NCBI GenBank assembly: GCA_041659445.1
Contig: JBAZYG010000002.1
Span: 30,001 to 62,000 of the forward strand
DNA: 32,000 bases
Direction: 5' to 3'
Origin: Candidatus Saccharimonadota bacterium
Lineage (GTDB): Archaea > Nanobdellota > Nanobdellia > Pacearchaeales > GW2011-AR1
Shown: piece by piece, positions 1 through 32,000 of the stretch
How the letters are laid out: every line of letters begins with the position of its first letter
Position numbering within the stretch: position 1 is the first letter of the stretch
Program-made: the position numbers and the translations under genes
The notes under the pieces: model-generated
What the model was told of the DNA's origin: nothing
The model's input: the letters and a program-made list of their open reading frames with translations, nothing else
Databases searched by the model: none

Positions 1-285
1 TAGAGCAACAAATAACCTATAATCTCCTCCTGCAAAAAACCTTGAATAATATAAAGCATTTCCCAAAACAAAAAATATTGCTAAACCAATTAAACCATTA
101 TAAAAAAAATTTATTTCACTAAAACTCTCTCCTGAAAATAATGTATAAAAAAATCTAAAACCTAAAATAAAAATAATCAAAGAATAATTAATCCAACTAT
201 CAATTTCTCTTTTTTTAATATCTTGAATTAAAGCTAATAAAATCCAAATAAATCCAAAAACTAATAAAATTATTATTTCAAGCAT
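1..285 (-). CDS. Prepilin/preflagellin peptidase (A24 family, FlaK/PibD/EppA-like), N-terminal part only; the gene runs off the left edge
   Basis: Absent from the ORF track because there is no stop in the window. My translation of the minus strand from ATG at 285 is MLEIIILLVFGFIWILLALIQDIKKREIDSWINYSLIIFILGFRFFYTLFSGESFSEINFFYNGLIGLAIFFVLGNALYYSRFFAGGDYRLFVAL, open to base 1. It is a polytopic membrane protein with a first Asp motif (IQDIKKREI) and a second Asp in GGDxRL, the two-aspartate signature of A24 peptidases. It lies at the distal end of a prepilin cluster. Confidence 0.6.
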   Translation of the reverse strand, partial: MLEIIILLVFGFIWILLALIQDIKKREIDSWINYSLIIFILGFRFFYTLFSGESFSEINFFYNGLIGLAIFFVLGNALYYSRFFAGGDYRLFVAL

Positions 286-306
286 AAACTTAAATTAGAG
301 AAGATA

Positions 307-314
307 ATTTAAAA
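307..314 (-). promoter_or_regulatory. TATA-like box (TTTTAAAT on minus strand), -22..-29 from the peptidase ATG
   Basis: Same spacing as the other boxes listed for this window. Confidence 0.3.
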
Positions 315-447
315 TTATTTCTTTTTTAAAGAAATATCTGAACTTCTCAAAGCCCCTCCTTTTTTATAGGGATGCTTTTTTTTCTCTTTCTGTTTATCTT
401 TTCTTTTATTTCTTTTATCTCCAAAACAATAATCACTCATTTTAGAA

Positions 448-897
448 TTATTCAATTGAAACAATACATCTCTCAGAGTCTTGTAAACCAGTAACTAATG
501 CACTAACATCATATCCTGCTTCTTGAGAATTAACAACCCCGATTTGATTATTTATTTTAACTTGACTACAAGATAAACCACAATCAATATCACAAGGATT
601 TACACTATAAATTTCAAATTCACTTAATCCTGCTAAAACATAACAACTTGTTTTTACTTTATTTCCTTCTCCATCTTTTATATCTCTTTGAGTATTACAA
701 AAGTCATATTTACTTTGAATAGAACAAGCAGAATCACAAGTATTCACAACATTATCAACGTTACTTGATTTAATAAAAGGTGCAACTTTATCCCAACCCA
801 TTGTAAAACCAAGAATTAAAACAACTAAAACAATAAGTCCTAATATCAATAAAATTATTGTATTAGTACTCATACTTTGACCTCTTTTGTTATTCAT
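448..897 (-). CDS. Type IV pilin-like protein (class III signal peptide) with an 8-Cys C-terminal domain; candidate major subunit
   Basis: The N-terminus is MNNKRG|QSMSTNTIILLILGLIVLVVLILGF: a basic stretch, Gly, then about 20 hydrophobic residues. Eight Cys lie in the globular part. It has its own consensus TATA box. Confidence 0.6.
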   Translation of the reverse strand: MNNKRGQSMSTNTIILLILGLIVLVVLILGFTMGWDKVAPFIKSSNVDNVVNTCDSACSIQSKYDFCNTQRDIKDGEGNKVKTSCYVLAGLSEFEIYSVNPCDIDCGLSCSQVKINNQIGVVNSQEAGYDVSALVTGLQDSERCIVSIE

Positions 898-918
898 AAT
901 TAAATCAAGTTAAATTTA

Positions 919-926
919 TTTATAAA
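919..926 (-). promoter_or_regulatory. TATA box TTTATAAA, -22..-29 from ATG 897
   Basis: Palindromic consensus archaeal TATA in the 37-nt gap upstream of the last prepilin gene. Confidence 0.45.
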
Positions 927-934
927 TCTTATTA

Positions 935-1345
935 TTAGTTAAATGAGTATTCTAAAACATACTGAACATTTTTCTCTTCAATTTTTTCTGAAAAAAAGTC
1001 TTTTAATTTATTAAAAAAAGATTCTGGTTTAATTTTAGATATTTTAATTGTTTTTAAATTTTCATTAAAAGAAATTTCAAAAGAATATCCTTCATTTTCC
1101 AGAACTGAAAAATCTATCTTGCTTAAAATTTGGTCATTACTTAAATTCAAATTTTCATAATGTTCCCATTGGTCAACATAAATATTCATTGCTCTAATAT
1201 CATCTACAACTAAAAAAGAATTATTAAATTTAAATTGCGAAACAAAAAAAGTGATTAATGCAAAAGTACAAAGTGCGAATATTCCTATAACTAAAATTGT
1301 AATTGGAACACTTGCTTTTTTTGAGATTATTTTTCTATTTTTCAT
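935..1345 (-). CDS. Pilin-like protein (class III signal peptide)
   Basis: N-terminus MKNRKIISKKA|SVPITILVIGIFALCTFALITFFV. The start overlaps the upstream stop by 4 nt (ATGA). Confidence 0.5.
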   Translation of the reverse strand: MKNRKIISKKASVPITILVIGIFALCTFALITFFVSQFKFNNSFLVVDDIRAMNIYVDQWEHYENLNLSNDQILSKIDFSVLENEGYSFEISFNENLKTIKISKIKPESFFNKLKDFFSEKIEEKNVQYVLEYSFN

Positions 1346-1671
1346 TTTAAATTATTTATAACTGCATCAATATCTGCAGGATTTTCTTTTTCATTCTCCC
1401 ATTTTTTTAAATTATTATAAATTTCATTTTTAATTGTGGGATTTCCAATTGAGGAATATACATAAATTGATTTCATTAAAATCAAATTCCCATGTGAAGA
1501 AATTTCATCAGAAAAAACACCTTGCTTAGCAGTTATGAGAGTTTTACCCTCTGATAAAAGAGATGTTGCAAAAACAAATAAAAATAAAACCACTAGAATT
1601 ACTACTGTTGCAATTATCCAACTAATAGTATCTCCTACTTGAGCAGTTTTATTTTTTTTATAATTTAACAT
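1342..1671 (-). CDS. Pilin-like protein (class III signal peptide)
   Basis: N-terminus MLNYKKNKTA|QVGDTISWIIATVVILVVLFLFVF. It overlaps both neighbours, which suggests translational coupling. Confidence 0.5.
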   Translation of the reverse strand: MLNYKKNKTAQVGDTISWIIATVVILVVLFLFVFATSLLSEGKTLITAKQGVFSDEISSHGNLILMKSIYVYSSIGNPTIKNEIYNNLKKWENEKENPADIDAVINNLK

Positions 1672-2197
1672 TTTGTTCAGTTTTTCTCACAATTGTCAAA
1701 ATTTTAATTAAGTAAACATTATCTGATACATCTGAAGAATAAAAATTATTTTCAACACACTTTACAATTTTTTCGTGATCTTTGTCTTCCAAATAACAAT
1801 CACTTTTCCAATTAGGATTGCCTTTTGAAATATTAAAAACAGGATTTAAAGAATTTTTTCTATTATAAATATCTACTTTAAAATATTCTTGAATTTCTCC
1901 ATCTTCATTATAATCCAAATAAATTGAGCATTTCTCTAAAAATTTATCTTCAAATTCTTTTGAAAAACTTCCATTAGAAATTAATTGGGAATTTAATTTT
2001 CCTCCCTTATCAATGCAATCTGCAATTTTTTCAGACAAAATTTGAGATTCAACTTCACGAACATCATAAGGAGAATTGTAAAATGAATTTACCATCAAAA
2101 CAATTGCAGTAGCAACTAAAATCAAAACCAAAAACCAATAAATAGAAATTATTTTTTCTTCTCCAAGTTTATTCTTTCTTTCAATAAAATTTAACAT
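1658..2197 (-). CDS. Pilin-like protein (class III signal peptide)
   Basis: N-terminus MLNFIERKNKLG|EEKIISIYWFLVLILVATAIVLMV. A 2-nt gap separates it from the upstream gene. Confidence 0.5.
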   Translation of the reverse strand: MLNFIERKNKLGEEKIISIYWFLVLILVATAIVLMVNSFYNSPYDVREVESQILSEKIADCIDKGGKLNSQLISNGSFSKEFEDKFLEKCSIYLDYNEDGEIQEYFKVDIYNRKNSLNPVFNISKGNPNWKSDCYLEDKDHEKIVKCVENNFYSSDVSDNVYLIKILTIVRKTEQNVKL

Positions 2198-2199
2198 TT

Positions 2200-2598
2200 T
2201 TATTCTAATTTTTTATCAATAGTTATTATATAAAAAATCCCATCACTATAAGCATTAACTTTTGCATCATTAAAATAAGAATAACTATATCCTCCTTTTT
2301 CAGTTAATTTTACCGTGACTGAATGCGTAATTTCATCTATAAAAACAACATTACTAAAATCAACAGAATTTTTTTCTGCTATTTCTTTTGCATCTTGCAT
2401 ATTAATTTTAATTATCATACCAAGACTAGAAGAATCTATTATCAATGCAATTTTTTTTGAATAAACTTGTTCTAAACTAATTGCACCTGCACCTTGTTTA
2501 ATTAAAAATAAAATTAAAATTATTAAAAAAACCAAATTTAATATTATAAAAATAACATTTTCAACTAGAATTTCACCATTCTTTTTTTTATCAAACAT
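2200..2598 (-). CDS. Pilin-like protein (class III signal peptide)
   Basis: N-terminus MFDKKKNG|EILVENVIFIILNLVFLIILILFLI. A TATA-like TTTATTAA sits at 2620-2627. Confidence 0.55.
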   Translation of the reverse strand: MFDKKKNGEILVENVIFIILNLVFLIILILFLIKQGAGAISLEQVYSKKIALIIDSSSLGMIIKINMQDAKEIAEKNSVDFSNVVFIDEITHSVTVKLTEKGGYSYSYFNDAKVNAYSDGIFYIITIDKKLE

Positions 2599-2641
2599 AT
2601 TTTTAAGAATGATTTTTAATTAATAAAACTTTTTATAAAAA

Positions 2642-3568
2642 TTAAGAAAGAGTTTCTATGTTTTTACATCCAATAGAATTTAATTCTTCTGAAGGAGATT
2701 CTATTAAAGATGGCGGAATCATTTCTCCACCCCATGTAGATTGAACAACCGGTGCTAAAAAGTATGCCCCAGTTCCTGTAGCTGCAGAAGCCCCACCAAC
2801 AATTGCAAATGAAGCCCAAAGACTGGCACTTCCTGTAAAAGGAGCTAAAATAATCCCTGTTGCAATAATTCCCCCTCCAATAGCACCTCCGACAGCATAA
2901 CCTAATTTACTAACATCACTAGTAACTCCAATTAAAACTTTATATTGTTTATCTAAGTTTATTTTACCGAAAGAAACAGAACTAATATTTTCCAAATTTA
3001 AAAAAGAATTATAATTATTTGTTCCATATAAATATTCTGAATAAGTAATTTCTTTTTCATTCATTTTTGTTTCTGCTATATATTTGTAAAAATTTTCTTT
3101 ATCAAATTCCCCAGATTCAAAACCAGAAATTCCCTTAACACTATCATCAAAAGCTACTTGCGCGCAAAATGAACAATACATTTCTGGAAATGCTTCTTTT
3201 CCAATGTAATTTAATTCACCCTCGCCAAACATCCACCAACAATCAGATAATTCTAATGCAAGGGCTTGATAAACTTCATCAGATGTTTTTACTTTGACTT
3301 TTTCTGGTTTTAAAAATTGTTCACAAGTTCCATCTTTTGTAATACAAACATATTGTGTTTCACATTTTAAAGGAACAGATTCTGTAGGAATTAATTTATT
3401 TGATCTTAAAACAATTGAATTATGACAAACTTCTGCTTCGCTTTCTTGTCCTAAATTTAATTTAATTAAAAAATAAAGCAAGATTATAAAACTAAGAATT
3501 AAAATAATCAACAAAACAATTTGTTGTGTTGTAAGTTCTCCACGTTTATTCTTTTTATTATTCAACAT
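2642..3568 (-). CDS. Large pilin-like protein with a Cys-rich ectodomain and a C-terminal Gly-rich double hydrophobic segment
   Basis: The track ORF starts at 3583. I prefer Met6 (ATG at 3568), giving MLNNKKNKRG|ELTTQQIVLLIILILSFIILLYFLI. The C-terminus reads GYAVGGAIGGGIIATGIILAPFTGSASLWASFAIVGGASAATGTGAYFLAPVV. Confidence 0.55.
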   Translation of the reverse strand: MLNNKKNKRGELTTQQIVLLIILILSFIILLYFLIKLNLGQESEAEVCHNSIVLRSNKLIPTESVPLKCETQYVCITKDGTCEQFLKPEKVKVKTSDEVYQALALELSDCWWMFGEGELNYIGKEAFPEMYCSFCAQVAFDDSVKGISGFESGEFDKENFYKYIAETKMNEKEITYSEYLYGTNNYNSFLNLENISSVSFGKINLDKQYKVLIGVTSDVSKLGYAVGGAIGGGIIATGIILAPFTGSASLWASFAIVGGASAATGTGAYFLAPVVQSTWGGEMIPPSLIESPSEELNSIGCKNIETLS

Positions 3569-3569
3569 T

Positions 3570-3671
3570 TTACATTGCTCCAATTTTTCGTAAAAGTAAA
3601 TATATTCCTGCTAAAGCCAAAATGAATAATGCAATCCATAAAATATATTTTCCAACATCATCCAAATCCAT
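3570..3671 (-). CDS. Possible 33-aa single-TM micro-protein
   Basis: Absent from the track. My translation is MDLDDVGKYILWIALFILALAGIYLLLRKIGAM. The stop TAA (3570-3572) abuts the ATG at 3568 of the next gene, and the start overlaps the end of the upstream gene by 14 nt. Confidence 0.2.
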   Translation of the reverse strand: MDLDDVGKYILWIALFILALAGIYLLLRKIGAM

Positions 3672-4185
3672 ATTTTGTTACCTCTATTTTGTTATTTACT
3701 TTTTTAATTTGAATATTTGTAAAACCATTACTTAATTTTTCAATTGGAATTTCTTCAAAAGAATTTAAGTTTTCAATGATTAAACAAGTGCCGTCCTCAG
3801 AGCATTCTTTTTCTTGACGATTTTCTGCAGTATAAACAAGATAATCTTCTCTTACACTATCACAAATACAAAGACAATTTGAATTAGAACAAGAATCTGG
3901 TTTTCTAACATCTCCGACAAAACTGAAAATTGACCATTTTAGAGGAGAAATTTCATTTACTTTTCCAACAAATGTCGAATTATATTGAATCAAATTTATA
4001 TTTTCCGAAATTCTTTCAATAGTTGATTTTGCTTGTAAAAGTCTTTTTTGATCAATATTTGAAAAATAAATTGCAGAGAGCAACCAAACTAAAAGTATAA
4101 TTCCGATTAATCCTAAAACGATTTTAATTACTTCTGAAGCCAAAAGCATTCCATTTTTATTTTTCACATTAGATAATTTTTTCAT
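3658..4185 (-). CDS. Pilin-like protein (class III signal peptide), Cys-rich
   Basis: N-terminus MKKLSNVKNKNG|MLLASEVIKIVLGLIGIILLVWLL. It contains a CSNSNCLCICDS...ECSEDGTC cluster. ATGA overlap with the upstream small ORF. Confidence 0.55.
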   Translation of the reverse strand: MKKLSNVKNKNGMLLASEVIKIVLGLIGIILLVWLLSAIYFSNIDQKRLLQAKSTIERISENINLIQYNSTFVGKVNEISPLKWSIFSFVGDVRKPDSCSNSNCLCICDSVREDYLVYTAENRQEKECSEDGTCLIIENLNSFEEIPIEKLSNGFTNIQIKKVNNKIEVTKYGFG

Positions 4186-4355
4186 TTTAATAAATAAAGA
4201 ATATTTTGTAAAGAAGCATTTCCTCCTGTTGGAAGTCCTTTAAAAAATTCAATAAATTTATCTTTAAAAATAAAATAAACTCCCAAAACAACAGCCACAA
4301 CTAAAAAAACACCGAGAATTATTTTTATAACTTGTTCAATTGTAATTTCACTCAT
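4182..4355 (-). CDS. Small (57-aa) single-TM protein
   Basis: Absent from the track. My translation is MSEITIEQVIKIILGVFLVVAVVLGVYFIFKDKFIEFFKGLPTGGNASLQNILYLLK. It is tightly coupled on both sides. No basic or Gly cleavage motif is present. Confidence 0.35.
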   Translation of the reverse strand: MSEITIEQVIKIILGVFLVVAVVLGVYFIFKDKFIEFFKGLPTGGNASLQNILYLLK

Positions 4356-4356
4356 T

Positions 4357-4512
4357 TTATCTAAACCTAAAAAAATTTTTTATTTGTGTAATTGCATCAA
4401 TACCTTTTGCTTTTAAAACAATACTTCCTATTACTAAAATTACTAAAATTGCTATTGCAATCAAAATCCAGGGAAGATATTCTGAAACAGTTCCTCTTTT
4501 AATTTTTTTCAT
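4357..4512 (-). CDS. Small (51-aa) prepilin-like protein
   Basis: Absent from the track. My translation is MKKIKRG|TVSEYLPWILIAIAILVILVIGSIVLKAKGIDAITQIKNFFRFR. It has a class III-type KRG motif followed by a hydrophobic helix. Confidence 0.45.
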   Translation of the reverse strand: MKKIKRGTVSEYLPWILIAIAILVILVIGSIVLKAKGIDAITQIKNFFRFR

Positions 4513-4557
4513 TAATTATATTTATTAAAGAATGTTAATAAACTTTTTCAAATAGAA

Positions 4558-6726
4558 TTATACTAAATTACCTAGGACAACAGCACTAAGAATTGTTAAA
4601 GCCAAAATTGAAATTAAAGCAACAATAAAATACATTAAAATTCCCTTGTTTAAATTCAAACCTGTTCTATTTATTTTTTCTAATTTATCTTCCCCAGAAT
4701 CAATTATAACTAAAGTTGAAGTTAAAATAAAAATTACTTGAATTAAATAAATTCCGACAGAGATTTGTAAGAAATATGGAGAAATCATTGCAGTCATATC
4801 AAAAATATCTAAAACTCCAGACAAACCACCTAAAGAACTTACAGATTCATTACTTAATTGGGCTAAATTTAATTTACTTAAAATAGAAGTAATCATCGAC
4901 GCTAAACCCACAACAATTCCTGAAAGTAATGGTGCTAAAAAAGTCATATTACTTTTCATATCCGAAACAATTTCAGCAAGCATATCATTAAGTCTTGCAG
5001 TAATCTTGTTAATATTTTTAACATATTCAGAAATACTCATTAAACTAACTGCAGCAATTTTTAATCCTTTTTTACTTGATTCAATTAAAATTTTCATAGA
5101 AATAGAAATTAAACTAGAAGGATAAACATTTATTGCACCTTGTCGTTTATCAAAAATTGATTTTTCAACACTCATTCCCATTTGTTGAATATTATAATTT
5201 ACTTTTCTAAAGAAGTCTCCTGTAACTAAATTTTTTGAAGATTCTGCAACTTTTCCAAATGCTAATTCAGTAGGTGTTCCATTTCCTAAACGATTACCTA
5301 ATTGAAATAAAGAATTGTTAAATTCTTTTTCAAGTTCTTTTGTTTTTCTTCTTTCAACAATAAGTTCTTTTGTTTTATTTTTATATGCGCTTGCGAAAAA
5401 AATTGCAATTCCTAAAGGAAAAAACATTCCCAAAATTAATGAGCCAATTCCAAATGGGCCTTTAACTCCCGAAGCTGTTGTTATAAATCCAAAAAAAGGA
5501 GAATCTCCTAAGAAACTAATTCCTAATTGAGAAAAAGTATAATCTTTTTGCAAACCAATTAATTCTGGAAAACCTGTAAATTGAAAAATTAAAGGAATTA
5601 ATCCTATAATTAAAAAAGGTAATGCTAAAAAGAAAGCATTAGTATAATGTTTTTTCTGTCGATATTTTGGATATAAACGATTTCTTTCAAGTAAATTAAC
5701 TTCCCCATAACCTCCTGGTCTTAAAACTAAAACTTTATCAGTCAAATAAAAAACTAAAAAAGGCACAATCAAATTAAAAATAATAAAAACATGAACATAA
5801 TTAAAAAATTCTCCAATCATTGCAGAAGCTAAAGGAAGTAAAGCCAAACCTAAAGTTGGTAAAACAACTCCAAGCATATACACATTTGTCAAAGGAGCTC
5901 TAACATCATGAGTAAACTTTAACATTTTGTCATAAACACCTTCTAAAATAACTTGCAAAGATTTTTCAAGAGCGTCAATTCTTCGAGAATTATCTGGTTC
6001 AAATAAACTACTTTCAATTAAATGAAATGCTTCAATAAATTCTGTAGAATAATCTCTCCATGATTCAAGATAATTATCTAAACTTTCTTTTATTGTAGAA
6101 AATTTTCCGATTTCAACATCATAAAATATTTTTTTGAAATCCAATGCTAAAGGATAATCTAAGTGCTCAGAAGCAAATGCAATTGCTTTTTCTAAATTTG
6201 GAGTATGTCTCATGTAAACAACGACGTAAAGCACTGCTGGAACCATTTGACTACTTGCTTTAAGCCTCCATTTTTTAGCAAGTCTCTCAGGATAATTATT
6301 TAAAAAAGTAAATAAAAAAATTGAAAAGGAAATAATTAAAACAAAAAACAAAACAGGAAAATACTGGAAACCTCCTTTAACCAAAGCCACTGCAACAGAA
6401 ATTATTAATCCTAAAAAGAAAACTAAAATAAAAGACATCACAGCCAAACCAACAGCTTGCCAAGATTCAATATTCAAATGTGCAGATGAAATTGCCTTAC
6501 CTAATCTTAATTCATCTTTTGCAGAAGGTTTTATTTTAATTGATTTTCCAAGATTATTTGCCCATTTTTCATAACCTTTTAATTCAACAGAAAGTTCGTC
6601 TTTAAATTTTAAATAAGATTGACTATAATTTCCTGCATTTGATAAATTTGTAGTATTTATTGAATTTTCAATTTTAGAACTATATTTTTTTAGAACATCT
6701 TTTACATCTAAATTATCCCTAGGCAT
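4558..6726 (-). CDS. Type IV pilus/archaellum platform membrane protein (FlaJ/TadC/PilC-like, two T2SS-F-type cytoplasmic domains)
   Basis: A 722-aa polytopic protein with two helical soluble segments separated by TM bundles. The first is RLKASSQMVPAVLYVVVYMRHTPNLEKAIAFASEHLDYPLALDF. The second is LFQLGNRLGNGTPTELAFGKVAESS...SLISISMKILIESSKKG. It lies in the same cluster as the secretion ATPase and prepilins. An SD-like GTGAT sits 6-10 nt upstream of the ATG. Confidence 0.7.
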   Translation of the reverse strand: MPRDNLDVKDVLKKYSSKIENSINTTNLSNAGNYSQSYLKFKDELSVELKGYEKWANNLGKSIKIKPSAKDELRLGKAISSAHLNIESWQAVGLAVMSFILVFFLGLIISVAVALVKGGFQYFPVLFFVLIISFSIFLFTFLNNYPERLAKKWRLKASSQMVPAVLYVVVYMRHTPNLEKAIAFASEHLDYPLALDFKKIFYDVEIGKFSTIKESLDNYLESWRDYSTEFIEAFHLIESSLFEPDNSRRIDALEKSLQVILEGVYDKMLKFTHDVRAPLTNVYMLGVVLPTLGLALLPLASAMIGEFFNYVHVFIIFNLIVPFLVFYLTDKVLVLRPGGYGEVNLLERNRLYPKYRQKKHYTNAFFLALPFLIIGLIPLIFQFTGFPELIGLQKDYTFSQLGISFLGDSPFFGFITTASGVKGPFGIGSLILGMFFPLGIAIFFASAYKNKTKELIVERRKTKELEKEFNNSLFQLGNRLGNGTPTELAFGKVAESSKNLVTGDFFRKVNYNIQQMGMSVEKSIFDKRQGAINVYPSSLISISMKILIESSKKGLKIAAVSLMSISEYVKNINKITARLNDMLAEIVSDMKSNMTFLAPLLSGIVVGLASMITSILSKLNLAQLSNESVSSLGGLSGVLDIFDMTAMISPYFLQISVGIYLIQVIFILTSTLVIIDSGEDKLEKINRTGLNLNKGILMYFIVALISILALTILSAVVLGNLV

Positions 6727-6811
6727 TTTTAATCACTTCTTTTTATAGACAAAAATACTAATAAAAAATAATTAATAAATGTTTAGAATTAAAGAATTTA
6801 AAGTTAAAAAA

Positions 6812-8185
6812 TTATTTTGTAAATATATTCTTAATTTTTTGACCAAATGTAAAACCATTAGAACTTGAACTGTCTATTTCTTCTCCTTGTTGATTACTTC
6901 CTGGAACTTGATTAACAATGCATTTTGCCCCATAGTTTCCATAGCTCTTACAAATTTTTGATTCACTAACACAATCATAAACTTTTTCCCAGACTTCATA
7001 ATAAAAGTCTCCAACAATTGTTGGTATTTCTAAACCATCATAATTATTATTTGGATCATTAATTGCAATTGCTTGTTTTTTCACGCAATAATATTCAACA
7101 ATATAATCTCCTGATTCAATAGGACTATTTGATTCACTTCCATCAGAGCAAAAATCTTTTTTTAAAGTCCATGGAGAACCCTGATAAACACCGTCTCTAA
7201 AAGTAGTTCTTCCAGAAAGTAAATATGCATCACCATTTCCTTTATTTGCAAAAGAATCTGTTTCTTTGCATTCATTATATAATCCTATAATTGCACCACT
7301 ACTTCCAGCAGCATCAGTTTCTCCACTTTCAGTTGCTCCAGAATTATCATTCACATTTGTTTTTGTGAAAAAATTTCTAAATCTTTCTCTGAAAGTTAAT
7401 GTTGAAGTATCTGTATTTTGATTTTGTGCTTGTGCTTGAACATTTCCAGAACCATCAAGACATTTTGCACCTTGAACTCCAAAATCTTGACAATTGCAAG
7501 AATAAGTTTCTTGTTTTAATTCAAAAGTTCCGTCGTTGAGTTCATAACAATAATACTCATTAAGAATTGTCCCGCTTTCAGCAGGTTGTGCTTCTTCGCT
7601 TCCTGTACAATAATCTTTAGCTAATTTTTTGTATTGAGGGTTTTCCCAATAAGTTGTTCTACCATAAATATAAGGGGCATTTCCATTTCCCCCATTTGCA
7701 TAAGCATCTGTTTCATAACATCCAATATAAGTTCCTGTTAAAGAAACAGTTCCACTGCTCGGATTTGAAGAATCACTTTCTTTTTCCCCAGAAGCTACTA
7801 AACTTGAATCTGATTTTGAATCGCCCACAGGAACAAAAATACCTTCAATACAATAATAACTAGAACCACTTTGTTGGACTACAACAATTGCACGATTATT
7901 ATTATCACAAAAACCTTCATGAAGAGAAACATTTGATTCACAATAATCTGTAAAAGAATTCCAAGTCGCATTTTCATAATAACTAAGAGTTCCTTTTTCA
8001 AAATAATTTATTCCAGTATCATTATCTGTGCAAGAATCAGAACTAGCTTGTGGAATATCTGCTGATGTAACTTGTCCTGAAATTTTTCCCCAAAAATTAG
8101 AAAACCATCCAGCAGAAGCAAAAGAAATTATAAAGACGAATATAAATAAAAACAAGAATACATTTGCAAATTTTTTATTAATCAT
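6812..8185 (-). CDS. Secreted Cys-rich repeat protein (three copies of a C-x-[DE]-[ST/N]-D...YYC module); function unknown, adhesin-like
   Basis: It has a Sec-type signal peptide, MINKKFANVFLFLFIFVFIISFASA|GW. The modules span aa 52-112, 156-242 and 306-422, joined by Ser/Gly/Asp/Gln-rich linkers. Details are in the findings. Confidence 0.7.
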   Translation of the reverse strand: MINKKFANVFLFLFIFVFIISFASAGWFSNFWGKISGQVTSADIPQASSDSCTDNDTGINYFEKGTLSYYENATWNSFTDYCESNVSLHEGFCDNNNRAIVVVQQSGSSYYCIEGIFVPVGDSKSDSSLVASGEKESDSSNPSSGTVSLTGTYIGCYETDAYANGGNGNAPYIYGRTTYWENPQYKKLAKDYCTGSEEAQPAESGTILNEYYCYELNDGTFELKQETYSCNCQDFGVQGAKCLDGSGNVQAQAQNQNTDTSTLTFRERFRNFFTKTNVNDNSGATESGETDAAGSSGAIIGLYNECKETDSFANKGNGDAYLLSGRTTFRDGVYQGSPWTLKKDFCSDGSESNSPIESGDYIVEYYCVKKQAIAINDPNNNYDGLEIPTIVGDFYYEVWEKVYDCVSESKICKSYGNYGAKCIVNQVPGSNQQGEEIDSSSSNGFTFGQKIKNIFTK

Positions 8186-8206
8186 AATTTAATTAAAAAA
8201 ACAATC

Positions 8207-8214
8207 TATATAAA
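8207..8214 (-). promoter_or_regulatory. TATA box TTTATATA, -22..-29 from ATG 8185
   Basis: Consensus archaeal TATA on the minus strand in the 55-nt gap. Confidence 0.45.
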
Positions 8215-8240
8215 TATTTTTATTTTTCAATACCAAAAAT

Positions 8241-10982
8241 TCATTCAAAATTATTTTTTATTTTACCAATAAAAGAATCTCTCCAATTATTTTTATTACA
8301 AGCTCCATTGAAGCATCCTTTTGAACAAGAAATATAATTTTCAGACCTCAACAATCCTGCAGGATCCCCTAACTCTCCGCAATACCATTCTCTTAAAGTG
8401 TTCTTATTAACACAAGAATCCTGTTCTATTCTTAAAATATTTTCAGAATAATCTCTAAAAGTTAAATTACCTTTTGTAAAATAATTCTTTCCACCATCAC
8501 TATCTACACATGTTTGCATGGTTTCATAACAATTGTAATTTAAATTAGATGTATCAGAATCTGAAATATATCTTGCTAAAAGAGGGTTTGAATCATCACA
8601 ATCTCTTTTTTCATTACAGAATAAAGGGCAAGTAGCAGGTTGGTTTTGAGAAATTCCCCAATTACAAAATCCATCATTATCTTTATCTACACAATTAGGT
8701 AATTTTCCTCGCTGATTTGAGATGATTATTGCATGCTTAACAGGATCAGCAGCTAAACCCGGAACAGATCTATAAGCATCATTATCTATTTCTATATAAG
8801 CATATCCTTCCCCGCCTCCGACCCAATCTTCACCATAACTATTTTTAAAAATCCACACCACACTTTCTTCTTTATCTTCCCATCCAACAAGAGCCATTGC
8901 ATGAGTCCAAGGGTAGTATGCTCCCGCAACCACCCCATAATTAATAATCATTTCTTTAAAATTATATTCTCTAGCACATTTATAAAATTCATTAAAATAT
9001 TCTTGCCCAATATACAAAACATATTCTGGATTGTCACATTTTTCACTACAATTTGAATTTTGACCCAAGTAAGGATAGCATTCTTCTTCACTAATTCCCT
9101 TCTGAGAAACATAATTTAAAGCATATTCTGAGATACCACCTTCACAATCTCCTCCATTAAAACAAGTAGAAACAAGTTCTTGTTCTGATAAATTTAAATT
9201 TAAATGCTCATTAAAGAAAAGATTTGTACTTGCCTCTATAGCTCCAACTGTTGCAAAAGCCCAGCAACTCCCACAAATATATCCTTGATGATTTAATCCT
9301 GTAACCCAATTTTCCCCATGCCTCTCTCTCCAATCAAAAGATTCTGGAAAAATAAAAGATTTTGAAGAAATAGATGTAGTCAAATTAAAGGTATTAGTTG
9401 ACTCGTTAAAAGAGTAATTTATGTTCCCGAATTCAAAACCAATATAAATTTTCCCTTGAATTGTCTTTATAGTTATTAATTCCTCCAAACAAGAATTCAA
9501 ATTACTAAATTTCATAGAAAATGTACTATTATCTCTAATAAGCGAACTTCCCGGCACATTTATTTCATTAGGAAAAGCATAATTTTCAAATATTGAAACA
9601 TTATAACTTTCTCCAACAAAGCTCACATTAATTAATTCATTCACAAACTGGACATTTATATCTTGGGAATTATTTGAGTAATAAAGATAACTGTAATAGT
9701 TTATAGGATTCCCATTATAACTAACATTTAAAATGCTTGGTGCAAATTCCATCCTAAAATAGTCTTCATAAAGATAAATCCATAACCAACCAACCATATA
9801 TCCTTCTTTTGAAAAATTAAGCACATACGTTTCATGATTATTTCTCAACCCTTTAGTAAAATTAAATGAATACGGAATAATTCCCACAGAAAGAGGAGGG
9901 TTTGCCATATTTCGGTGAACTGAAACACTTGCTTCTGAAGGGTCGCTTGTAAAATTAAATTGAGTTGTTGGAAGTTTGGAAAGGTTATAGTTTGGGCTCA
10001 CATAATCTCTTATATTTAAATTTGTATTTTGCTCTTCTAAGAAAGGTTTTATTTTATAAACTCCTCCAGAATAAAAGAAAAAATCATAAGGAATTCTTAA
10101 TATTGAATTTTCATATTGTAAATTTTTAAGTTCTCTATAAAGTTTTTTTGAGATTTCATTAGTATTAAAAGTAACAGATTTTTTATTTATCAAATTTGAG
10201 CTTTTAATTAAATTTAATTTAGTATTGTATCTTTGATTTCTTAATTGATTTTCAGTAAAATCCGTTCTTTTATTTTCAGAATTTTGAAAATAAATTTTAT
10301 CTAAATTTAAATTTGCATTCAAATATTCTACTCTTAATTCTTTTATCTTTTTAGGACTATCAAATAAACAGGTTTCTTCACAAAAATTATTAAAACTAAA
10401 AGTTTCTTGTTCAATAAAAACAAAATCACTTCCAAAAACTAACCATTCTAAACCACCCTCTTCTATAGCAACAACTCTTACAAAGCCAGAAGAAGAAAAA
10501 ACTTCTCCAGATCCAGAAATACTTATCGCAGAAACATCTTCTTCATGTGGATTGAAAATAATTTTTTCTATATTCTCTTTAGGAATTTGCTCATTTTCTA
10601 TTTGATTAAAAATTAAATCATAGGAAAATTTTTTATTTAAATTTTCATTAGAAGCAAGAGTATTCTTTTTAATTGAATAAATATTTAAAAGGGAATTATC
10701 AAAAGTTCTTGTTTCAGAAGAAAAAGCAGAACTAGTTAAGGTAGTTTTTTCTTCCAATAAATTAATCTCAATTTCTTTAATCTCTTCTTGTTTTCCTTCT
10801 GTTTTTAAAATTTCAGAAGTAACTTCTTTTTCATCTTCTAAAAACAATGAATAACTCTTATCCCCAATAGATTTATCAGAAATTACTTTTCCTGTTTTAA
10901 TAGAAAAACCTAAAATTAAAACTAAAAAAATGAGCAATAAAAGTAATATAAAAAACAAACATTGAAGTATCTTTTTGTGCAT
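8241..10982 (-). CDS. Secreted or membrane-anchored multidomain papain-like (C1 family) cysteine peptidase
   Basis: The N-terminal signal anchor is MHKKILQCLFFILLLLLIFLVLILGF. The C1 domain spans aa ~546-735. It carries the catalytic Cys in QGYICGSCWAF (Cys573, nt 9264-9266), His in WTHAMALVGW (His694) and Asn in KNSYGEDWVGGGEGYAYI. The C-terminal region has CVDKDNDGFC...DCDDSNP and a Cys module shared with the neighbouring gene. Confidence 0.8.
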   Translation of the reverse strand: MHKKILQCLFFILLLLLIFLVLILGFSIKTGKVISDKSIGDKSYSLFLEDEKEVTSEILKTEGKQEEIKEIEINLLEEKTTLTSSAFSSETRTFDNSLLNIYSIKKNTLASNENLNKKFSYDLIFNQIENEQIPKENIEKIIFNPHEEDVSAISISGSGEVFSSSGFVRVVAIEEGGLEWLVFGSDFVFIEQETFSFNNFCEETCLFDSPKKIKELRVEYLNANLNLDKIYFQNSENKRTDFTENQLRNQRYNTKLNLIKSSNLINKKSVTFNTNEISKKLYRELKNLQYENSILRIPYDFFFYSGGVYKIKPFLEEQNTNLNIRDYVSPNYNLSKLPTTQFNFTSDPSEASVSVHRNMANPPLSVGIIPYSFNFTKGLRNNHETYVLNFSKEGYMVGWLWIYLYEDYFRMEFAPSILNVSYNGNPINYYSYLYYSNNSQDINVQFVNELINVSFVGESYNVSIFENYAFPNEINVPGSSLIRDNSTFSMKFSNLNSCLEELITIKTIQGKIYIGFEFGNINYSFNESTNTFNLTTSISSKSFIFPESFDWRERHGENWVTGLNHQGYICGSCWAFATVGAIEASTNLFFNEHLNLNLSEQELVSTCFNGGDCEGGISEYALNYVSQKGISEEECYPYLGQNSNCSEKCDNPEYVLYIGQEYFNEFYKCAREYNFKEMIINYGVVAGAYYPWTHAMALVGWEDKEESVVWIFKNSYGEDWVGGGEGYAYIEIDNDAYRSVPGLAADPVKHAIIISNQRGKLPNCVDKDNDGFCNWGISQNQPATCPLFCNEKRDCDDSNPLLARYISDSDTSNLNYNCYETMQTCVDSDGGKNYFTKGNLTFRDYSENILRIEQDSCVNKNTLREWYCGELGDPAGLLRSENYISCSKGCFNGACNKNNWRDSFIGKIKNNFE

Positions 10983-11003
10983 TTATCCCTCAATCAAATA
11001 AAG

Positions 11004-11011
11004 ATTATAAA
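11004..11011 (-). promoter_or_regulatory. TATA-like box TTTATAAT, -22..-29 from ATG 10982
   Basis: Same spacing as the other boxes. A GAGGG lies 5-9 nt upstream of the ATG, so an SD-led internal start is an alternative. Confidence 0.35.
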
Positions 11012-11036
11012 TCTTTTCAATTATTACAATAAATTC

Positions 11037-13370
11037 TCACATTTTTCTTTTTTTGATTTCAGAATTCAACCATTTTTGCCATCTTGGAAAAACTTTATCA
11101 CTTAAAGGCAAACCAATTTCGCTAATAGTTTCATTAGAAAGTTTATGAAATTCATGATTTGAAAATTTATTAAATTCTGCTTCTAATAATTCAGGCATAT
11201 TATTCTTTTCAGATATTTCAACTATTTCTTTTTTTATTTTTGCCCTTAATAGGATATTGTCATAAACAGCGTCCCAATTTCCAGCCCAGCCTTTTACTTT
11301 TGAGGCAATTTCCTTAATAATTTCACTTTCACCGTTGATTAAATCATCACTAGGTTCTAAATCATCTTTTTCAACATTATAATTCATTAAATCCACAAAT
11401 CCTTTTTCAAGAATTGGATCTTTTTCCCAATGTTTTCGAACTTCTGAAATTTGTAATAGTCTTCTCCAAGATTGCAAACCATCAGCAGATTTTATTGGAT
11501 TAGCGACGGCAATTATATCTGTAGCTTTAAAACTTGTAACAGGAACTTCTAAATCATTTACAACTCTATCAAAAACACCATAAGGAGAAGCACCATGAAT
11601 TGTTCCTGCAACAACATTCGCTAATGCACCAACTCTCATTGCTTCATAAAGAGCTTTTGCCTCGACACTTCTAACTTCACCGACGATTAAGCAACTATCC
11701 CCTAATCTCAAACTTGTCCTAATTCCGTCGTCAGCAGAAACTTCTGACGTGGTTTTTAATAAAGCAGAACGAACTTTCATTCTCAAAATATTAAAATCTA
11801 ATTTTCTCATTGATTCAACAGGCAATTCCAAGGAATCCTCAACAGTAATTATTCTTGACTTTGGATTTATTTCTAACATCAAACTTCCTAACAAAGAAGT
11901 TTTACCAGAAGACCTTGTTCCTGCAACTAAAATAGTTCTTGCACCATCAATCATAAAACTTAACAAACCTGCAGCCAAAGGATTCAACATTTTATTTTGA
12001 ATAAACAAAGGAAGAGTCCAAGGACTTTCTCTATGTCTTCGAATAGAATATGCTAAACCATCAGGACTTAAAGGATTCTGAACAATTGCAATTCTCGCTC
12101 GAATTTTTCCAATTTCCAATTGAGTATCTAAAATAGGGTTTGCCTCGTCTAAAGGTCTTCCTGAAATCATTCTAAATTTTGCAGCCCAAGAATTTGCATC
12201 TTCAAAACTTGGTAAAATGTTTGTAGAACATTCATCATAAAGATTATGTCTAATATAAACAGGAACTTGTGAAATAGGAGCATTCAATGAAATATCTTGC
12301 AAATTTTTATCTTGAAGCAAAACTTCAATTAATCCAAAACCAATAGTATGTCTAACCAAAATATTTGCTAATTTATTTATTTCATTATAATCCAATTTAA
12401 TTTTTTTACTCTCTGCTAAATCTCGAATCAAATCTTTCGAAATATTAAAAAAAACCTGTCTTGTTCTTTCAGTGTCAGTAAATTCTTCTGCTTTAGGTTG
12501 ATGCTCAATTAAAACTCTTCTTGCTAAATTTAATAAATTATTTTGTTCTTCAGATAATGAATTTTCAGGAGGATTTAGATGATAAATTAATTTTGATTCA
12601 TCTTTTTTCTTAAAAATTGTTACTTCAGATACATCAAAATCTTCCATTGAAATAGTATATTGATCCATAATTTCTGCATCTAACGGAAAATCTGAAATGA
12701 GTCTCGTAAATGTGAAATTAGGAATAATATCTGCTCTGAAAATTTTAGAATAAATTTCTCTATTTCCTTTAGAATACCCTTCTAAATAAGGAACTGCTCT
12801 TTGAATTATTTTTGTTGATTTAATTAAATTAAAAATTTTATCAAGTAAAATTAAATAATTTCCTTGGTCTGACCTTTCAGTTCCAGAAATGTTTTCTAAT
12901 AGAATTTTTGCTTCAATTAAAAATTTTTTCAATTCAAAATATGCCCATATCGGATCTTTTTTCAAAAGATACAAAAAAGAAAATAAATCATTATATCTTC
13001 TAGAAAAATATTTTTCAGAAGTTCTTGCAATTTTTTCATGCGACAAAATTTTTTCTTGTTTTAAAAGATAAACATAAAGACTTGCAATTTCCAAAAGGCA
13101 AGAAGTTTCATAAAAATCATAATTATAATTTTTTTCCTGAACAAAAACAATTCTAGAAACATTTGAATTCTCAATTAAAGCATCAATTGTTCTTTCCATA
13201 ACTTCTGAAAATTCAGACAAGTTCGGTGAATAAGGAACATTCAAATAATTTATATACAAAACATCTTCAGCACCTTCTCTTCTAACCTCATAAAAATACG
13301 GTTTCGAATTCCTGTCAAATATCATAAATACTTTAAGTAAAATCAGTTTAAATGTTTTTACAAAATACAA
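11037..13370 (-). CDS. Type IV pilus/secretion ATPase (FlaI/PilB/GspE/VirB11 superfamily) with a long N-terminal extension
   Basis: Walker A is VAGTRSSGKTS (nt 11898-11921, verified by back-translation) and Walker B is RIITVEDSLEL. It also has LIVGEVRSVEAKALYEAMRVG and the His box GTIHGASP. The true start may be Met16 (ATG 13325), which has ATTTAAAC-like sequence at -22..-27. Confidence 0.85.
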   Translation of the reverse strand: MYFVKTFKLILLKVFMIFDRNSKPYFYEVRREGAEDVLYINYLNVPYSPNLSEFSEVMERTIDALIENSNVSRIVFVQEKNYNYDFYETSCLLEIASLYVYLLKQEKILSHEKIARTSEKYFSRRYNDLFSFLYLLKKDPIWAYFELKKFLIEAKILLENISGTERSDQGNYLILLDKIFNLIKSTKIIQRAVPYLEGYSKGNREIYSKIFRADIIPNFTFTRLISDFPLDAEIMDQYTISMEDFDVSEVTIFKKKDESKLIYHLNPPENSLSEEQNNLLNLARRVLIEHQPKAEEFTDTERTRQVFFNISKDLIRDLAESKKIKLDYNEINKLANILVRHTIGFGLIEVLLQDKNLQDISLNAPISQVPVYIRHNLYDECSTNILPSFEDANSWAAKFRMISGRPLDEANPILDTQLEIGKIRARIAIVQNPLSPDGLAYSIRRHRESPWTLPLFIQNKMLNPLAAGLLSFMIDGARTILVAGTRSSGKTSLLGSLMLEINPKSRIITVEDSLELPVESMRKLDFNILRMKVRSALLKTTSEVSADDGIRTSLRLGDSCLIVGEVRSVEAKALYEAMRVGALANVVAGTIHGASPYGVFDRVVNDLEVPVTSFKATDIIAVANPIKSADGLQSWRRLLQISEVRKHWEKDPILEKGFVDLMNYNVEKDDLEPSDDLINGESEIIKEIASKVKGWAGNWDAVYDNILLRAKIKKEIVEISEKNNMPELLEAEFNKFSNHEFHKLSNETISEIGLPLSDKVFPRWQKWLNSEIKKRKM

Positions 13371-13374
13371 AAAG

Positions 13375-13382
13375 ATTTAAAC
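13375..13382 (+). promoter_or_regulatory. TATA-like box ATTTAAAC, -28..-21 from ATG 13403
   Basis: It lies in the short divergent region between the ATPase and the plus-strand coiled-coil gene. Confidence 0.3.
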
Positions 13383-13402
13383 CAATTTATCCTTTTTAAA
13401 TA

Positions 13403-13750
13403 ATGGAAGAAGCTGATAACTCAGAAAATTTTTACTATCAAAATCCAACAACAACTTTAAGAGATTTGGAAGAAAGGCAGAGAATCTTAAAAGATAGATT
13501 ATTATTAATTGGACAAAATTTAATTGAATTAAAAGAAAAAAATTCAGAAGAAATAATTGAATTAAAAAAAGATATTGAAACAATTAAACAAAACCTTGAA
13601 AGATTGAAATCTTTTATTGAGACAATTTCTGGTGAATTTTCAGATTTTGCAAGAAAAGAAGATTTAGAAATTTTAAGAAAGCAAGCAAAAATTTTCCAAC
13701 CATTAGAATTCGCAACAAAAAAAGATTTGGAAAATTTTAAAAATAATTAA
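13403..13750 (+). CDS. Coiled-coil protein, function unknown
   Basis: A 115-aa ORF with heptad-like charged/Leu/Ile repeats (LRDLEERQRILKDRLLLIGQNLIELKEKNSEEIIELKKDIETIKQNLERLKSF). It is followed 1 nt later by the next ORF. Confidence 0.5.
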   Translation: MEEADNSENFYYQNPTTTLRDLEERQRILKDRLLLIGQNLIELKEKNSEEIIELKKDIETIKQNLERLKSFIETISGEFSDFARKEDLEILRKQAKIFQPLEFATKKDLENFKNN

Positions 13751-13751
13751 A

Positions 13752-14462
13752 ATGGCAATTTTAGAAAGAGTATTTCGTATGAAAAGTCAAGGAATTCCAG
13801 AAGACGAAATAATTAGAAGTCTTCAAAGTGAAGGAATTTCTCCAAAAGAAATAGTTGATGCTTTATCTCAATCTAAAATAAAACAAGCTGTTTCTTATGT
13901 TGATGAAGACAATGAAATGGAACCTTCAATGATGGGAAAAACTCTTTCAGAATATAAAGAACAACAAAATTATAAACCTCAAAATTCTTCATCTTATATG
14001 CCTCCACAAAACCCAGAAAATTCATATCAACCGCAAATGCCACCACAATATTCAAATCCATATTATGATTCTGAAGCAAACCAAACAGAAGAATATTATC
14101 CTCAAGAAAATAATAGTGCAGATTATGCTTATTCACAAAATTCAACAGATACTACAATTGAAATTGCTGAACAAGTATTTACAGAAAAAATAAAAAAAAT
14201 TCAAAAACAAATGAATGAATTATCTGAATTCAAATCAATTTTTGAAGTTAAAGTAGAAAACATTGAAGAAAGATTAAAAAGAATTGAAAAAATGTTTGAC
14301 CAAATGCAAATTTCAATAATTGAAAAAGTTGGGAATTATGGAAAAGGACTTGATAATTTAAAAAAAGAAATTGAAATGGTTGAAGATTCTGTTTCAAAAG
14401 TATTTGATAAAAAAATTAATTCTAAAGAAGAAACTACTAAAAGAAAAATTTCTAAAAAATAA
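13752..14462 (+). CDS. Hypothetical protein: small N-terminal helical domain, Q/P/N/Y-rich low-complexity linker, C-terminal coiled coil
   Basis: The N-terminus is RMKSQGIPEDEIIRSLQSEGISPKEIVDALSQS. The linker is YKPQNSSSYMPPQNPENSYQPQMPPQYSNPYYDSE. The C-terminal coiled coil resembles the preceding ORF. Confidence 0.5.
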   Translation: MAILERVFRMKSQGIPEDEIIRSLQSEGISPKEIVDALSQSKIKQAVSYVDEDNEMEPSMMGKTLSEYKEQQNYKPQNSSSYMPPQNPENSYQPQMPPQYSNPYYDSEANQTEEYYPQENNSADYAYSQNSTDTTIEIAEQVFTEKIKKIQKQMNELSEFKSIFEVKVENIEERLKRIEKMFDQMQISIIEKVGNYGKGLDNLKKEIEMVEDSVSKVFDKKINSKEETTKRKISKK

Positions 14463-15062
14463 TTAATCGTGTCTAGTTAAAGAAAATCTTGGTTCTGTAG
14501 GATTTTTTCTACCTGTTCCAGCAAGTATTCCAATTATTGCACCTAAAAATAAAACTACTCCTAAAACAGTTGGCCAATTATATCTTACCCAAGACCAAGC
14601 ATTATTTCCACCATACCATGAATAAGAATTTCCAAGACTACTTAAAACAACAATTACAACAGTTGCTAAAACAACAACAATCATCATTCCTCTAAACCAT
14701 CTAGCCATAGCAGTTTCATTTCCTTGCTTTGTCCATGCAAATAATCCAAATAAAATTATGAATCCTAAAATAATAGCTAAACCAACTCCTAATCTAGGAA
14801 AAATTTCTGCAAAAAATGTTGGAACAAAATCAAATTGCAAAGCCATTAAACCAACAGCAACTGCAATTATTGCACTTATCCCTTTACTATTAGTACCAAA
14901 AATATTTATTGTAGACAAAATTCCGAAGACTAATGCAAAAATTAACAAAAAAGGCAAAACATAACTAAAAACTCCTGCTTGTTGCCATTGAAAAAATAAA
15001 TTTCCAATTGCACCACCACCATAAGAAGAATAAAATGCTAATGTTACGAATGTTTCAAACAT
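14463..15062 (-). CDS. Polytopic membrane protein, paralogue A (PFLLxFxLVFG family, unnamed)
   Basis: A 199-aa protein with several TM segments. The motif FSYVLPFLLIFALVFGILSTINIFG...ISAIIAVAVGL is shared with 15175..15681. Confidence 0.6.
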   Translation of the reverse strand: MFETFVTLAFYSSYGGGAIGNLFFQWQQAGVFSYVLPFLLIFALVFGILSTINIFGTNSKGISAIIAVAVGLMALQFDFVPTFFAEIFPRLGVGLAIILGFIILFGLFAWTKQGNETAMARWFRGMMIVVVLATVVIVVLSSLGNSYSWYGGNNAWSWVRYNWPTVLGVVLFLGAIIGILAGTGRKNPTEPRFSLTRHD

Positions 15063-15083
15063 AAATTAATAAAAAGAATATTA

Positions 15084-15091
15084 TTTAAATA
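15084..15091 (-). promoter_or_regulatory. TATA-like box TATTTAAA, -22..-29 from ATG 15062
   Basis: The box sequence is identical to the one upstream of the PRC-barrel gene. Confidence 0.4.
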
Positions 15092-15174
15092 TGTTTCCAT
15101 AATTTAAAATTTTATTTTTACAGAGAGCTCACAAAAACCACCCGATCATTTTTAGTATTTAAAGATTATTATAC

Positions 15175-15681
15175 TTAACCAGCTTTTTTCTTTATTCCAA
15201 CTGCAGCGAGAATTGCACCAATAACTAAAACAATAATTATAATATTTCCCCAAACAGTTCCACTCCAAGCACTGTTAAATAAAAAATTAAATGAATTCGA
15301 CAACGCAGGAGTTATCCCACCTCCAAAACCAGTTGCCCAAATTACAGCTAAAACAATTGATAGGAATAAAATAATTCCTAAGAAAATTTTCATTTTACTT
15401 CCAAATTCAGCTTTGCCATTTACAAATCCCCATAATAATAAAGATACAAAAACTATTACTAAAGCAACAGCCAAAAATAAAACTAAATTACTTACAACAA
15501 TTTTTGGAAATACAACACTAACAAAAATCAAACCAATAACTAATGCAATTAATGCATCTAATTGTTTTTTCTCTTTTCCTAAAATTTCTAATTTTTGAAG
15601 GAGTCCAAAAACTAAGAAAAATACTAATAGAAAAGGGTAAAGAAAATCTGTTAGTATAGGATGTTGTAATATATTGCTCAT
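15175..15681 (-). CDS. Polytopic membrane protein, paralogue B
   Basis: It carries TDFLYPFLLVFFLVFGLLQKLEILG...LDALIALVIGL. It starts 16 nt downstream of the PRC-barrel gene and has no TATA of its own, so it is probably co-transcribed. Confidence 0.6.
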   Translation of the reverse strand: MSNILQHPILTDFLYPFLLVFFLVFGLLQKLEILGKEKKQLDALIALVIGLIFVSVVFPKIVVSNLVLFLAVALVIVFVSLLLWGFVNGKAEFGSKMKIFLGIILFLSIVLAVIWATGFGGGITPALSNSFNFLFNSAWSGTVWGNIIIIVLVIGAILAAVGIKKKAG

Positions 15682-15697
15682 TTTTAAGTTTAGGAAA

Positions 15698-15976
15698 TTA
15701 CATCAAATCTTCTGAAACTTCTTCAAAAGCATGTTCAGGACTTGGTAAAGCAGCCTTGCTTATTACAAAGACATCGCTGATTGCTTTAACAAATTGATGA
15801 GGGATTATAACGCCTCTTGCACCACCAATTACTGAAGCAACTGAACCACTAACTTTAATTCTCCATCCGTCAATCCTATTTTCAAATAGGTTCACTTCTT
15901 CTACTTCTCCAAAAAAGTCACCGTTGTCAGTGAATACCCTTAATCCGATAACTTCTGAGATTTTTCTTATTTTCAT
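15698..15976 (-). CDS. Small PRC-barrel domain protein
   Basis: The sequence SEVIGLRVFTDNGDFFGEVEEVNLFENRIDGWRIKV...GVIIPHQFVKAISDVFVISK fits the PRC-barrel pattern. The track ORF starts at 15991. Met6 (ATG 15976) is preferred because TATTTAAA lies at -22..-29 from it. Confidence 0.6.
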   Translation of the reverse strand: MKIRKISEVIGLRVFTDNGDFFGEVEEVNLFENRIDGWRIKVSGSVASVIGGARGVIIPHQFVKAISDVFVISKAALPSPEHAFEEVSEDLM

Positions 15977-15997
15977 GATAAAAATTATCATATGTTA

Positions 15998-16005
15998 TTT
16001 AAATA
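15998..16005 (-). promoter_or_regulatory. TATA-like box TATTTAAA for the PRC-barrel gene
   Basis: -22..-29 from ATG 15976. Confidence 0.4.
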
Positions 16006-16054
16006 GTTTTCCATACTAAAATGAAATATATCTTTGCTGCAAAATTTACAAATG

Positions 16055-16062
16055 TTTATAAA
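16055..16062 (+). promoter_or_regulatory. TATA box TTTATAAA, -29..-22 from ATG 16084
   Basis: Consensus box in a divergent intergenic region. Confidence 0.45.
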
Positions 16063-16083
16063 AAAAACAAACCTACAAAATAA

Positions 16084-16710
16084 ATGATAAACAAAAAAGA
16101 GATTGCTGCAATTCTAATTACTGGAATTGTTTTGGCGTTTGCAGTTTCATTATTTAATTTAAAAACATTATTTCTCACTTCACTAATAAGCATTTTTATA
16201 ATCTTAATTTTAAATATTTTTGCAAAAAAATTAATAGGATACTTTCTTGATACCGACGTAGAAATAGATTTTTGGACAATAAGAAGATTTGGATTTCAAA
16301 AACACATGCATGCAAAAAAACCAATTCTTATTGGATTATTTCTTCCAATTGTAATCAAAGCAATAACTGTCGGAATAATAAACTGGACTGCTTCTTTAAC
16401 TTTTGAAGTAAAAGCCAGAGTTTATAGAGCTGCAAAAAGACATGGAATTTATGCATTCACTGAAATGAGCGAAGCTCAAATAGGAGTAATTGCTGCTTCA
16501 GGAATTATTATAAATCTGATTTTTGCAATAGTCGGATATTTTCTTGGTTTTGAAGAATTTGCAAAATTAAGTTTAGGTTTTGCTTTTTTTAACATGATTC
16601 CAATATCAAATTTAGATGGAAATAAAATATTCTTCGGAAGCATTGTATTATGGATATTTTTAGCAACAATAGTTTTATTAGGACTTCTTGCAGCTATCTT
16701 AATAATATAA
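16084..16710 (+). CDS. M50 (site-2 protease)-like membrane protein lacking the HExxH motif
   Basis: The C-terminal motif FFNMIPISNLDGNKIF matches the NxxPxxxLDG signature of M50 peptidases. No HExxH occurs anywhere in the 208 aa. The expected position after the second TM helix reads LILNIFAKKLIGY. Confidence 0.45.
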   Translation: MINKKEIAAILITGIVLAFAVSLFNLKTLFLTSLISIFIILILNIFAKKLIGYFLDTDVEIDFWTIRRFGFQKHMHAKKPILIGLFLPIVIKAITVGIINWTASLTFEVKARVYRAAKRHGIYAFTEMSEAQIGVIAASGIIINLIFAIVGYFLGFEEFAKLSLGFAFFNMIPISNLDGNKIFFGSIVLWIFLATIVLLGLLAAILII

Positions 16711-16722
16711 TATCTAATTAAA

Positions 16723-18267
16723 ATGGATTTTTTAAAAAACATTCAACCTAGAGAATACCAACAAAAAATATTTGAAACTTGCTTAAATAAAAATTGTCTT
16801 GTAGTTCTTCCTACTGGACTTGGAAAAACTTTAATTGCAGTAATGCTTTCAATTGACAGATTACAAAAATTCCCAACACAAAAAATTTTAATCTTAGCTC
16901 CAACAAGACCACTAGTAGAACAGCATTTAGCATCTTTTAAAAAAAATCTTCCAGAATTATTCGCAGATATGCAATTATTCACTGGAGAAATAAATTCTGA
17001 AAAAAGAAAAAAAATCTGGCAAACATCAGACATTATTTTTTCTACACCGCAGTGCATTGCAAATGATGTGAAAAAAAAGTTGTATGATTTAAAAGAAGTT
17101 TGCTTATTAGTCGAAGATGAAGCACATAGATGTGTGAAAAATTATTCTTATAATTTTGTTGCTAAAACTTATTTAAATCAATCTCAAAATCCAAGGATTG
17201 TTGGATTAACAGCTTCGCCTGGAAGTGATCTTCAAAAAGTAAAAGAAATATGCAAAAATTTATCAATAGAAGAAGTAGAACTTAGAACACGAGAATCAGA
17301 AGATGTAAAAAAATATCTTCAAGAATTAGAATTTAATAAAATAGAAATAGATTTCCCAAAAGAATTACAAGAAATAAAATTTTTATTAAAGCAAATTTAT
17401 GATTCTTATGTAAATTCATTAAAAGAAAAAAACTTTTTAAGAGGATATGATAATAAAATTGTTTTGCTAGAATTACAAAAAAAATTACAATTTCAAATTG
17501 CAAGAAATTTAAAAGACAGATATATTTATTCTGCAGTCAGCGAATGCGCACAGGCAATAAAAATTAGTCATGCTATAGAACTATTAGAAACTCAAACAAT
17601 AAGTAGTTTGTTCAAATATTTAAAAGGATTATATAATCAAGCAGCAAAAAAACAAAGTAAAGGAGTAGTAGAATTAGTAAAAAAAAGAGAGTTTACTTTT
17701 GTTTTTTCTATGATTAATGAAATGGTAATTAAAAATTTTGAACATCCAAAAATAGAAAAATTAGTGAATATAATAAAAGAACAAGATAAAAATTCAAAAA
17801 GAATTATATTTTGTCAATTTAGAGATACTGCTTCAATTATAGCTAAAAAAATAAACGAAATACCAAATATAAAAGCAAAGGTTTTCATTGGACAAGCAAA
17901 AAAACAAGATACAGGATTAAGTCAAAAAGAACAAAAAAACATTATTGAAGAATTTAAAGATGGAAAAATAAATACTCTTTGCGCAACATCCATAGGTGAA
18001 GAAGGATTAGATATTCCAGAAGTAAGTTCAGTTATTTTTTATGAACCTGTTTCCTCAGCAATAAGAGCAATTCAGCGAAGAGGACGTACTGCTAGATTAA
18101 GTAAAGGCGAACTTATAATTTTAGTTACAAAAAACACAAGGGATCAAGGAAATTATTATGCGTCTCGTTCAAGAGAAAGAAAAATGCAAAAGTCAATTCA
18201 AGAAATAAAAGAAGATTTAAAAGAAAATGGAAAAATAAATCTTGAATTTCAAAAAAAATTGTTTTAA
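16723..18267 (+). CDS. hef: Hef/FANCM-type superfamily 2 helicase (helicase half only)
   Basis: The motifs are VLPTGLGKT (I), LILAPTRPLVEQH (Ia), LVEDEAHR (II, DEAH), GLTASPG (III), TSIGEEGLDIPEVSSVIFYE (V) and QRRGRTAR (VI). A helical insertion separates the RecA lobes, as in Hef. Confidence 0.85.
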   Translation: MDFLKNIQPREYQQKIFETCLNKNCLVVLPTGLGKTLIAVMLSIDRLQKFPTQKILILAPTRPLVEQHLASFKKNLPELFADMQLFTGEINSEKRKKIWQTSDIIFSTPQCIANDVKKKLYDLKEVCLLVEDEAHRCVKNYSYNFVAKTYLNQSQNPRIVGLTASPGSDLQKVKEICKNLSIEEVELRTRESEDVKKYLQELEFNKIEIDFPKELQEIKFLLKQIYDSYVNSLKEKNFLRGYDNKIVLLELQKKLQFQIARNLKDRYIYSAVSECAQAIKISHAIELLETQTISSLFKYLKGLYNQAAKKQSKGVVELVKKREFTFVFSMINEMVIKNFEHPKIEKLVNIIKEQDKNSKRIIFCQFRDTASIIAKKINEIPNIKAKVFIGQAKKQDTGLSQKEQKNIIEEFKDGKINTLCATSIGEEGLDIPEVSSVIFYEPVSSAIRAIQRRGRTARLSKGELIILVTKNTRDQGNYYASRSRERKMQKSIQEIKEDLKENGKINLEFQKKLF

Positions 18268-18283
18268 AAATTTTTGGAGGGAT

Positions 18284-18895
18284 TTATCTTCTACCAAAAA
18301 ACAAACCAGCAATTCCGCCGACAAATAATAAAACACCTAAAAAGCTAGACGATGCTTTTGTCAAACCAATTGCAGCACCAGTCATTCCAGAAATTCCAAA
18401 ATAAATTCCAGCCAAAGCACAAATTCCAAAAATAGAAGAAACTACTTTATTTTCTAAATCACTTCCTTTTCTTTTTAATTTTTCAATTCTTCGCTGAATA
18501 TATCTTGCTCTATCTTCTTGGCCTGAAAGTTCGTAAGCTTCTGCTAATTTTAATAACTTTTCTGGATCATTGCTTTTATTTAATCCTGCTTCTTCATAAA
18601 AACGCGCAGATTGAGGACCATATCTTCTATTTGAACTTTTATTTGAAATAATTACATCTCCAATTCTTTCAAGAGATTCTCTTTCTGTTAAACCTGCTTT
18701 TCTATAACAGAATTTAGCATTACTCTCTAACCCTTCTCCTACATAAGAATCTCCTAAAACTTCATAAAAAGCTTCTCTTGTTTCAGATGTTACAGAATTA
18801 ACTCCAATTTTCGGTTCTAATCTCTTCAAATAATTTATTTTTGCATCATCCGACTTAAAAGAATTAACTTTCTTTAAAATTTCTTTCTTATCCAT
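18284..18895 (-). CDS. Tail-anchored membrane protein with TPR/Sel1-like helical repeats
   Basis: The C-terminus has two Gly-rich TM segments (VVSSIFGICALAGIYFGISGMTGAAIGL...FLGVLLFVGGIAGLFFGRR). The track ORF starts at 18934, with a poly-Ile run from the ATT repeat. Met14 (ATG 18895) is preferred because a TATA-like sequence lies at -22..-35. Confidence 0.5.
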   Translation of the reverse strand: MDKKEILKKVNSFKSDDAKINYLKRLEPKIGVNSVTSETREAFYEVLGDSYVGEGLESNAKFCYRKAGLTERESLERIGDVIISNKSSNRRYGPQSARFYEEAGLNKSNDPEKLLKLAEAYELSGQEDRARYIQRRIEKLKRKGSDLENKVVSSIFGICALAGIYFGISGMTGAAIGLTKASSSFLGVLLFVGGIAGLFFGRR

Positions 18896-18916
18896 AATAA
18901 TAATAATAATAATAAT
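18894..18916. repeat. Trinucleotide microsatellite (ATA/ATT)7
   Basis: The plus strand reads ataataataataataataataat, equal to (ATT)7 on the minus strand immediately 5' of ATG 18895. Confidence 0.9.
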
Positions 18917-18965
18917 CTTTTTAAATTTAATCATTAAAATAAATAAATTCTGAATTACACAAATC

Positions 18966-18973
18966 TTTATAAA
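18966..18973 (+). promoter_or_regulatory. TATA box TTTATAAA, -33..-26 from ATG 18999
   Basis: Consensus box in a divergent intergenic region. Confidence 0.4.
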
Positions 18974-18998
18974 AGAATTACTTAATTTATAATAAAGT

Positions 18999-20039
18999 AT
19001 GGCAAGAATAATTGGAAAGGGATATTCTTTTGATGATGTCTTAATTCTACCAAAATATAATAAAGTCCGTTCTAGAAAAGACGTTGATTTTAGAACACAA
19101 GTTACAAAAAATCATTGGATAAATATTCCTTTAATCGTCGCAAACATGGATACAACATGTGAATCAAAAATGGCTATTGCAATTGGAAAACTTGGAGGAT
19201 TGGGTGTGATTCACAGATTTATGCCTATAGAAAAACAAGCAAAAGAAGTTAAAAAAGTCAAAGAACAAAATTTAATTGCTGCAGCTGCAATAGGAATTAA
19301 AGATTTTGAAGAAAGATTAAAAGAATTAAAAAAAGTAAAAGTAGATATTGTAGTTTTAGACATTGCGCATGGACACTCAAAATATGCAGGAAAAATTATT
19401 GATTACATAAAACAAAATTATTCTGACATTGATGTTATGGCTGGAAATATTGCAACAAAAGATGCAGCACAATATTTTTTATCAAAAGGTGCAGATGCTA
19501 TAAAAGTTGGAGTTGGCCCAGGTTCAATGTGCACAACTAGAATTATGACCGGTGCAGGAGTTCCACAATTAACTGCAATAATGGATTGTTATGAATCAAC
19601 TCAAGGAAGAATTCCAATTTGTGCCGACGGAGGAATTAGAAATCCTGGAGATTTGACAAAAGCAATAGGCGCAGGTGCGAACACAATAATGTCTGGTGCA
19701 ATGTTTGCAGGAACAGACGAAACTCCTGGAACTTTAATAAAAATAAAAGGCAAAAAATACAAATTATATCGAGGAATGGCTAGTTATGATGCAACTTTAA
19801 AAAAAATAAATTTGAATAATGAAACAAAAAATGAAATAATAAGCATTGAAGGAGAGAAAAAATATATTCCTTATAAAGGTCCTGTAAAAGAGATTATAAA
19901 AAGATTCTTAGGAGGATTAGCTTCAGGCATGACTTACACAGGCGCAAAAAATATGGAAGAAATAATTGGAAAAGTAGATTTTATAGAAATATCCAATGCA
20001 GGAATAAAAGAAAGCAACGCTCATGGATTAAGAGAATAG
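18999..20039 (+). CDS. guaB: IMP dehydrogenase family protein lacking the CBS/Bateman subdomain
   Basis: The motifs are [31 protein letters not shown], the catalytic loop [23 protein letters not shown] and ESNAHGL. At 346 aa there is no ~120-aa insertion after [11 protein letters not shown]. The AHGHS motif looks more IMPDH-like than GMP-reductase-like. Confidence 0.8.
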
Positions 20040-20044
20040 TTAAA

Positions 20045-20716
20045 ATGAAAATAAAACCCTTCCAAGATATATTTGATAAAAAAGAAAAAAAACCAATTAA
20101 AAGAGATTCTCAAAAAGTAATTATAGATTTTAGAGAAAAAAATTCTTTAGTTCCATCGCAACTAGTTAATCTTGGCTTAGAAATTGAATTTCGACAATTA
20201 AAAATAGGTGATTATCAAATTGGAAATACTTTAATTGAAAGAAAAACATTTTCAGATTTTATTAATTCAATGATTGACAAAAGAATTTTCAGGCAGTTAG
20301 AAGAATTAAAACAATTTCCAAATTCTTTTTTAATAATAGAAGAATTTGATTTAAATTCAGAAAAATTTTCTAATAAAAATGCCTTGAGGGGTTTAATCTT
20401 GTCTATAATTCTCAGATATAAAATCCCAATTGTTTTTGTAAAAGATTATTTTGAAACAGCTGAATATATAAAAATAATTTCAAACAAAAAAGAAAAAGAA
20501 GTTTCGTTAAATTATTCTAAAAAAAGTTTATCAAAAAAAGAGCAATTGCAATTTGTATTGGAAGCATTTCCAAATGTTGGACCAGCAAAAGCAAAAAAAC
20601 TACTGGAAAAATTTCAAACAATAAAAAATATTTCAAATTCTTCAGAAAAAGATTTAGAAGAAATTCTTGGAAAACGTGCTAAAGAATTCTTGGAAATATT
20701 AGAAAGAAAATATTAA
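20045..20716 (+). CDS. ERCC4-type (XPF/Hef/Mus81) structure-specific nuclease with C-terminal (HhH)2
   Basis: The nuclease motifs are VIIDFREK...KIGDYQIGNTLIERKTFSDFINSMIDKRIFRQ (GDxn-ERKxxxD signature). The (HhH)2 part is FPNVGPAKAKKLLEKF...LEEILGKRAKEF. It starts 5 nt after the IMPDH stop. Confidence 0.8.
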   Translation: MKIKPFQDIFDKKEKKPIKRDSQKVIIDFREKNSLVPSQLVNLGLEIEFRQLKIGDYQIGNTLIERKTFSDFINSMIDKRIFRQLEELKQFPNSFLIIEEFDLNSEKFSNKNALRGLILSIILRYKIPIVFVKDYFETAEYIKIISNKKEKEVSLNYSKKSLSKKEQLQFVLEAFPNVGPAKAKKLLEKFQTIKNISNSSEKDLEEILGKRAKEFLEILERKY

Positions 20717-20721
20717 AAAAA

Positions 20722-21933
20722 TTAATTCTCTGGTTCTAAAATAAATAAAGAATAATTTCCTTTTTTGACTTTTGATGCCATTTCTTTAACATCAGCTAAC
20801 TTTACTTTATTAATTTCTTTTTCAAAGTCATAAAAATCTTCTGCTTTAGTATGAATTTCACTTGCCAAAAGATTAACCATTTGAATTTGAGAATCTTCCA
20901 TTGAAATGTGATAATTTCCTACAAGCTGTTTTTTCACAGAATTCAATTCTTTTTCATCCAAACTTTCTGAAACTTTTTTAAATTCTTTTAAAATTAATTC
21001 TTCTACTTCTTTAGTATTTTCTTTATTTGTCCCAACATAAATCCAATTATATGAAAAATCTTTTGCAATTTCAGAACCAGATTTGACAGCATAAGCCAAA
21101 TTTCTTTTTTCTCTTATTTCAGAAAATAATCTTGAAGACATGCCTCCTGCAAGAATCGTATTTAAAATTAAAGCAACAATACTTTTCTTATCTGAAGCCA
21201 AGGGCGCGTGATATCCAAAAACTAAATTTGCTTGATCTATTCCTTTTCTTTTTTCAACTTTAATTTCATTTTTTAAAATAATTTTCTTTAATGAATCATT
21301 GCAAGTTTTTTCTTCAAAAGAAGAATTAAATAATTTTTCAATCTTATTTATATCTGCGTCTCCAACAATGCAAACAACTAAATTTTTTGAAGTATAAGTT
21401 TCTTGAAACCTTTGTAAAATTTTCCTTCTATCAATAGAATTCATAGTTTCATTGGTTCCGATTAAACTTATTTTTAATGCACCAGAATAAAGACATTTTT
21501 GTATTTCATTAAATATATGTCTTAAAGGATTATCGTGATATAATTTAATTTCTTCAAAAATAACTTTTCTTTCTTTTTCCATTTCTTTTTCATCAAATAA
21601 TGGATTTTTAACCATATCAATTAAAACATCCAATCCGATTTCATAGGATTCTTGAGGCATTTTGCACCAAAAACCAGTAATTTCTTCGCTAGTAAATCCA
21701 TTTAATTCTCCACCATTTCGTTCAATATCTTCTGCAATTTTTCTTGCAGTTCGGGTTTTGGTCCCTTTGTAAAGCATATGTTCGACAAAATGGGAAATAC
21801 CTTTTTGACTCAAATCTTCGCTATTTCCACCACTTTTTATTGCAACAATAATGCTCACAACAGGAACATCTCTTTTCTCAAATAAGAGCGTAATTCCGTT
21901 TTTTAAAATTTTTTTTGTAAAATTATTTTTCAT
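20722..21933 (-). CDS. M16 (pitrilysin) family zinc peptidase
   Basis: It has the inverted zinc motif HFVEH (GISHFVEHMLYKGT) and GGELNGFTSEEITGFW. The start is set at Met39 of the track ORF (ATG 21933) because consensus TTTATATA lies at -22..-29. The N-terminal 38 codons of the track ORF look non-coding. Confidence 0.8.
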   Translation of the reverse strand: MKNNFTKKILKNGITLLFEKRDVPVVSIIVAIKSGGNSEDLSQKGISHFVEHMLYKGTKTRTARKIAEDIERNGGELNGFTSEEITGFWCKMPQESYEIGLDVLIDMVKNPLFDEKEMEKERKVIFEEIKLYHDNPLRHIFNEIQKCLYSGALKISLIGTNETMNSIDRRKILQRFQETYTSKNLVVCIVGDADINKIEKLFNSSFEEKTCNDSLKKIILKNEIKVEKRKGIDQANLVFGYHAPLASDKKSIVALILNTILAGGMSSRLFSEIREKRNLAYAVKSGSEIAKDFSYNWIYVGTNKENTKEVEELILKEFKKVSESLDEKELNSVKKQLVGNYHISMEDSQIQMVNLLASEIHTKAEDFYDFEKEINKVKLADVKEMASKVKKGNYSLFILEPEN

Positions 21934-21954
21934 TTTTAAAACAGCATGAAAGAA

Positions 21955-21962
21955 TATATAAA
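21955..21962 (-). promoter_or_regulatory. TATA box TTTATATA for the M16 peptidase gene
   Basis: -22..-29 from ATG 21933. Confidence 0.45.
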
Positions 21963-21977
21963 TATAACTATTGATTT

Positions 21978-22208
21978 TTACCTCAAATAAAGCATTAAAA
22001 AAATTAAAAAACCAAGAACAATTAAGAATACAATCCACATTTCCCAATCAAAATATCTCTTTTTTTTAGCAGATAATAAATTTGCTTTTTTCTGATTTAA
22101 AAATTTCTTTTCAAAATCTAAATTTTTTTCATGAAGCAAAATCTTTTTTTGCTTTTTTGCTTCTAAAGAAATATCATCTTCAAATAAAGAATCATCAAAT
22201 TCTACCAT
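21978..22208 (-). CDS. Small tail-anchored membrane protein (76 aa), acidic/coiled N-terminus
   Basis: The C-terminal TM segment is WEMWIVFLIVLGFLIFLMLYL. TTTATAAT lies at -22..-29 from its ATG, which supports a real gene. Confidence 0.45.
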   Translation of the reverse strand: MVEFDDSLFEDDISLEAKKQKKILLHEKNLDFEKKFLNQKKANLLSAKKKRYFDWEMWIVFLIVLGFLIFLMLYLR

Positions 22209-22229
22209 AAATTAAAAAACAAACTCCAA

Positions 22230-22237
22230 ATTATAAA
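22230..22237 (-). promoter_or_regulatory. TATA-like box TTTATAAT for 21978..22208
   Basis: -22..-29 from ATG 22208. Confidence 0.4.
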
Positions 22238-22250
22238 CTTTATTAAATCC

Positions 22251-23012
22251 TTATTTAGAGTTAAAGCAAATATATCTTTCATTTCCAAGTTCAAAGTCAT
22301 CAATTAAATTAAAATTGTCCTTAATAAATTGTAAAATCCAATTACGATTAACTTGAAATTTCTTTTTGCTAATCAAACTTTGAGTAGCAAAACTAACAAT
22401 AACTAAACTAGATGAATTAACAATTTCTTTTAGAATTTCTTTTGAATAATCTCTTTTTAACATTTCTAAAGAATCAAGAACTTTGAACAAAAAAATAATA
22501 TTATTCCCTTTTTCTGAAGAAATTATTTTTTTTATTTTTTCCAAATTGAACAAACTTTCATGATAACAGATTGCATTTAATTTATTTTTTTTAAAATATT
22601 CATTTTGAAGATTCACTAATTGTCCAATTGCTTCAACCCCAACATAATTAATTCTTTTTTTAAAAAAATAATAACTAAACCCGTTAACCCCACAACCCAA
22701 ATCAATAATATTTATTTTATTGTTAAAATTTTTTAATAATAAATCATAAAGTTTAGGATAAAAGTCAAACCTTTCTTTTGTAGAAATATGTTTTTTCAAA
22801 AACCATTCAGGATTTTTTTCTTTTAATATTAAAAGTTTTTGACTTGAAAAAACACTATAAACTTTTCTTAATAAATCTCGTGTTAATTTTATTTTTTCTT
22901 CAGTTAAATAAGAAGATTTATCAAATTTTGAAAAAGTCAGTTCTATATCTAAACGTGGAATTTGAGAAAATTCCTTTTTTTGAATAATCTTTTTGTAAAT
23001 CTCTTCATCCAT
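22251..23012 (-). CDS. Class I SAM-dependent methyltransferase resembling ArmA/Rmt (FmrO-family) 16S rRNA m7G1405 methyltransferases
   Basis: The SAM motif I is NIIDLGCGVNG (nt 22689-22703). It is preceded by KKHISTKERFDFYPKLYD (nt 22770-22790), which matches the H-x-S-T-x-ER motif of the ArmA/RmtB/Sgm family as I recall it. Length (253 aa) and the C-terminal block IIFLFKVLDSLE...LVIVSFATQSL are collinear with ArmA (257 aa). Confidence 0.55.
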   Translation of the reverse strand: MDEEIYKKIIQKKEFSQIPRLDIELTFSKFDKSSYLTEEKIKLTRDLLRKVYSVFSSQKLLILKEKNPEWFLKKHISTKERFDFYPKLYDLLLKNFNNKINIIDLGCGVNGFSYYFFKKRINYVGVEAIGQLVNLQNEYFKKNKLNAICYHESLFNLEKIKKIISSEKGNNIIFLFKVLDSLEMLKRDYSKEILKEIVNSSSLVIVSFATQSLISKKKFQVNRNWILQFIKDNFNLIDDFELGNERYICFNSK

Positions 23013-23097
23013 AATTTTAATAAAATACTTTAACTTAATAAATTAACTAAATACAAGGTAAATTAAAATTCCAATAAATGTAAACGATCCAGAATAC

Positions 23098-23985
23098 GTG
23101 CAAGCTGAAAAAGAATTTCATGCAGCAAAAGATTTGGAAAGCCAATTGATTGCTTTAAATAAAATGATTTCTCATGCTCCAAGTCATAAGGGAGCAGAAA
23201 ATTTAAGGCAACAGTTAACAACAAGACGAAAAAAATTAGAAACTCAAATTGAAAAAAAGAAAAAAGTAGGAAAATCAACTCAAACAGGAATAAAAAAATT
23301 AGACATGCAAGCAGTGATTGTTGGAAAAACTAATTCTGGAAAATCTTCTTTATTAAAAATTTTGACAAATGCTCAACCAAAAATTTCAGATAATAAATTT
23401 GCAACAAAACAACCATTAATTGGAATGATGCCCTATTTAGATACACAAATACAAATAATTGAAATTCCAGCAATTGAAAGTGAAGAATACGACAAAGGAG
23501 TTGTTTATACTGCAGACACTGTATTAATTTTAATAGAAAATTTTGAACAATTAAAAGAAATAGAGAATAAATTAAAAACACAAGGGAAAAAAATAATTGT
23601 TTTTAATAAAATTGATTTGCTTAGTTCACAAGAAAAAAGAAAAATCTCTGCGCAACTTCAATCAAAAAAATATAATTTTATTTTAGTTTCATGCATTCCT
23701 TATTATTCTGAAAATAATGTAGAAAATTTAAAAGATAAAATTTTCGAATCTTTTGATATATTAAGAGTTTTCACAAAAGAACCAGGAAAAGAAAAATCAA
23801 AAAAACCAATGATTATGAAACCACATTCAACAGTTTCAGATGTTGCTGAAAAAATTCTTAAAGGATTAAGTAAAAAAATCAAAGAAACAAGAATCTGGGG
23901 ACCAAGTTCTAAATTTGGGGGGCAAATAGTTGGATTAAATCATAAATTAAAAGACATGGATGTTGTTGAATTTAAGACAAAATGA
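23098..23985 (+). CDS. DRG/Obg-like GTPase with C-terminal TGS domain, divergent switch II
   Basis: G1 is VGKTNSGKSS and G4 is FNKID. The TGS-like C-terminus is ILRVFTKEPG...PMIMKPHSTVSDVAEKI...RIWGPSSKFGGQIVGLNHKLKDMDVVEF. The start is GTG at 23098, with AAATTAAAATT about 30 nt upstream. G3 reads IEIPAI instead of DxPG. Confidence 0.7.
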   Translation: MQAEKEFHAAKDLESQLIALNKMISHAPSHKGAENLRQQLTTRRKKLETQIEKKKKVGKSTQTGIKKLDMQAVIVGKTNSGKSSLLKILTNAQPKISDNKFATKQPLIGMMPYLDTQIQIIEIPAIESEEYDKGVVYTADTVLILIENFEQLKEIENKLKTQGKKIIVFNKIDLLSSQEKRKISAQLQSKKYNFILVSCIPYYSENNVENLKDKIFESFDILRVFTKEPGKEKSKKPMIMKPHSTVSDVAEKILKGLSKKIKETRIWGPSSKFGGQIVGLNHKLKDMDVVEFKTK

Positions 23986-24372
23986 TTATTTTTGATTTTT
24001 TCTTTTTTGAAATTCTTCATAACTAGAATCCAAAAATAAATCAACCATGCTGGAATTTGTATGCTTTCCAGATCCCGGAGAATTACCTTTTAATCTTTTA
24101 ACAATTCTTTTAACAAATTTTGGTTCAAAAAAAGTTGTTCTTGATACAGCCATAAGAACCCTTTCTTCAAGATGGGGCGCTTTTGGACTTTGAAAATCTT
24201 TTTTTAATGAAATTCTAACTGGAAATTTATCTAAAATTAAGTAATTTTCCCATCCATTTTTATCTACAGGAGTGTAAATGCTATTCATTTCATTTAAGGC
24301 TATTTTAAGAGCATCGTATTCTCTCATATCGCATTTTAAGTCATACTGTCTAAATCGAATTGTTTTTTCCAT
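23986..24372 (-). CDS. Hypothetical protein (128 aa)
   Basis: A clean ORF with a TATA-like TTTTTAAA at -22..-29 (24394-24401). I recognise no motif. Confidence 0.45.
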   Translation of the reverse strand: MEKTIRFRQYDLKCDMREYDALKIALNEMNSIYTPVDKNGWENYLILDKFPVRISLKKDFQSPKAPHLEERVLMAVSRTTFFEPKFVKRIVKRLKGNSPGSGKHTNSSMVDLFLDSSYEEFQKRKNQK

Positions 24373-24437
24373 GTTTTTTCAAACATTTTACTATTTAAAA
24401 ATCTTTCTATTGTTGTAATTATAAAAAGATAACAAAA

Positions 24438-25175
24438 TTATTCATAATTCCAATTTTCTAAATTAATATTCTTAAAATCATAAAATTTTTTATTTAAAAG
24501 ATTATATTGTCCTAAAAAAGGATTTTCAGTTTTTAAATTAAAAGGGTTTTTTTGAAATAAATAAACTTGTGCTTTAGGAGGAATTCCTGGATAACAAAGT
24601 AAAATCCATTTTTCTCTTCCCTGAATATATTCATTTCTAAAATTAACTAGATTATTCAAAACAAGATAAATCATCAAATGCTCTTCTAAAAAGAAATTCA
24701 ATTGATTTTTATCTAACTTTCTATTATAAAATTTAATATCTTCTTGAATATATTTTTGAAAAGTTTTATCTTTTTTATAGAAATCTTTAATTTTTTCAAA
24801 ATAAACATTAAAATCTCCTTTAATTTCTAGATATAGATTACCCCAAGTTTCAAAATGAAATGCGTGCTGTATTTGAAGAGATTTTCTATTTTTATGAATT
24901 GCGTTTTTTAATCCATTTTTATGATTAACCATTGCATTCATAAATTTCTCTTTTAAAAAAGTTGCTTTATCTTCAGAATTTAAATATAAAAAATCACAAT
25001 AAACCAAGTTTAATCCTATTTTAGGTTCTCCTGCTTTTTTATCTCCAAAAAAACTAATCCATTCTAAACAATTTTTAACAGATTGCTTAGTAGTAATATT
25101 AGACATTGAAATAGGAAAGAATAAAATCCCCCAATCTTTCAAAGGTTTTATATCAAAAAATTCATTTTGTTTCAT
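24438..25175 (-). CDS. Candidate tRNA-dependent cyclodipeptide synthase (CDPS)-like protein
   Basis: The start is set at Met23 of the track ORF (ATG 25175), 1 nt after the tyrS stop. Motif order and spacing resemble CDPSs: FFPISMSN...LEW (Ser codon 25107-25109), a basic helix KATFLKEKF...KNAIHKNRK, LNFFLEEHLM, and ILLCYPG. Details are in the findings. Confidence 0.4.
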   Translation of the reverse strand: MKQNEFFDIKPLKDWGILFFPISMSNITTKQSVKNCLEWISFFGDKKAGEPKIGLNLVYCDFLYLNSEDKATFLKEKFMNAMVNHKNGLKNAIHKNRKSLQIQHAFHFETWGNLYLEIKGDFNVYFEKIKDFYKKDKTFQKYIQEDIKFYNRKLDKNQLNFFLEEHLMIYLVLNNLVNFRNEYIQGREKWILLCYPGIPPKAQVYLFQKNPFNLKTENPFLGQYNLLNKKFYDFKNINLENWNYE

Positions 25176-25176
25176 T

Positions 25177-26286
25177 TCATCTAGTAATGCTATATTTTTT
25201 AACTTCTTCATACAATTGTTTTGCTTTTTTATTTTTTTCAAAATATTCTCTTATTGGCTGAATCATTTCGTTTAAATAAAAAGAAACTGTTTTTTTCAAG
25301 TCCAAGGGATGTAATTTCCCTTCAATATAAACTTTTTCAATTTCAGAATAATTCAATTTTAAATTTCCTCCAAACTTTTCAGGTCTTGAAATATCTATTT
25401 TTTCATATCTTTTAAAAATCAAATATTTTAAATAATCAAATAAAGGATTTCCTTCAATTATCTTTTCTGGACAATAGGCTTTGTTAATCTTTCTTTCAAT
25501 ATCTTCCTTGGTATCATGCATATATATGCAAGTTTCAGGCTTACTTTTACTCATTTTACTTGCTAAAAGTATTTCATCTTTATCTTTTCCAGGCTGAATT
25601 CCTTGAAGACCTAAAATCATATGATGAGAAACAACAATAGGCTTTTTCCAATTTAATTTATCTGCAATTTCTCTTGCAAGTACATTTGCTCTTCTTTGAT
25701 CCAAACCTAATTGACAAATATCCACATTCAATTCAAAAATATCTGAAACCTGCATGCTAGGATAAAATAATTGTGCTGTAGATTGTAATTCCCCTTCTTT
25801 TCTTCCCATTATAGTTGTTGCCCTAATACTCCTATTCAAGGTTGTTTCTTTTGCAACTCTTAACACCCTGTCCCAATATTTTAAATTATTCATTTTATCA
25901 GATGCCCAGATAATTTCAACCTTAGACGTATCAACCCCACAGGCTTTCCACATTTCAATGAAGTATTCTCCTGCTCTTTGAATTCTTTTTAAATCTCCCC
26001 CAAGTTTGTTATTGATAAAAGCAAAATAATCTGCAAGATATAATTTAAATTTAACACCTGCTTTTAACATAAATTTAATGTTTTCTGCTCTAAGTAATCC
26101 AAAAGGGATATGTGCTAATCCAGAAGGTTCAAAACCATCATAAGCAATAATATCTTTTCCTGATTTAAGCATTTCTTTTAATTCTTCTTCACCAATTAAT
26201 TCCCCACCATCTGCAACACTTCTGATTAATTCAAATCTTTCTTCTACATTTAAATTTTCTTTCTTGTTTTCTTTTTTAGCAACCAT
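25177..26286 (-). CDS. tyrS: Tyrosyl-tRNA synthetase, long archaeal type
   Basis: The motifs are GFEPSGLAHIPFG, ADYFAFINNKLGGDL, YPSMQVSDI, KMSKSKPE, KAYCP...EGNP, RPEKFGGNL, KLHPLDLK and a C-terminal ...ITR. It is collinear with Pyrococcus-type TyrRS as I recall it. Confidence 0.9.
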   Translation of the reverse strand: MVAKKENKKENLNVEERFELIRSVADGGELIGEEELKEMLKSGKDIIAYDGFEPSGLAHIPFGLLRAENIKFMLKAGVKFKLYLADYFAFINNKLGGDLKRIQRAGEYFIEMWKACGVDTSKVEIIWASDKMNNLKYWDRVLRVAKETTLNRSIRATTIMGRKEGELQSTAQLFYPSMQVSDIFELNVDICQLGLDQRRANVLAREIADKLNWKKPIVVSHHMILGLQGIQPGKDKDEILLASKMSKSKPETCIYMHDTKEDIERKINKAYCPEKIIEGNPLFDYLKYLIFKRYEKIDISRPEKFGGNLKLNYSEIEKVYIEGKLHPLDLKKTVSFYLNEMIQPIREYFEKNKKAKQLYEEVKKYSITR

Positions 26287-26307
26287 GAAAATATAAATTT
26301 TTATTAA

Positions 26308-26315
26308 TTATTAAA
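26308..26315 (-). promoter_or_regulatory. TATA-like box TTTAATAA, -22..-29 from tyrS ATG 26286
   Basis: It suggests that tyrS and the downstream CDPS-like ORF form their own bicistronic unit. Confidence 0.35.
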
Positions 26316-26336
26316 TCTTTCTTAAAAACACTAAAT

Positions 26337-27290
26337 TTATTTAACAAAAGAGTCAATTGTTCTCTCCAAAATATAATTCTTATATGTTATAAAATCCTTA
26401 AAATTAACCCAGTCTCTTTCTAGAATTAAACCTTTCACTTTTGAATGTAATGAACTAGGAAGTAATTCTTTTAACCTTTTTTCACCATTAGATATCTCTA
26501 AGTTCAAAGACTCATTAAATTTATCCTTAATATTTGAATAAAAATTTGAATCTCCTGCTTCTTTATTTATTCCTTCAATTTCTTCTTCACTTAAATTCTT
26601 TAAACTAAAAAAATGCGAAAATCTCATACTCACAATTCCTTTCAGGACTCTATTTAAAAAATTTTGATTCACAATATTAACATAATCTTCTCCCCAATTA
26701 CAAAAATCGCTTCTCAATAAAGAATAACCAACTAAAAAATCACTATTTACTTTATCTTTTTTAAAAAAACCATTTTCATCTATAAATTCTACTTTGAAAT
26801 CAGGAAATATCTTGCTTTTATTAATTAAAAATTTTCCTTCATCTAATCCAGGCCAATAAATAGGCCTTGCTATAGTAATATCTGATAACAAAAGCGGTTC
26901 ATGAATATAAGAAGTATGTGAAATTTGAACGTAATCTGATTTAATACCATCTAAAATTCCTAAAATTTTTTTTAAGGCATAATTTTTTGTTTCTCTATCT
27001 AAAATTGGATAAATTAAACCAATAGAATTGTATAATGCAGAAGGAATTGCTTCATGAGGACCTCCACAAGTTGCTTCTACAAAAAACCTATGATTTTCTC
27101 CTGTTTTTGAGTCAGTATAAGATTTATTCAGAGCTTCATCATAAATATTAAAAAGTTCATCTAAAGCTTTTTCTGGATTTTCCCAGAGAAGTTGAGAAAA
27201 TTTTTCAGAATAATCATCTGCAATAAAATAATAATTACTAAAAGTATTTTTTATATTTTCAAATAAATTTTCCTGATTGTTTTTATTCAT
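26337..27290 (-). CDS. Hypothetical protein (317 aa)
   Basis: A long clean ORF with no motif I can name. Confidence 0.5.
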   Translation of the reverse strand: MNKNNQENLFENIKNTFSNYYFIADDYSEKFSQLLWENPEKALDELFNIYDEALNKSYTDSKTGENHRFFVEATCGGPHEAIPSALYNSIGLIYPILDRETKNYALKKILGILDGIKSDYVQISHTSYIHEPLLLSDITIARPIYWPGLDEGKFLINKSKIFPDFKVEFIDENGFFKKDKVNSDFLVGYSLLRSDFCNWGEDYVNIVNQNFLNRVLKGIVSMRFSHFFSLKNLSEEEIEGINKEAGDSNFYSNIKDKFNESLNLEISNGEKRLKELLPSSLHSKVKGLILERDWVNFKDFITYKNYILERTIDSFVK

Positions 27291-27384
27291 TTTTATTATT
27301 AGAAATCTTAGGCGATTTCAAACCATCACCTCTTAAAAGCAAATAATAGCATGGTTTAAAAAATTAATTGTTTTTAAAGAGTAT

Positions 27385-28581
27385 ATGTTATTAGAAATTC
27401 TTTTAGCATTATTTTTAGGAATACTTGCAGGAATTTTAACAGGTTTAATTCCAGGAATACACAATAATCTTATTGGAGCATTTTTAGTATCTTTATATGC
27501 AACAATTTTAGGACACATTCCCCCAATTTATTTAATAATTTTTATAACTGCTATGGCAATTTCAAATACTTTTTTAGAGTTTATTCCGTCAATATTTTTA
27601 GGATGTCCAGATACAGATACTGAATTAAGTATTTTGCCTGGGCATAGGTTATTAAAAAAGGGTTTGGGATATCAAGCAATAACTTTTACTGCATATGGTG
27701 GAATTATTGCAATATTCCTAACTTTAATTTTAGCATGGCCTTCAATTTTTATTATGAAAAATATATTTGATGAATTAAAATTAGTAACGCCTTATCTTTT
27801 AATTGCAGTTTTAATTTTTTTAATTTATCTTGAAGATAAAAAAATAAAAGCAATATTTGTAATTTTAATTACAGGTTTCTTAGGAATTATTATTTTAAAT
27901 TTTGAAATGAAAGAACCACTTTTACCCTTGTTAACAGGCTTATTTGGTAGTTCAATGTTAATTGCAAGTATAAAAGATAAATTTCAAATTCCCAAACAAA
28001 CTTTAGAGTGTGAAAAAATAAAATTCAAAGACATAAAAAGACCTTTGCTAGGTTCTTTGGTTTCTTCTCCGATGTGTGGTTTTTTGCCAGGATTAGGAAA
28101 CGGACAAGCAGCAATAATCGGAAGCACTATTTCAAAAGACGATGAAAAAAGTTTTTTGATTTTACTTGGAGCAACAAATGTTTTTGTTATGGCTTTTTCT
28201 TTTCTTGCACTTTATGCAATTTCAAAATCTAGAACAGGTGCAGCAGTAGCTATAAATGAAATAATTGGAGCACTTTCATCAAAAATGATTTTCTTAATTT
28301 TAATAGTGATTTTAATTTCAGGAATTATTTCTTTCATTTTAACAAAAAAAATTGGAAAATTCTTTTCAAAAAATATTTCAAAAATAAATTACTCAAAATT
28401 ATCAATAATAATTTTATGCTTGCTTGTAGTTATTATCACTGCAATTTCAGGATGGAAAGGTTTGATTGTTTTAATTATTTCAACAATAACAGGAATTTAT
28501 TGTATATCTCTAGGAGTTAAAAGAACAAATATGATGGGTTGCTTATTAATTCCTACAATTTTATTTTATTTCGGGTTATGA
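27385..28581 (+). CDS. Polytopic membrane protein, TctA/DUF112-like (putative tricarboxylate-type transporter subunit)
   Basis: It has about 10 or more TM segments. The G-x-x-x-G-x-I-PG-I/L-G type motifs recur twice (GILAGILTGLIPGIHNN and CGFLPGLGNGQAAIIG), as in TctA-family proteins. A TATA-like GTTTAAAAAA lies about 22-30 nt upstream. Confidence 0.5.
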   Translation: MLLEILLALFLGILAGILTGLIPGIHNNLIGAFLVSLYATILGHIPPIYLIIFITAMAISNTFLEFIPSIFLGCPDTDTELSILPGHRLLKKGLGYQAITFTAYGGIIAIFLTLILAWPSIFIMKNIFDELKLVTPYLLIAVLIFLIYLEDKKIKAIFVILITGFLGIIILNFEMKEPLLPLLTGLFGSSMLIASIKDKFQIPKQTLECEKIKFKDIKRPLLGSLVSSPMCGFLPGLGNGQAAIIGSTISKDDEKSFLILLGATNVFVMAFSFLALYAISKSRTGAAVAINEIIGALSSKMIFLILIVILISGIISFILTKKIGKFFSKNISKINYSKLSIIILCLLVVIITAISGWKGLIVLIISTITGIYCISLGVKRTNMMGCLLIPTILFYFGL

Positions 28582-28585
28582 AAAA

Positions 28586-31500
28586 TCAAAACCATCTTTC
28601 AATATTTTCTTGCTTTTCGTTTTCTTTTCCAAAAATACTGTCAATATATCTTTTTATCAAATCTAAATTTTGTTGTAAATAAACAGAAAGATGATATTTA
28701 TTTGCTAAATCTAAAGCAGTATCTAAATATTTTTTAATTCCACCTTTATTAATTGTAAAAATTAATTTTCCACCACAGATTGGACAAACTCCAGATAAAG
28801 GAGGCCTTCTTACAATTTCATTACACTTAACACATCTAAAATTTTGAGTAGAAAAACTCCTCAAATTACCCCTCATATCCCTTATAAAATGCCTTTCAAT
28901 AATTAATCTTGCAGTATCACTAGTATCAACAGCTCTTATTTTTTCAACTAAAGCCATTTGATGATTAACTTTTTCTTGCATCAAACCAAGCAATTTATAA
29001 TTTGAACATAAAACTCCGAGATTAAAATTTTCAGTATTATGGGTAAATCCTAATTTCAAAAACGGATCTTTACCATCTTTTAATGCATTTTTAACACAAT
29101 AAACATCTACTTCAGATGAATGTTTTTTCTTCTCAGCAAGATGATACAATGAAAGAGGATATTCATCGACCATCTCTAAATCTAGAATTTGATCATCAAC
29201 TTCCCCTGCATCTATTTTAGCATTTAACACAAGAGGCGCATCTTGAGTTCCTCCTCTATGACTAGGTAAAAATTTTCTTGAAAAGTTAATTAAAACATCT
29301 CCCAATAACATCAATGATGCTTCATCACCATCGCAATCTCTTCTAATTGCAGCATGCATATATGGACTTGCCATCAAACCCAAAGTATCTGAAAAACCAA
29401 TAAATCTGCAAATAACTCCAGCACAATTATGTGGAGCCATACAAACACCAAGTTGTCCAATTAAATCTTCTTTTGTTTTCACATTATAATAAGATTTCAA
29501 CCCATAAACATTCACTAAAAGATCGTCCATAAAATTACAAATATTTTTAAAAACTTCTTCTCCTCTTTCATCTGGATTTTCAGGAGAACTTGGAATCAAC
29601 ACATCATGGGGCATTAATTCTAAAATTTGATTTTCATTAACAAGAGGATTTCCATAAACATCTTCGTCATAACCAAGTTCTTTTAATTTTTCAACAGAAA
29701 CTTTAATTTCCTTTGGCTTAAAGGCTATTAAAGGAAGTTCTGTTGCATCAAGACGAATTGTTCCATCTTTATTAACTTGAAGATTATATTTTGCTCTTAA
29801 AATTCCTTTAACTAAATTTTCTGGAATTTTTGAGTCAGAACTTAATCCTCTAACGCCTTTTATTAAAACAGGCATTTCTTCTTTGTTTAGTTTCAAAATC
29901 TCTTTAGCAGAATTTAAATAAGAACAAATATCTAATTCTTTGAAAATAGTCGGCTTCCCTTCTTTAACAGAATTCTTAATATTTTTTTCAAAAGAAGATT
30001 CTTTAATCTCATAAAAATAATATTTTTGTTTAGTCATTTTTTTACAATTTTCACAATGAGGATAAATTGATTCTTTTCCACAATCTTCACAATAAAAATA
30101 AGGAAAAATTCCTTTGACTTTCCCAACTTTACAAGCTTCATTAACACTTCGTAATCTTCCGCCTTCACTTCCAACAGGAAATAAAACATTCGGGCTACCT
30201 GTTAATTTTCTCACTTTTGCTTTTTCTGGACGACCCATTCTTGCTCCAATAAATTCACCTGATTTATCTTTAATTTCAAATTTTGAAAAAGAATTAATAA
30301 TTTCTAAAACAGGTTTTTCTAAATCAAATTTTTCTAAATCAAAATATTCTTTAAAATAATTTTTATTTAAAACTTCATTTAAATCAAAACCTAAATTCAA
30401 AAAAAGAGATTTTGCATTTACAACATCAATAATAACATTTTCTATAAAAACATCGTGAGAAATTCCCAAAAGTTCCAAAGCCCTTTTTCCCAATGAAAAT
30501 TTTTCTCTGTCTAATTTAGTATAAGGTAAAATTAATTTATCTAAAAAAACAGAATTTCTTAACCAATCTATTAAATTTAAAAATTCTTCTTTGCTTATTT
30601 CGTTCCAATAAAAAATAAATTTTGGATACAAAGGAATTTTTTCTTTTTCACTTATTTCTATTGCTTTTTCAAAAGAAACATTAAAATAATCTAAATTAAC
30701 ATAATCTTTTTTATTTTTTTCTTTTAATTCTAAAAACCACCACTCCTCTACAAAACCAGGTTTGATTAATTGCGCGTTTCTATTAATAACATCACTAAAA
30801 GGAAAAAGTATATCCCCTAAATAAATTATTTCTTCTATTTCTGAATAAAGTTTTTTTGCTTCATCTTTGCTATTTAATTTTTTAACACTACCATTACGAA
30901 GTTTTACAATTGGCCCATCAATAGAATCGTTCACAGTAATTGCACAACCTTTTGTTGGTTTTTCAACTTTTAATTGAGTTCCAATTGCAATAAAGCCGTC
31001 GGTAACAGCCATTGTAGCCGGAGAAATAGATGAAGCACTAAACCCAGAGTTTCGTCCCCGGCCATATCTAAATCTAAATCCTCCTGATCTTGAAGGATGG
31101 CTAAATACAGGTCTTCCTGCAACTAAATCTTTTATATACGTCGGAGAAGCATCAATTTTCCCTTTATCTCTTTTTTCATGAATTTTAATATATTCTTCTA
31201 AAAAATCAAATCCAGTAGACTTTACACCGTTTTTTTTTGCTTTATTTAAAAGTCTAAACCCCTTTGTAGCTTTTTGAGCCAAACCTTCTCCCAAAATTAA
31301 ACAAAAACCACTCCTTAAAAAATTAGTACTAACTCTTTCTAAATTTTTATAATTTGGAACTTCAATTTTTTCTGAGGGTTCACCGTCGACTTGAAAAGGA
31401 AGATGTCTTGCTAAAAATAATGTTTCTTCTTCAGTAGGCATATATTGTAAATTTGCAACTCTATCATGAAAATGTTCTAATTCTGTATAAACTCTTTTTA

Positions 31501-32000
31501 TTTCTTCTTCAGTTGGATCATATTTTGCAAAACCATATTTTTCTCTTAAAAAATCAATTAATATTAAAACCATACAAGAAGAAGTTGTCCCAGCACTTCT
31601 TATTGGACCTGAAAAAAAAGCCTTGAGATATTCTTTATTATCTTTTGTTTTTCCAATTTTAATTCCAGTATAACCCTCGATTGGACTTGAAACAACACCT
31701 AAAGTGATGTATGCAAATCCTATTCTAATTCCTGCATCAATGGATTCAATTAAATTTTCAAATTTACAAAATTTTTGTTCTGAAACTTCTTCAGCAATTT
31801 TAAAAATAATTGTCGGGTCTAGTTTACCATATTGCTCTTCTAATTCCAAAATCCTTTTAGAGATTTCTGAATCTTTCATTTGAGGATAAATTGTTGAAAT
31901 TAAACCTACAACTTTTTCAGCCATGCTCATTGCCAAAGGTATTTCTACTTCATTTACAGGATCTATTCCTTTACTTCTAGCAATACTTGAAATCCCATAA
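28586..32000 (-). CDS. DNA polymerase II (PolD) large subunit DP2; the 5' end lies beyond the right edge
   Basis: This is a very long ORF with Zn-finger clusters CEDCGKESIYPHCENC and CVKCNEIVRRPPLSGVCPICGG. It has the conserved blocks GARMGRPEKA, MAPHNCAG and RRDCDGDE. The frame stays open upstream of the track start (a TTG at 31936): ...YGISSIARSKGIDPVNEVEIPLAMSMAEKVVGLIS, which matches the conserved DP2 N-terminus. The gene is therefore truncated by the window. No intein-sized insertion is apparent. Confidence 0.9.
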   Translation of the reverse strand, partial: YGISSIARSKGIDPVNEVEIPLAMSMAEKVVGLISTIYPQMKDSEISKRILELEEQYGKLDPTIIFKIAEEVSEQKFCKFENLIESIDAGIRIGFAYITLGVVSSPIEGYTGIKIGKTKDNKEYLKAFFSGPIRSAGTTSSCMVLILIDFLREKYGFAKYDPTEEEIKRVYTELEHFHDRVANLQYMPTEEETLFLARHLPFQVDGEPSEKIEVPNYKNLERVSTNFLRSGFCLILGEGLAQKATKGFRLLNKAKKNGVKSTGFDFLEEYIKIHEKRDKGKIDASPTYIKDLVAGRPVFSHPSRSGGFRFRYGRGRNSGFSASSISPATMAVTDGFIAIGTQLKVEKPTKGCAITVNDSIDGPIVKLRNGSVKKLNSKDEAKKLYSEIEEIIYLGDILFPFSDVINRNAQLIKPGFVEEWWFLELKEKNKKDYVNLDYFNVSFEKAIEISEKEKIPLYPKFIFYWNEISKEEFLNLIDWLRNSVFLDKLILPYTKLDREKFSLGKRALELLGISHDVFIENVIIDVVNAKSLFLNLGFDLNEVLNKNYFKEYFDLEKFDLEKPVLEIINSFSKFEIKDKSGEFIGARMGRPEKAKVRKLTGSPNVLFPVGSEGGRLRSVNEACKVGKVKGIFPYFYCEDCGKESIYPHCENCKKMTKQKYYFYEIKESSFEKNIKNSVKEGKPTIFKELDICSYLNSAKEILKLNKEEMPVLIKGVRGLSSDSKIPENLVKGILRAKYNLQVNKDGTIRLDATELPLIAFKPKEIKVSVEKLKELGYDEDVYGNPLVNENQILELMPHDVLIPSSPENPDERGEEVFKNICNFMDDLLVNVYGLKSYYNVKTKEDLIGQLGVCMAPHNCAGVICRFIGFSDTLGLMASPYMHAAIRRDCDGDEASLMLLGDVLINFSRKFLPSHRGGTQDAPLVLNAKIDAGEVDDQILDLEMVDEYPLSLYHLAEKKKHSSEVDVYCVKNALKDGKDPFLKLGFTHNTENFNLGVLCSNYKLLGLMQEKVNHQMALVEKIRAVDTSDTARLIIERHFIRDMRGNLRSFSTQNFRCVKCNEIVRRPPLSGVCPICGGKLIFTINKGGIKKYLDTALDLANKYHLSVYLQQNLDLIKRYIDSIFGKENEKQENIERWF
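30314..30343. repeat. Perfect 15-bp tandem duplication inside polD
   Basis: tttttctaaatcaaa occurs twice in tandem, encoding FDLEK-FDLEK in frame. Confidence 0.9.

What the first reader, a model, noticed from the sequence alone, without database searches (positions are those of the whole stretch)
1..13370. 13-kb type IV pilus-like cluster carrying a secreted papain-like protease and a Cys-rich repeat protein between the motor genes
All genes lie on one strand. In order they are a FlaI/PilB-type ATPase, a 913-aa secreted C1 peptidase, a 457-aa secreted Cys-rich protein and a FlaJ/TadC-type platform protein. About ten small genes and an A24 prepilin peptidase (partial) follow. Eight small proteins show the same class III signal architecture of a basic run, G or A, polar residues and a ~20-residue hydrophobic helix: KRG|T, KNG|M, KRG|E, KNG|E, KLG|E, KTA|Q, KKA|S, KRG|Q. 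No FlaH/KaiC-like, FlaF/G or archaellin-type genes are present, so this looks like an adhesive or secretory pilus rather than an archaellum. The unusual part is that two large exported non-pilin proteins sit between the ATPase and platform genes. This suggests they are cargo, tip or accessory components of the filament, for example a host-surface attachment and degradation apparatus in an episymbiotic small-genome archaeon. I know of no characterised archaeal pilus locus with this composition.
Basis: partly seen in the sequence, partly recalled or inferred. Interest (0 to 1): 0.8.

Follow-up and report, generated by a model that had tools for sequence, protein, structure and literature searches.

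The report
Archaeal pilus locus with variable slot
A tiny-genome archaeon (Pacearchaeota) carries a well-conserved type IV pilus-like gene cluster, but the protease and cysteine-rich protein between its motor genes are strain-specific occupants of a hypervariable insertion slot, not a fixed part of the pilus machine.

Summary
On the minus strand lie a T2SSE-family ATPase, a 913-aa C1 peptidase with an intact catalytic set, a 457-aa Cys-rich internally duplicated protein, a 722-aa T2SSF-type platform, eight class III-signal pilin-like genes and a partial A24 peptidase.

In 164 related Pacearchaeota loci the ATPase, platform, pilins and peptidase are syntenic, but no locus has an orthologue of the protease or the Cys-rich protein. 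The ATPase|platform junction has no gene in 60 of 107 loci. In the rest it holds unrelated genes: type I R-M, nucleotidyltransferase pairs, glycosyltransferase, lipase, beta-propellers and Cys-rich exported proteins.

A conserved promoter-like box lies directly upstream of the platform gene, so the junction is probably a transcription-unit boundary. The nearest C1 homologues sit in bacterial contexts without an adjoining pilus cluster.

One lead remains. The 457-aa protein belongs to a family with a conserved signal-peptide-plus-motif N-terminus. In the DNA sampled, this family occurs only at boundaries of this cluster, which allows a TcpF/CofJ-like pilus-docked exoprotein reading.

Verdict: a new variant of archaeal type IV filament loci, of moderate interest.

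The parts
1..285 (-). A24 prepilin (class III signal) peptidase, N-terminal 95 codons; the gene runs off the window
   Evidence: PF01478 E=1.1e-8. The full 283-aa gene with PF01478 is on the source contig.
315..440 (-). Conserved 41-aa highly basic small ORF, function unknown
   Evidence: Homologous 45-aa ORF at the same position in L084. Called as a gene in L172 and L081.
448..897 (-). Pilin-like protein pil149 (KRG|Q leader, 8 Cys). Candidate major or variable pilin.
   Evidence: Class III-like N-terminus conserved in 68 homologues. Has its own TATA-like box at -34. Tandemly multiplied in some loci.
935..1345 (-). Pilin-like protein pil136 (KKA|S)
1342..1671 (-). Pilin-like protein pil109 (KTA|Q)
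1658..2197 (-). Pilin-like protein pil179 (KLG|E)
2200..2598 (-). Pilin-like protein pil132 (KNG|E)
   Evidence: TATA-like box at -34.
2642..3568 (-). Pilin-like protein pil313 (KRG|E; 308 aa from M6). Also has a Gly-rich hydrophobic C-terminal segment.
   Evidence: (called as 308 aa).
3658..4185 (-). Pilin-like protein pil175 (KNG|M)
4182..4355 (-). Conserved 57-aa hydrophobic protein with no class III leader (MSEITIEQVIKIILG...)
   Evidence: Conserved in 50 homologues. Fails the class III rule.
4357..4512 (-). 51-aa Flp-sized pilin-like protein (KRG|TVSEY...)
   Evidence: Consensus KKG|IVSEYLPW conserved in 86 homologues. Own TATA-like box at -35.
4558..6726 (-). Polytopic platform protein, T2SSF (GspF/PilC/TadC/FlaJ) superfamily, two-lobed
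   Evidence: More than 3400 homologues, 55-81% identical in Pacearchaeota. 17 of 31 family members hit PF00482. Foldseek domain matches to EpsF, OutF, PilC and SpoIIIAB, TM-score on target 0.55-0.62.
6763..6788 (-). Promoter-like element TTCTAAACATTTATTAATTATTTTTT upstream of the platform gene (coordinates approximate)
   Evidence: The core motif is present within 160 nt upstream of the platform start in 89 of 148 loci, against a background of 0.009 per 160 nt.
6812..8185 (-). 457-aa exported Cys-rich protein. Sec-type signal plus the GWFSNFWGKISG motif, then two homologous Cys-rich modules, each ending in TFxxxxxNxFTK. Slot occupant.
   Evidence: Singleton cluster in the 15-billion-protein collection. 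No orthologue in 164 loci.
8241..10982 (-). 913-aa exported or membrane-anchored papain-like (C1) peptidase. It has a novel N-terminal region of about 545 aa and a Cys-rich C-terminal module. Slot occupant.
   Evidence: No orthologue in 164 loci.
11037..13325 (-). Secretion/assembly ATPase of the T2SSE/VirB11 superfamily, 762 aa from M16 (the ORF extends to a TTG at 13370)

Best explanation
The window holds the Pacearchaeota version of an archaeal type IV filament (pilus) locus.

Core machine. The locus encodes an assembly ATPase, a fused two-lobed T2SSF platform, a Flp-sized 51-aa pilin, seven larger pilin-like proteins with class III signals, and an A24 prepilin peptidase. Inferred mechanism: the peptidase removes the short basic leaders, and the ATPase-platform motor extrudes a thin adhesive filament. 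In a presumably host- or particle-associated small-genome archaeon the filament would serve attachment.

The slot. The ATPase gene and the platform-pilin genes are separate transcription units. The boundary between them is a permissive, hypervariable slot in which different lineages have accumulated unrelated accessory genes.

This genome. Here the slot holds two independently promoted genes for Sec-exported, disulfide-rich surface or secreted proteins. One is an apparently active papain-like protease whose catalytic domain is closest to bacterial homologues. The other is a duplicated Cys-rich module protein. They most likely act as strain-specific extracellular factors for proteolysis and binding. 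They are linked to the pilus genes by genome position, and perhaps by shared expression conditions, but they are not structural or obligatory parts of the filament.

Shown: gene identities, synteny, slot variability, promoter-like boxes. Inferred: filament assembly, export, protease activity, independence from the pilus.
For: Core machine:
- T2SSE ATPase.
- Platform tied to T2SSF through its family and its fold.
- Eight conserved class III-like N-termini.
- A24 peptidase.
- The order ATPase-platform-pilins-peptidase is kept across 164 loci.

Slot:
- Of 107 loci with a co-oriented ATPase, 60 have a gap of 350 bp or less and 47 carry inserts of 0.4-9.8 kb.
- 37 of 53 clusters of slot proteins are singletons.
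- Inserts include type I HsdR/S/M, nucleotidyltransferase pairs, a GT4 glycosyltransferase, LPG-synthase TM, DUF1846 and radical SAM proteins. They also include a lipase, beta-propellers and a mucin WxxW domain.
- The protease and the Cys-rich protein have no orthologue in any locus.
- The closest relatives carry other genes in the slot.
- The Cys-rich protein is a singleton cluster.

Transcription-unit boundary:
- A conserved promoter-like box sits about 47 nt upstream of the platform start in 89 of 148 loci and is retained in the window.
- TATA-like boxes lie about 34 nt upstream of the C1 and Cys-rich genes, and T-runs follow their stop codons.

Homologues elsewhere:
- The best C1 homologues (35-44% identity) lie in bacterial or CPR contexts.
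- Proteins sharing the Cys-rich tail are likewise not next to pilus genes.
Against: - Slot genes are co-oriented with the cluster in 83 of 90 cases, which fits read-through co-expression.
- Exported Cys-rich proteins fill about 12 of 43 non-redundant occupied slots. Some of them carry hydrolase or binding domains.
- The leader-motif family of the 457-aa protein was found only at boundaries of this cluster: 15 ORFs at E<=2e-13 and none elsewhere in the fetched loci or the window (the 107 co-oriented loci alone hold 1.63 Mb outside the slot). This hints at a specific tie to the pilus.
- I could not measure how the family is distributed across whole genomes.
- There are no expression, proteomic or imaging data.
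- The promoter calls are motif-based only.
Confidence: 0.6

Rival explanations
1. The exported proteins encoded beside the platform gene are pilus-dependent exoproteins or tip-docked adhesins and effectors. After Sec export, the conserved N-terminal segment of the mature protein (GWFSNFWGKISG...) would dock onto a minor pilin. Pilus extension would then carry the protein through the S-layer to the host surface, as TcpF and CofJ are exported by type IVb pili. The variable bodies (protease, lipase, propellers, lectin-like modules) would be interchangeable payloads.
For: - The leader-motif family is found only at boundaries of this cluster in the sampled DNA. It occurs in the upstream slot, just downstream of the platform, and after the peptidase.
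- The bodies are hypervariable, whereas the N-terminus keeps BLAST- and HMM-level similarity.
- Hydrolases and binding domains recur among these proteins.
- 83 of 90 slot ORFs are co-oriented with the cluster.
- Precedent: the TcpF export signal is the N-terminal segment of the mature protein, and it binds the tip minor pilin (PMC10120004; PMC6048534 and PMC9565799).
Against: - 60 of 107 loci have nothing in the slot, so no payload is needed for the system.
- The same slot holds cytoplasmic defence genes.
- The C1 protease itself does not match the leader HMM (3 bits).
- The inserted genes have their own promoter-like boxes.
- The shared position could reflect vertical descent of one fast-evolving gene rather than selection for linkage.
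- No interaction or expression data exist. The AF2 model of the 457-aa protein was unusable (pLDDT 37).
Confidence: 0.2
2. The conserved cluster is mainly a DNA- or nutrient-uptake (competence-type) or secretion pseudopilus rather than an adhesive pilus. The slot genes are unrelated passengers.
For: - Short Flp-sized pilin and many minor pilin-like genes.
- R-M systems sit in the slot in at least one genome.
- T4P-linked DNA uptake is proposed for ultra-small cells (PMC9938205).
Against: - No ComEC, DprA or DNA-binding component was found in the window's Pfam scans or in the gene annotations of the three syntenic neighbourhoods I read.
- No retraction ATPase is seen.
- The function cannot be decided from sequence.
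Confidence: 0.12
3. The cluster is an archaellum (FlaI/FlaJ motility apparatus) whose remaining genes lie outside the window.
For: The highest-scoring NCBIfam model for the ATPase is FlaI (E=9.5e-41).
Against: - That score is 140 bits against a cut-off of 550.
- The PDB ranking puts afGspE (E=5.9e-28) and CpaF (E=1.7e-24) ahead of FlaI (E=6.5e-17).
- No archaellin, FlaH/KaiC, FlaF/G or FlaC/D/E was found in the window, in the 10 kb beyond its left end, or in syntenic relatives.
- All seven components are expected in any archaellum (PMC4858521).
Confidence: 0.02

Closest known systems
Archaeal type IV filament (TFF/T4P) loci, e.g. the Epd pilus of Methanococcus ('system 1') and minimal Aap-like systems (Makarova et al. 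2016, PMC4858521; Sivabalasarma & Albers 2026 preprint)
   Same: - The ATPase, platform, class III-signal pilins and A24 peptidase form one neighbourhood.
- There are many minor pilin-like genes.
- Secreted non-pilin proteins (putative adhesins, S-layer-like) are already reported in several archaeal T4P loci.
   Different: - The platform is a single fused 722-aa protein, not the two platform genes of system 1.
- The ATPase has a long N-terminal region specific to this lineage.
- The pilins hit no Pfam pilin family.
- The ATPase and platform genes are separated by a hypervariable slot.
- I found no description of this Pacearchaeota locus in the papers I read. One preprint stated that T4P components are missing from DPANN genomes.
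Bacterial Tad/Flp pili (CpaF/TadA ATPase, TadB/TadC, Flp pilin)
   Same: - The ATPase matches CpaF at E=1.7e-24 and TIGR03819 TadA at E=6e-35.
- The pilin is very short (51 aa, about 44 aa mature) and has an EY pair just after the predicted cleavage site.
   Different: - The TadA score is below the family cut-off (121 against 373 bits).
- The EY pair sits at +4/+5, not +5/+6 as I recall for Flp.
- There is no TadZ, secretin or other Tad accessory gene.
- The host is an archaeon with one membrane.
TcpF (Vibrio cholerae TCP) and CofJ (ETEC CFA/III): exoproteins encoded in a type IVb pilus operon
   Same: A Sec-exported, non-pilin protein is encoded among the pilus genes. It has a short conserved segment at the mature N-terminus.
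   Different: - TcpF and CofJ are conserved single substrates of their systems. Here the occupant is absent from most relatives and differs between close relatives.
- No binding or export evidence exists.
- There is no outer membrane to cross.
Genomic-island or defence-island hotspots between conserved core genes
   Same: - One junction is empty in many genomes and filled with unrelated, mostly singleton accessory genes in others.
- The accessory genes include R-M and nucleotidyltransferase pairs.
   Different: - The hotspot lies inside a functional gene cluster.
- It is strongly co-oriented with that cluster (83 of 90 ORFs).
- No integrase, transposase or tRNA turned up in the slot proteins I listed and scanned, or in the tRNA scan of the window.
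Prokaryotic secreted papain-like (C1A) peptidases
   Same: The catalytic Gln/Cys/His/Asn are present. Identity to metagenomic bacterial C1 peptidases is 35-44% over the catalytic domain.
   Different: - No I29 propeptide was detected.
- An N-terminal region of about 545 aa has no detectable homologues, apart from a 56-aa fragment cluster.
- The C-terminal Cys-rich module is shared with the neighbouring 457-aa protein.

Membership tests
Type IV filament (T4P-like) system | Secretion/assembly ATPase of the T2SSE/VirB11 superfamily | tested here: met
   PF00437 at 57.5 bits against a cut-off of 24.9. PDB hits to afGspE, CpaF and FlaI.
Type IV filament (T4P-like) system | Polytopic platform protein of the T2SSF (GspF/PilC/TadC/FlaJ) family | tested here: met
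   The window protein itself has no Pfam hit. However, 17 of 31 diverse family members hit PF00482, best E=3.2e-10. The AF2 model (pLDDT 65) has a helical domain matching EpsF, OutF, PilC and SpoIIIAB at TM-score on target 0.55-0.62. The sequence profile against PDB was not significant (GspF E=0.9).
Type IV filament (T4P-like) system | Pilin subunits with class III signal peptides (short basic leader, G/A at -1, hydrophobic helix of about 20 residues) | tested here: met
   Eight products fit my own rule, against 0 of 19 outside the cluster. The motif is conserved in 38-99 homologues per family. FlaFind was not available. No Pfam pilin family matched. Cleavage is not shown.
Type IV filament (T4P-like) system | Dedicated A24 prepilin peptidase | tested here: met
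   PF01478 at 35.9 bits against a cut-off of 26.5 on the partial gene. The full 283-aa gene is on the source contig.
Archaellum | FlaH (KaiC-like), FlaF/FlaG, archaellins and FlaC/D/E or FlaX alongside FlaI/FlaJ | tested here: not met
   None in the window's scanned ORFs, in the 10 kb to its left, or in syntenic relatives. The FlaI equivalog model scores 140 bits against a cut-off of 550.
Tad/Flp pilus | Flp-type short pilin with the G/XXXXEY processing motif (motif recalled from memory) | tested here: inconclusive
   The 51-aa pilin reads KRG|TVSEY, consensus KKG|IVSEY. The EY pair is one residue closer to the Gly than in the recalled Flp motif.
Tad/Flp pilus | TadA/CpaF-type ATPase at equivalog level, plus TadZ, RcpA secretin and TadD-G accessories | tested here: not met
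   TIGR03819 scores 121 bits against a cut-off of 373. No accessory homologues were found in the cluster.
Papain-like C1 peptidase | C1 fold with catalytic Cys and His (plus Gln and Asn) | tested here: met
   PF00112 at 109 bits against a cut-off of 20.7. CGSCWAF, THAMALVGW and KNSYG align with the DPP1 active-site segments. Activity was not tested.
Pilus-dependent exoprotein (TcpF/CofJ type) | Encoded within the pilus cluster and Sec-exported | tested here: met
   Position between ATPase and platform. The N-terminus looks like a Sec signal (h-region followed by ASA|G) by inspection only.
Pilus-dependent exoprotein (TcpF/CofJ type) | Conserved partner of its pilus system | tested here: not met
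   No orthologue in 164 loci. The slot has no gene in 60 of 107 loci.
Pilus-dependent exoprotein (TcpF/CofJ type) | N-terminal export signal that binds a tip minor pilin; export requires the pilus motor | not testable with these tools
   No multimer modelling or experiment was available. The single-sequence model of the 457-aa protein was unusable.

The most novel reading that the evidence does not exclude
Pacearchaeota use their conserved type IV pilus as a delivery or display device for interchangeable exoproteins. A short conserved segment follows the Sec signal (consensus SAG-[WF]F[SG][ND]x[WF]xK[IF][TS]G). It would act as a docking or export signal for a minor pilin, analogous to the TcpF and CofJ export signals. 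The gene next to the platform would be a swappable payload cassette carrying a protease, lipase, propeller or lectin-like module, tuned to the host or substrate. This would be the first archaeal pilus-dependent secretion or effector-display system, and a molecular handle on how DPANN cells attack or attach to their hosts.
Probability: 0.15. Interest if true: 0.8.

Novelty: new variant of a known kind. Interest (0 to 1): 0.45.

Why it matters
Pacearchaeota are abundant, uncultivated, small-genome archaea, and how they make contact with other cells is unknown. One groundwater study even stated that type IV pilus components are missing from DPANN genomes.

This analysis shows a complete, highly conserved pilus locus across the group. 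Its platform and ATPase are 55-80% identical between species. It escapes routine annotation because the platform and the pilins have no direct Pfam hits.

The analysis also shows that the eye-catching protease is not part of that machine. It sits in a hypervariable slot where lineages keep strain-specific surface proteins, hydrolases and defence genes. That slot is a practical place to look for host-specificity and effector genes. The leader-motif family gives a concrete, testable hypothesis of pilus-linked exoproteins.

Tried and rejected
- The full-length C1 protease search returned nothing. The representative of its 90% cluster is a 56-aa fragment, so the self-hit was invisible, and low-complexity words probably swamped the candidate list. 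Repeating the search with aa 524-913 worked.
- Direct Pfam, NCBIfam and PDB sequence searches of the platform, the pilins and the Cys-rich protein gave no significant hits. A profile of the platform family against PDB gave only GspF at E=0.9.
- The single-sequence AF2 model of the 457-aa protein had pLDDT 37 and I did not use it.
- The idea that the N- and C-terminal aromatic/basic motifs are amphipathic membrane-binding helices of the MinD type was only weakly supported. Hydrophobic moments beat shuffles for tails in relatives (L009, L024, L140) but not clearly for the window's own motifs.
- My class III rule also flagged the Cys-rich protein (KFA|N). I reject this because the G/A is not conserved in its family and a canonical VSA|G Sec cleavage site follows the h-region.
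- An archaellum reading is rejected.
- I looked for mobile-element hallmarks. No tRNA is in the window, and no integrase or transposase turned up among the slot proteins I listed and scanned.

Full report
**Source and setting**

The window has about 26% G+C. It encodes archaeal housekeeping genes: PolD DP2, a Hef-like helicase and ERCC4 nuclease, a class I aminoacyl-tRNA synthetase and others. The platform protein is 100% identical to NCBI WC812_03655 of a Candidatus Pacearchaeota MAG on a 221,868-bp contig. The organism is therefore a DPANN archaeon of the Pacearchaeota/Nanoarchaeota group.

**Check of the observation**

All genes from 1 to 13370 lie on the minus strand.

- ATPase. The 777-codon ORF has a T2SSE domain (E=1.2e-15). 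It matches afGspE (E=5.9e-28), CpaF (E=1.7e-24) and FlaI (E=6.5e-17) in the PDB. A homologue begins MVFDSTTDPYFFEIRREG, which aligns with M16 of the window ORF, so the gene probably runs 11037-13325 and encodes 762 aa.
- C1 peptidase. The 913-aa protein has a C1 domain at aa 546-735 (E=4.8e-31). The active-site segments CGSCWAF, THAMALVGW and KNSYG align with those of DPP1.
- Cys-rich protein. The 457-aa protein has 16 Cys and is an internal duplication. Modules at about aa 155-283 and 295-457 share 31% identity (E=1e-19), and each ends in TF-x5-N-x-FTK.
- Platform. The 722-aa membrane protein has no direct Pfam, NCBIfam or PDB sequence hit. Its family spans 990 clusters at 50% identity, and 17 of 31 diverse members hit T2SSF (PF00482, best E=3.2e-10). 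An AF2 model (pLDDT 65) has a helical domain that matches the cytoplasmic domains of EpsF, OutF, PilC and SpoIIIAB, with TM-score on target 0.55-0.62.
- Pilin-like genes. Eight of the nine small genes downstream of the platform carry a basic run, then G or A, then polar residues, then a hydrophobic stretch of about 18-20 residues. A simple rule finds this in all eight and in none of 19 products outside the cluster. The motif is conserved in 38-99 homologues per family.
- A24 peptidase. The partial gene at 1-285 is confirmed and is 283 aa on the source contig.

The description is therefore correct apart from minor boundary changes.

**Not an archaellum**

The FlaI equivalog model scores 140 bits against a cut-off of 550. 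No archaellin, FlaH, FlaF/G or FlaC/D/E was found in the Pfam scans of the window's main ORFs, in the annotated 10 kb beyond its left end, or in syntenic relatives. All archaella carry these seven components (PMC4858521).

**Conservation**

Scans of one-genome-per-species contigs and of metagenome contigs with the platform protein returned 160 loci at 54-77% identity. Look-ups of two closer homologues gave four more loci at 77% and 81%. BLASTP of every window protein against all ORFs of these 164 loci gave the following counts:

| Window protein | Loci with a hit |
|---|---|
| platform | 164 |
| ATPase | 123 |
| pil313 | 124 |
| pil132 | 114 |
| pil51 | 109 |
| A24 peptidase | 88 |

Many contigs are short, which limits these counts. 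The gene order is the same as in the window. The C1 protease and the 457-aa protein gave only three local hits to a leader or a C-terminal module, and no orthologue.

**The ATPase|platform junction is a hypervariable slot**

Among 107 loci with a co-oriented upstream ATPase, the gap is 350 bp or less in 60 and 0.4-9.8 kb in 47. The 43-44 non-redundant occupied slots hold 90 ORFs of at least 80 aa. Of these, 83 are co-oriented with the cluster. They fall into 53 sequence clusters, 37 of them singletons.

Pfam identifies a wide range of occupants:

- a complete type I R-M system (L008);
- HTH-nucleotidyltransferase proteins with a small partner, recurrent in several loci;
- a GT4 glycosyltransferase, an LPG-synthase-type membrane protein, DUF1846 and a radical SAM protein;
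- exported proteins with PQQ or LVIVD propellers, a mucin WxxW domain, DUF4215 repeats and a class 2 lipase/Tle3-like hydrolase.

The closest relatives of the window show the same turnover. At 81% platform identity, the slot holds a 538-aa Cys-rich exported protein plus an opposite-strand 206-aa gene. At 77%, it holds 118-aa and 284-aa genes.

**Why this junction**

In loci where the ATPase and platform genes are adjacent, the short spacer contains a strongly conserved element, TTC(T/C)AAA(C/G)ATTTATTAATT(A/C)TTTTT, followed by an AAAGAGG-like box before the start codon. The core is present within 160 nt upstream of the platform start in 89 of 148 loci, against a background of 0.009 per 160 nt. 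The window keeps it next to the platform gene at about 6763-6788.

I read this element as a BRE/TATA promoter, which is an inference. If so, the ATPase gene and the platform-pilin genes are separate transcription units, and insertions between them do not break an operon.

Similar A-rich/TTTAT(A/T) boxes lie about 34 nt upstream of the C1, Cys-rich, pil51, pil132 and pil149 start codons. T5-T6 runs follow the C1 and Cys-rich stop codons. This suggests that both inserted genes are transcribed on their own.

**Origin of the two inserted genes**

The 457-aa protein is a singleton at 90% identity in a collection of about 15 billion proteins. The C1 catalytic domain finds 174 homologues. The best are 35-44% identical. 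The four I looked up sit beside NiFe hydrogenase and RTX-type genes, a Clp protease, PBP and RuvABC genes, or FtsX and DivIC. These are bacterial, including probable CPR, contexts. One locus had an unrelated 448-aa T2SSE gene 1.2 kb away on the other strand. Two proteins that share only the Cys-rich tail are also unlinked to pilus genes. The protease's C-terminal module resembles modules of the 457-aa protein (36% over 47 residues, E=7e-5 for the pair).

**A lead that favours some tie to the pilus**

The N-terminus of the 457-aa protein (signal peptide ending ...SFASA, then GWFSNFWGKISGQV) is shared by slot proteins of relatives whose bodies are otherwise unrelated. An HMM built from eight such N-termini hits 15 ORFs at E<=2e-13, representing about 11 distinct loci, among all ORFs of the 164 loci and the window. 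Their positions are:

- eight in the upstream slot;
- two immediately downstream of the platform gene;
- one after the A24 peptidase;
- none in the other DNA searched (the 107 co-oriented loci alone hold 1.63 Mb outside the slot, cluster genes and flanks together).

Weaker matches lie in the slot (L039) and between the divergent coiled-coil gene and the ATPase (L107).

About 12 of 43 occupied slots hold an exported Cys-rich protein. The C1 protease itself does not match the leader HMM (3 bits).

This pattern fits either of two readings. One is descent from a single fast-evolving surface-protein gene that has stayed near the cluster. The other is selection for linkage. It is also what a TcpF/CofJ-type arrangement would look like. 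In type IVb pili a Sec-exported protein encoded in the pilus operon carries an export signal at its mature N-terminus, and that signal binds the tip minor pilin (PMC10120004; PMC6048534 and PMC9565799). I could not test binding, expression or the genome-wide distribution of the family.

**Literature**

Secreted non-pilin proteins (putative adhesins, S-layer-like proteins) are already noted in several archaeal T4P loci (PMC4858521). A 2026 preprint reclassifies archaeal TFF systems and mentions DPANN only for system 1, Aap-like and 4A loci. It mentions neither Pacearchaeota nor a protease. A groundwater preprint stated that T4P components are missing from DPANN genomes. T4P genes and their diversification are discussed for Nanoarchaeota in the strict sense (PMC6142677), and thin pili-like filaments were seen on a Micrarchaeon (PMC11329633). 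I found no description of the slot or of the leader family.

**Verdict**

The cluster is real. It is a lineage-wide, poorly annotated variant of the archaeal type IV filament locus. The protease and the Cys-rich protein are strain-specific occupants of a hypervariable, probably inter-operonic slot. The claim that they are filament cargo or tip components is not supported by conservation or by gene context. A weaker version of the idea, that variable exoproteins are functionally tied to the pilus, stays open at about 15-20% probability.

Noticed in passing
window 315-440 (-); L084:16233-16370: A conserved 41-45 aa, extremely basic ORF (MSDY..G..RNK.KDK.KEKKKHPYKKGG...) lies between the last pilin gene and the A24 peptidase in the window and its close relatives. 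Its function is unknown.
   Followed up: partly
window ~6763-6788 (-); upstream of the platform gene in 89 of 148 loci: A strongly conserved 25-nt element, TTC(T/C)AAA(C/G)ATTTATTAATT(A/C)TTTTT, lies about 47 nt before the platform start. It is more conserved than a generic TATA box would need to be, so it could include a regulator binding site.
   Followed up: partly
window 13403-13750 (+) and 13752-14462 (+): Two divergently transcribed coiled-coil proteins (115 and 236 aa) are syntenic with the ATPase gene in about 95 related loci. They may be cytoplasmic accessory or regulatory partners of the system.
   Followed up: no
L160:16335-18455, L120, L103 (pil149 homologues): The pil149-type Cys-containing pilin is tandemly multiplied (up to four copies) in some relatives. 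It has its own promoter-like box in the window. This makes it a candidate major or antigenically variable pilin.
   Followed up: no
window 2642-3568 (-), C-terminal ~90 residues: The 308-aa pilin-like protein has, besides its class III N-terminus, a Gly/Ala-rich hydrophobic C-terminal segment (GYAVGGAIGGGIIATGIILAPF...). This is unusual for a pilin and might be a second membrane anchor.
   Followed up: no
C-termini and inter-module linkers of exported slot proteins: window 6812-6850 and 8241-8285; L009, L024, L039, L083, L140: A short aromatic/basic tail (e.g. FGQKIKNIFTK, GFFRGLFGG, RLINWFERLFG) recurs at the C-terminus, and between modules, of otherwise unrelated exported proteins. It could be an amphipathic surface anchor or a sorting tag. 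The hydrophobic-moment test gave mixed results.
   Followed up: partly
L093:6354-9931 compared with L094:7382-9934: In one metagenome contig the leader-family slot gene seen intact in a near-identical contig is split by an inserted 311-aa gene. This looks like ongoing turnover inside the slot.
   Followed up: no
window 14463-15062 (-); slot genes in L053, L135, L150: The membrane protein encoded just beyond the divergent gene pair has paralogues (about 173 aa, ...QWEAAGIFAYALPFLLIF...) inside the ATPase|platform slot of other genomes.
   Followed up: no

Follow-up and report, generated by a model that had tools for sequence, protein, structure and literature searches.

The 913-aa protein described here is, judged from its sequence, a C1A (papain-family) peptidase with intact catalytic machinery. 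Its parts follow one another as anchor, linker, N-domain, 232-aa insert, catalytic domain, Cys/Asp knot, Cys-rich module, and tail. It represents an uncommon form of a familiar enzyme family and not a new kind of system. We think it rather probable that it is an exported, membrane-tethered C1A endopeptidase zymogen of a Pacearchaeota/Nanoarchaeota-like DPANN archaeon, with an inhibitory pro-domain, an N-glycosylated spacer insert, a surface-attaching C terminus, and extracellular substrates. The features of the gene and its neighbors within the window (the whole stretch of 32,000 nucleotides that was analyzed) are collected in Table 1.

Table 1. Coordinates of the peptidase gene, its domains, and the neighboring filament genes in the window
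Feature	Residues	Nucleotides	Strand	Basis
Whole gene, 913-aa exported multidomain C1A cysteine peptidase		8241..10982, stop codon included	(-)	ORF listing
Signal peptide or signal-anchor, MHKK plus 20 hydrophobic residues	aa 1-28	10899..10982	(-)	Sequence reading
Low-complexity E/K/S-rich linker, not conserved	aa 29-110	10653..10898	(-)	Homologues do not align here
N-domain part 1, predicted eight-stranded beta-sandwich with conserved CEETC motif	aa 111-234	10281..10652	(-)	Homologues, AF2
N-domain part 2, helical C1-propeptide-like segment and conserved aromatic/Gly segment PYDFFFYSGGVYKI (aa 298-311)	aa 244-312	10047..10253	(-)	Family consensus, hhalign
Insert, ~55 aa coil, then ~170 aa predicted all-beta, 12 N-x-S/T sequons	aa 313-544	9351..10046	(-)	Exhaustive search, AF2
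Papain-fold catalytic domain	aa 545-745	8748..9350	(-)	Pfam PF00112, PDB alignments, family conservation, AF2
Active-site codons	Q566; C573; H694; N714	9285-9287; 9264-9266; 8901-8903; 8841-8843	(-)	Codons checked
Cys/Asp knot CxDxDxDGxCxWG...C...C...DCDDSNP	aa 763-803	8574..8696	(-)	Family conservation
Mobile Cys-rich module C.DSDGG.NY..KG...D.C...L.E.YC...C..GAC	aa 816-897	8292..8537	(-)	Shared with ORF 6812-8185
C-terminal tail NNWRDSFIGKIKNNFE, predicted amphipathic helix	aa 898-913	8244..8291	(-)	AF2 helix aa 897-911, low confidence
FlaI/TadA-type ATPase, archaeal type IV filament, upstream neighbor		11037..13370	(-)	Pfam T2SSE; NCBIfam FlaI-like, E 9.5e-41
457-aa secreted Cys-rich protein sharing Cys module and tail, downstream neighbor		6812..8185	(-)	BLASTP, tail comparison
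Polytopic membrane platform protein of filament machinery		4558..6726	(-)	Sequence and orthologues
Seven small proteins with pilin-type N termini (e.g. KRG/QS, KRG/EL cleavage, then hydrophobic helix)		448..4185	(-)	Translations read

Gene Integrity, Export, and Catalytic Domain

The same 913-aa protein with the same neighbors was found on four contigs from independent samples; ERZ27249449 and SRR6484324 are among the samples with the gene. The long fused ORF is therefore not an assembly artifact, and a chimera as the cause of the fusion was rejected. The hydrophobic N terminus is helical in the AF2 model (aa 2-27) and, read from the sequence, carries no pilin-type K/R-G cleavage motif. By this helix the protein is judged to be exported, as the initial annotation had proposed for a cell-surface protease, and it is probably membrane-tethered. 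The linker that follows has low pLDDT values and one predicted helix.

The Pfam model PF00112 (Peptidase_C1) matched aa 546-735 with an E value of 4.8e-31 and 109 bits, compared with a cut-off of 20.7. The active-site motifs are CGSCWAF (aa 570-576), WTHAMALVGW (aa 692-701), and KNSYGEDW (aa 713-720). In HMMER alignments Q566, C573, H694, and N714 stood in register with cathepsin C residues that we take to be the Gln, Cys, His, and Asn of its active site. H694 was invariant in a 66-member family alignment, and the other three residues were conserved in at least 90% of the sequences. The AF2 model reached pLDDT values of 85-96 over aa 541-730 and exhibited a two-lobed papain fold, which Foldseek matched to cathepsins and procathepsins with E values of 1e-11 to 1e-13 and TM scores (target) of 0.5-0.77. 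The initial reading as a papain-like protease with an intact triad context was borne out by both the Pfam match and the profile alignment of the catalytic residues, and the enzyme is probably active.

A Dedicated N-domain with a Propeptide-like Segment

Relatives were searched for with aa 535-913, and an exhaustive search was performed with aa 31-545 against 1.84 billion representatives. The latter yielded 197 matches, every one within aa ~75-325. In 100 of 144 representative matches the C1 domain follows directly after the N-domain; the remainder are short proteins. The N-domain, about 200 aa in length, is thus a widespread dedicated partner of a C1 subfamily. The ~515 residues upstream of the catalytic domain, which had been taken as one region of unknown fold, are accordingly not a single block but divide into anchor and linker, N-domain, and insert.

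In bacteria and CPR the N-domain is fused immediately upstream of C1. In the four closest archaeal relatives (loci L001, L005, L006-8, and L009) it is split off as a gene of its own with its own signal peptide, and two of these separate N-domain proteins have a lipobox-like Cys. The N-domain gene directly adjoins a C1 gene whose product bears a signal peptide of its own. In three loci there is a 4-nt overlap of the two genes, and in L009 a gap of 1 nt. The L006 pair encodes an N-domain protein of 260 aa and a C1 protein of 749 aa.

Part 1 of the N-domain was modeled with pLDDT values mostly between 80 and 95. The family consensus of part 2 reads KI..lN...W.AGETSVS.L.YEEKK.LF..PNL.GFEYY.GGIF. 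In hhalign the N-domain profile aligned with cathepsin B propeptides over 36 columns (Prob 54%, E 1.3e-4), which is modest support; the propeptide profile comprised four sequences, two of them not taken from database entries. An I29 control hit the same topological region more weakly (Prob 1.5%, E 0.035). The Pfam models for the C1 propeptide, PF08127, and for I29, PF08246, gave no match in the segment upstream of C1 of our protein. A Pfam scan of 33 N-domain sequences at E values up to 10 gave scattered single matches, with PF08127 in one of the 33 (E 0.12). No Pfam or PDB sequence profile recognized the N-domain; a Nop10 match at E 0.1 in the profile search of the PDB was judged spurious. 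When the N-domain model was compared with the PDB by Foldseek, nothing better than E 6e-3 was obtained. The matches were generic jelly rolls with TM scores of ~0.24, and therefore the N-domain was placed neither in a fold family with a solved structure nor with the exclusion domain of cathepsin C. The structural comparison that the initial annotation had called for thus returned a predicted beta-sandwich and no solved fold family.

The pLDDT of aa 301-310 rose from 45 in the N-domain modeled alone to 92 in the full-length model with C1, although the deeper alignment of the full-length job could also explain this rise. Taken together, the sequence comparisons lend modest support to a propeptide-like nature of part of the N-region. 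The earlier suggestion of a propeptide is retained as a tentative reading for aa 244-312; the sequon-rich part, to which it had been attached, is a separate insert.

A Lineage-specific Insert Carrying a Sequon Cluster

No homologue of the insert was present among the 1.84 billion representatives of the exhaustive search. Neither a paralogue in the window nor a repeat within the insert was found, and none of the retrieved proteins matched it. A scan of the genome collection returned three distant loci only and no insert-bearing orthologue; one of them (L003) is a fragment beside a transposase. Comparison with other genomes, suggested in the initial annotation, hence recovered relatives of the N-domain and C1 and no orthologue carrying the insert. 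The insert is lineage-specific and sits at the junction of the pro-domain and the catalytic domain. Across 122 fused relatives, N-domain and C1 are separated by 20 aa in the median and by at most 194 aa; the present protein, with 234 aa, has the largest gap. The junction of some relatives holds PT-rich linkers, dockerin-like repeats, or Cys modules, and by these sequences it is permissive to insertion.

The protein contains 15 sequons, of which exactly the 12 initially counted at aa ~330-535 were found within aa 333-535. From composition, 5.3-5.5 are expected in this stretch (shuffling P ~0.001); with the scan statistic computed for the entire mature protein, P was 0.0008. The control motifs [ST]-x-N, N-[ST], and N-x-x-[ST] were at expectation within the same stretch. 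The sequon density of 5.6 per 100 aa is eight times that of the 28 other ORFs of the window (0.69), which together have 62 sequons where 61.7 are expected; outside the cluster, no 216-aa stretch of the window has more than 5. The count for the whole protein is not elevated (15 compared with 13.3 expected) because aa 31-320 are free of sequons, with none among 29 Asn residues (P = 0.005). This depletion in the adjoining N-domain suggests selection on sequon placement. The sequon excess is real and specific to N-x-S/T, and the initial observation of a high density holds against the composition of the proteome segment. Glycosylation of these sequons is suggested by the sequence pattern; an AglB gene does not lie in the 32-kb window.

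In the AF2 model 110 of 225 residues of the insert are in strands, at pLDDT values of 25-72, with the consequence that the folded beta domain remains a prediction. A disordered glycosylated stalk is less likely given the strand-rich prediction and the aromatic-rich composition, with the low model confidence to be kept in mind.

C-terminal Modules and the Filament Locus

A Cys/Asp knot is present downstream of C1 in most relatives and was modeled with a pLDDT of ~95. It includes CVDKDNDGFC (aa 764-773, nt 8664-8693) and DCDDSNP (aa 794-800, nt 8583-8603). D766, D768, D770, W775, G776, P782, D794, and D797 are conserved in at least 90% of the 66-member alignment; at D766-D770 the family consensus reads CxDxDxDG, with G771 in our protein. 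By its sequence the knot is a near-invariant hallmark of the family and probably a Ca-binding, disulfide-stabilized mini-domain. The Ca/metal-type Cys-Asp element recognized earlier is thus confirmed as a conserved DxDxDG-type module.

The Cys-rich module matched ORF 6812-8185 with an E value of 0.005 in BLASTP, as expected from the shared Cys module noted before. It occurs also in other family members and in slot proteins of orthologous ATPase/platform loci. Tails similar to that of the protease were found in ORF 6812-8185 and in proteins of the ATPase-to-platform slot in L013, L021, L036, and L091.

The protease gene lies between the genes for the filament ATPase and the platform protein, on the same strand and with intergenic gaps of ~55 nt. 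In every informative locus an orthologue of the platform protein (64-74% identity) is encoded downstream of the ATPase gene. The slot between the two is variable, and the Cys-rich proteins encoded there have a C-terminal Cys module and tail in common with the protease. The seven pilin-like proteins had no Pfam matches. Thirty-four orthologous ATPase/platform loci were informative, i.e. had more than 6 kb of downstream sequence, and in none of them was a C1 domain, the N-domain, or the insert detected. The closest relatives of the protease reside in unrelated neighborhoods without pilus neighbors. The window also encodes PolD, whose best matches among named organisms are Nanoarchaeota/Pacearchaeota, in line with a DPANN archaeon.

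Proposed Function and Alternatives

We propose that the N-domain would act as the pro-domain of this C1 subfamily, both as a folding aid and as an inhibitor. Aa 298-311 would dock on the catalytic domain, to be removed only outside the cell. For the insert we suggest a folded spacer to which AglB adds N-glycans; thus modified, it could hold the enzyme off the membrane and keep proteases away from the junction. Through its Cys module and tail, the C terminus may attach the enzyme to the surface context of the other Cys-rich proteins of the locus. Substrates would be extracellular proteins, from the host surface or taken as nutrients, and not pilins. An attack on a host envelope, raised in the initial annotation, is plausible speculation only.

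It appears unlikely, but deserves weighing, that the N-domain or the insert, rather than being removed as an inhibitor, stays permanently in the enzyme, either as a specificity or exclusion domain that narrows the cleft and makes the enzyme an exopeptidase, as in cathepsin C, or as a domain that binds substrate or host. By sequence, the catalytic domain finds its best PDB match in cathepsin C (dipeptidyl peptidase I; E 3.6e-21), which also ranks first by structure for the full-length model and has an analogous succession of beta-domain, pro-region, and C1. The structural alignment covers 388-394 columns compared with ~235 for other cathepsins, from which it follows that the beta region N-terminal to C1 was co-aligned. 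The additional columns, however, have an rmsd of ~17 Å in a low-confidence region of the model, and the margin over other cathepsins is small. The N-domain modeled alone matched jelly-roll domains that accompany other proteases, in furin (P domain) and InhA2, but the exclusion domain (DPP1) was absent from its best 50 Foldseek matches, and the N-domain profile retrieved no DPP1 chain from the PDB at E values up to 10. Exopeptidase activity and a tetramer would be hypothetical for our protein. Somewhat less probable still is a reading in which the sequons are unglycosylated or glycosylated incidentally, and the insert serves mainly for binding, as an adhesin or a lectin-like domain, or is a recently captured sequence without a dedicated role. 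The lack of homologues and of an assigned fold would fit this, as would the unrelated insertions that the junction accepts in other family members and the lack of sequon enrichment in the other exported proteins of the window. Yet the excess is confined to N-x-S/T and disappears for reversed and shifted controls, the middle residues of the sequons are hydrophobic or aromatic in 9 of 12 cases, as expected for exposed strand faces, and the significant depletion next to the insert again speaks for selected placement.

Least credible is a function within the pilus system, in the processing of pilins or of proteins associated with the pilus, which the initial annotation had derived from the position of the gene inside a pilus cluster. 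Besides that position, the C-terminal module and tail common to the protease and the neighboring Cys-rich protein favor it. The association is not conserved, however: with no slot protease in the 34 informative loci and the nearest relatives in unrelated surroundings, a pilus-specific role is not supported, and pilin processing was rejected on synteny. Archaeal prepilins are also known to be cleaved at the cytoplasmic face, where PibD/FlaK-type aspartyl peptidases of the membrane do this, and not by secreted cysteine peptidases. A different use of the locus, combined with a second proposal on zymogen control, can be considered, but as a joint reading we hold it to be rather improbable. The ATPase-to-platform gap may be a cargo slot occupied by large Cys-rich exported proteins, here uniquely by a putatively glycosylated C1 protease, and the shared Cys module and amphipathic tail may be a signal for display or secretion by the filament machine. 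The archaeal C1 lineage may at the same time use a pro-domain from a separate overlapping gene, made as an exported, membrane-tethered protein. If true, the cargo slot would correspond, in an archaeon, to type II secretion or to pilus-tip effectors directed against a host. An in-trans pro-domain arrangement for C1A peptidases is not described in the phylogenomic review PMC10380794.

Returning to the zymogen that we favor, multidomain prokaryotic C1A peptidases are widespread and essentially uncharacterized, and a conserved core of N-domain with propeptide-like segment, C1, and Cys/Asp knot can now be defined. The pro-domain-like part occurs in cis, in trans, or split off by an inserted domain, which amounts to a natural experiment on the control of papain-type zymogens. 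The present protein is a candidate DPANN surface protease, putatively shielded by glycans, whose targets could be proteins of the host or of the environment. Archaeal N-glycosylation could be studied with the insert as a compact test substrate, provided that its sequons are used.

Comparison with Known Proteases

With the papain/cathepsin peptidases of C1A the protein shares the catalytic domain, with Gln, Cys, His, and Asn in register, the papain fold, and presumably the zymogen logic. In contrast to them it lacks an I29 propeptide and has a ~200-aa N-domain, the 232-aa insert, the knot, and Cys modules; it is, moreover, archaeal, exported, and probably membrane-tethered. The helical segment I..(I/V)N...W.AG.(T/N)......(K/L)L.G, placed just before C1, links it to the cathepsin B propeptide (PF08127), although this similarity is moderate (Prob 54%) and a beta-sandwich absent from eukaryotic propeptides comes before the segment, which in our protein is 232 aa away from C1. 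Stand-alone propeptide-like inhibitors of MEROPS I29 exist, and the relatives that encode the segment in trans resemble them.

An NCBIfam scan of the 913-aa protein returned nothing. For the core of N-domain, C1, and Cys/Asp knot there was no model in the searched Pfam and NCBIfam copies and no solved relative by PDB profile search or Foldseek. Prokaryotic C1A proteins with extra domains, the class to which our protein belongs, are large in number, widespread, and reported in DPANN too (Kordis & Turk 2023, PMC10380794). One solved multidomain member is named there, in which a lectin domain is joined to the C1A domain, and multidomain forms were explicitly left out of that analysis (PMC10380794).

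In the cultivated DPANN archaeon Nanobdella, aglBDE genes accompany surface peptidases that bear many sequons (bioRxiv 10.1101/2023.10.27.564410). Like those of Nanobdella aerobiophila, our protein combines an extracellular peptidase with predicted beta-rich, N-x-S/T-rich sequence in an aglB-bearing genome group. The N. aerobiophila proteins, however, are thermopsin-like or pectin-lyase-like, with Ig-like folds and C-terminal anchors, whereas ours is a C1A peptidase whose sequons are concentrated in a single insert (10.1101/2023.10.27.564410).

Catalytic Domain and Cys/Asp Element

The enzyme family of the protease is known, and multidomain prokaryotic C1A proteins are known to be widespread, DPANN included; a phylogenomic survey explicitly left the multidomain forms unanalysed (PMC10380794). 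New are the definition of a core composed of N-domain, C1 domain and Cys-Asp knot, the occurrence of its pro-domain-like part in split, fused and insert-bearing form, and an orphan, sequon-dense insert. The features are collected in the table.

Coordinates of the features discussed
Feature	Locus	Position (nt)	Strand
Protease ORF, 913 aa	window	8241-10982	minus
Sequon-depleted region, aa 31-320 of the protease	window	10023-10892	
Filament ATPase to platform gene, with the gap between them (slot)	window	4558-13370	
Slot motif/tail comparison	window	6812-8185 and 8244-8291	
Slot motif/tail comparison	L013	2859-4565	
Slot motif/tail comparison	L020	12378-14930	
Slot motif/tail comparison	L027	12364-16578	
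Slot motif/tail comparison	L036	879-3314	
Slot motif/tail comparison	L091	12454-13689	
Split N-domain and C1 gene pair	L001	92-2274	
Split N-domain and C1 gene pair	L005	1896-3865	
Split N-domain and C1 gene pair	L006	6742-9770	
Split N-domain and C1 gene pair	L009	1890-3264	
Fragment of C1/Cys-Asp-knot coding region and nearby 368-aa ORF	L003	2453-2984 and 3535-4641	
PolD large-subunit ORF	window	28586-31936	minus

The ORF coordinates were re-verified by translation, and the motifs quoted in the initial annotation were all found where it had placed them. Peptidase_C1 (PF00112) was the single Pfam domain found (aa 546–735, E 4.8e-31). Possible misalignment of the catalytic residues was tested by alignment to cathepsin C and by conservation among relatives. 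HMMER alignments to solved structures placed Gln566, Cys573, His694 and Asn714 on cathepsin C positions that we regard as its oxyanion-hole Gln and its catalytic Cys, His and Asn. In the alignment of 66 relatives His694 was invariant and the other three residues were at least 90% conserved. The residues are in register, and the C1A catalytic domain is intact. An assembly artefact as the origin of the long ORF was ruled out, because the identical protein with the same flanking genes occurred on contigs from several independent samples.

In most relatives C1 is followed by a CxDxDxDGxCxWG...C...C...DCDDSNP element (aa 763–803), which was modelled with a pLDDT of ~95 and whose Asp, Trp, Gly and Pro residues show conservation of at least 90%. 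The classical calcium-binding loop has the motif DxDxDG; given this motif and the conserved positions, the earlier description as a Ca/metal-binding-like Cys-Asp repeat is reasonable. The element is a family hallmark and no peculiarity of this gene.

N-domain

In a BLASTP comparison of the full protease with homologues of its C-terminal half, dozens of prokaryotic C1 peptidases of 500–660 aa matched query aa ~100–320 with their own aa ~30–240 and continued directly into C1. An exhaustive HMMER search of 1.84 billion representative proteins with aa 31–545 gave 197 matches, all within aa ~75–325 and none in aa ~330–545. Among 144 representative matches a C1 domain followed directly in 100 and nearly all others were short proteins, so the N-domain (aa ~111–312) is a companion dedicated to this C1 subfamily. 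The N-region given as "unknown fold" in the initial annotation is not a uniform 515-aa block, as about 200 aa of it belong to this domain.

Neither Pfam nor NCBIfam holds a model matching the N-domain, and a PDB profile search returned no relative. An AlphaFold2 model built from 33 relatives (pLDDT 74, pTM 0.71) predicted an eight-stranded beta-sandwich (aa ~111–234) followed by helices (aa ~244–303). Foldseek against the PDB yielded no significant match for this model, just generic jelly-roll accessory domains (TM ~0.24). Conservation is highest in the C-terminal third (consensus KI..lN....W.AGETSVS.L.YEEKK.LF...PNL.GFEYY.GGIF), which in a profile comparison aligned to I..vN...tW.AG.N.......kL.G of cathepsin-B-type propeptides. 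The E value was 0.0055 against one such sequence and 1.3e-4 (Prob 54%) against a four-sequence profile, two sequences of which were entered by hand. In a control, cathepsin-L-type I29 propeptides aligned weakly to the same topological region (E 0.035). These comparisons are moderate evidence for a diverged C1 propeptide core in the helical part.

We propose that the N-domain would act as the pro-domain of this subfamily, as both folding aid and inhibitor, and that its last conserved segment would dock on the catalytic domain. For aa 301–310, pLDDT rose from 45 when the N-domain was modelled alone to 92 in the full-length context, an increase to which the deeper alignment may contribute. The main alternative is a permanent specificity domain of the cathepsin C kind, cathepsin C being the top match of the protease by sequence and by structure. 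In a Foldseek search with the full-length model (mec51d752cfc9), cathepsin C entries took the top two places with 388–394 aligned columns, compared with ~235 for other cathepsins, and this longer alignment implies that a beta region N-terminal to C1 was co-aligned with the exclusion domain. However, the co-aligned region belongs to a low-confidence part of the model, probably the insert, and the rmsd was ~17 Å, so that the similarity is only a lead. The N-domain alone matched the exclusion domain neither in the PDB profile search nor in Foldseek. In the proposed pro-domain mechanism, the insert (aa 313–544) would be an N-glycosylated spacer shielded from proteolysis, and the protease would act at the cell surface, on proteins outside the cell.

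Split-gene Relatives

The closest relatives of the N-domain are stand-alone proteins of 250–456 aa (31–46% identity) that end exactly at the domain end. Four independent split loci were read: L001, L005, the marine TARA loci L006/7/8, and L009. In all four, the N-domain gene encodes a signal sequence of its own, with a lipobox-like Cys (...SGC/...SSC) in two, and the C1 gene encodes a separate cleavable signal peptide. The N-domain stop overlaps the C1 start by 4 nt (ATGA) in L001, L005 and L006–8; in L009 the genes lie 1 nt apart. With the two parts encoded separately, the N-domain can presumably act in trans on its partner protease. The window protease carries both parts in one ORF, with aa 313–544 where its relatives have a stop codon and a second signal peptide. 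The N-domain is a conserved partner, in cis, in trans or separated from C1.

The two-gene form is the arrangement in the closest archaeal relatives. Another archaeal contig (L003) retains only a fragment of a related C1/Cys-Asp-knot coding region in short broken ORFs, 46% identical to protease aa 704–799 and probably a decayed copy. A nearby 368-aa ORF looked transposase-like by eye.

Insert and Sequons

Across 122 fused members of the family, a median of 20 aa (5–95%, 13–65 aa) separated the N-domain end from the C1 start; the gap of 234 aa in the protease was the largest among the members compared. Longer junctions hold PT-rich linkers, dockerin-like repeats (two in P0166) or Cys modules, namely a CxDSDGG module in P0151 and other Cys-rich segments in P0129 and P0210. 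From these lengths and varied contents, the junction is a permissive site and appears to be a domain-insertion hotspot, and the orphan insert located there is lineage-specific. Neither a paralogue within the window nor an internal repeat was found for the insert.

The protease contains 15 N-x-S/T sequons, including all 12 that had been listed for aa 333–535. The density there exceeds what an Asn/Ser-rich composition predicts, with 12 observed versus 5.3–5.5 expected locally (shuffling P ~0.001; scan statistic over the whole mature protein, P = 0.0008). It amounts to 5.6 per 100 aa, against a mean of 0.69 in the window's other 28 ORFs, which show no overall excess (62 observed, 61.7 expected); the runner-up among 216-aa stretches of the window holds 5. 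The control motifs [ST]-x-N, N-[ST] and N-x-x-[ST] were all at expectation in the same stretch, and the excess is motif-specific. The adjacent N-domain is the mirror image, depleted of sequons: none of the 29 Asn in aa 31–320 lies in one (P = 0.005). The N-domain genes of L006 and L009 are sequon-free, and no more than about one sequon per 100 aa occurs in the C1 genes of L005, L006 and L009. Among the junctions, richness in sequons is confined to the query insert, with 0–1 in each of the ten next-longest segments.

In the full-length AlphaFold2 model (66 sequences, pLDDT 68, pTM 0.69), aa 313–371 are coil and aa 372–540 form ~16 strands without helices, at a pLDDT of just 25–72. An alternating composition rich in aromatics and the predicted strands favour a folded beta domain over a disordered stalk. 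Read by eye in this low-pLDDT model, nine or ten of the 12 sequons fall within predicted strands or at their edges. The middle residue is hydrophobic or aromatic in 9 of 12, the pattern expected of exposed strand faces. A DPANN archaeon in culture, Nanobdella aerobiophila, encodes aglB, aglD and aglE as well as surface peptidases with many predicted N-glycosylation sites (10.1101/2023.10.27.564410).

Pilus Locus and Host Lineage

The neighbours of the protease are a FlaI/TadA-type ATPase, a polytopic platform protein and seven small proteins with pilin-type N-termini, and the locus had rightly been called a pilus cluster. Eighty metagenomic loci (L013–L092) were fetched by their orthologous ATPase (71–78% identity). 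The platform gene was always downstream of the ATPase, at 70 nt to about 6 kb, and the gap between them is a slot of variable content. Its occupants are often large Cys-rich exported proteins, such as those of L027 (1404 aa, 80 Cys) and L077 (1265 aa, 39 Cys, 31 sequons), and also unrelated genes. In the 34 loci that had over 6 kb of sequence downstream, no C1 domain, N-domain or insert was present. Together with the variable slot contents, this makes the protease a one-off occupant, and neither a conserved pilus function nor the pilin processing suggested initially is supported.

Some slot proteins and ORF 6812–8185 share an N-terminal (G)WF..FWGK motif, which in just a handful of proteins follows the signal peptide as SA(G)WF..(F/M)WGK(I)(S/T)G. 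Several have similar basic-aromatic C-terminal tails (..KRLKDFFKNLF, ..KIIKWFQRLFS, ..KKILNWFRSIF, ..GQKIKNIFTK), which the protease C-terminus (..SFIGKIKNNFE) resembles; its last 16 residues were predicted, with low confidence, to form an amphipathic helix. The module at aa 816–897 matched ORF 6812–8185 (E 0.005) and is also seen in further members of the family and in proteins encoded at related loci. The protease has acquired the C-terminal module of the slot proteins. Motif and tail could be a sorting or anchoring signal, and a shared surface destination is possible.

The window encodes a DNA polymerase D large subunit, an XPF/ERCC4 nuclease and a Hef-like helicase and is therefore archaeal DNA; its G+C content is 21–32%. 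Among named sequences, the PolD subunit is closest (~72% identity) to those of Nanoarchaeota, Pacearchaeota and Nanobdellota MAGs, in support of the DPANN host assumed initially. The PolD ORF, cut by the window end, encodes 1116 aa from a TTG start; the database copy (P0265) has 1154 aa. Several close PolD relatives (about 1620–1680 aa) contain an intein with a LAGLIDADG domain, and the window copy is intein-free.

What the first reader, a model, noticed from the sequence alone, without database searches (positions are those of the whole stretch)
24438..26286. Candidate cyclodipeptide synthase translationally coupled to tyrosyl-tRNA synthetase
The ORF immediately downstream of tyrS has its ATG at 25175 and the tyrS stop at 25177-25179. 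tyrS has its own TATA-like box and the next gene downstream also has its own, which makes a two-gene unit. The ORF has no named family in my reading, but its motif order and spacing resemble tRNA-dependent CDPSs as I recall AlbC and YvmC. (1) ILFFPISMSNITTKQSVKNCLEW matches ALIGISAGNSYFSQKNTVMLLQW (AlbC) and [21 protein letters not shown] (YvmC); this block contains the catalytic Ser (S45 here, codon 25107-25109) and an Asn at +3. (2) A Lys/Arg-rich helix, KATFLKEKF..KNAIHKNRK, sits where CDPSs have the basic tRNA-binding helix. (3) LNFFLEEHLM matches LNYVLAEAPLF, with the catalytic Glu retained (E187) and the Tyr replaced by Phe. (4) ILLCYPG matches VLCYHID and LLAYHRP. The Ser-to-Glu spacing is 142 residues here versus 145 in AlbC, and Ser-to-Tyr is 172 versus 165. 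CDPSs share the fold of class Ic aaRS catalytic domains (TyrRS/TrpRS) and use aminoacyl-tRNAs as substrates. A CDPS-like gene fused into an operon with the cell's TyrRS would be a striking arrangement, for example Tyr-containing diketopiperazine signalling or antagonism in a symbiont. Two caveats apply: the conserved Gly before the Ser is Pro here, and the similarity is low.
Basis: partly seen in the sequence, partly recalled or inferred. Interest (0 to 1): 0.7.

Follow-up and report, generated by a model that had tools for sequence, protein, structure and literature searches.

The report
Hidden cyclodipeptide-synthase-like enzyme beside tyrS
The unnamed gene right after the tyrosyl-tRNA synthetase gene of this tiny symbiotic archaeon belongs to a large unannotated protein family of ultra-small archaea and bacteria. 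The family is a very distant relative of cyclodipeptide synthases, enzymes that take amino acids from charged tRNAs to build small cyclic peptides.

Summary
tyrS (25177-26286, minus strand) ends in TGA at 25179-25177. One base later, ATG 25175 opens a 245-aa ORF (24438-25175). The ORF has no Pfam, NCBIfam, PADLOC, PHROGs or PDB sequence match.

It does belong to a well-conserved family annotated only as 'hypothetical'. The family has 342 clusters at 90% identity and 230 representatives at 50% identity. It occurs in DPANN archaea and CPR/Patescibacteria.

Evidence for a cyclodipeptide synthase (CDPS) relationship:
- An AlphaFold model (pLDDT 91.9) has all 24 best PDB matches in CDPSs (AlbC E=2.7e-6). 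Trp/TyrRS follow only at about 1e-2.
- A diverse family profile aligns colinearly with a canonical CDPS profile (hhalign P=1e-5, probability 76-94%; shuffled controls score far lower).
- Secondary-structure elements correspond one to one.
They sit where CDPS S37, E182 and Y202-P203 sit. The helix register for the Glu is not settled.
- Phe replaces Tyr178, a change that XYP CDPSs tolerate experimentally.

tyrS linkage is kept only in the window's own clade. Other lineages place the gene next to IleRS, GlyRS or LeuRS. Some have a SET domain fused or adjacent.

Verdict: a real, deeply divergent CDPS-like enzyme. Its product is unknown.

The parts
25177..26286 (-). tyrS, a 369-aa tyrosyl-tRNA synthetase of the long archaeal/eukaryote-like type. 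HIPF stands in place of the HIGH motif; KMSKS is present.
   Evidence: NF006330 at 3e-111 and PF00579 at 1e-40. The best PDB relatives are apicomplexan TyrRSs with an HIAQ motif (1e-97).
25173..25179 (-). Gene junction: tyrS stop TGA (25179-25177), one base, then ATG (25175-25173) of the downstream ORF.
   Evidence: Read directly from the sequence. Equally tight junctions occur in relatives: 5-nt gap in L004, 11-nt overlap in L005, 3-nt gap in L050, about 41-nt gap in L011.
24438..25175 (-). CDPS-like ORF of 245 aa from ATG 25175. Alternative in-frame starts are ATG 25211 (NCBI model, 257 aa) and TTG 25241 (267 aa).
   Evidence: 342 homologues. AF2 model with pLDDT 91.9. Top 24 Foldseek PDB hits are all CDPSs. 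hhalign against a CDPS profile gives P=1e-5.
25107..25109 (-). It is the last residue of the first Rossmann strand.
   Evidence: 96% conserved in 69 representatives. Aligned to AlbC S37 by hhalign. Same place in the secondary structure: strand 16-23 here and 31-36 in AlbC.
24891..24965 (-). Long helix (residues 71-95) with conserved basic positions: K/R75, K/R77, H85, K/R86 and K95.
   Evidence: A 25-residue helix in both models: 71-95 here and 82-106 in AlbC. This is the most confidently aligned stretch in hhalign.
24681..24695 (-). F161-F-L-E164-E165 in helix 156-173.
   Evidence: F161 is 97%, E164 96% and E165 99% conserved. The best gapless profile register pairs F161 with Y178 and E165 with E182 (score +5.9, all others <= -5.2). 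hhalign's gapped alignment prefers another register, so this equivalence is probable, not shown.
24588..24593 (-). Y195-P196 (the 'CYPG' motif) at the end of the fourth strand. This is the equivalent of CDPS Y202-P203, the XYP signature.
   Evidence: Y195 is 99%, P196 80% and G197 83% conserved. Aligned to AlbC Y202/H203 by hhalign. It ends the strand in both models.
24373..24437 (-). 65-nt AT-rich spacer after the ORF, with T-runs and a TTTAAATA at 24392-24399. It separates the pair from the next co-directional gene (23986-24372).
   Evidence: The function of this spacer is not shown.

Best explanation
The ORF encodes a deeply divergent member of the cyclodipeptide-synthase superfamily. This is a class-Ic aaRS-like Rossmann domain that has lost the ATP motifs and acts on aminoacyl-tRNA instead.

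By analogy with CDPSs, the proposed steps are:
3. That amino group attacks a second aa-tRNA, giving a dipeptidyl-enzyme.
4. Tyr195, followed by Pro196 as in XYP-type CDPSs, relays the proton for cyclisation to a cyclodipeptide.

In this genome the gene most likely shares a transcript with tyrS, because the stop and the start are one base apart.

Shown: homology of fold and profile, conservation of the residues, and gene order. Inferred: the use of aa-tRNA, the chemistry, the product, and co-expression with tyrS.
For: - Fold: the AF2 model has pLDDT 91.9 and pTM 0.90. The 24 best PDB matches are all CDPSs of both subfamilies (E 2.7e-6 to 2.7e-3, TM 0.43-0.53). Trp/TyrRS follow at about 1e-2.
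- Profile: hhalign of 69 diverse family members against 112 CDPSs gives P=2.4e-5 over 200 colinear columns. Probability rises to 93.9% with secondary structure added. The native score is 42.3, against 14.9 for the reversed profile, <=18.4 for 30 column shuffles and <=23.6 for 20 block shuffles. The family shows no signal against a TyrRS alignment (P=0.59).
- Topology: the AlbC and ORF models have the same order of strands and helices. The Ser ends strand 1 and the Tyr ends strand 4 in both.
- Conservation: S23 96%, F161 97%, E165 99%, Y195 99%, P196 80%. There is no HIGH or KMSKS motif.
- Literature: S37 and Y202 are strictly conserved in CDPSs, and E182 and Y178 are well conserved (PMC5935735). 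The Y178-equivalent Tyr-to-Phe mutant of ParcuCDPS and of three other XYP CDPSs stays active (PMC7613923).
- Context: aaRS genes are the immediate same-strand upstream neighbour in 10 of 72 loci (TyrRS 4, IleRS 5, GlyRS 1), and a LeuRS lies immediately downstream in one more. These fall in 5-6 separate places on the family tree.
Against: - There is no hit to Pfam PF16715 or to any CDPS sequence by HMMER, for the query or for 10 distant members.
- Identity to CDPS structures is only 10-17%, with TM about 0.5 and rmsd about 5 A. That is as far as, or further than, the NYH-XYP split.
- hhalign with the narrow alignment was not significant.
- hhalign's gapped alignment does not pair E165 with E182. 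I could not superpose coordinates.
- The canonical Tyr178 is Phe, and Gly35 is Pro.
- The family carries extra near-invariant residues (Y59, Y64, H85) that CDPSs lack. It is unusually uniform (53% mean column identity across two domains). That fits one fixed reaction better than the varied specificities of secondary-metabolite CDPSs.
- The enrichment of aaRS neighbours is modest once shared ancestry is allowed for.
Confidence: 0.6

Rival explanations
1. The protein has the same fold and the same Ser acyl-enzyme chemistry on aa-tRNA, but it does not make a cyclodipeptide. Instead it passes an aminoacyl or dipeptidyl group to another acceptor (a protein, lipid, cell-envelope precursor or metabolite), or it releases a linear product. 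This would be a conserved quasi-housekeeping step in CPR/DPANN symbionts.
For: - The family is very uniform across archaea and bacteria with reduced genomes.
- Extra invariant residues Y59, Y64 and H85 are absent from CDPSs.
- A SET-domain (protein lysine methyltransferase-type) module is fused at the C-terminus in P0277 and P0286. It is the immediate downstream gene in L024, L056 and L062.
- None of the immediate flanking genes scanned with Pfam is a usual CDPS tailoring gene (P450, cyclodipeptide oxidase).
Against: - Tyr195 occupies the position of CDPS Y202. That residue is dedicated to the cyclisation step and is 99% conserved here, followed by Pro as in XYP enzymes (PMC5935735).
- No acceptor can be named from the data.
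Confidence: 0.27
2. The protein is an aaRS-like or HUP-class Rossmann protein with no tRNA-dependent catalysis. It could be a partner or regulator of aaRSs, a tRNA-binding factor, or a nucleotide-binding enzyme.
For: - Weaker Foldseek matches include Trp/TyrRS and universal stress proteins (E 0.01-0.1).
- The gene sits next to aaRS genes in several lineages.
- Another aaRS-linked, class-I-aaRS-like ORF of unknown role ('ORF1') has been described in CPR/DPANN (PMC5370408).
Against: - CDPS hits outrank aaRS and USP hits by about four orders of magnitude.
- The family profile has no signal against TyrRS.
- There is no HIGH/KMSKS or other nucleotide-binding motif.
- The near-invariant residues are those at the CDPS catalytic positions.
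- ORF1 of Mukai et al. differs in its description: no Trp residues, HIGH/KMSKS-like motifs, no Rossmann fold. This family has conserved W111 and W190.
Confidence: 0.1
3. The resemblance to CDPS is a chance or convergent similarity of a generic Rossmann fold, or the ORF is not a real gene.
For: Sequence identity is only 10-17%. HMMER finds nothing.
Against: - 342 conserved homologues show it is a real gene.
- The controls for the profile match are far below the native score.
- All 24 top structural hits belong to one family.
- The catalytic positions coincide.
Confidence: 0.03

Closest known systems
[quoted passage not shown]
   Same: - Rossmann fold without ATP motifs.
- Ser at the end of strand 1.
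- A buried Glu on the helix before strand 4.
- Tyr-Pro at the end of strand 4.
- An aromatic ring at the Y178 position; the Phe mutant is active in XYP enzymes (PMC7613923).
- Conserved Tyr and Asp/Asn after strand 2 (Y59, D/N61), reminiscent of ParcuCDPS Y55/D58. This parallel is unverified.
- Similar length, about 245 aa.
   Different: - No PF16715 match, and only 10-17% identity.
- Natural Phe instead of Tyr178, and Pro instead of Gly35.
- A loop about 10-12 residues longer between the catalytic helix and strand 4.
- Extra invariant residues Y64 and H85.
- High uniformity.
- Found in DPANN archaea as well as CPR bacteria.
- Not in tailoring-enzyme clusters.
NYH-subfamily cyclodipeptide synthases (AlbC 3OQV/4Q24, Rv2275 2X9Q, YvmC 3OQH)
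   Same: AlbC is the best single structural match (E=2.7e-6). There is a colinear profile alignment over about 200 columns and the same order of secondary-structure elements. Both have a 25-residue basic helix (alpha4 in AlbC, proposed to bind tRNA).
   Different: The N40/H203 pair is absent: this family has Pro at position 203, and R/K or a loop residue near position 40. The distance is at least as large as that between NYH and XYP.
Class Ic aminoacyl-tRNA synthetase catalytic domains (TyrRS, TrpRS)
   Same: The Rossmann fold is shared, with weaker Foldseek matches at about 1e-2. The gene is physically linked to a TyrRS gene here.
   Different: There is no HIGH or KMSKS motif, no anticodon-binding domain, and no profile signal (P=0.59).
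ORF1 next to TrpRS-A genes in CPR/DPANN (Mukai et al. 2017, PMC5370408)
   Same: An unannotated ORF in the same organisms, consistently next to a class Ic aaRS gene, and proposed to be class-I-aaRS-like.
   Different: ORF1 is described as lacking Trp residues and a Rossmann fold and as having HIGH/KMSKS-like motifs. It is linked to TrpRS-A. The present family has conserved Trp residues, a Rossmann fold and no such motifs. The sequences could not be compared directly.

Membership tests
Cyclodipeptide synthase family (Pfam PF16715 / NCBI 'tRNA-dependent cyclodipeptide synthase') | Significant match to the family HMM | tested here: not met
   There was no PF16715 hit for the ORF at E<=1 and none for 10 distant members at E<=0.1. 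No NCBIfam hit was found. HMMER found no CDPS chain in the PDB with either the single sequence or the profile.
Cyclodipeptide synthase superfamily (fold level) | Class-Ic-aaRS-like Rossmann fold without HIGH/KMSKS, closest to solved CDPS structures | tested here: met
   The top 24 Foldseek PDB hits are all CDPSs, with E as low as 2.7e-6. Secondary-structure elements correspond one to one with AlbC. hhalign gives P=1e-5 and probability up to 94%.
Cyclodipeptide synthase | Strictly conserved acyl-accepting Ser (AlbC S37) at the end of the first Rossmann strand | tested here: met
   S23 is 96% conserved, is aligned to S37, and ends strand 16-23.
Cyclodipeptide synthase | Strictly conserved cyclisation Tyr (AlbC Y202) | tested here: met
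   Y195 is 99% conserved, is aligned to Y202, and ends strand 190-195.
Cyclodipeptide synthase | Catalytic Glu (AlbC E182) on the helix preceding that strand | tested here: inconclusive
   E165 is 99% conserved and lies on the corresponding helix. The best gapless register pairs it with E182. hhalign's gapped alignment pairs N174 with E182 instead. No coordinates were available for superposition.
Cyclodipeptide synthase | Tyr at AlbC position 178 | tested here: not met
   In the favoured register this position is F161, which is Phe in 97% of members. Y-to-F mutants of XYP CDPSs remain active (PMC7613923), so this does not exclude the chemistry.
XYP subfamily of CDPSs | Pro directly after the cyclisation Tyr (P203), with a non-conserved residue at position 40 | tested here: met
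   P196 is 80% conserved. The position-40 equivalent is ambiguous: it is R/K26 and T28.
NYH subfamily of CDPSs | N40 and H203 | tested here: not met
   Position 196 is Pro; His occurs in only 2 of 69 members.
Cyclodipeptide synthase | Uses two aminoacyl-tRNAs and releases a cyclodipeptide | not testable with these tools
   This needs expression with LC-MS, or an in vitro assay with aa-tRNAs.
Aminoacyl-tRNA synthetase, class I | HIGH and KMSKS ATP-binding motifs, and an anticodon-binding domain | tested here: not met
   PISMS occupies the HIGH position and CYPGIPPK the KMSKS region. The protein is a single 245-aa domain. hhalign against TyrRS gives P=0.59.

The most novel reading that the evidence does not exclude
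This is a third, ancient branch of the CDPS superfamily that current models cannot detect. It is shared by horizontal transfer between DPANN archaea and CPR bacteria. It performs one conserved aa-tRNA-dependent reaction that matters for the episymbiotic lifestyle. That reaction could be synthesis of a specific diketopiperazine signal or antagonist. It could also be aminoacylation of a cellular target that a partner SET-domain enzyme then modifies. The gene has been recruited repeatedly next to aaRS genes that would supply its substrate.
Probability: 0.3. Interest if true: 0.85.

Novelty: new variant of a known kind. Interest (0 to 1): 0.72.

Why it matters
Reviews as late as January 2026 divide CDPSs into only two subfamilies, NYH and XYP (PMC12945691). 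My searches of the held library found no paper that links CDPSs to DPANN, CPR or Patescibacteria.

A third branch, detectable only by structure, would matter for several reasons:
- It would enlarge the known set of enzymes that divert aminoacyl-tRNA from translation.
- It is present in at least 230 sequence clusters (50% identity) from the smallest known cells.
- It would assign a testable function to a widespread 'hypothetical protein' of CPR and DPANN genomes, which contain many proteins of unknown function.
- It would point to small-molecule chemistry (signalling or antagonism) in organisms assumed to have almost no secondary metabolism.
- Its natural Phe at the Tyr178 position and its invariant extra residues are a natural experiment on the CDPS mechanism.

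Tried and rejected
- Sequence libraries. Pfam, NCBIfam, PADLOC and PHROGs scans of the ORF found nothing.
- HMMER against PDB sequences. Neither phmmer nor an hmmsearch profile found a CDPS.
- Narrow profiles. hhalign with the first, narrow family alignment (Neff 2.5-2.9) was not significant (E 0.05-0.4). Significance appeared only after the exhaustive representative search supplied divergent members.
- XYP profile. I could not build an XYP-only profile. No XYP seed sequence was retrievable, and all 112 collected CDPSs were NYH.
- Catalytic-helix register. It could not be settled because the tools return no coordinates.
- TATA boxes. They are uninformative in DNA of 26% G+C. The sigma-70 scanner was not used because the organism is an archaeon.
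- Rest of the window. It has no tRNA gene, no second tyrS and no second copy of the ORF. A second tyrS elsewhere in the genome could not be checked.
- ORF1 of Mukai et al. 2017. I considered it as the same family and rejected that on its described properties.
- Degenerate tyrS. I considered that the HIPF motif marks a degenerate tyrS paralogue. I rejected this because the closest solved TyrRSs have HIAQ at that site.
- Tyrosine-specific product. This idea is not supported. Most family members are not next to tyrS, and other lineages sit next to IleRS, GlyRS or LeuRS.
Full report
**What is in the window**

The window has about 26% G+C. The protein is 100% identical to an NCBI 'hypothetical protein WC812_03750' of a Candidatus Pacearchaeota MAG, so the source is a DPANN archaeon.

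Four genes lie head to tail on the minus strand:
- an orphan of 317 aa (26337-27290);
- tyrS (25177-26286);
- the ORF in question (24438-25175);
- an orphan of 128 aa (23986-24372).

tyrS is a full-length tyrosine--tRNA ligase (NF006330 at 3e-111). Its TGA stop is at 25179-25177. One base follows, and then ATG 25175 opens the next ORF. Two earlier in-frame starts, ATG 25211 (used by NCBI) and TTG 25241, lie inside tyrS. Homologues start just before the conserved NEFFDI, so ATG 25175 is the most likely start.

I verified those against PDB 3oqv. The TATA-box argument carries no weight in DNA this AT-rich (31 matches against 24.7 expected).

**The ORF is a real, conserved gene without a name**

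It matches nothing in Pfam, NCBIfam, PADLOC, PHROGs or PDB sequences.

It does have 342 homologues of about 250 aa, all annotated 'hypothetical'. An exhaustive profile search found 230 representatives at 50% identity (160 at E<=1e-10).

Eighty genomic loci come from two groups:
- DPANN archaea (Pace-, Woese-, Nano-, Iain- and Micrarchaeota): 18 loci by record title.
- CPR/Patescibacteria (Paceibacteria, Nomura-, Wolfe-, Morani-, Adlerbacteria, SR1): most of the remaining loci. A few MAG titles name other phyla, and those labels may be unreliable.

Archaeal sequences are nested among bacterial ones in a rough NJ tree, which implies transfer between domains. Some MAGs carry two or three copies.

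**Fold**

An AlphaFold2 model built on 42 homologues is confident (pLDDT 91.9, pTM 0.90).

Foldseek against the PDB returns cyclodipeptide synthases for the first 24 ranks. These are AlbC, Fdum-CDPS, S. haemolyticus CDPS, a P. gingivalis CDPS, Rv2275, BtCDPS, ParcuCDPS, YvmC, BcmA and Nbra-CDPS. E-values run from 2.7e-6 to 2.7e-3, with TM 0.43-0.53 and identity 10-17%. Only after these come TrpRS and TyrRS, at about 1e-2.

As a yardstick, an AF2 model of AlbC matches:
- NYH structures at 1e-14 to 1e-20 (TM about 0.8);
- XYP structures at 1e-8 to 1e-5 (TM 0.55-0.70);
- a TyrRS at 1.6e-4.

The new family is therefore at least as far from both CDPS subfamilies as they are from each other. It is still clearly nearer to CDPSs than to synthetases.

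**Profile**

The first, narrow alignment gave no significant hhalign match to CDPSs. An alignment of 69 divergent representatives (Neff 6.1) against 112 canonical CDPSs gave the following:
- Probability 75.7% and P=2.4e-5 over 200 colinear columns.
- Probability 93.9% when the DSSP strings of the two models were added.
- Native score 42.3, against 14.9 for the reversed template, at most 18.4 for 30 column shuffles and at most 23.6 for 20 block shuffles.
- No signal for the family against a TyrRS alignment (P=0.59).

The strands and helices of the two models correspond one to one. This includes a 25-residue helix (71-95 here, 82-106 in AlbC) that carries conserved basic residues.

**Catalytic residues**

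According to PMC5935735, S37 and Y202 are strictly conserved in CDPSs and Y178 and E182 are well conserved. The two subfamilies differ by N40/H203 against X40/P203.

In the family:
It ends the first strand and aligns with S37.
- Y195-P196 are 99% and 80% conserved. They end the fourth strand and align with Y202 and position 203. This is the XYP signature.

The register of that helix is the one unsettled point:
- hhalign skips NFFLE and pairs Y170 with Y178 and N174 with E182. This avoids a long gap.
- Y170 and N174 are not conserved.
- The models show a 16-residue loop after this helix here, where AlbC has 4 residues.

I regard E165=E182 as probable, not shown.

Phe at the Tyr178 position is not a bar to activity. 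The equivalent Y167F mutant of the Parcubacteria XYP enzyme still makes its product, and so do the equivalent mutants of three other XYP CDPSs (PMC7613923). The family also has near-invariant Y59, Y64 and H85, with no CDPS counterpart. Y59 and D/N61, just after strand 2, recall ParcuCDPS Y55/D58, where D58 forms a dyad with the Ser. This parallel is untested.

**Genomic context**

tyrS immediately upstream on the same strand is found in four other loci: L004, L005, L011 and L050. The junctions are a 5-nt gap, an 11-nt overlap, about 41 nt and a 3-nt gap.

Three of these belong to the window's own archaeal clade, which also has two members without tyrS. L050 lies in a distant bacterial clade.

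The TyrRSs of L004 and L005 are only 32-34% identical to the window's and carry different HIGH variants. The CDPS-like proteins are 63-64% identical, and the flanking GTPase, peptidase and methyltransferase are 46-55% identical. tyrS seems to have been replaced in place while the arrangement was kept.

Other lineages show other neighbours:
- IleRS is the immediate upstream gene in five loci that fall in two clades.
- GlyRS is immediately upstream in one locus.
- LeuRS is immediately downstream in one locus.
- Overall, 10 of 72 immediate upstream neighbours are aaRS genes. I estimate a genomic share of roughly 2-3% from typical gene counts; that figure is not measured.
- These amount to 5-6 separate events. 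Allowing for shared ancestry, this is suggestive rather than significant.
- A SET domain is fused to the C-terminus in P0277 and P0286 and is the next gene in three loci.
- Most loci show no conserved partner.

**Interpretation**

The best-supported reading is a divergent CDPS-superfamily enzyme. It would load an aminoacyl group from aa-tRNA onto Ser23 and, with Glu165 and Tyr195-Pro196, make a dipeptidyl-enzyme and cyclise it. In this genome it is probably co-expressed with tyrS.

The main rival keeps the fold and the acyl-enzyme but changes the outcome, to transfer onto another acceptor. The family's uniformity, its extra invariant residues, the SET association and the absence of usual tailoring genes all favour that rival.

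A non-catalytic or nucleotide-binding role is unlikely, and chance resemblance is very unlikely.

**Novelty**

Full-text searches found no paper that links CDPSs with CPR, Patescibacteria or DPANN families. A January 2026 review still lists only NYH and XYP. The aaRS-linked 'ORF1' of Mukai et al. (PMC5370408) is a different protein by its description.

I file this as a new variant of a known kind: a member of the CDPS superfamily by fold, profile and catalytic residues, but outside the family as current models define it.

**Limits**

- No coordinates were available, so the geometry of the active site is untested.
- The CDPS profile was NYH-only.
- The NJ tree is crude.
- MAG taxonomy labels are sometimes unreliable.
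- Activity, product and co-transcription are all inferred.

Noticed in passing
window 25177-26286 (-); L004:4012-4977, L005:3956-4972, L011:3853-4938: The window's TyrRS has HIPF in place of HIGH. It is closer to apicomplexan TyrRSs (HIAQ, E=1e-97) than to the M. jannaschii type (4e-49). Syntenic relatives carry quite different TyrRS types at the same position (HLGH in L004, HLMY in L005; 32-34% identity), although the neighbouring genes are 46-64% identical. This looks like in-place replacement of tyrS.
   Followed up: partly
L014:1580-4987, L020:1490-4990, L025:198-3836, L057:1481-4984, L074:1505-4984: The CPR isoleucyl-tRNA synthetase-like genes upstream of the family gene are about 1170-1210 aa long. 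Four of them carry a histidine-phosphatase domain (PF00300) inside the synthetase, besides tRNA-synt_1, Anticodon_1 and DUF5915.
   Followed up: no
P0277, P0286 (fusions); L024:5731-6213, L056:5746-6246, L062:5754-6224, L054:4184-4657: A SET domain (PF00856) is fused to the C-terminus of the CDPS-like domain in two representatives. It is the next gene downstream in three CPR loci and lies 1.2 kb away in a fourth. P0251 carries a different N-terminal extension of about 280 aa with a weak winged-helix hit.
   Followed up: partly
window 23986-24372 (-) and 26337-27290 (-): The two co-directional ORFs that flank the tyrS pair (128 aa and 317 aa) have no Pfam, NCBIfam, PADLOC or PHROGs hit. They also have no counterpart in the syntenic loci of relatives, so they look lineage-specific.
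   Followed up: partly
L046, L051, L067 (one MAG, DASZOX01); L030 and L073 (one contig); L075:2473-3201 and 5001-5738: Some CPR genomes carry two or three paralogues of the family. In L075 two copies lie 1.8 kb apart.
   Followed up: no
L044, L061, L068 (Nanoarchaeota) and L007-L010 (bacterial) in the tree: Archaeal members are nested inside a bacterial clade, and a bacterial group is sister to the window's archaeal clade. This indicates repeated transfer of the gene between DPANN and CPR.
   Followed up: partly
L013, L016, L021 downstream genes (for example L021:5743-7485): An FAD-linked oxidase (FAD_binding_4 plus FAD-oxidase_C) is the immediate downstream gene in three Paceibacteria/Nomurabacteria loci. 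A class II fructose-bisphosphate aldolase is upstream in three loci (L013, L017, L021). Whether the oxidase is a tailoring enzyme is unknown.
   Followed up: no
window 22251-23012 (-), 23098-23985 (+), 20722-22047 (-), 27385-28581 (+): The neighbouring genes are a weak FmrO-like methyltransferase, a DRG/Obg-type GTPase with a TGS domain, a probable M16-type peptidase (identified by eye) and a multi-pass membrane protein. All four are syntenic in one or more of L004, L005, L011 and L050. The long ORF at 28586-31936 looks by eye like the large subunit of archaeal DNA polymerase D; I did not verify this.
   Followed up: partly
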